Source of the DNA: Eledone cirrhosa
Taxonomy: Eukaryota
DNA length: 64,000 bases
Assembly (NCBI GenBank): GCA_964016885.1
Contig: OZ024740.1
Location: 29,140,001-29,204,000 of the forward strand
Direction of reading: 5' to 3'
Below are positions 1 to 64,000 of this stretch, piece by piece (positions within the stretch are counted from its first letter, which is position 1; the number at the start of each line of letters is the position of its first letter). A program made the translations under genes and the position numbers. A model generated the notes under the pieces. The model was not told the DNA's origin, ran no database searches, and saw nothing but the letters and a program-made list of their open reading frames with translations.

Positions 1-2
1 TA

Positions 3-1538
3 GTACAGTGCATACACAGGATCTCCAGCCTTGTACTGCCTGGTAACCTTAGCGACACCTGCCGAGTCCGGAGTCATCTGAGACTTATATGCTTCCTTAG
101 ACTGCTTGCCTTGAGCGATGTGTGCTGGCGAGGGCAGCAGAGAATCAATCCTTGTCCGTATCTGCCGGTGATTCAAAAGTTCACTCGGAGAGAATCCACT
201 GGATGTCGGTGTTCTCCGGTACTGCATCAAGAACTCTTGAAGTGCTCGCTTTGGCGGAAGAGAAGTCTTCCTCGGAGCTTGTTTGAAGGTCTGCACCAAA
301 CGTTCCGCTGCTCCGTTGGTAGCTGGGTGGTAAGGTGCCCCTGTCAGGTGCGTGATCCCACGTTCTTTGCACCAGCTCTGGAACTCCTCAGAAATAAAAG
401 TTGGTGCGTTATCGGTGACTAGCGTGTGAGGAAATCCGAAGTGCGCAAAGTCTTCTTCAAGCAGATCTAAAGTGGCTCTGGAGGACGTGGATGACGTAGG
501 ATGAATGCATGGATACTTGGAATAAGCATCCGTGATGACCAACCAATTACTGCCCATGAAATTTATTGCGTGATCCAGGTGTAAGCGGCTCCAAGGCTTT
601 TCAGGTAACATCCATGGGTGAACTGGAGACTTGGATGGCTGGTTTTGATGTTCACCACACGAATCACATTGTCGACTGGTTTTCTCTATAGCAGCATCGA
701 TACCAGGCCAATAAACAGCAGTTCTTGCCAATTGTTTCATGCACTCCATGCCAAAGTGTCCGAGATGCAGAAGATTGAGGATCTTTGGCTGTAAGCTATG
801 TGGAATCACAACTCTCGATCCATGGATAAGGCATCCGTGGCAGATACTGAGTGAATCCGATAACTTCCGGAACTTATTGACTTCGTCATTGATCTCAGTA
901 TTCTTTGGTGGCCAGCCTTCACGGACGTAGCGTATCACTGTAGATATCACTGGATCTTTCCCTGACTCTTGACGGAGGACGTTAGCATCGATAGGTTGGA
1001 CTTGAAGACTGAGAGCTTTGATGGCGCACACCATGTCCATGTCTTCACCATTTTCCTTCCTGTCAAAGTCGACGTCATTACCAAATGGCAAGCGACTGAG
1101 GGCATCTGCATTGCCATGATCCGCTGTTTTCCGATATTCGATGGTGTAGTCAAATTGGTTCAGCCACAGGGCCCACCGTGCTAGTCGGTTAGCAGCGAGA
1201 AGTGGCGTCCCTTTCCTCGGACTGAACAGTGATGTCAGTGGCTTGTGGTCAGTTACGAGTATAAACTGATGTCCGTACAGATACTGATAGAACTTCTGCA
1301 AGCGAAATATGATGGCCAGGGCTTCCTTTTGAATTTGGCCGTAGTTACGCTGTGCAGAAGTAAGAGTCTTGGACACATTGGATATTGGGCGCTCGCTTCC
1401 ATCAGTATACCTATGAAACAGGACTGCTCCAATTCCAACGTTTGACGCGTCGCAAGCCAGTCCCAAAGTTTTGTTTGGATCGAAGTGTATCAGAACTCGA
1501 TCCGATGAAAGCACATTTTTCGACTGATCGAAAGCTGA
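3..1538 (-). pseudogene. pol: pol, RNase H and integrase part; same frame after the TAG, continuing past the window edge (not in the ORF track)
   Basis: Manual translation: RNase H LACDASNVGIGAVL (Asp 1449-1451), QKEALAII, VTDHKPL, NADALSRL. Integrase HHCC LHLGHFG...YWPGID...CDSC. DDE triad LHLDH (573-575), VTDNAP (411-413), NGAAER (303-305), with D-35-E spacing. Ends ...GDPVYALY at the edge. Confidence 0.92.
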
Positions 1539-2987
1539 CTATTCTTCATCTCCCCACTTCCAAGTAGTCGTTTTTTTCGTAAGGCAATAGAGTGGCTCTG
1601 CCATGCTGGCCAGGTTTGGGATAAACTTTCCATAGAACTGAACTGAACCCAGGAAAGACTTCAAGCTTGAGACGTTCGTTGGAGGTGGCATCTTTAAAAC
1701 TGCTTCGACCTTGGATCCCTTCGCGATCCCTTCAGCCGACAAGGTGTGTCCAAGGTATTCCACACTGGGTAGTGCAAACTGGCACTTGTCACGGCGACAT
1801 CTGAGTCCTTTGTCGCACAGACGTGTGAGCAGACACTTTAGGTTGTTCAGGTGATCGTTTGCATCTTTCCCACTGACGAGCATGTCATCCTGGAAGACGG
1901 CCACACCAGGTAGATCTTGAGTCAGGTTTTCCATGATCTCCTGAAAGTAACCAGGTGCTGACTTGATTCCGAAAGGGAGTCGTTCCTGCAGGAGCACCCC
2001 ACGTTGAGCGCTGAGTGCAGGCCTTCTTTGACTTTCTGGAGCCAGCTTGATCTGATTATAAGAATCAGCAAGATCAATCTTTGTGTATCCGAATCCACCT
2101 CTGAGCTTCTGCATCAGTTCCTCTGGGAGTAGCATTGGATGACGATGATCTGCAAGTTGGTCATTAATTCCCACAGAGTAGTCACCACAAATCCGTAGTT
2201 TGGGCTTCAGGTTGCCTGAAGTATGTGCTTTACGAATCGGTACCACTAGCGTTCCGTATTCGTTGAACTGTACTGGCTTCCAGATTCCTTTGGCGATGCC
2301 TTCTTCGTAACCTTTGGCCAGGTCATCACGAAGAGCAAACGGGACCGGGCGTGCCTTGTGAAAGACCGGTGTCGCGTCCGACTTGAACTTCACTTCCAGT
2401 TCGAAGTCATTAAGACATCCCAATTCTTGCTTGAAGAGATCTGGGAATTCATCACACATGTTGTGACAATCTCGTTGCATGGAAATATAGGGCTCATTTG
2501 AGGTCTTTGGATGTATCACTTCTGCATCCTCACTCTTGGCCTGGCTGTCTATGCTTTTCAATCCTAGAGCATTGTCCACGGAAATTCCCAGAGTCTGGAT
2601 AGCGTTTCGTCCCAGCAAATTAAGATCAGAGACCTTGGTGACGATGTAGGGTATTGAATTCCGTTTACCGGTCGTTGGATCCTTGGTTTGGCCTATGAAA
2701 GTTCCCAGAACGGGCAGGTCGTGCTTGCTGGCAGATTCAAACCGATGTTTGACATCTTGCAGCTTCGGTTTTCTTAATTGTTTCCAAACTGACAAGGAAA
2801 CAAAATTGCCTGTAGTAGCTGTGTCCAATTCCATTGTGAAAAGTCTGTTCTGGATTGTTATTGGCACATTCAAACTATGAGTATCGTAGGGAACTTCACC
2901 AAGGATCGCCTTGACTAGCTCAGCTTTCGTGATTCTTTTCACGTAATTCTGTGAGCGATGATTACGTTGCTGATGTTGTTTCTTTCT
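1539..2987 (-). pseudogene. pol: pol, aspartic protease and reverse transcriptase part (C-terminal part of ORF 1539..3293)
   Basis: Protease MELDTATTGNF (Asp at 2823-2825) and NLLGRN. RT motifs LRICGDYS, KIDLADSYNQI, RLPFGIKSAPGYFQ, FQDD (1884-1895) and VEYLGH. Ends at a premature TAG at 1539-1541 (WKWGDEE*SAF). Confidence 0.93.
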
Positions 2988-3299
2988 ACACACCGCTTGC
3001 AAATGTCCCTTTTTGTCACAAAAATGGCATTTGGCTTCTTTGAAGGGGAAGTCTGTCGCTTTGTGGGCCTTTCCACATCGGTAGCACATCTCCTGGTCTG
3101 TGGAATAAGACTGCTGATGGTTCTTTCGAGGACCATTGTTCTTGTTCTGCTGGACCTTGTAGACTTGCTTGGTTTTGGAACCGTAAACAGTTTCCTTGGC
3201 AAACTTTGCTGCGTCTTCGGTCCCGATGGCAACTTGGACCACACGGGCGAAATCTAGTTCTGTATCCTCGATCTTGAAAATAGCCTTCAACACAGCTTC

Positions 3300-3505
3300 A
3301 TTATTGACAGAAGTGGATTGGCAGTATCGGTAGAAGGTCGGACGCCATACTTTCCAGCATAGTTACGTCCCTTTACGATCTGAGTTCAAATCCCGCCGAG
3401 GTTGACTTTGCCTTTCATCCTTACGGGGTCGATAAAATAAAGTACCAGTAATGCACTGGGTAATTGCTGGCCTTGTGCCTAAAGTAGAAACAATTATTGA
3501 CAGAA
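3300..3505. repeat. 13-bp target-site duplication ATTATTGACAGAA (3300-3312 and 3493-3505)
   Basis: Exact direct repeat read from the sequence; the adjacent bases differ on both sides. Confidence 0.95.
3313..3492 (+). mobile_element. tRNA-derived SINE inserted antisense into gag
   Basis: Pol III A-box-like TGGCAGTATCGG (3319-3330) and B-box GAGTTCAAATCC (3382-3393). Central GACTTTGCCTTTCATCCTTACGGGGTCGATAAAATAAAGTACCAG. Flanked by a 13-bp direct repeat. Removing 193 bp restores the gag-pol frame. Confidence 0.9.
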
Positions 3506-4112
3506 CATATAAATCTCTGTCTTAGAGCTTCATCTTGTGGTTTTGTGATCGAAGGAAAATCACAGGTAGCTGCATCCTGACGTATACGTGCTGCCAGCTC
3601 CTGGAGAGTTTCGCCTGGCTTCCGTTGCATGTCACTCCAGAACTTGAAACGTTCTCTCACAATAAAAAGTTTTGGGTCGAAATGTTCTTTCATGAAGTCA
3701 ACAATTTAGTCCATTGTCAACTTATTGATATACTTAGGCTGATTTTGTTGAGCAGCCAGATTTGCAAGTTGTTTGTAGATAGCAGCCGTCAAATTAGTCA
3801 GGAACACTTGTGCCATGCGTTGCTCGGGTACAGCGTTAGCAGCCACAAACGTGCAGAATCTTGACCACTAATCAGGCCATTGTTCCGTTGTTGAATCAAA
3901 AGCAGCAAATGGTGGGATGAATACTGTTGGTGTCGAAGTAAATGGCGACGCCAATAAACTCTGTTGTTCAGAATCTCGAGCACCAAACTGTTTTATCAGA
4001 GTGTCCATATCTTTCTTGTGTTGTTGAATTTGTTGTTCCATCTGTTCTCTAAACAACTTTATTAGCTCCGCTGTTTGTTGTTCCACCATGTTTTTATGAT
4101 AAACAATTTCCT

Positions 4113-4145
4113 GGCAATGTAGGTAAATCCTATCGGCAATGTAGG
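4113..4145. repeat. 11-bp direct repeat GGCAATGTAGG (4113-4123 and 4135-4145)
   Basis: Read directly; the copies are 22 bp apart and span the putative LTR/PBS junction. Confidence 0.85.
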
Positions 4146-4157
4146 GAAAAAAATACA
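4127..4157 (-). promoter_or_regulatory. Putative 5' LTR 3'-end remnant (TGTATTTTTTTCCCTACA, 4157-4140) followed by a degenerate primer-binding site (TTGCCGATAGGAT, 4139-4127)
   Basis: An ...ACA terminus is directly followed by a motif resembling the TGGCGACGAGGAT-type PBS of Mag-like elements, ~40 bp upstream of the gag ATG. It lacks the canonical TGG, so the call is tentative. Confidence 0.5.
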
Positions 4158-4739
4158 CCAACAACACCAACAACACCAACAAAATCAACAACACCAACAG
4201 CAACATCCCAAACAACAACACCAACAACAACACCAACAACAACAACAACAACAACAACAACACCAACAACACCAACAACAACACCAGAAACACCAACTAC
4301 ACCAACACCAAAAACAGCAACAACACCAATAACACCAACAACACCAACAACACCAACACCAACAACACCAACAACAACACCAACAACAAAAACACCAACA
4401 ACACCAACAACACCAACAACAACACCAACAACACCAACAACACCAACAACATCACCAACAACAACACCAACAACACCAACAACACCAACAGCAACACCAA
4501 CAACACTAACAACACCAACAACACCAACAACAACAACACCAACAACACCAACAACAACAACAACAACACCAACAACACGAACAACACCAACACCAAAACC
4601 CCAACAACACCAACAACACAACAACACCAACACCAACATCCCAAACAACAACAACACCAACAACACCAACACCAACAACAACAACACCAACAACACCAAC
4701 AACAACAACACCAACAACACCAACAACACCAACACCAAC

Positions 4740-7700
4740 AACACCAACAATACCAACAATAACACCAACACGAACAACACCAACAACGCCAACAACACCA
4801 ACCATACCAACAACACCAACAACACCATCACCAACACCAACAACACCAACAACACCAACATCCCAAACAACAACAACACCAACAACACCAACCATACCAA
4901 CAACACCAACAACACCAACACCAACAACAACAACACCAACAACACCATCAACAACAACACCAACAACACCAACAACACCAACAACACCAACAACAACACC
5001 AGCACCAACAACAACACCAACAACAACAACACCAACAGCACCAACAAGAACACCAACACCAAAGACACAAACAACACCATCAACACCAACACCAACATCC
5101 CAAAAAACAACAACACCAACAACAACACCAACAACACCAACACCAACAACACCAACAACAGCACCAACAACAACAACACCAACAACACCAACAACACCAA
5201 TAAGACCAATAGCAACAACAACAACACCAACAACACCAACACCAACACCAACAACAACACCAACAACACCAACACCAACATCCCAAACAGCAACACCAAC
5301 AACAACACCAACAACAACAACACCAACAACACCAACAACACCAACAACAACACCAACACCAACAACACAAACAACACCAACAACACCAACAACACCAACA
5401 ACACCAACACCAACAACACCAACAACAACACCAACAACAACAACACCAACAACGCCAACAACACCAACAGCACCAACAACACCAACAACAACACCAACAT
5501 CACCAACACCAACAAGGCCAACAACACCAACAACACCAACACCAACATCCCAAACAACAACGACACCAACAACAACACCAACAACACCAACAACACCAAC
5601 ACCAACAACACCAACAAAAGCACCAACAACAACAACACCAACAAAACCAACAACACCAACAACACCAACAACAATAACAACAACACCAACAACACCAACA
5701 CCTACATCCCACACAACAACACCAACAACAACACCAACAACAACAACACCAACAACACAAATAACACCAACAACAACACCAACAACACCAACTACACAAA
5801 CACCAACAACACCAACAACACCAACAACACCAACAACACCAACACCAACATCCCAAACAACACCAACAACACTAACAACACCTACACCAACAACAACAAC
5901 AACACCAACAACACCAACAACAACAACAACAACAACACCAACAACACCAACATCCCAAACAACAACAACAACACCAACAACAACACCAATAACACCAACA
6001 CCAACAACAACACCAACAACAAAACCAACAACACCAACACTAACACCAACAACACCAACACCAACACCAACAACACCAACACCAACAACAACAAAACAAA
6101 CACCAACAACACCACCAACACCAACATCAACACCAACAAAAACAACACCAACAACACCAACACCAACGACACCAACAACACCACCAACAACAAAAACACC
6201 AACATCACCAACAACACCAACAACAACACCAACAAAACCAACAACAACAACAACAACAACACCAACAACACCAACATCCCAAACAACAACAACAACACCA
6301 ACAACAACACCAATAACACCAACACCAACAACAACACCAACAACAAAACCAACAACACCAACACTAACACCAACAACACCAACACCAACACCAACAACAC
6401 CAACACCAACAACAACAAAACAAACACCAACAACACCACCAACACCAACATCAACACCAACACAAACAACACCAACAACACCAACACCAACGACACCAAC
6501 AACACCACCAACAACAAAAACACCAACATCAACAACAACACCAACAACAACACCAACAACACCATCAACACCAAAAACACCACAACAACAACACCAACAA
6601 CACCAACAACACCAACAACAACACCAACAACACCAACAACACCAACAACACCAACACCAATAACCCCAACAACACCAACAACACCAACAACACCAACAAC
6701 AATAACAACAACACCAACAACACCAACACCAACATCCCACACAACAACAACTACACAAACAACAACACCAACACCAACAACACCAACAACACCAACAACA
6801 ACACCAACAACACCATCACCAACATCCCAAACAACAACACCAACAACAACACCAACAACAACAACACCAACAACAACAATAACACCAACAACAACACCAA
6901 CAACACCAACTACACCAACACTAACAACACCAACAACACCAACAACACCAACAACACCAACACCAACATCCCAAACAACACCAACAACACTAACAACACC
7001 AACACCAACAACAACATCAACACCAACAATACCAACAACAACAACAACGACAACAACACCAATAAAACCAACACCAACAACAACACCAACTACAACACCA
7101 ACAACACCAACAACACCAACACTAACACGAACAACACCAACACCAACACCAACAACACCAACACCAACAACAACAACACCAACACCAACAACACCACCAA
7201 CACCAACATCAACACCAACACAAACAACACCAACAACACTAACACCAACAACACCAACAACACCACCAACAACATAAACACCAACATCACCAACAACACC
7301 AACAACAACACCAACAACACCATCAACACCAAAAACACCACAACAACAACACCAACAACACCAACAACACCAACAACAACACCAACAAAACCAACAACAC
7401 CAACAACACCAACAACAATAACCCCAACAACACCAACAACACCAACAACACCAACACCAACAACACCAAAAATACCAACAATAACACCAACACGAACAAC
7501 ACCAACAACGCCAACAACACCAACCATACCAACAACACCAACAACACCATCACCAACACCAACAACACCAACAACACCAACATCCCAAACAACAACAACA
7601 CCAACAACACCAACCATACCAACAACAACAACAACACCAACAACACCAACCATACCAACAACACCAACAACACCAACACCAACAACAACAACACCAACAA

Positions 7701-10010
7701 CACCAACAACAACAACACCAGCACCAACAAGAACACCAACAACAACAACACCAACAGCACCAACAAGAACACCAACACCAAAGACACAAACAACACCATC
7801 AACACCAATACCAACATCCCAAAAAACAACAACACCAACAACAACACCAACAACACCAACACCAACAACACCAACAACAGCACCAACACCAACAACACCA
7901 ACAACACCAACAACACCAATAAGACCAATAGCAACAACAACAACACCAACAACACCAACACCAACACCAACAACAACACCAACAACACCAACACCAACAT
8001 CCCAAACAACAACACCAACAACAACACCAACTACAACAACACCAACAACACCAACAACACCAACAACAACACCAACACCAACAACACAAACAACACCAAC
8101 AACACCAACAACACCAACAACACCAACACCAACAACACCAACAACAACACCAACAACAACAACACCAACAACGCCAACAGCACCAACAGCACCAACAACA
8201 CCAACAACAACACCAACATCACCAACACCAACAAGGCCAACAACACCAACAACACCAACACCAACATCCCAAACAACAACGACACCAACAACAACACCAA
8301 CAACACCAACAACACCAACACCAACAACACCAACAAAAGCACCAACAACAACAACACCAACAAAACCAACAACACCAACAACACCAACAACAATAACAAC
8401 AACACCAACAACACCAACACCTACATCCCACACAACAACAACTACACAAACAACACCAACAACACCAACACCAACAACAACAACAACACCAACAACACCA
8501 ACATCCCAAACAACAACAACAACACCAACAACAACACCAATAACACCAACACCAACAACAACACCAACAACAAAACCAACAACACCAACACTAACACCAA
8601 CAACACCAACACCAACACCAACAACACCAACACCAACACCAACAACAACAAAACAAACACCAACAACACCACCAACACCAACATCAACACCAACAAAAAC
8701 AACACCAACAACACCAACACCAACGACACCAACAACACCACCAACAACAAAAACACCAACATCACCAACAACACCAACAACAACACCAACAAAACCAACA
8801 ACAACAACAACAACAACACCAACAACACCAACATCCCAGACAACAACAACAACACCAACAACAACACCAATAACACCAACACCAACAACAACACCAACAA
8901 CAAAACCAACAACACCAACACTAACACCAACAACACCAACACCAACAGCAACAACACCAACACCAACAACAACAAAACAAACACCAACAACACCACCAAC
9001 ACCAACATCAACACCAACACAAACAACACCAACAACACCAACACCAACGACACCAACAACACCACCAACAACAAAAACACCAACATCACCAACAACACCA
9101 ACAACAACACCAACAACACCATCAACACCAAAAACACCACAACAACAACACCAACAACACCAACAACACCAACAACAACACCAACAACACCAACAACACC
9201 AACAACACCAACACCAATAACCCCAACAACACCAACAACACCAACAACACCAACAACACCAACAACAATAACAACAACACCAACAACACCAACACCAACA
9301 TCCCACACAACAAGAACTACACAAACAACAACACCAACACCAACAACACCAACAACACCAACAACAACACCAACAACACCATCACCAACATCCCAAACAA
9401 CAACACCAACAACAACACCAACAACAACAAAACCAACAACAACAATAACACCAACAACAACACCAACAACACCAACTACACCAACACTAACAACACCAAC
9501 AACACCAACAACACCAACAACACCAACACCAACATCCCAAACAACACCAACAACACTAACAACACCAACACCAACAACAACAACAACACCAACAATACCA
9601 ACAACAACAACAACACCAATAAAACCAACACCAACAACAACACCAACAACAACACCAACAACACCAACAACACCAACACTAACACGAACAACACCAACAC
9701 CAACACCAACAACACCAACACCAACAACAACAACACCAACACCAACAACACCACCAACACCAACATCAACACCAACACAAACAACACCAACAACACTAAC
9801 ACCAACAACACCAACAACACCACCAACAACATAAACACCAACATCACCAACAACACCAACAACAACACCAACAACACCATCAACACCAAAAACACCACAA
9901 CAACAACACCAACAACACCAACAACACCAACAACAACACCAACAAAACCAACAACACCAACAACACCAACAACAATAACCCCAACAACACCAACAACACC
10001 AACAACACCA
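4740..10010. repeat. Higher-order tandem duplication, ~2.56-2.72 kb unit
   Basis: Rare markers recur in order: AAAGACACAAAC (~5061/~7780), AATAAGACCAATAGC (~5199/~7918), AACAAGGCC (~5511/~8230). ORF stops at 6565/9122 and 7323/9880 are both offset by 2557. Boundaries are approximate. Confidence 0.8.
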
Positions 10011-13000
10011 ACACCAACAACCCAAACATCAACAACACCAACAACACCAACACCAACAACACCAACAACAACACCAACAACACCAACACCAACAACACCA
10101 ACACCAACAACACTAATAACAACACCAACACCAACATCAACGACACCAACAACAACAACACCAACAACACCAACAACACCAACAACAACACCAACAACAC
10201 CAACAACACAAACAGCACCAACAACACCAACCACGACACCAACAACACCAACACCAACAACACCAACAACACCAACAACACCAACACCAACATCCAAAAC
10301 AACAATAACAACACCAACAACAACACCAACAACACCAACACCAACAACACCAACAACAGCACCAACAACAACAACACCAACAACACCAACAACACCAACA
10401 ACACCAACAACAACAACAACAACACCAACAACACAAACACCAACATCCCACACAACAACAACAACACCAACAACAACACCAACAACACCAACACCAACAA
10501 CACCAACAACAACACCAACAACACCAACAACACCAACAACAACACCAACAACACCAACACCAACATCCCAAACAACAACACCAACAACAACACCAACAAC
10601 AACAACACCAACAACACCAACAACACCAACAACAACACCAACACCAACAACACAAACAACACCAACAACACCAACAACACCAACAACACCAACAACACCA
10701 ACAACAACAACACCAACAACGCCAACAACACCAACAGCACCAACAACACCAACAACAACACCAACATCACCAACACCAACAACACCAACACCAACATCCC
10801 AAACAACAACGACACCAACAACAACACCAACAACACCAACAACACCAGCACCAACAACACCAACAAAAGCACCAACAACAACAACACCAACAAAACCAAC
10901 AACACCAACAACACCAACAACAATAACAACAACACCAACAACACCAACACTTACATCCCACACAACAACAACTACACAAACAACACCAACAACACCAACA
11001 CCAACAACACCAACAACAACAAAAACAACACCATCACCAACATCCCAAACAACAACACCAACAACAACACCAACAACAACAACACCAACAACACCAATAA
11101 CACCAACAACAACACCAACAACACCAACTACACAAACACCAACAACACCAACAACACCAACAACACCAACACCAACATCCCAAACAACACCAACAACACT
11201 AACAACACCTACACCAACAACAACAACAACACCAACAACACCAACAACAACAACAACAACAACACCAACAACACCAACATCCCAAACAACAACAACAACA
11301 CCAACAACAACACCAATAACACCAACACCAACAACAACACCAACAACAAAACCAACAACACCAACACTAACACCAACAACACCAACACCAACAACACCAA
11401 CACCAACAACAACAAAACAAACACCAACAACACCACCAACACCAACATCAACACCAACACAAACAACACCAACAACACCAACACCAACGACACCAACAAC
11501 ACCACCAACAACAAAAACACCAACATCACCAACAACACCAACAACAACACCAACAACACCATCAACACCAAAAACACCACAACAACAACACCAACAACAC
11601 CAACAACACCAACAACAACACCAACAACACCAACAACACCAACAACACCAACACCAATAACCCCAACAACACCAACAACACCAACAACACCAACAACACC
11701 AACAACAATAACAACAACACCAACAACACCAACACCAACATCCCACACAACAACAACTACACAAACAACAACACCAACACCAACAACACCAACAACACCA
11801 ACAACAATACCAACAACACCATCACCAACATCCCAAACAACAACACCAACAACAACACCAACAACAACAACACCAACAACAACAATAACACCAACAACAA
11901 CACCAACAACACCAACTACACCAATACTAACAACACCAACAACACCAACAACACCAACACCAACAACACCAACAAAAGCACCAACAACAACAACACCAAC
12001 AAAACCAACAACACCAACAACACCAACAACAATAACAACAACACCAACAACACCAACACCTACATCCCACACAACAACAACTACACAAACAACACCAACA
12101 ACACCAACACCAACAACACCAACAACAACAAAAACAACACCATCACCAACATCCCAAACAACAACACCAACAACAACACCAACAACAACAACACCAACAA
12201 CACCAATAACACCAACAACAACACCAACAACACCAACTACACAAACACCAACAACACCAACAACACCAACAACACCAACAACACCAACACCAACATCCCA
12301 AACAACACCAACAACACTAACAACACCTACACCAACAACAACAACAACACCAACAACACCAACAACAACAACAACAACAACACCAACAACACCAACATCC
12401 CAAACAACAGCAACAACACCAACAACAACACCAATAACACCAACACCAACAACAACACCAACAACAAAACCAACAACACCAACACTAACACCAACAACAC
12501 CAACACCAACACCAACAACACCAACACCAACAACAACAAAACAAACACCAACAACACCACCAACACCAACATCAACACCAACACAAACAACACCAACAAC
12601 ACCAACACCAACGACACCAACAACACCACCAACAACAAAAACACCAACATCACCAACAACACCAACAACAACACCAACAACACCAACAACAACAACAACA
12701 ACACCAACAACACCAACATCCCAAACAACAACAACAACACCAACAACAACACCAATAACACCAACACCAACAACAACACCAACAACAAAACCAACAACAC
12801 CAACACTAACACCAACAACACCAACACCAACACCAACAATACCAACACCAACAACAACAATACAAACACCAACAACACCACCAACACCAACATCAACACC
12901 AACACAAACAACACCAACAACACCAACACCAACGACACCAACAACACCACCAACAACAAAAACACCAACATCACCAACAACACCAACAACAACAACACCA

Positions 13001-13962
13001 TCAACACCAAAAACACCACAACAACAACACCAACAACACCAACAACACCAACAACAACACCAACAACACCAACAACACCAACAACACCAACAACACCAAC
13101 ACCAATAACCCCAACAACACCAACAACACCAACAACACCAACAACACCAACAACAATAACAACAACACCAACAACACCAACACCAACATCCCACACAACA
13201 ACAACTACACAAACAACAACACCAACACCAACAACACCAACAACACCAACAACAACAACACCAACAACACCAACAACACCAACAACAACACCAACAACAC
13301 CAACAACACCAACAGCACCAGCAACACCAACCACGACACCAACAACACCAACACCAACAACACCAACAACACCAACAACACCAACAACACCAACACCAAC
13401 ATCCAAAACAACAATAACACCAACAACAACACCAACAACACCAACACCAACAACACCAACAACAGCACCAACAACAACAACACCAGCAACACCAACAACA
13501 CCAACAACACCAACAACAACAACAACAACACCAACAACTCAAACACCAACATCCCACACAACAACAACAACACCAACAACAACACCAACAACACCAACAC
13601 CAACAACACCAACAACAACACCAACAACACCAACAACACCAACAACAACACCAACAACACCAACACCAACATCCCAAACAACAACACCAACAACAACACC
13701 AACAACAACAACACCAACAACACCAACAACACCAACAACAACACCAACACCAACAACACAAACAACACCAACAACACCAACAACACCAACAACACCAACA
13801 CCAACAACACCAACAACAACACCAACAACAACAACACCAACAACGCCAACAACACCAACAGCACCAACAACACCAACAACAACACCAACATCACCAACAC
13901 CAACAAGGCCAACAACAACAACAACACCACACCAACATCCCAAACAACAACGACACCAACAA

Positions 13963-16900
13963 AACACCAACAACACCAACAACACCAACACCAACAACAC
14001 CAACAAAAGCACCAACAACAACAACACCAACAAAACCAACAACACCAACAACACCAACAACAATAACAACAACACCAACAACACCAACACCTACATCCCA
14101 CACAACAACAACTCCACAAACAACACGAACAACACCAACACCAACAACACCAACAACAACAAAAACAACACCATCACCAACATCCCAAACAACAACACCA
14201 ACAACAACACCAACAACAACAACACCAACAACACCAATAACACCAACAACAACACCAACAACACCAACTACACAAACACCAACAACACCAACAACACCAA
14301 CAACACCAACAACACCAACACCAACATCCCTAACAACACCAACAACACTAACAACACCTACACCAACAACAACAATAACACCAACAACACCAACAACAAC
14401 AACAACAACAACACCAACAACACCAACATCCCAAACAACAACAACAACACCAACAACAACACCAATAACACCAACACCAACAACAGCACCAACAACAAAA
14501 CCAACAACACCAACACTAACACCAACAACACCAACACCAACACCAACATCCCAAACAACACCAACAACACTAACAACACCAACACCAACAACAACAACAA
14601 CACCAACAATACCAACAACAACAACAACGACAACAACACCAATAAAACCAACACCAACAACAACACCAACAACAACACCAACAACACCAACAACACCAAC
14701 ACTAACACGAACAACACCAACACCAACACCAACAACACCAACACCAACAACAACAACACCAACACCAACAACACCACCAACACCAACATCAACACCAACA
14801 CAAACAACACCAACAACACTAACACCAACAACACCAACAACACCACCAACAACATAAACACCAACATCACCAACAACAACAACACCAACAACACCATCAA
14901 CACCAAAAACACCAACAACAATAACCCCAACAACACCAACAACACCAACAACACCAACACCAACAACCCAAACATCAACAACACCAACAACACCAACACC
15001 AACAACACCAACAACAACACCAACAACACCAACACCAACAACACCAACACCAACAACACTAATAACAACACCAACACCAACATCAACAACACCAACAACA
15101 ACAACACCAACAACACCAACAACACCAACAACAACACCAACAACACCAACAACACCAACAGCACCAGCAACACCAACCACGACACCAACAACACCAACAC
15201 CAACAACACCAACAACACCAACAACACCAACAACACCAACACCAACATCCAAAACAACAATAACAACACCAACAACAACACCAACAACACCAACACCAAC
15301 AACACCAACAACAGCACCAACAACAACAACACCAGCAACACCAACAACACCAACAACACCAACAACAACAACAACAACACCAACAACACAAACACCAACA
15401 TCCCACACAACAACAACAACACCAACAACAACACCAACAACACCAACACCAACAACACCAACAACAACACCAACAACACCAACAACACCAACAACAACAC
15501 CAACAACACCAACACCAACATCCCAAACAACAACACCAACAACAACACCAACAACAACAACACCAACAACACCAACAACACCAACAACAACACCAATACC
15601 AACAACACAAACAACACCAACAACACCAACAACACCAACAACACCAACACCAACAACACCAACAACAACACCAACAACAACAACACCAACAACGCCAACA
15701 ACACCAACAGCACCAACAACACCAACAACAACACCAACATCACCAACACCAACAAGGCCAACAACACCAACAACACCACACCAACATCCCAAACAACAAC
15801 GACACCAACAACAACACCAACAACACCAACAACACCAACACCAACAACACCAACAAAAGCACCAACAACAACAACACCAACAAAACCAACAACACCAACA
15901 ACACCAACAACAATAACAACAACACCAACAACACCAACACCTACATCCCACACAACAACAACTACACAAACAACACGAACAACACCAACACCAACAACAC
16001 CAACAACAACAAAAACAACACCATCACCAACATCCCAAACAACAACACCAACAACAACACCAACAACAACAACACCAACAACACCAATAACACCAACAAC
16101 AACACCAACAACACCAACTACACAAACACCAACAACACCAACAACACCAACAACACCAACAACACCAACACCAACATCCCTAACAACACCAACAACACTA
16201 ACAACACCTACACCAACAACAACAATAACACCAACAACACCAACAACAACAACAACAACAACACCAACAACACCAACATCCCAAACAACAACAACAACAC
16301 CAACAACAACACCAATAACACCAACACCAACAACAGCACCAACAACAAAACCAACAACACCAACACTAACACCAACAACACCAACACCAACACCAACATC
16401 CCAAACAACACCAACAACACTAACAACACCAACACCAACAACAACAACAACACCAACAATACCAACAACAACAACAACGACAACAACACCAATAAAACCA
16501 ACACCAACAACAACACCAACAACAACACCAACAACACCAACAACACCAACACTAACACGAACAACACCAACACCAACACCAACAACACCAACACCAACAA
16601 CAACAACACCAACACCAACAACACCACCAACACCAACATCAACACCAACACAAACAACACCAACAACACTAACACCAACAACACCAACAACACCACCAAC
16701 AACATAAACACCAACATCACCAACAACAACAACACCAACAACACCATCAACACCAAAAACACCAACAACAATAACCCCAACAACACCAACAACACCAACA
16801 ACACCAACACCAACAACCCAAACATCAACAACACCAACAACACCAACACCAACAACACCAACAACAACACCAACAACACCAACACCAACAACACCAACAC

Positions 16901-18248
16901 CAACAACACTAATAACAACACCAACACCAACATCAACAACACCAACAACAACAACACCAACAACACCAACAACACCAACAACAACACCAACAACACCAAC
17001 AACACCAACAGCACCAGCAACACCAACCACGACACCAACAACACCAACACCAACAACACCAACAACACCAACAACACCAACAACACCAACACCAACATCC
17101 AAAACAACAATAACAACACCAACAACAACACCAACAACACCAACACCAACAACACCAACAACAGCACCAACAACAACAACACCAGCAACACCAACAACAC
17201 CAACAACACCAACAACAACAACAACAACACCAACAACACAAACACCAACATCCCACACAACAACAACAACACCAACAACAACACCAACAACACCAACACC
17301 AACAACACCAACAACAACACCAACAACACCAACAACACCAACAACAACACCAACAACACCAACACCAACATCCCAAACAACAACACCAACAACAACACCA
17401 ACAACAACAACACCAACAACACCAACAACACCAACAACAACACCAACACCAACAACACAAACAACACCAACAACACCAACAACACCAACAACACCAACAC
17501 CAACAACACCAACAACAACACCAACAACAACAACACCAACAACGCCAACAACACCAACAGCACCAACAACACCAACAACAACACCAACATCACCAACACC
17601 AACAAGGCCAACAACACCAACAACACCACACCAACATCCCAAACAACAACGACACCAACAACAACACCAACAACACCAACAACACCAACACCAACAACAC
17701 CAACAAAAGCACCAACAACAACAACACCAACAAAACCAACAACACCAACAACACCAACAACAATAACAACAACACCAACAACACCAACACCTACATCCCA
17801 CACAACAACAACTACACAAACAACACCAACAACACCAACACCAACAACACCAACAACAACAAAAACAACACCATCACCAACATCCCAAACAACAACACCA
17901 ACAACAACACCAACAACAACAACACCAACAACACCAATAACACCAACAACAACACCAACAACACCAACTACACAAACACCAACAACACCAACAACACCAA
18001 CAACACCAACAACACCAACACCAACATCCCAAACAACACCAACAACACTAACAACACCTACACCAACAACAACAACAACACCAACAACACCAACAACAAC
18101 AACAACAACAACACCAACAACACCAACATCCCAAACAACAACAACAACACCAACAACAACACCAATAACACCAACACCAACAACAACACCAACAACAAAA
18201 CCAACAACACCAACACTAACACCAACAACACCAACACCAACACCAACA
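13963..18248. repeat. Higher-order tandem repeat, 1850-bp period, ~2.3 near-identical copies
   Basis: ORFs 15740..15940 and 17590..17790 are identical, and 15083..15610 and 16933..17460 differ by one residue; both pairs are offset by 1850. The ATCCCTAAC marker is at ~14326 and ~16176. Confidence 0.92.
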
Positions 18249-19899
18249 ACACCAACACCAACAACAACAAAACAAACACCAACAACACCACCAACACCAA
18301 CATCAACACCAACACAAACAACACCAACAACACCAACACCAACGACACCAACAACACCACCAACAACAAAAACACCAACATCACCAACAACACCAACAAC
18401 AACACCAACAACACCATCAACACCAAAAACACCACAACAACAACACCAACAACACCAACAACACCAACAACAACACCAACAACACCAACAACACCAACAC
18501 CAATAACCCCAACAACACCAACAACACCAACAACACCAACAACACCAACAACAACAACAACACCAACAACACCAACACCAACATCCCACACAACAACAAC
18601 TACACAAACAACAACACCAACACCAACAACACCGACAACACCAACAACACCAACAACACCATCACCAACATCCCAAACAACAACACCAACAACAACACCA
18701 ACAACAACAACACCAACAACAACAATGACACCAACAACAACACCCACAACACCAACTACACCAACACTAACAACACCAACAACACCAACAACACCAACAA
18801 CACCAACACCAACATCCCAAACAACACCAACAACACTAACAACACCAACACCAACAACAACAACAACACCAACAATACCAACAACAACAACAACGACAAC
18901 AACACCAATAAAACCAACACCAACAACAACACCAACAACAACACCAACAACACCAACAACACCAACACTAACACGAACAACACCAACACCAACACCAACA
19001 ACACCAACACCAACAACAACAACACCAACACCAACAACACCACCAACACCAACATCAACACCAACACAAACAACACCAACAACACTAACACCAACAACAC
19101 CAACAACACCACCAACAACATAAACACCAACATCACCAACAACACCAACAACAACACCAACAACACCATCAACACCAAAAATACCACAACAACAACACCA
19201 ACAACACCAACAACACCAACAACAACACCAACAACACCAACAACACCAACAACACCAACAACAATAACCCCAACAACACCAACAACACCAACAACACCAA
19301 CACCAACAACCCAAACATCAACAACACCAACAACACCAACACCAACAACACCAACAACAACACCAACAACACCAACACCAACAACACCAACACCAACAAC
19401 ACTAATAACAACACCAACATCAACAACACCAACAACAACAACACCAACAACACCAACAACACCAACAGCACCAACAACACCAACCACGACACCAACAACA
19501 CCAACACCAACAACACCAACAACACCAACAACACCAACAACACCAACAACACCAACACCTATATCCAAAACAACAATAACAACACCAACAACAACACCAA
19601 CAACACCAACACCAACAACACCAACAACAGCACCAACAACAACAACACCAGCAACACCAACAACACCAACAAAACCAACAACAACAACAACAACACCAAC
19701 AACACAAACACCAACATCCCACATAACAACAACAACACCAACAACAACACCAACAACACCAACACCAACAACACCAACAACAACACCAACAACACCAACA
19801 ACACCAACAACAACACCAACAACAACAACACCAACAACACCAACACCAACATCCCAAACAACAACACCAACAACAACAACAACAACACCAACAACACCA

Positions 19900-22800
19900 A
19901 CAACAACACCAACAACACCAACTACACCAACACCAACAACACCAACAACACCAATAACACCAACAACACCAACAACATCCCAAACGTCAACAACAACACC
20001 AACAACAACACCAACAACCCCAAGACCAACAACAACACCAACAACAACACCAACAACACCAACACCAACAACACCAACGCCAACAACAACAACAACACCA
20101 ACACCTACACCAAGAACACCAACAACACCAACAACAACACCAACAACACCAACAACACCAAAAACACCAACAACACCAACACCAACACCAACAACACCAA
20201 CACCAACAACACCACCAACACCAACAACACCAACGACACCAAGACCATCGACACCAACAACAACACCAACAACAAAAACACCAACAACACCAACAACACC
20301 AACAACAACACCAACAACACCAACAACACCACCAACAACAACACCAGCAACACCAACAACACTAACAACAACACAAACAACACCTACAACACCAACAACA
20401 CCAACAACACCAACACCATAACCCCAACAACACCAACAACACAACAACACCAACACCAACATCCCAAACAACAACAACACCAACAACACCAACACCAACA
20501 ACAACAACACCAACAACACCAACAACAACAACACCAGCAACACCAACAACACCAACACCAACAACACCAACAACACAAACAATAACACCAACACGAACAA
20601 CACCAACAACGCCAACAACACCAACCACACCAACAACACCAACAACACCATCACCAACACCAACAGCTCCAACAACACCAACAACAACACCAACACCAAC
20701 AACACCAACAACACCAACACCAACAACACCAACAGCAGCAAAAACAACAACAACACAAACAACACCAAAACCAACAACACCAACAACACCAACAACAACA
20801 CCAACACCAACAACACCAACAACACCAACACCAACAACAACAACAACAACAACAACCAACAACACCAACAACACCAACAACACCAACAACAACACCAGCA
20901 ACACCAACAACACCAACAACACCAACAACACCAACAACACCAACAACAACACCAACAACACCAACAACACCAACAACACCAACAACACCAACAACAACAG
21001 CAACAACAACAAAACCAACAACACCAACAACACCAACACCAACAACCCCAACAACACCAACAACACCAACAACACCAACACTAACAACACCAACAACACC
21101 AACACCAACATCCCAAACAACAACAACAACACCAACAACAACACCAACAACACCAACACCAAAAACACCAACAACAATACCAGCACAAACAACAACAGCA
21201 GCAACAACAACACCAACAACACCAACAAGAACAACAACACCAACAACACCAACTCCAGCAACACCAACAACAACACTATCACAAACAACAACAACAACAA
21301 CAACAACACCAACAGAACCAACAACACCAACAACAACAACAACAACAACACCAACAACACCAACAGAACCAACAACACCAAAAACAACACCAACAACACC
21401 AACACCAACAACACCAACAACACCAACAACACCAACACCAACATCCCAAACAACAACAACACCAACAACAACACGATTCCAACACCAACAACACCAACAA
21501 CAACACCAACAAGAACAACACCAACAACACCAACAACACCAACAACAACACCAACACCAACACCAACAACACCAACAACAACACCAACAACAACAACAAC
21601 ACCAACAACACCAACAACACCAACAACACCAACAACAACACCAACACCAACAACAACACCAACACCAACAACACCAACAACACAAACACCAACAACACCA
21701 ACAACAACACCAACAACACCAACAACACCAACAACACCAACAACAACACCAACAACAACACCAACAACACCAACAACACCAACAACACCAACACCAACAA
21801 CAACAACAACACCAACACCAACAACACCAACACCAACAACAACAACAACACCAACACCAACAACACCAACAACACAAACACTAACAACACCATCAACAAC
21901 ACCAACAACACCAACACCAACAACACCAACAACACCAACACCAACAGCACCAACAACAACAGCAACAACACCAACACCAACAACAACAACAACACCAACA
22001 ACAACAACACCAACAACAACACCAACAACACCAAAAACACCAACACCAACAACACCAACAACACCAACAACAGCAACATCTCAAACAACAACACCAACAA
22101 CAACACCAACAACAACAACTCCAACAACACCAAGAACACCAACAACCCCATCGACAGCACCAACTACACCAACACCAACAACACCAACCACAACACCAAC
22201 AACACCAACGACAACACCAACAACACCAACACCAACAACACCAACAACACCAACACCAACATCCAAAACAACAATAACAACACCAGCAACAACCACAACA
22301 ACACCAACACCAACAACACCAACAACAGCACCAACAACAACAAAACCAGCAACACCAACAACACCAACAACACCAACAACAACAACAACAACACCAACAA
22401 CACAAACACCAACATCCCACACAACAACAACAACACCAACAACAACACCAACAACACGAACACCAACAACACCAACAACAACACCAACAACACCAACAAT
22501 ACCAACAACACCAACAACAACACCAACAACAACAACACCAACAACACCAACATCCCAAACAACAACACCAACAACAACAACAACAACACCAGCAACAGCA
22601 ACAACAACACCAACAACACCAACTACACCAACACCAACAACACCAACAACACCAATAACACCAACAACACCAACAACATCCCAAACATCAACAACAACAC
22701 CAACAACAACACAAACAACCCCAACACCAACAACAACACCAACAACAACACCAACAACACCAACAGCAACAACACCAACGCCAACAACAACAACAACACC

Positions 22801-23380
22801 AACACCTACACCAAGAACCCCAACAACACCAACAACAACACCAACAACACCAACAACACCAACAACACCAACACCAACACCAACAACACCAACACCTACA
22901 ACACCAGCAACACCAACAACAACATCAACACCAACAACACCAACGACACCAACACCATCGACACCAACAACAACACCAACAACAAAAACACCATCTACAC
23001 CAACAACACCAACAACAACACCAACAACACCAACAACACCACCAACAACAACACCAACAACACCAACAACACAAACAACAACAACACCAACAACACCAAC
23101 AACAACACAAACAACACCTACAACACCAACAACACCAACAACACCAACACCATAACCCCAACAACACCAACAACACAACAACACCAACACCAACATCCCA
23201 AACAACAACAACACCAACAGCACCAACAACACCAACAACAACACCAACACCAACAACACCAACAACACCAACACCAACAACACCAACAGCAACAACAACA
23301 ACACAAACAACACCAACACCAACAACACCAACAACACCAACAACAACACCAACACCAACAACACCAACAACACCAACACC

Positions 23381-23415
<35 letters not shown>

Positions 23416-26400
23416 CCAACAACACCAACAACACCAACAACACCAACAACAACACCAGCAACACCAACAACACCAACAACACCAACAACACCAACAACAC
23501 CAACAACAACACCAGCAACACCAACAACACCAACAACACGAACAACACCAACAACAACAGCAACAACAACAAAACCAACAACACCAACAACACCAACACC
23601 AACAACCCCAACGACACCAACAACACCAACAACACCAACACCATAACCCCAACAACACCAACAACACAACAACACCAACATCCCAAACAACAACAACACC
23701 AACAACACCAACACCAACAACAACAACACCAGCAACACCAACAACAACAACACCAGCAACACCAACAACACCAACACCAACAACACCAACAACACAAACA
23801 ATAACACCAACACGAACAACACCAACAACGCCAACAACACCAACCACACCAACAACACCAACAACACCATCACCAACACCAACAGCTCCAACAACACCAA
23901 CAACAACACCAACACCAACAACACCAACAACACCAACACCAACAACACCAACAGCAGCAACAACAACAACAACACAAACAACACCAAAACCAACAACACC
24001 AACAACACCAACAACACCAACAACACCAACAACACCAACAACACCAACAACAACACCAACAACACCAACAACACCAACAACACCAACAACACCAACAACA
24101 ACAGCAACAACAACAAAACCAACAACACCAACAACACCAACACCAACAACCCCAACAACACCAACAACACCAACAACACCAACAGTAACAACACCAACAA
24201 CACCAACACCAACATCCCAAACAACAACAACAACACCAACACCAACACCAACAACACCAACAACACCAACACCAACAACACCGACAACAACAGCAACAAC
24301 ACCAACACCAACAACAACAACAACACCAACACCAACAACACCAACAACACAAACACCAACAACACCAACAACAACACCAACAACACCAACACCAACAACA
24401 CCATCAACAACACCAACAACACCAACAACACCAACAACAACACCAACAACAACAACACCAACAACAACACCAACAACACCAAAAACACCAACACCAACAA
24501 CACCAACAACACCAACAACAGCAACATCTCAAACAACAACACCAACAACAACACCAACAACAACACCAACAACACCAAGAACACCAACAACCCCATCGAC
24601 AGCACCAACTACACCAACACCAACAACACCAACCACAACACCAACAACACCAACGACAACACCAACAACACCAACACAAACAACACCAACAACACCAACA
24701 CTAACATCCAAAACAACAATAACAACACCAACAACAACCACAACAACACCAACAACACCAACAACAGCACCAACAACAACAAAACCAGCAACACCAACAA
24801 CACCAACAACACCAACAACAACAACAACAACACCAACAACACAAACACCAACATCCCACACAACAACAACAACACCAACAACAACACCAACAACACCAAC
24901 ACCAACAACACCAACAACAACACCAACAACACCAACAACACCAACAACACCAACAACAACACCAACAACACCAACACCAACATCCCAAACAACAACACCA
25001 ACAACAACAACAACAACAACACCAGCAACACCAACAACAACACCAACAACACCAACTACACCAACACCAACAACACCAACAACACCAATAACACCAACAA
25101 CACCAACAACATCCCAAACATCAACAACAACACCAACAACAACACCAACAACCCCAACACCAACAACAAAACCAACAACAACACCAACAACACCAACAGC
25201 AACAACACAAACGCCAACAACAACAACAACACCAACACCTATACCAAGAACCCCAACAACACCAACAACAACACCAACAACACCAACAACACCAACAACA
25301 CCAACAACACCAACACCAACACCAACAACACCAACACCTACAACACCACCAACACCAACAACAACACCAACACCAACAACACCAACGACACCAACACCAT
25401 CGACACCAACAACAACACCAACAACAAAAACACCATCAACACCAACAACACCAACAACAACACCAACAACACCAACAACACCACCAACAACAATACCAAC
25501 AACACCAACAACACAAACAACAACAACACCAACAACACCAACAACAACACAAACAACACCTACAACACCAACAACACCAACAACACCAACACCATAACCC
25601 CAACAACACCAACAACACAACAACACCAACACCAACATCCCAAAAAAAAACAACACCAACAGCACCAACAACACCAACAACAACACCAACACCAACAACA
25701 CCAACAACACCAACACCAACAACACCAACAGCAACAACAACAACAACACAAACAACACCAACACCAACAACACCAACAACACCAACAACAACACCAACAC
25801 CAACAACACCAACAACACCAACACCAACAACAACAACAACAACAACAACAACCAACAACACCAACACCAACAACCCCAACAACACCAACAACACCAACAA
25901 CACCAACACCATAACCCCAACAACACCAACAACACAACAACACCAACATCCCAAACAACAACAACACCAACAACACCAACACCAACAACAACAACACCAA
26001 CAACACCAACAACAACAACACCAGCAACACCAACAACACCAACACCAACAACACCAACAACACAAACAATAACACCTACACGAACAACACCAACAACGCC
26101 AACAACACCAACCACACCAACAACACCAACAACACCAACAGCAACACCAACAGCTCCAACAACACCAACAACAACACCAACACCAACAACACCAACAACA
26201 CCAACACCAACAACACCAACAGCAGCAACAACAACAACAACACAAACAACACCAAAACCAACAACACCAACAACACCAACAACAACACCAACACCAACAA
26301 CACCAACAACACCAACACCAACAACAACAACAACAACAACAACAACCTACAACACCAACAACACCAACAACACCAACAACAACACCAGCAACACCAACAA

Positions 26401-26772
26401 CACCAACAACACCAACAACACCAACAACACCAACAACAACACCAACAACACCAACAACACCAACAACGCCAACAACACCAACAACAACAGCAACAACAAC
26501 AAAACCAACAACACCAACAACACCAACACCAACAACCCCAACAACACCAACAACACCAACAACACCAACACTAACAACACCAACAACACCAACACCAACA
26601 TCCCAAACAACAACAACAACACCAACAACAACACCAACAACACCAACACCAACAACACCAACAACAATACCAGCACAAACTACAACACCAACAACAACAA
26701 CACCAACAACACCAACAAGAACAACAACACCAACAACACCAACACCAGCAACACCAACAACAACACTATCAC

Positions 26773-26810
<38 letters not shown>

Positions 26811-29506
26811 GAACCAACAACACCAACAACAACAACAACAACAACACCAACAACACCAACAGCACCAACAACACCAAAAACAACACCGACAACACCAACA
26901 CCAACAACACCAACAACACCAACAACACCAACACTAACATCCCAAACAACAACAACACCAACAACAACACAATTCCAACACCAACAACACCAACAACAAC
27001 ACCAACAAGAACAACACCAACAACACCAACAACACCAACAACACCAACAACACCAACAACAACACCAACACCAACACCAACAACACCAACAACAACACCA
27101 ACAACAACAACAACACCAACAACACCAACAACACCAACAACACCAACAACAACACCAACACCAACAACAACACCAACACCAACAACACCAACAACACAAA
27201 CACCAACAACACCAACAACAACACCAACAACACCAACAACACCAACAACACCAACAACAACACCAACAACAACACCAACAACACCAACAACACCAACACA
27301 AACAACACCAACAACACCAACACCAACAACACCAACAACAACAGCAACAACACCAACACCAACAACAACAACAACACCAACACCAACAACACCAACAACA
27401 CAAACACCAACAACACAAACACCAACAACATCAACAACAACACCAACAACACCAACACCAACAACACCATCAACAACACCAACAACACCAACAACACCAA
27501 CAACAACACCAACAACAACAACACCAACACCAACACCAACAACACCAAAAACACCAACACCAACAACACCAACAACACCAACAACAGCAACATCTCAAAC
27601 AACAACACCAACAACAACACCAACAACAACAACACCAACAACACCAACAACACCAACAACCCCATCAACAGCACCAACTACACCAACACCAACAACACCA
27701 ACCACAACACCAACAACACCAACGACAACACCAACAACACCAACACCAACAACACCAACAACACCAACACCAACATCCAAAACAACAATAACAACACCAA
27801 CAAAAACACCAACAACACCAACACCAACAACACCAACAACAGCACCAACAACAACAAAACCAGCAACACCAACAACACCAACAACACCAACAACAACAAC
27901 ACCAACAACACAAACACCAACATCCCACAGAACAACAACAACACCAACAACAACACCAACAACACCAACACCAACAACACCAACAACAACACCAACAACA
28001 CCAACAACACCAACAACACCAACAACAACACCAACAACAACAACACCAACAACAACAACAACACCAACAACACCAACAACAACACCAACAACACCAACTA
28101 CACCAACACCAACAACACCAACAACACCAATAACACCAACAACACCAACAACATCCCAAACATCAACAACAACACCAACAACAACACCAACAACCCCAAC
28201 ACCAACAACAACACCAACAACAACACCAACAACACCAACAGCAACAACACCAACGCCAACAACAACAACAACACCAACACCTACACCAAGAACCCCAACA
28301 ACACCAACAACAACACCAACAACACCAACAACACCAACAACACCAACAACACCAACAACACCAACACCAACACCAACAACACCAACACCTACAACACCAC
28401 CAACACCAACAACAACACCAACACCAACAACACTAACGACACCAACACCATCGACACCAACAACAACACCAACAACAAAAACACCAACAACACCAACAAC
28501 ACCAACAACAACACCAACAACACCAACAACACCACCAACAACAACACCAACAACACCAACAACACAAACAACAACAACACCAACAACACCAACAACAACA
28601 CAAACAACACCTACAACACCAACAACACCAACAACACCAACACCATAACCCCAACAACACCAACAACACAACAACACCAACACCAACATCCCAAACAACA
28701 ACAACACCAACAACACCAACACCAACAACAACAACACCAACAAAACCAACAACAACAACACCAGCAACACCAACAACACCAACACCAACAACACCAACAA
28801 CACAAACAATAACACCAACACGAACAACAACAACAACGCCAACAACACCAACCACACCAACAACACCAACAACACCATCACCAACACCAACAGCACCAAC
28901 AACACCAACAACAACACCAACACCAACAACACCATCAACACCAACACCAACAACACCAACAGCAACAACAACAACAACACAAACAACACCAACACCAACA
29001 ACACCAACGACACCAACAACAACACCAACACCAACAACACCAACAACACCAACACCAACAACAACAACAACAACAACAACCAACAACACCAACAACACCA
29101 ACAACACCAACAACAACACCAGCAACACCAACAACACCAACAACACCAACAACACCAACAACACCAACAACAACACCAACAACACCAACAACACCAACAA
29201 CACCAACAACACCAACAACAAGAGCAACAACAACAAAACCAACAACACCAACAACACCAACACCAACAACCCCAACAACACCAACAACACCAACAACACC
29301 AACACTAACAACACCAACAACACCAACACCAACATCCCAAACAACAACAACAACACCAACAACAACACCAACATCACCAACACCAACAACACCAACAACA
29401 ATAACAGCACAAACAACAACACCAACAACAACAACACCAACAACACCAACAAGAACAACAACACCAACAACACCAACACCAGCAACACCAACAACAACAC
29501 TATCAC

Positions 29507-29538
<32 letters not shown>

Positions 29539-32500
29539 CCAACAGAACCAACAACACCAACAACAACAACAACAACAACACCAACAACACCAACAGCACC
29601 AACAACACCAAAACAACACCAACAACACCAACACCAACAACACTAACAACACCAACAACACCAACACCAACATCCCAAACAACAACAACACCAACAACAA
29701 CACAATTCCAACACCAACAACACCAACAACAACACCAACAAGAACAACACCAACAACACCAACAACACCAACAACACCAACAACACCAACAACAACACCA
29801 ACACCAACACCAACAACACCAACAACAACACGAACAACAACAACAACACCAACAACACCAACAACACCAACAACAACACCAACACCAACAACAACACCAA
29901 CACCAACAACACCAACAACACAAACACCAACAACACCAACAACAACACCAACAACACCAACAACACCAACAACACCAACAACAACACCAACAACAAAACC
30001 AACAACACCAACAACACCAACACCAACAACACCAACAACACCAACACCAACAACACCAACAACAACACCAACAACACCAACACCAACAACAACAACAACA
30101 CCAACACCAACAACACCAACAACAACACCAACAACACCAACACCAACAACACCATCAACAACACCAACAACACCAACAACACCAACAACAACACCAACAA
30201 CAACAACACCAACAACACCAAAAACACCAACACCAACACCAACAACACCAACAACACCAACAACACCAACACCAACATCTCAAACAACAACACCAACACC
30301 AACATCTCAAACAACAACACCAACAACAACACCAAAACAACAACACCAACAACACCAAGAACACCAACAACCCCACCAACAGCACCAACTACACCAACAC
30401 CAACAACACCAACCACAACACCAACAACACCAACGACAACACCAACAACACCAACACCAACAACACCAACAACAGCACCAACAACAACAAAACCAGCAAC
30501 ACCAACGACACCAACAACACCAACAACAACAACAACAACACCAGCAACACAAACACCAACATCCCACACAACAACAACGACACCAACAACAACACCAACA
30601 ACACCAACACCAACAACACCAACAACAACACCAACAACAACAAGACCAACAACACCAACACCAACATCCCAAACAACAACACCAACAACAGCACCAACAA
30701 CAACAACAATAACAACAGCAACAACACCAACAACAACACCAACAACACCAACTACACCAACAACAACAACACCAACAACGCCAATAACACCAACAAGACC
30801 AACAACAACATCCCAATCACCAACAACAGCACCAACCACAACACCAACAACCCCAACACCAACAACAACACCAACAACAACACCTACAACACCAACACCA
30901 ACAACACCAACACCAACAACAACAACAACACCAACAACACCAACAACACCAAAACCTACACCAACAACACCAACAACACCAACAACAACACCAACAACAC
31001 CAACAACACCAACAACACCAACAACACCAACAACACCAACACCAACACCAACAACACCAACACCAACAACACCACCAACAACAACACCAACACCAACAAC
31101 ACCAACAACACCAACACCATCAACACCAACAACAACACCAACAACAAAAACACCAACAACACCAACAACACCAACAACAACACCAACAACACCAACAACA
31201 CCAACAACACCACCAACAACAACACCAAAAACAACAACACCAACAACAACACCAACAACACAAACAACACAAACAACACCAACACAAAATCCCCAACAAC
31301 ACCAACAACACAACAACACCAACACCAACATCCCAAACAGCAACAACACCAACAACACCAACACCAACAACAACAACACCAACAACACCAACAACAACAA
31401 CACCAACAACACCAACAACACCAACAACACCAACAACACAAACAATAACACCAACACGAACAACACCAACAACGCCAACAACACCAACCACACCAACAAC
31501 ACCAACAACACCAACAACACCAACACCAACATCTCAAACAATAACACCAACAACAACACCAACAACAACAACACCAACAACCCCACCAACAGCACCAACT
31601 ACACCAACACCAACAACACCAACCACAACACCAACAACACCAACAACACCAACACCAAGAACACCAACAACACCAACACCAACATCCAAAACAACAATAA
31701 CAACACCAACAAAAACACCAACAACACCAACACCAACAACACCAACAACAGCACCAACAACAACAAAACCAGCAACACCAACAACACCAACAACACCAAC
31801 AACAACAACAACAACAACACCAACAACACAAACACCAACATCCCACACAACAACAACAACACCAACAACAACACCAACAACACCAACACCAACAACAACA
31901 CCAACAACACCAACAACACAAACACCAACAACACCAACAACAACACCAACAACACCAACAACACCAACAACACCAACAACAACACCAACAACAACACCAA
32001 CAACACCAACAACACCAACACCAACAACACCAACAACACCATCACCAACAACACCAACAACAACACCAACAACACCAACACCAACAACAACAACAACACC
32101 AACACCAACAACACCAACAACACAAACACCAACAACACCAACAACAACACCAACAACACCAACACCAACAACACCATCAACAACACCAACAACACCAACA
32201 ACACCAACAACACCAACAACAACACCAACAACAACAACACCAACAACAACATCAACAACACCAAAAACACCAACACCAACAACACCAACAACACCAACAA
32301 CAGCAACATCTCAAACAACAACACCAACAACAACACCAACAACAACAACACCAACAACACCAAGAACACCAACAACCCCATCGACAGCACCAACTACACC
32401 AACACCAACAACACCAACCACAACACCAACAATACCAACGACAACACCAACAACACCAACACCAACAACACCAACAACACCAACACCAACATCCAAAACA

Positions 32501-48900: not shown

Positions 48901-51900
48901 AAAACCAACAACACCAACAACACCAACAGCAACAACAACAACAACACGAACAACACCAACACCAACAACACCACCAACACCAACAACAACACCAACACCA
49001 ACAACACCAACAACACCAACACCAACAACAACAACAATAACAACAACCAACAACACCAACAACACCAACAACACCAACAACAACAACAACAGCAACACCA
49101 ACAACACCAACAACACCAACAACACCAACAACAACACCAACAACACCAACAACACCAACAAAACCAACAACACCAACAACAACAGCAAAAACAACAACAC
49201 CAACAACACCAACAACACCAACACCAACAACCCCAACAACACCAACAACACCAGCAACAACACCAACAAGAACAACATCAGCAACACCAACAACACCAAC
49301 AACACCAACAACACCAACAACAACACCAACACCAACACCAACAACACCAACAACAACACCAACAACAACAACAACACCAACAACACCAACAACATCAACA
49401 ACACCAACAACAACACCAACACCAACAACAACACCAACACCAACAACACCAACAACACCAACACCAACAACACCAACAACAACACCAACAACACCAACAC
49501 CAACAACACCAACAACAACACCAACAACACCAACAACACCAACAACAACACCAACAACAACAACACCAACAACACCAACAACACCAACAAACCAACAACA
49601 CCAACACCAACACCAACACCAACAACAACACCAACACCAACAACACCAACAACACAAACACCAACAACAACAACAACAACACCAACAACACCAGCACCAA
49701 CAACACCAACAATAACCCCTACAACACCAACAACACCAACAACAACACCAACAACAACAACACCAACAACACCAACAACACCAACAACACCAACAACAAC
49801 ACCAACAACAACAACAGCACCAACAACACCAACAACAACACCAACAACACCAACACCAACATCCCAAACAACAACAACAACACCAACAACACCAACCACA
49901 ACAACACCAACAACAGCACCAACAACAACAACACCAGCAACACCAACAACAACAACACCAACAGCACAAACAACACCAACAACAACAACACCAACAACAC
50001 CAACAACACCAACAACAACACCAACAACACCAACAACAACAACAGCACCAACAACACTAACAACAACACCAACAACACCAACACCAACAACACCAACAAC
50101 ACCAACACCAACATCCCAAACAACAACAACAACACCAACAACACCAACCACAACAACACCAACAACAGCACCAACAACAACAACACCAGCAACACCAACA
50201 ACACCAACAACACCAACAACAACACCATCAACAACACCAACAACACCAACAATACCAACACCAACAACACTAACAACACCAACAACACCAACACCAACAT
50301 CCCAAACAACAACACCAACAACAACACCAACAACAACAACACCGACAACACCAACAACACCAACAACAACACCAACACCACCAACTACACCAACACCAAC
50401 AACACCAACAACAACAACACCAACAGCACCAACAATACCAACAACAACAACACCAACAACATCAACAACACCAACAGCACCAACAACACCAACAACACCA
50501 ACACCAACAACAACACCAACAACAACAACACCAACAACACCAACAACACCAACAACAACACCAACACCACTAACTACACCAACACCAACAACACCAACAA
50601 CACCAACACCAACATCCCAAACAACAATAACAACACCAACAACAACACCAACAACACCAACATCAACAACAACACCAACAACAACACCAACAACACCACC
50701 ACCAACAACACCAACACCAACAACAACACCAACACCAACAACACCAACAACAACGCCAACACCAACAACACCAACACCAACAACACCAATAACAACACCA
50801 ACAACAAAAACACCAACAACACCGAAAACACCAACAACAACACCAACAACACCAACAACACCAACATCACCTCCAACAACAACACCAACAACACCAACAA
50901 CACCAACAACAACACAAACACCAACACCAACAACAACAACAACAACAACACCAACAACACCAACAACACCAACAACACCAACAACAACACCAACAACAAC
51001 ACCAACAACACCAAGACCAACAACAACACCAACAACACCAACCTACACCATCATCCCAAATAACAACAACAACACCAACAACACCAACACCAACAACAAC
51101 ACCAACAACAACAACACCAACAACACAAACAACACCAACAACAACACCAAAAACACCAACACCAAAATCCCACACAACAACACCAACACCAACAACACCA
51201 ACAACACAAACACCAACAACACCAACAACAACACCAACAACAACAACACCAACAACACCAACAATACCAACAACAACACCAACAACACCAACACCAACAA
51301 CACCAACAACACCAACAACACCAACAACACCAACATCCCAAACAACAACAACAACACCAACAACACCAACACCAACAACAACACCAACAACATCAACAAG
51401 AACAACAACACCAACAACACCAACACCAACAACACCAACAACACCAACACATACACCAACAACAACAACACCAACAACACCAACAACACCAACACCAACA
51501 ACACCAACAACACCAACACCAACAACACCAACAACACCAACAACACCAACACCAACATCCCAAACAACAACAACAACACCAACAACAACACCAACATCCC
51601 AAACAACAACAACAACACCAACAACAACACCAACAACACCAACACCAACAACACCAACAACAACACCAACACCAACAACAACACCAACAACAACAACACC
51701 AGCAACACCAACAACACCAACAACACCAACAACAACACCAACAACAACACCAACAACACAAACAACACCAACACCAACAACACCAACACCAACAACAACA
51801 CCAACAACAACACCAACAACACCAACAACAACAACACCAACAACAACACCAACAACACCAACACCAACAACAACAACAACAACACCAACAATACCAACAC

Positions 51901-53407
51901 CAACAACACCAACAACAACAGCAACAACAACGACACCAACAACACCAACAACACCAACACCAACAACCCCAACAACACTAACAACAACACCAATATCTCC
52001 AACACCAACAACATGAACACCAACACCGACAACAACAACAAAAACACCAACAACACCAACAACACCAACAACAACACCAACAACACCAACACCAACATCT
52101 CACACAACAACAACAACACCAACGACCACACCAATAACACCAACACCAACAACACCAACAACAACACCAACAACACCAACACCAAAAACACCAACAACAA
52201 CACCAACAACACCAACAAGAACAAGAACACCAACAACACCAACACCAACAACACCAATAACAACCCCAACACCAACACCAACGACACCAACAACACCAAC
52301 ACCTACACCAACAACAACAACACCAACAACAAAAACACCAACAACACCAAAAACACCAACAACAACACCAACAACACCAATACGAACAACACCAGCAGCA
52401 ACACCAACACCAACACCAACAACACCAACAACAAGAACACCAACAACACCAACAATACCAACAACACCAACAACACCAATACGAACAACACCAACAGCAA
52501 CACCAACACCAACACCAACACCAACAACACCAACAACAACAACACCAACAACACCAACAACACCAACAACAACACCAACAACACCAACAACACCAACAGC
52601 ACCTACAATACCAACAACAACACCAACACCAGCAACACCAACAACACCAACAACACCAACAACACCAACAACACCAACATCCCAAACAACAACAACAACA
52701 CCAACAACACCAACACCAACAACAACACCAACAACAACAACACCAACAACACCAACAACACCAACAACACCAACAACAACACGAACAACACCAACACCAA
52801 CACCCCACACAACAACAACAACACCAACGACAACACCAACAACACCAACACCAACATCCCACACAACAACAGCAACACCAACGACAACACCAACAACACC
52901 AACACCAACAACACCAACAACAACACCAACAACACCAACACCAAAAACACCAACAACAACACCAACAACACCAACAACACCAACAACACCAACAACACCA
53001 ACACGAACAACACCAACAACAACACCAACAACAGCAACACCAACAACACCAACAATACCAACAACAACACCAACAACACCAACAACACCAACACCAACAA
53101 CGCCAACAACACCAACACCAACAACCCCAACAACACCAACAACACCAACAACACGAACAACACCAACACTAACAACACCAACAACACCAACAACACCAAC
53201 ACCAACATCCCAAACAACAACAACAACACCAACAACAACGCCAACACCAACAACACCAACACCAACAACACCAATAACAACAACAACAACAGAAACACCA
53301 ACAACACCGAAAACACCAACAACAACACCAACAACACCAACAACACCAACATCACCTCCAACAACAACACCAACAACACCAACAACACCAACAACGACAC
53401 AAACACC

Positions 53408-53438
<31 letters not shown>

Positions 53439-56400
53439 CCAACAACACCAACAACACCAACAACATCAACAACACCAACGACAACACCAACAACACCAAC
53501 ACCAACATCCCACACAACAACAACAACACCAACGACAACACCAACAACACCAACACCAACAACACCAACAACAACACCAACAACACCAACAACACCAACA
53601 ACACCAACAACACCAACACGAACAACACCAACAACAACACCAACAACAGCAACACCAACAACACCAACAATACCAACACCAACAACACCAACAGCACCAA
53701 CACCAACAACGCCAACAACACCAACACCAACAACCCCAACAACACCAACAACACCAACAACACCAACAACACCAACACTAACAACACCAACAACACCAAC
53801 AACACCAACACCAACATCCCAAACAACAACAACAACACCAACAACAACACCAACAAAACTAACACCAACAACAGCAACAACAACACCAACAACAACAACA
53901 CCAACAACACCAACAAGAACAACAACACCAACAACACCAACACCAACAACACCAACATCAACACCAACAACACCAACACCAACAACACCAACGACAACAC
54001 CAACACCAACAACAACACCAACAACAACAACAGCAGCAACACCAACAACAACACCAACAACACCAACAACACCTACAACACCAACAACACCAATATCACC
54101 AACAACACCAACAACAACACCAACAACACCAACAACACCAACACCAACAACACCAACACCAACAACACCAAAAACAGCACCAACAACAACACCAGCAACA
54201 CCAAAAACACCAACAACACCAACAACAACAACAACAAAACCAGCAACACCAACACCAATATCCCACACAACAACAACAACACCAATATCCAAAAAACAAC
54301 AACAACACCAACAACACCAACACCACAACACCAACAACAACACCAACAACACCAACAACACCAACAACAACATCAACAAAAACAAAACCAACAACACCAA
54401 CAACACCAACAACAACACCAACAACACCAACAACACCAACAACACCAACAACACCAACACCAACATCCCAAACAACAACACCAACAACAACACCAACAAC
54501 AACAACACCAACAACACCAACAACACCAACAGCAACACCAACACCACCAACTACGCCAACACCAACAACACCAACAACACCAACACCAACATCCCAAACA
54601 ACAACAACAACACCAACAACAACACCAACAACACCAACACCAACAGCAACACCAACAACAACACCAACAACACCAACACCAACAACACCAACACCAACAA
54701 CAACAACAACACCAACAACACCAACAACAACAGCAACAACAACGACACCAACAACACCAACAACACCAACACCAACACCGACAACACCAACAACAACACC
54801 AACAACACCAACACCAACATCCCACACAACAACAACAACACCAACGACCACACCAACAACACCAACACCAACAACACCAACAACAACACCAACAACACCA
54901 ACACCAAAAACACCAACAACAACACCAACAACACCAACAAGAACAACAACACCAACAACACCAACACCAACAACACCACCAACACCAACAACAACACCAA
55001 CACCAACAACATCAACAACACCAACACCAACAACACCAACAACTACACCAACAACAAAAACACCAACAACACCAACAACACCAACAACAACACCAACAAC
55101 ACCAACAACAACACCAACACCAACACCAACAACACCAACAGCACCTACAATACCAACAACAACACCAACACCAACAACACCAACAACACCAACAACACCA
55201 ACAACACCAAGAACACCAACAACACCAACAACACCAACAACAACACCAACAACAACACCAACAACACAAACAACACCAACACCAACAACACCAACAACAC
55301 CAACAACACCAACACCAACATCCCAAACAACAACACCAACAACAACACCAACAACACCAACAACAACAACACCAACAACAACACCAACAACACCAACACC
55401 AACAACAACAACAACAACACCAACAATACCAACACCAACAACACCAACAACAACAGCAACAACAACGACACCAACAACACCAACAACACCAACACCAACA
55501 ACCCCAACAACACTAACAACAACACCAATAACTCCAACACCAACAACATGAACACCAACACCGACAACAACAACAACAACACCAACAACACCAACAACAC
55601 CAACAACAACACCAACAACACCAACACCAACATCTCACACAACAACAGCAACACCAACGACCACGCCAACAACACCAACACCAACAACACCAACAACAAC
55701 ACCAACAACACCAACAACAAAAACACCAACAACAAGACCAACAACACCAACAAGAACAACAACACCAACAACACCAACACCAACAACACCAATAACAACC
55801 CCAACACCAACACCAACGACACCAACAACACCAACACCTACACCAACAACAACAACACCAACAACAAAAACAACAACAACACCAAAAAAACCAACAACAA
55901 CACCAACAACACCAATACGAACAACACCAGCAGCAACACCAACACCAACACCAACAACACCAACAACAAGAACACCAACAACACCAACAATACCAACAAC
56001 ACCAACAACACCAATACGAACAACACCAACAGCAACACCAACACCAACACCAACAACACCAACAACAACAACACCAACAACACCAACAACACCAACAACA
56101 ACACCAACAACACCAACAACACCAACAACACCAACATCCCAAACAAGAACAACAACACCAACAACACCAACACCAACAACAACACCAACAACAACAACAC
56201 CAACAACACCAACAACACCAATAACACCAACAACAACACCAACAACACCAACACCAACACCCCACACAACAACAACAACACCAACGACAACACCAACAAC
56301 ACCAACACCAACATCCCACACAACAACAACAACACCAACGACAACACCAACAACACCAACACCAACAACACCAACAACAACACCAACAACACCAACAACA

Positions 56401-57570
56401 CCAACACCAAAAACACCAACAACAACACCAACAACACCAACAACACCAACAACACCAACAACACCAACACGAACAACACGAACAACAACACCAACAACAG
56501 CAACACCAACAACACCAACAATACCAACAACAACACCAACAACACCAACAACACCAACACCAACAACGCCAACAACACCAACACCAACAACCCCAACAAC
56601 TCCAACAACACCAACAACACCAACAACACCAACACTAACAACACCAACAACACCAACAACACCAACACCAACATCCCAAACAACAACAAAAACACCAACA
56701 ACAACACCAACAAAACCAACACCAACAACAGCAACAACAACACCAACACCAACAACAACACCAACAACAACAACACCAACAACACCAACAAGAACAACAA
56801 CACCAACAACACCAACACCAACAACACCAACATCAACACCAACAACACCAACACCAACAACACCAACGACAACACCAACACCAACAACAACACCAACAAC
56901 AACAACACCAGCAACACCAACAACAACACCAACAACACCAACAACAACACCAACAACACCAACACCAACAGCAACACCAACAACAACACCAACAACACCA
57001 ACACCAACAACACCAACACCAACAACAACAACAACACCAACAACACCAACAACAACAGCAACAACAACGACACCAACAACACCAACAACACCAACACCAA
57101 CACCGACAACAACAACAACAACACCAACAACACCAACAACACCAACAACACCAACAACACCAACACCAACATCCCACACAACAACAACAACACCAACGAC
57201 CACACCAATAACACCAACACCAACAACACCAACAACAACACCAACAACACCAACACCAAAAACACCAACAACAACACCAACAACACCAACAAGAACAACA
57301 ACACCAACAACACCAACACCAACAACACCACCAACACCAACAACAACACAAACACCAACAACATCAACAACACCAACACCAACAACACCAACAACTACAC
57401 CAACAACAAAAACACCAACAACACCAACAACACCAACAACAACACCAACAACACCAACAACAACACCAACACCAACACCAACAACACCAACAACACCAAC
57501 AACACCAACACCAACACCAACAACACCAACACCAACAACACCACAACACCAACAACAACACCAACACCAA

Positions 57571-60500
57571 CAACAACACAAACACCAACAACACCAACAA
57601 CAACACCAACAACAACAACACCAACAACACCAACAACACCAACAACAACACCAACAACACCAACAACACCAACAGCACCAACAATACCAACAACAACACC
57701 AACAACACCAACACCAACAACACCAACAACACCAACAACACCAACAACACCAACATCCCAAACAACAACAACAACACCAACAACACCAACACCAACAACA
57801 ACACCAACAACATCAACAAGAACAACAACACCAACAACACCAACACCAACAACACCAATAACAAAACCAACACCAACACCAACAACACCAACAACACCAA
57901 CAACACCAACACCAACAACACCAACAACACCAACACCAACAACACCAACAACACCAACAACACCAACACCAACATCCCAAACAACAACAACAACACCAAC
58001 AACAACACCAACAACACCAACACCAACAAAACCAACAACAACACCAACACCAACAACAACACCAACAACAACAACACCAGCAACACCAACAACACCAACA
58101 ACACCAACAACAACACCAACAACAACACCAACAACACAAACAACACCAACACCAACAACACCAACAACACCAACAACACCAACACCAACATCCCAAACAA
58201 CAACACCAACAACAACACCAACAACACCAACAACAACAACACCAACAACAACACCAAGAACACCAACACCAACAACAACAACAACAACAACACCAACAAT
58301 ACCAACACCAACAACACCAACAACAACAGCAACAACAACGACACCAACAACACCAACAACACCAACACCAACAACCCCAACAACACTAACAACAACACCA
58401 ATCACTCCAACACCAACAACATGAACACCAACACCGACAACAACAACAACAACACCAACAACACCAACAACACCAACAACAACACCAACAACACCAACAT
58501 TAACATCCCACACAACAACAACAACACCAACGACCACACCGACAACACCAACACCAACAACACCAACAACAACACCAACAACACCAACACCAAAAACACC
58601 AACAACAACACCAACAACACCAACAAGAACAACAACACCAACAACACCAACACCAACAACACCAATAACAACCCCAACACCAACACCAACGACACCAACA
58701 ACACCAACACCTACACCAACAACAACAACACCAACAACAAAAACACCAACAACACCAAAAACACCAACAACAACACCAACAACACCAATACGAACAACAC
58801 CAGCAGCAACACCAACACCAACACCAACAACACCAACAACAAGAACACCAACAACACCAACAATACCAACAACACCAACAACACCAATACGAACAACACC
58901 AACAGCAACACCAACAACAACACCAACAACACCAACAACAACAACACCAACAACACCAACAACACCAACAACAACACCAACAACACCAACAACACCAACA
59001 GCACCTACAATACCAACAACAACACCAACACCAACAACACCAACAACACCGACAACACCAACAACACCAACAACACCAACAACAACACCAACAACAACAC
59101 CAACAACACAAACAACACCAACACCAACAACACCAACAACACCAACAACACCAACACCAACATCCCAAACAACAACACCAACAACAACACCAACAACACC
59201 AACAACAACAACACCAACAACAACACCAACAACACCAACACCAACAACAACAACAACAACACCAACAATACCAACACCAACAACACCAACAACAACAGCA
59301 ACAACAACGACACCAACAACACCAACAACACCAACACCAACAACCCCAACAACACTAACAACAACACCAATAACTCCAACATCGACAACATGAACACCAA
59401 CACCGACAACAACAACAACAACACCAACAACACCAACAACACCAACAACAACACCAACAACACCAACACCAACATCCCACACAACAACAACAACACCAAC
59501 GAACACACCAACAACACCAACACCAACAACACCAACAACAACACCAACAACACCAACACCAAAAACACCAACAACAACACCAACAACACCAACAAGAACA
59601 ACAACACCAACAACACCAACACCAACAACACCAACAACAACACCAACAACAACACCAACAACACAAACAACACCAACACCAACAACACCAACAACACCAA
59701 CACCAACATCCCAAACAACAACACCAACAACAACACCAACAACACCACCAACAACAACACGAACAACAACACCAACAACACCAACACCAACAACAACAAC
59801 AACAACACCAACAATACCAACACCAACAACACCAACAACAACAGCAACAACAACGACACCAACAACACCAACAACACCAACACCAACAACCCCAACAACA
59901 CTAACAACAACACCAATAACTCCAACACCAACAACATGAACACCGACAACAACAACAACAACACCAACAACACCAACAACACCAACAACAACACCAACAA
60001 CACGAACACCAACATCCCACACAACAACAACAACACCAACGACCACACCAACAACACCAACACCAACAACACCAACAACAACACCAACAACACCAACACC
60101 AAAAACACCAACAACAACACCAACAACACCAACAAGAACAACAACACCAACAACACCAACACCAACAACACCAATAACAACCCCAACACCAACACCAACG
60201 ACACCAACAACCCCAACACCAACACCAACGACACCAACAACACCAACACCTACACCAACAACAACAACACCAACAACAAAAACACCAACAACACCAAAAA
60301 CACCAACAACAACACCAACAACACCAATACGAACAACACCAGCAGCAACACCAACACCAACACCAACAACACCAACAACAAGAACACCAACAACACCAAC
60401 AATAACAACAACACCAACAACACCAATACGAACAACACCAACAGCAACACCAACACCAACACCAACAACACCAACAACAACAACACCAACAACACCAACA

Positions 60501-63500
60501 ACACCAACAACAACACCAACAACACCAACAACACCAACTGCACCTACAATACCAACAACAACACCAACACCAACAACACCAACAACACCAACAACACCAA
60601 CACCACCAACAACACCAACAACACCAACAACAACAACAACAACAACACCAACAACACAAACAACACCAACACCAACAACACCAACAACACCAACAACACC
60701 AACACCAACATCCCAAACAACAACACCAACAACAACACCAACAACACCAACAACAACAACACCAACAACAACACCAACAACACCAACACCAACAACAACA
60801 ACAACAACACCAACAATACCAACACCAACAACACCAACAACAACAGCAACAACAACGACACCAACAACACCAACAACACCAACACCAACAACCCCAACAA
60901 CACTAACAACAACACCAATAACTCCAACACCAACAACACCAACAACAACACCAACAACACCAACACCAACATCCCACACAACAACAACAACACCAACGAC
61001 CACACCAACAACACCAACACCAACAACACCAACAACAACACCAACAACACCAACACCAAAAACACCAACAACAACACCAACAACACCAACAAGAACAACA
61101 ACACCAACAACACCATCACCAACAACACCAATAACAACCCCAACACCAAGACCAACGACACCAACAACACCAACACCTACACCAACAACAACAACACCAA
61201 CAACAAGAACACCAACAACACCAACAATACCAACAACACCAACAACACCAATACGAACAACACCAACAGCAACACCAACACCAACACCAACAACACCAAC
61301 AACAACAACACCAACAACACCAACAACACCAACAACAACACCAACAACACCAACAACACCAACAGCACCTACTATACCAACAACAACACCAACACCAGCA
61401 ACACCAACAACACCAACAACACCAACAACACCAACAACACCAACATCCCAAACAACAACAACAACACCAACAACACCAACACCAACAACAACACCAACAA
61501 CAACAACACGAACAACACCAACAACACCAACAACACCAACAACAACACCAACAACACCAACACCAACACCCCACACAATAACAACAACACCAACGACAAC
61601 ACCAACAACACCAACACCAACATCCCACGCAACAACAACAACACCAACGACAACACCAACAACACCAACACCAACAACACCAACAACAACACCAACAACA
61701 CCAACACCAAAAACACCAACAACAACACCAACAACACCAACAACACCAACAACACCAACAACACCGACAACACCAACACGAACAACACCAAAAACAACAC
61801 CAACAACAGCAACACCAACAACACCAACAATACCAACAACAACACCAACAACACCAACAACACCAACACCAACAACGCCAACAACACCAACACCAACAAC
61901 CCCAACAACACCAACAACACCAACAACACCAACAACACCAACACTAACAACACCAACAACACCAACAACACCAACACCAACATCCCAAACAACAACAACA
62001 ACACCATCAACAACACCAACAAAACCAACACCAACAACAGCAACAACACCAACAACACCAACAATACCAACAACAACACCAACAACACCAACAACACCAA
62101 CACCAACAACAACACCAACAACAACAACACCAACAACACCAACAAGAACAACAACACCAACAACACCAACACTAACAACACCAACAACACAAACACCAAC
62201 AACACCAACAACAACACCAACAACAACAACACCAACAACACCAACAACACCAACAACAACACCAACAACACCAACAACACCAACAGCACCAACAATACCA
62301 ACAACAACACCAACAACACCAACACCAACAACACCAACAACACCAACAACACCAACAACACCAACATCCCAAACAACAACAACAACACCAACAACACCAA
62401 CACCAACAACAACACCAACAACATCAACAAGAACAACAACACCAACAACACCAACACCAACAACACCAATAACAAAACCAACACCAACACCAACAACACC
62501 AACAACACCAACAACACCAACACCAACAACACCAACAACACCAACACCAACAACACCAACAACACCAACAACACCAACACCAACATCCCAAACAACAACA
62601 ACAACACCAACAACAACACCAACAACACCAACACCAACAAAACCAACAACAACACCAACACCAACAACAACACCAACAACAACAACACCAGCAACACCAA
62701 CAACACCAACAACACCAACAACAACACCAACAACAACACCAACAACACAAACAACACCAACACCAACAACACCAACAACACCAACAACACCAACACCAAC
62801 ATCCCAAACAACAACACCAACAACAACACCAACAACACCAACAACAACAACACCAACAACAACACCAAGAACACCAACACCAACAACAACAACAACAACA
62901 ACACCAACAATACCAACACCAACAACACCAACAACAACAGCAACAACAACGACACCAACAACACCAACAACACCAACACCAACAACCCCAACAACACTAA
63001 CAACAACACCAATCACTCCAACACCAACAACATGAACACCAACACCGACAACAACAACAACAACACCAACAACACCAACAACACCAACAACAACACCAAC
63101 AACACCAACATTAACATCCCACACAACAACAACAACACCAACGACCACACCGACAACACCAACACCAACAACACCAACAACAACACCAACAACACCAACA
63201 CCAAAAACACCAACAACAACACCAACAACACCAACAAGAACAACAACACCAACAACACCAACACCAACAACACCAATAACAACCCCAACACCAACACCAA
63301 CGACACCAACAACACCAACACCTACACCAACAACAACAACACCAACAACAAAAACACCAACAACACCAAAAACACCAACAACAACACCAACAACACCAAT
63401 ACGAACAACACCAGCAGCAACACCAACACCAACACCAACAACACCAACAACAAGAACACCAACAACACCAACAATACCAACAACACCAACAACACCAATA

Positions 63501-64000
63501 CGAACAACACCAACAGCAACACCAACAACAACACCAACAACACCAACAACAACAACACCAACAACACCAACAACACCAACAACAACACCAACAACACCAA
63601 CAACACCAACAGCACCTACAATACCAACAACAACACCAACACCAACAACACCAACAACACCGACAACACCAACAACACCAACAACACCAACAACAACACC
63701 AACAACAACACCAACAACACAAACAACACCAACACCAACAACACCAACAACACCAACAACACCAACACCAACATCCCAAACAACAACACCAACAACAACA
63801 CCAACAACACCAACAACAACAACACCAACAACAACACCAACAACACCAACACCAACAACAACAACAACAACACCAACAATACCAACACCAACAACACCAA
63901 CAACAACAGCAACAACAACGACACCAACAACACCAACAACACCAACACCAACAACCCCAACAACACTAACAACAACACCAATAACTCCAACATCGACAAC
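57571..64000. repeat. 4611-bp-offset duplication (57571-59389 matches 62182-64000), second copy truncated by the window
   Basis: Four ORF pairs are identical at offset 4611 (57813/62424, 58402/63013, 58500/63111, 58711/63322). The window end ATCGACAAC matches 59381-59389. Confidence 0.92.
58421..64000 (+). other. Open Asn/Thr-repeat reading frame (~1860 codons, no stop within the window); coding status doubtful
   Basis: ATG at 58421 is in the AAC register, with in-frame ATGs at 59390, 59936 and 63032. There is no register shift from ~57545 to 64000, since the antisense ORFs are contiguous in frame. Similar ORFs at 52013 and 55548 end only after frameshifts. Confidence 0.15.

What the first reader, a model, noticed from the sequence alone, without database searches (positions are those of the whole stretch)
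4155..64000. A 60-kb+ satellite written in a two-triplet alphabet (AAC/ACC) with multi-level hierarchy
Seen: three nested levels of organisation. These are triplets forming ACC(AAC)n words, then modules of one to a few hundred bp punctuated by ATCCCA(A/C)AC, then 1.8-4.6 kb higher-order units. The array keeps one orientation with extreme strand asymmetry (A/C vs G/T). It is far longer than an ordinary microsatellite, yet pure AAC runs stay short (the longest I counted are 12 units, at 23381-23416 and 26774-26809). Established: nested higher-order repeats are typical of centromeric and heterochromatic satellites. Inference: a microsatellite has matured into a higher-order-repeat satellite, making it a candidate centromeric or heterochromatic domain, possibly undescribed in this host.
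Basis: partly seen in the sequence, partly recalled or inferred. Interest (0 to 1): 0.75.

Follow-up and report, generated by a model that had tools for sequence, protein, structure and literature searches.

The report
Single-site 68-kb AAC/ACC simple satellite
This is a real 68,000-base run of a nine-letter repeat found at one place in the satellite-packed end of a giant chromosome of a likely octopus; it likely grew by copying slips and local duplications, and it has neither the regular large unit nor the spread over many chromosomes expected of a centromere repeat, so it is probably ordinary non-coding DNA.

Summary
The array is real and longer than the window: 4155 to 71794 (67.6 kb), one orientation, 97% A+C. 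It is a degenerate 9-mer (ACC AAC AAC), not a free two-letter code, which explains the short AAC runs. The 1.8-4.7 kb units exist, but as 2-3-copy local duplications (about five looser copies at 20-34 kb); no period covers more than 3.7% of the array, so it is not a regular higher-order repeat. Its punctuation motif is private to this locus (23 of 23 genome hits), while ten other AAC/ACC arrays (1.4-33.6 kb) lack it and likely arose separately. It lies inside a 30-40 Mb satellite-rich zone at one end of a 443-Mb chromosome; the other end has a similar zone, which points to distal heterochromatin rather than a centromere. It is not one reading frame (92 phase shifts). Best reading: a neutral, locus-specific nested tandem repeat grown by slippage plus local duplication, like human simple-sequence and VNTR arrays already described. 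Earlier notes of this scan reached similar verdicts on other satellites of this genome. Raw-read support, chromatin state and CENP-A binding are untested.

The parts
4155..64000 (+). AAC/ACC simple-sequence array, degenerate 9-mer ACC AAC AAC; continues beyond the window to position 71794 (G000:C1:29,144,155-29,211,794; 67,640 bp)
4155..20100 (+). Domain A: patchwork of 0.4-0.8 kb blocks reused at many offsets, with the young 1850-bp duplication
   Evidence: 60-mer sharing matrix
13416..18185 (+). Young tandem duplication, period 1849-1850 bp, about 2.5 copies, 99.2-99.8% identical
20100..34100 (+). Domain B: about five loose copies of a 2.4-3.1 kb unit (next step 4.7 kb), mostly 2-5% apart; the closest thing to a higher-order unit in the array
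   Evidence: repeated phase-shift signature at 20418, 23152, 25594, 28645, 33394; edit distances
23381..23416 (+). (AAC)12, longest pure run
26774..26809 (+). (AAC)12, longest pure run
35220..39918 (+). Young tandem duplication, offsets 2538 and 2520 bp (an 18-bp slip between them), 99.9-100% identical, two copies
41655..51250 (+). Old core without close copies (best match 48-75 edits per 600 bp; shuffled control 69-83)
51250..64000 (+). Domain E (continues to about 69,000): few phase shifts; holds the young duplication 57571-66734, offsets 4611 and 4737 bp, 99.9% identical, two copies
1..4149 (-). Ty3/gypsy LTR retrotransposon copy that abuts the array; its 3' LTR lies 380-657 bases before the window, its 5' LTR is missing at the array junction
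   Evidence: Pfam RVT_1, RT_RNaseH, Integrase_H2C2, rve; comparison with two other copies; one full LTR hit in 264 kb
3313..3497 (+). Dispersed SINE-like repeat inserted in the retrotransposon's gag region (the label SINE is recalled, not from a call)
   Evidence: absent at this place from copies L002 and L003; 9 loci in 264 kb

Best explanation
This is a single-locus, non-coding 67.6-kb array of a degenerate nine-base repeat that likely grew in place, without a function of its own, by triplet slippage plus repeated local duplications of 0.1-5 kb, and was likely tolerated because it lies in a satellite-rich, apparently gene-poor chromosome end. Steps: (1) a short ACC AAC AAC tract acquired the multi-base variant ATCCCA(A/C)AC early (shown: the variant runs from 4205 to 71618 and is private to the locus; 'early' is inferred); (2) slippage adds or removes whole triplets (shown between near-identical copies), which keeps the alphabet and phase and keeps AAC runs short; (3) out-of-register homologous repair (unequal exchange or template switching; inferred, the pathway cannot be told from sequence) copies blocks next to or near themselves, giving domains and short-lived kilobase periods (the products are shown); (4) several foci have been active at different times, leaving an old core and old ends (shown as divergence); (5) a deletion at the left edge likely removed the 5' LTR of the neighbouring retrotransposon (inferred).
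For: Private punctuation: 23 of 23 genome matches of a 32-mer lie in this array; 0 of 10 other AAC/ACC arrays carry the motif; 0 matches in 1.0 Mb of other fetched DNA against 153 in the array. Slippage: 64 of 79 indels in 49 close window pairs are multiples of 3 (some pairs are reciprocal, so events are not all independent). Inherited copying: 71 of 92 phase shifts fall into 14 repeated context classes. Low copy, changing periods. Recurrent alphabet: ten other arrays, 7 of 10 with the same modal 9-mer, sharing only 0-10 of the 6,109 variant-bearing 30-mers and no flank beyond the common dispersed repeat and simple repeats. Context: satellite-rich zones at both ends of C1. No hairpin in 6 of 6 150-nt strands folded with DNA parameters, and a weak G-quadruplex score, so a hairpin-driven expansion is not needed. 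Precedent: human simple-sequence and locus-specific VNTR arrays of 10-100 kb with domains and irregular kilobase repeats (PMC2588610, passages); nested tandem repeats expanding hyper-locally (10.1101/2021.07.12.452052, passages).
Against: Neutrality is inferred from absence: no chromatin, expression or population data were seen. Domain B does hold about five loose 2.4-3.1 kb copies, a rudimentary higher-order unit. The neighbourhood is satellite-rich, so a structural role as bulk heterochromatin is open. Only 150 of 390 flanking open frames of 70 aa or more were scanned and shorter exons would be missed, so an intronic position is not excluded. 40 of 182 matches of the generic motif were not located, so larger sister arrays may exist. 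Separate origin of the sister arrays is likely, not proven: a short seed could have spread before variants arose.
Confidence: 0.8

Rival explanations
1. The array is the functional centromere core of this chromosome, or part of it.
For: Nested repeats and one orientation; no insertion of foreign sequence in 67.6 kb (largest gap between core words 30 bp; 0 SINE-like copies against 3.1 expected, weak because the flank copies cluster); satellite-rich surroundings.
Against: Single locus, 68 kb, private motif; no regular unit; youngest blocks are scattered and the middle is old, unlike the layered pattern described for human centromeres (10.1101/2021.07.12.452052 passages); a 19-bp satellite fills 5 of 5 samples over 28.08-28.53 Mb nearby; the opposite chromosome end is as satellite-rich (8 of 16 samples). 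In three karyotyped octopods over 73% of chromosomes are meta- or submetacentric, but O. vulgaris is mostly telocentric (PMC5646656 passages), so position alone does not settle it.
Confidence: 0.03
2. The array is selected as a structural heterochromatin element (a binding platform for a sequence-specific protein or a source of small RNA) within the distal satellite zone.
For: Lies in a 30-40 Mb multi-satellite zone; the same 9-mer has reached kilobase size at 11 or more loci.
Against: Neighbouring satellites have unrelated monomers of 18-156 bp; sister arrays also lie in chromosome interiors, e.g. C3 at 190 of 379 Mb; CpG density is 4.1 per kb against 21.5 in the flanks, so little substrate for CpG methylation.
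Confidence: 0.1
3. The array is a giant mucin-like exon (Thr/Pro-rich in the ACA CCA frame) or its recent pseudogene.
For: Open stretches of up to 3,179 codons; a sister array of 18.7 kb has no phase shift.
Against: 92 phase shifts, most of them inherited through duplications; open frames follow from the alphabet (two changes are needed to make a stop in these frames); the array is flanked by a retrotransposon on the left and TG/TA microsatellites on the right; the flanks of the seven sister arrays printed are mostly other simple or dispersed repeats.
Confidence: 0.03
4. Much of the length, above all the near-identical 1.85, 2.5 and 4.6 kb duplications or the left junction, is an assembly artefact.
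For: The youngest duplicates are 99.8-100% identical; the array abuts a truncated retrotransposon.
Against: Every 2,000-mer of the array is unique and 95% of 1,000-mers are, so long accurate reads can walk it; no N in 264 kb; the three young duplications add only about 10 of 68 kb.
Confidence: 0.04

Closest known systems
Human locus-specific VNTR and simple-sequence arrays over 10 kb (Warburton et al. 2008, PMC2588610; passages read)
   Same: Short unit, 10-100 kb array at one locus, internal domains, irregular kilobase repeats (e.g. the Xp22.33 61-bp VNTR with irregular 1.6 and 2.5 kb units; the 18-kb diverged CCTTG array).
   Different: Unit here is a 9-mer built of two triplets and keeps slipping by triplets; host is likely an octopod; length variation between individuals is untested.
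HSat2/HSat3 nested tandem repeats (Altemose et al., 10.1101/2021.07.12.452052; passages read)
   Same: Derived from a simple repeat, longer units of several kb without discrete equal monomers, periodicity that changes along the array.
   Different: HSat2/3 total tens of Mb over many chromosomes, with single arrays up to 27.6 Mb; this is 68 kb at one locus with 2-5 copies per unit; no sequence relation.
Primate alpha-satellite higher-order repeats (PMC8122249 and PMC2588610; passages read)
   Same: Larger blocks more alike than their constituent small units.
   Different: No integral set of equal monomers, no array-wide period, few copies; tested and not met.
Avian 'sequence stuttering' (Hron et al. 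2026, PMC12954441; abstract and first part of section 7 read)
   Same: Local, disorganised expansion of short sequence in repeat-dense chromosome regions.
   Different: Defined for introns of genes on dot chromosomes with blocks of tens to hundreds of bases; no host gene was found here.

Membership tests
Higher-order-repeat satellite (alpha-satellite type) | A block of a fixed number of similar-length monomers repeated in tandem with one period | tested here: not met
   Top lag covers 3.7% of positions; punctuation spacing 39-1,851 bp; offsets change along the array.
Higher-order-repeat satellite (alpha-satellite type) | Adjacent blocks 97-100% identical over many copies | tested here: not met
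   22 of 90 windows have any copy within 2%, at most 3 such copies; at most 6 copies within 5%.
Centromeric satellite | Abundant family, usually large arrays on several chromosomes | tested here: not met
   Private 32-mer: 23 of 23 hits at one 68-kb locus of a 3.0-Gb assembly; the assembly may under-represent satellites.
Centromeric satellite | CENP-A occupancy | not testable with these tools
Centromeric satellite | Layered expansion: youngest repeats central, older layers symmetric outside | tested here: not met
   Young blocks at 14-18, 35-40 and 57-67 kb; old core at 42-51 kb; old ends.
Nested tandem repeat / expanded simple-sequence array (HSat3-like organisation) | Derived from a short simple repeat | tested here: met
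   Period 9, 7,571 copies, 79% matches; 88.8% of triplets AAC or ACC.
Nested tandem repeat / expanded simple-sequence array (HSat3-like organisation) | Kilobase repeat units without discrete equal monomers, period varying locally | tested here: met
Locus-specific VNTR | Array variants confined to one locus | tested here: met
Locus-specific VNTR | Copy number varies between individuals | not testable with these tools
   No second haplotype or long reads of the species were available.
Constitutive heterochromatin (distal) | Satellite- and transposon-rich, gene-poor sequence context | tested here: inconclusive
   Satellite-rich met; all 19 Pfam-positive frames of 150 scanned are transposon-type, but 240 shorter frames and short exons were not scanned.
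Constitutive heterochromatin (distal) | H3K9me3/HP1 enrichment or C-band | not testable with these tools
   No chromatin or cytogenetic data.
Mucin-type PTS exon | One long uninterrupted reading frame with splice sites | tested here: not met
   92 phase shifts; 88 within the window.

The most novel reading that the evidence does not exclude
Both ends of this likely octopod giant chromosome are 30-40 Mb satellite nurseries in which almost any short sequence, even a hairpin-free AAC microsatellite, is pumped up to tens or hundreds of kilobases by local duplication; the ACC AAC AAC 9-mer is a mutational attractor that has made this transition independently at 11 or more loci, and this array, being fully resolvable, records the microsatellite-to-satellite transition step by step.
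Probability: 0.35. Interest if true: 0.4.

Novelty: new member of a known kind. Interest (0 to 1): 0.17.

Why it matters
As a locus it matters little: long simple-sequence arrays with domains and irregular kilobase repeats are known. Its use is as a readable record: slips, point changes and duplications can be ordered along 68 kb, and ten sister arrays of 1.4-33.6 kb offer a size series for testing how a microsatellite becomes a satellite without hairpins. The wider observation, two satellite-rich chromosome ends of 30-40 Mb with many unrelated monomers, is a more promising lead for cephalopod chromosome structure than this array.

Tried and rejected
Coding (mucin-like) reading: rejected on 92 phase shifts. 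Array inserted into the retrotransposon with the 5' LTR on the far side: no second full LTR in 264 kb. Shared mobile carrier for the sister arrays: flank comparison of 10 arrays (800 bp each side; the C3:358.5 Mb array left out) gave only the common dispersed repeat and simple repeats. Hairpin or strong G-quadruplex driver: folding energy 0.0 in 6 of 6 strands; score 0.63 on average by my own implementation of the G4Hunter rule, recalled. Mirror symmetry of the two ends: no clear signal, the left 700 bp shares 35 of 395 variant 36-mers with the last bin and 53-56 with bins at 20 and 28 kb. Telomere link: no tandem telomere hexamers in 264 kb. Read support: no RNA holder listed; no laid record bridged the left junction in 4 runs; the unique right flank had no cover in 4 contig sets; these runs hold under half of the query words and may be other species, so both tests are inconclusive. 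A genome search for a perfect seven-unit run of the neighbouring 19-bp satellite found 0 matches and says nothing on its spread. Earlier-findings look-ups by place 'near' and by sequence returned nothing. Literature searches (listings only) showed no description of an AAC/ACC array or of centromeric satellites in cephalopods; the O. vulgaris repeat annotation PMC13282606 (first third read, terms searched) has no occurrence of 'centromer' and one of 'satellite'; its supplements and repeat library were not read and could hold such a repeat.
Full report
Where it is. The window is G000:C1:29,140,001-29,204,000 in a 3.0-Gb assembly of 1,796 contigs; C1 is 442.9 Mb, C2 416.3, C3 378.9 and C24 30.7 Mb. 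The host is likely an octopod mollusc: the retrotransposon beside the array has its closest named relatives in Octopus bimaculoides (88% over 74% of the query) and the snail Batillaria (86% over 96%), and the dispersed SINE-like repeat resembles one I recall from octopus genomes (recalled, no call). Earlier AI notes say the same but are not independent.

The observation. Tandem Repeats Finder reports one period-9 array from 4155 to the window's end and, with the neighbouring DNA added, to 71794: 67,640 bp, 7,571 copies, 79% matches. A+C is 97.4%, there is no reversed 9-mer and no foreign insert (largest gap between core words 30 bp). The words are not a random mix: ACC next to ACC occurs 95 times against 1,327 expected, ACC(AAC)2 2,293 times against 640. 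The array is therefore a degenerate 9-mer with triplet slips, and short AAC runs need no further explanation.

The hierarchy. Internal repetition is real: 47.5% of 90-mers and 18.4% of 300-mers recur, against 0.03% and 0 in five word-shuffled controls. But it is not regular. ATCCCA(A/C)AC occurs 179 times at spacings of 39-1,851 bp. The kilobase units are three young duplications (offsets 1850; 2538/2520; 4611/4737; 99.8-100% identical; 2-2.5 copies) plus many dispersed 0.4-0.8 kb blocks, and about five loose 2.4-3.1 kb copies at 20-34 kb. The strongest lag holds 3.7% of positions; no 120-mer occurs more than 9 times. In an indel-tolerant test 18 of 90 600-bp windows have a copy within 1%, 22 within 2% and 49 within 5%; the stretch 41.6-51 kb and both ends are close to the shuffled baseline. 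A 60-mer sharing matrix shows domains at about 4-20, 20-34, 34-42, 42-50 and 50-69 kb.

How it changes. Between close copies 64 of 79 indels are multiples of three and 100 of 245 substitutions are A/C exchanges (49 window pairs, partly reciprocal). The 92 phase shifts fall into 35 context classes, 71 of them in 14 repeated classes, so most were copied along with their blocks; this rules out one reading frame and also random sequencing error as their main source. Neither strand folds (0.0 kcal/mol in 6 of 6 150-mers) and the G-quadruplex score is weak. The repair pathway behind the duplications is inferred, not shown.

One locus, common alphabet. A 32-mer with the punctuation has 23 matches in the genome, all in this array; the motif spans 4205-71618 and has 0 matches in 1.0 Mb of other fetched DNA. 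A multi-base variant present end to end and nowhere else implies one small founder. Generic AAC/ACC words occur elsewhere (14 and 182 matches). Of 11 other places fetched, 10 held arrays of 1.4-33.6 kb and one held none over 400 bp; none has the punctuation, 7 of 10 share the modal 9-mer, and they share 0-10 of the focal array's 6,109 variant 30-mers. The fetched arrays explain 142 of the 182 matches; 40 were not located. This array is the largest of the 11 seen, not shown to be the largest in the genome.

Surroundings. Left, the array abuts a Ty3/gypsy copy on the minus strand that is 96.5-97.8% identical to two other copies, which are 98.7% identical to each other; its 5' LTR is missing and no second full LTR lies within 264 kb, so a deletion at the junction is likely. 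Right, it ends in about 70 unique bases and TG/TA microsatellites. All 19 Pfam-positive frames among the 150 longest of 390 flanking open frames are transposon-type; the PHD hit lies in frame with a reverse transcriptase. Sampling 4-kb pieces along C1, those at least 80% tandem repeat number 27 of 47 at 0-30.6 Mb, 3 of 13 at 30.6-51 Mb, 0 of 14 at 51-400 Mb and 8 of 16 at 400-443 Mb, with unrelated monomers of 16-156 bp (samples were spaced by hand, denser near the locus, and three were added). The array thus sits near the inner margin of a distal satellite zone that has a twin at the other end, 0.4 Mb from much larger 19- and 32-bp blocks. That supports a heterochromatic setting and argues against a centromere reading of this array; the interior sampling is too sparse to find or exclude a mid-chromosome centromeric block.

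Is it an artefact? Every 2,000-mer is unique, 95% of 1,000-mers are, and there is no N in 264 kb, so the bulk is assemblable from long accurate reads. The read tests were inconclusive; the three youngest duplicates and the left junction remain unverified.

Comparison with what is known. It works like the human simple-sequence and VNTR arrays of 10-100 kb with domains and irregular kilobase repeats (PMC2588610, passages) and like HSat2/3 nested tandem repeats, a term proposed to separate such units from higher-order repeats (10.1101/2021.07.12.452052, passages). It fails the tested criteria of an alpha-satellite-type higher-order repeat (PMC8122249, passages) and of a centromeric family. Six literature searches (listings only; and supplied comparators) showed no description of this array, so it is a new member of a known kind; supplements of PMC13282606 were not read. 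Notes of this scan on other satellites of the same genome give the same picture of one-off duplications and name other, larger centromere candidates (unchecked).

Verdict. Real, single-locus, probably neutral nested simple-sequence array; interest 0.17. The boldest reading left open, chromosome ends acting as satellite nurseries with the 9-mer as a recurrent attractor, has about 35% odds and would deserve about 0.4.

Noticed in passing
G000:C1, 0-40 Mb and 400-443 Mb (L048-L143): Both ends of the 443-Mb chromosome are multi-satellite zones: 27 of 47 and 8 of 16 4-kb samples are almost pure tandem repeat, with many unrelated monomers, against 0 of 14 in the interior.
   Followed up: partly
G000:C1:28.08-28.75 Mb (L049-L053, L109, L110): A 19-bp satellite fills 5 of 5 samples over about 450 kb, followed by a 32-bp satellite in 2 of 2 samples; much larger than the array studied.
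   Followed up: partly
G000:C1:29,280,225-29,302,938 (L011-L013): 22.7-kb array of a 74-bp satellite; a 31-mer of it has 1,438 exact genome matches, 61 forward and 1,377 reverse, including arrays at C1 0.3 and 9.6 Mb.
   Followed up: partly
G000:C3:341,641,8xx-341,641,946 (end of L028): The 33.6-kb AAC/ACC array starts with a short inverted copy of itself on the other side of a (TA)n tract, like a fold-back at a TA cruciform.
   Followed up: no
G000:C3:190,148,443-190,167,098 (L024-L026): 18.7-kb AAC/ACC array without any phase shift, giving open frames of over 6,000 codons on both strands; flanks look non-coding, so likely a by-product of the alphabet.
   Followed up: partly
G000:C3:358,510,000-358,551,337 (L127-L129, L035, L043): A 12.7-kb AAC/ACC array directly abuts a C-poor array of about 28 kb (composition only), itself close to a block of uniform composition, probably another satellite.
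   Followed up: no
window 4111-4146 and other copies of the retrotransposon: The Ty3/gypsy family carries a 22-bp tandem repeat between LTR and gag whose copy number varies from about 2 to dozens between copies, a satellite seed inside the element.
   Followed up: no
G000:C1:29,222,423-29,234,176 (L005-L007): 11.7-kb TGG/GTT-rich complex microsatellite array of opposite strand bias, 10.6 kb right of the studied array.
   Followed up: no
G000:C2:163,654,9xx (L034) and C2:273,444,7xx (L037): Degenerate telomere-like hexamer tracts lie beside two of the sister AAC/ACC arrays.
   Followed up: no
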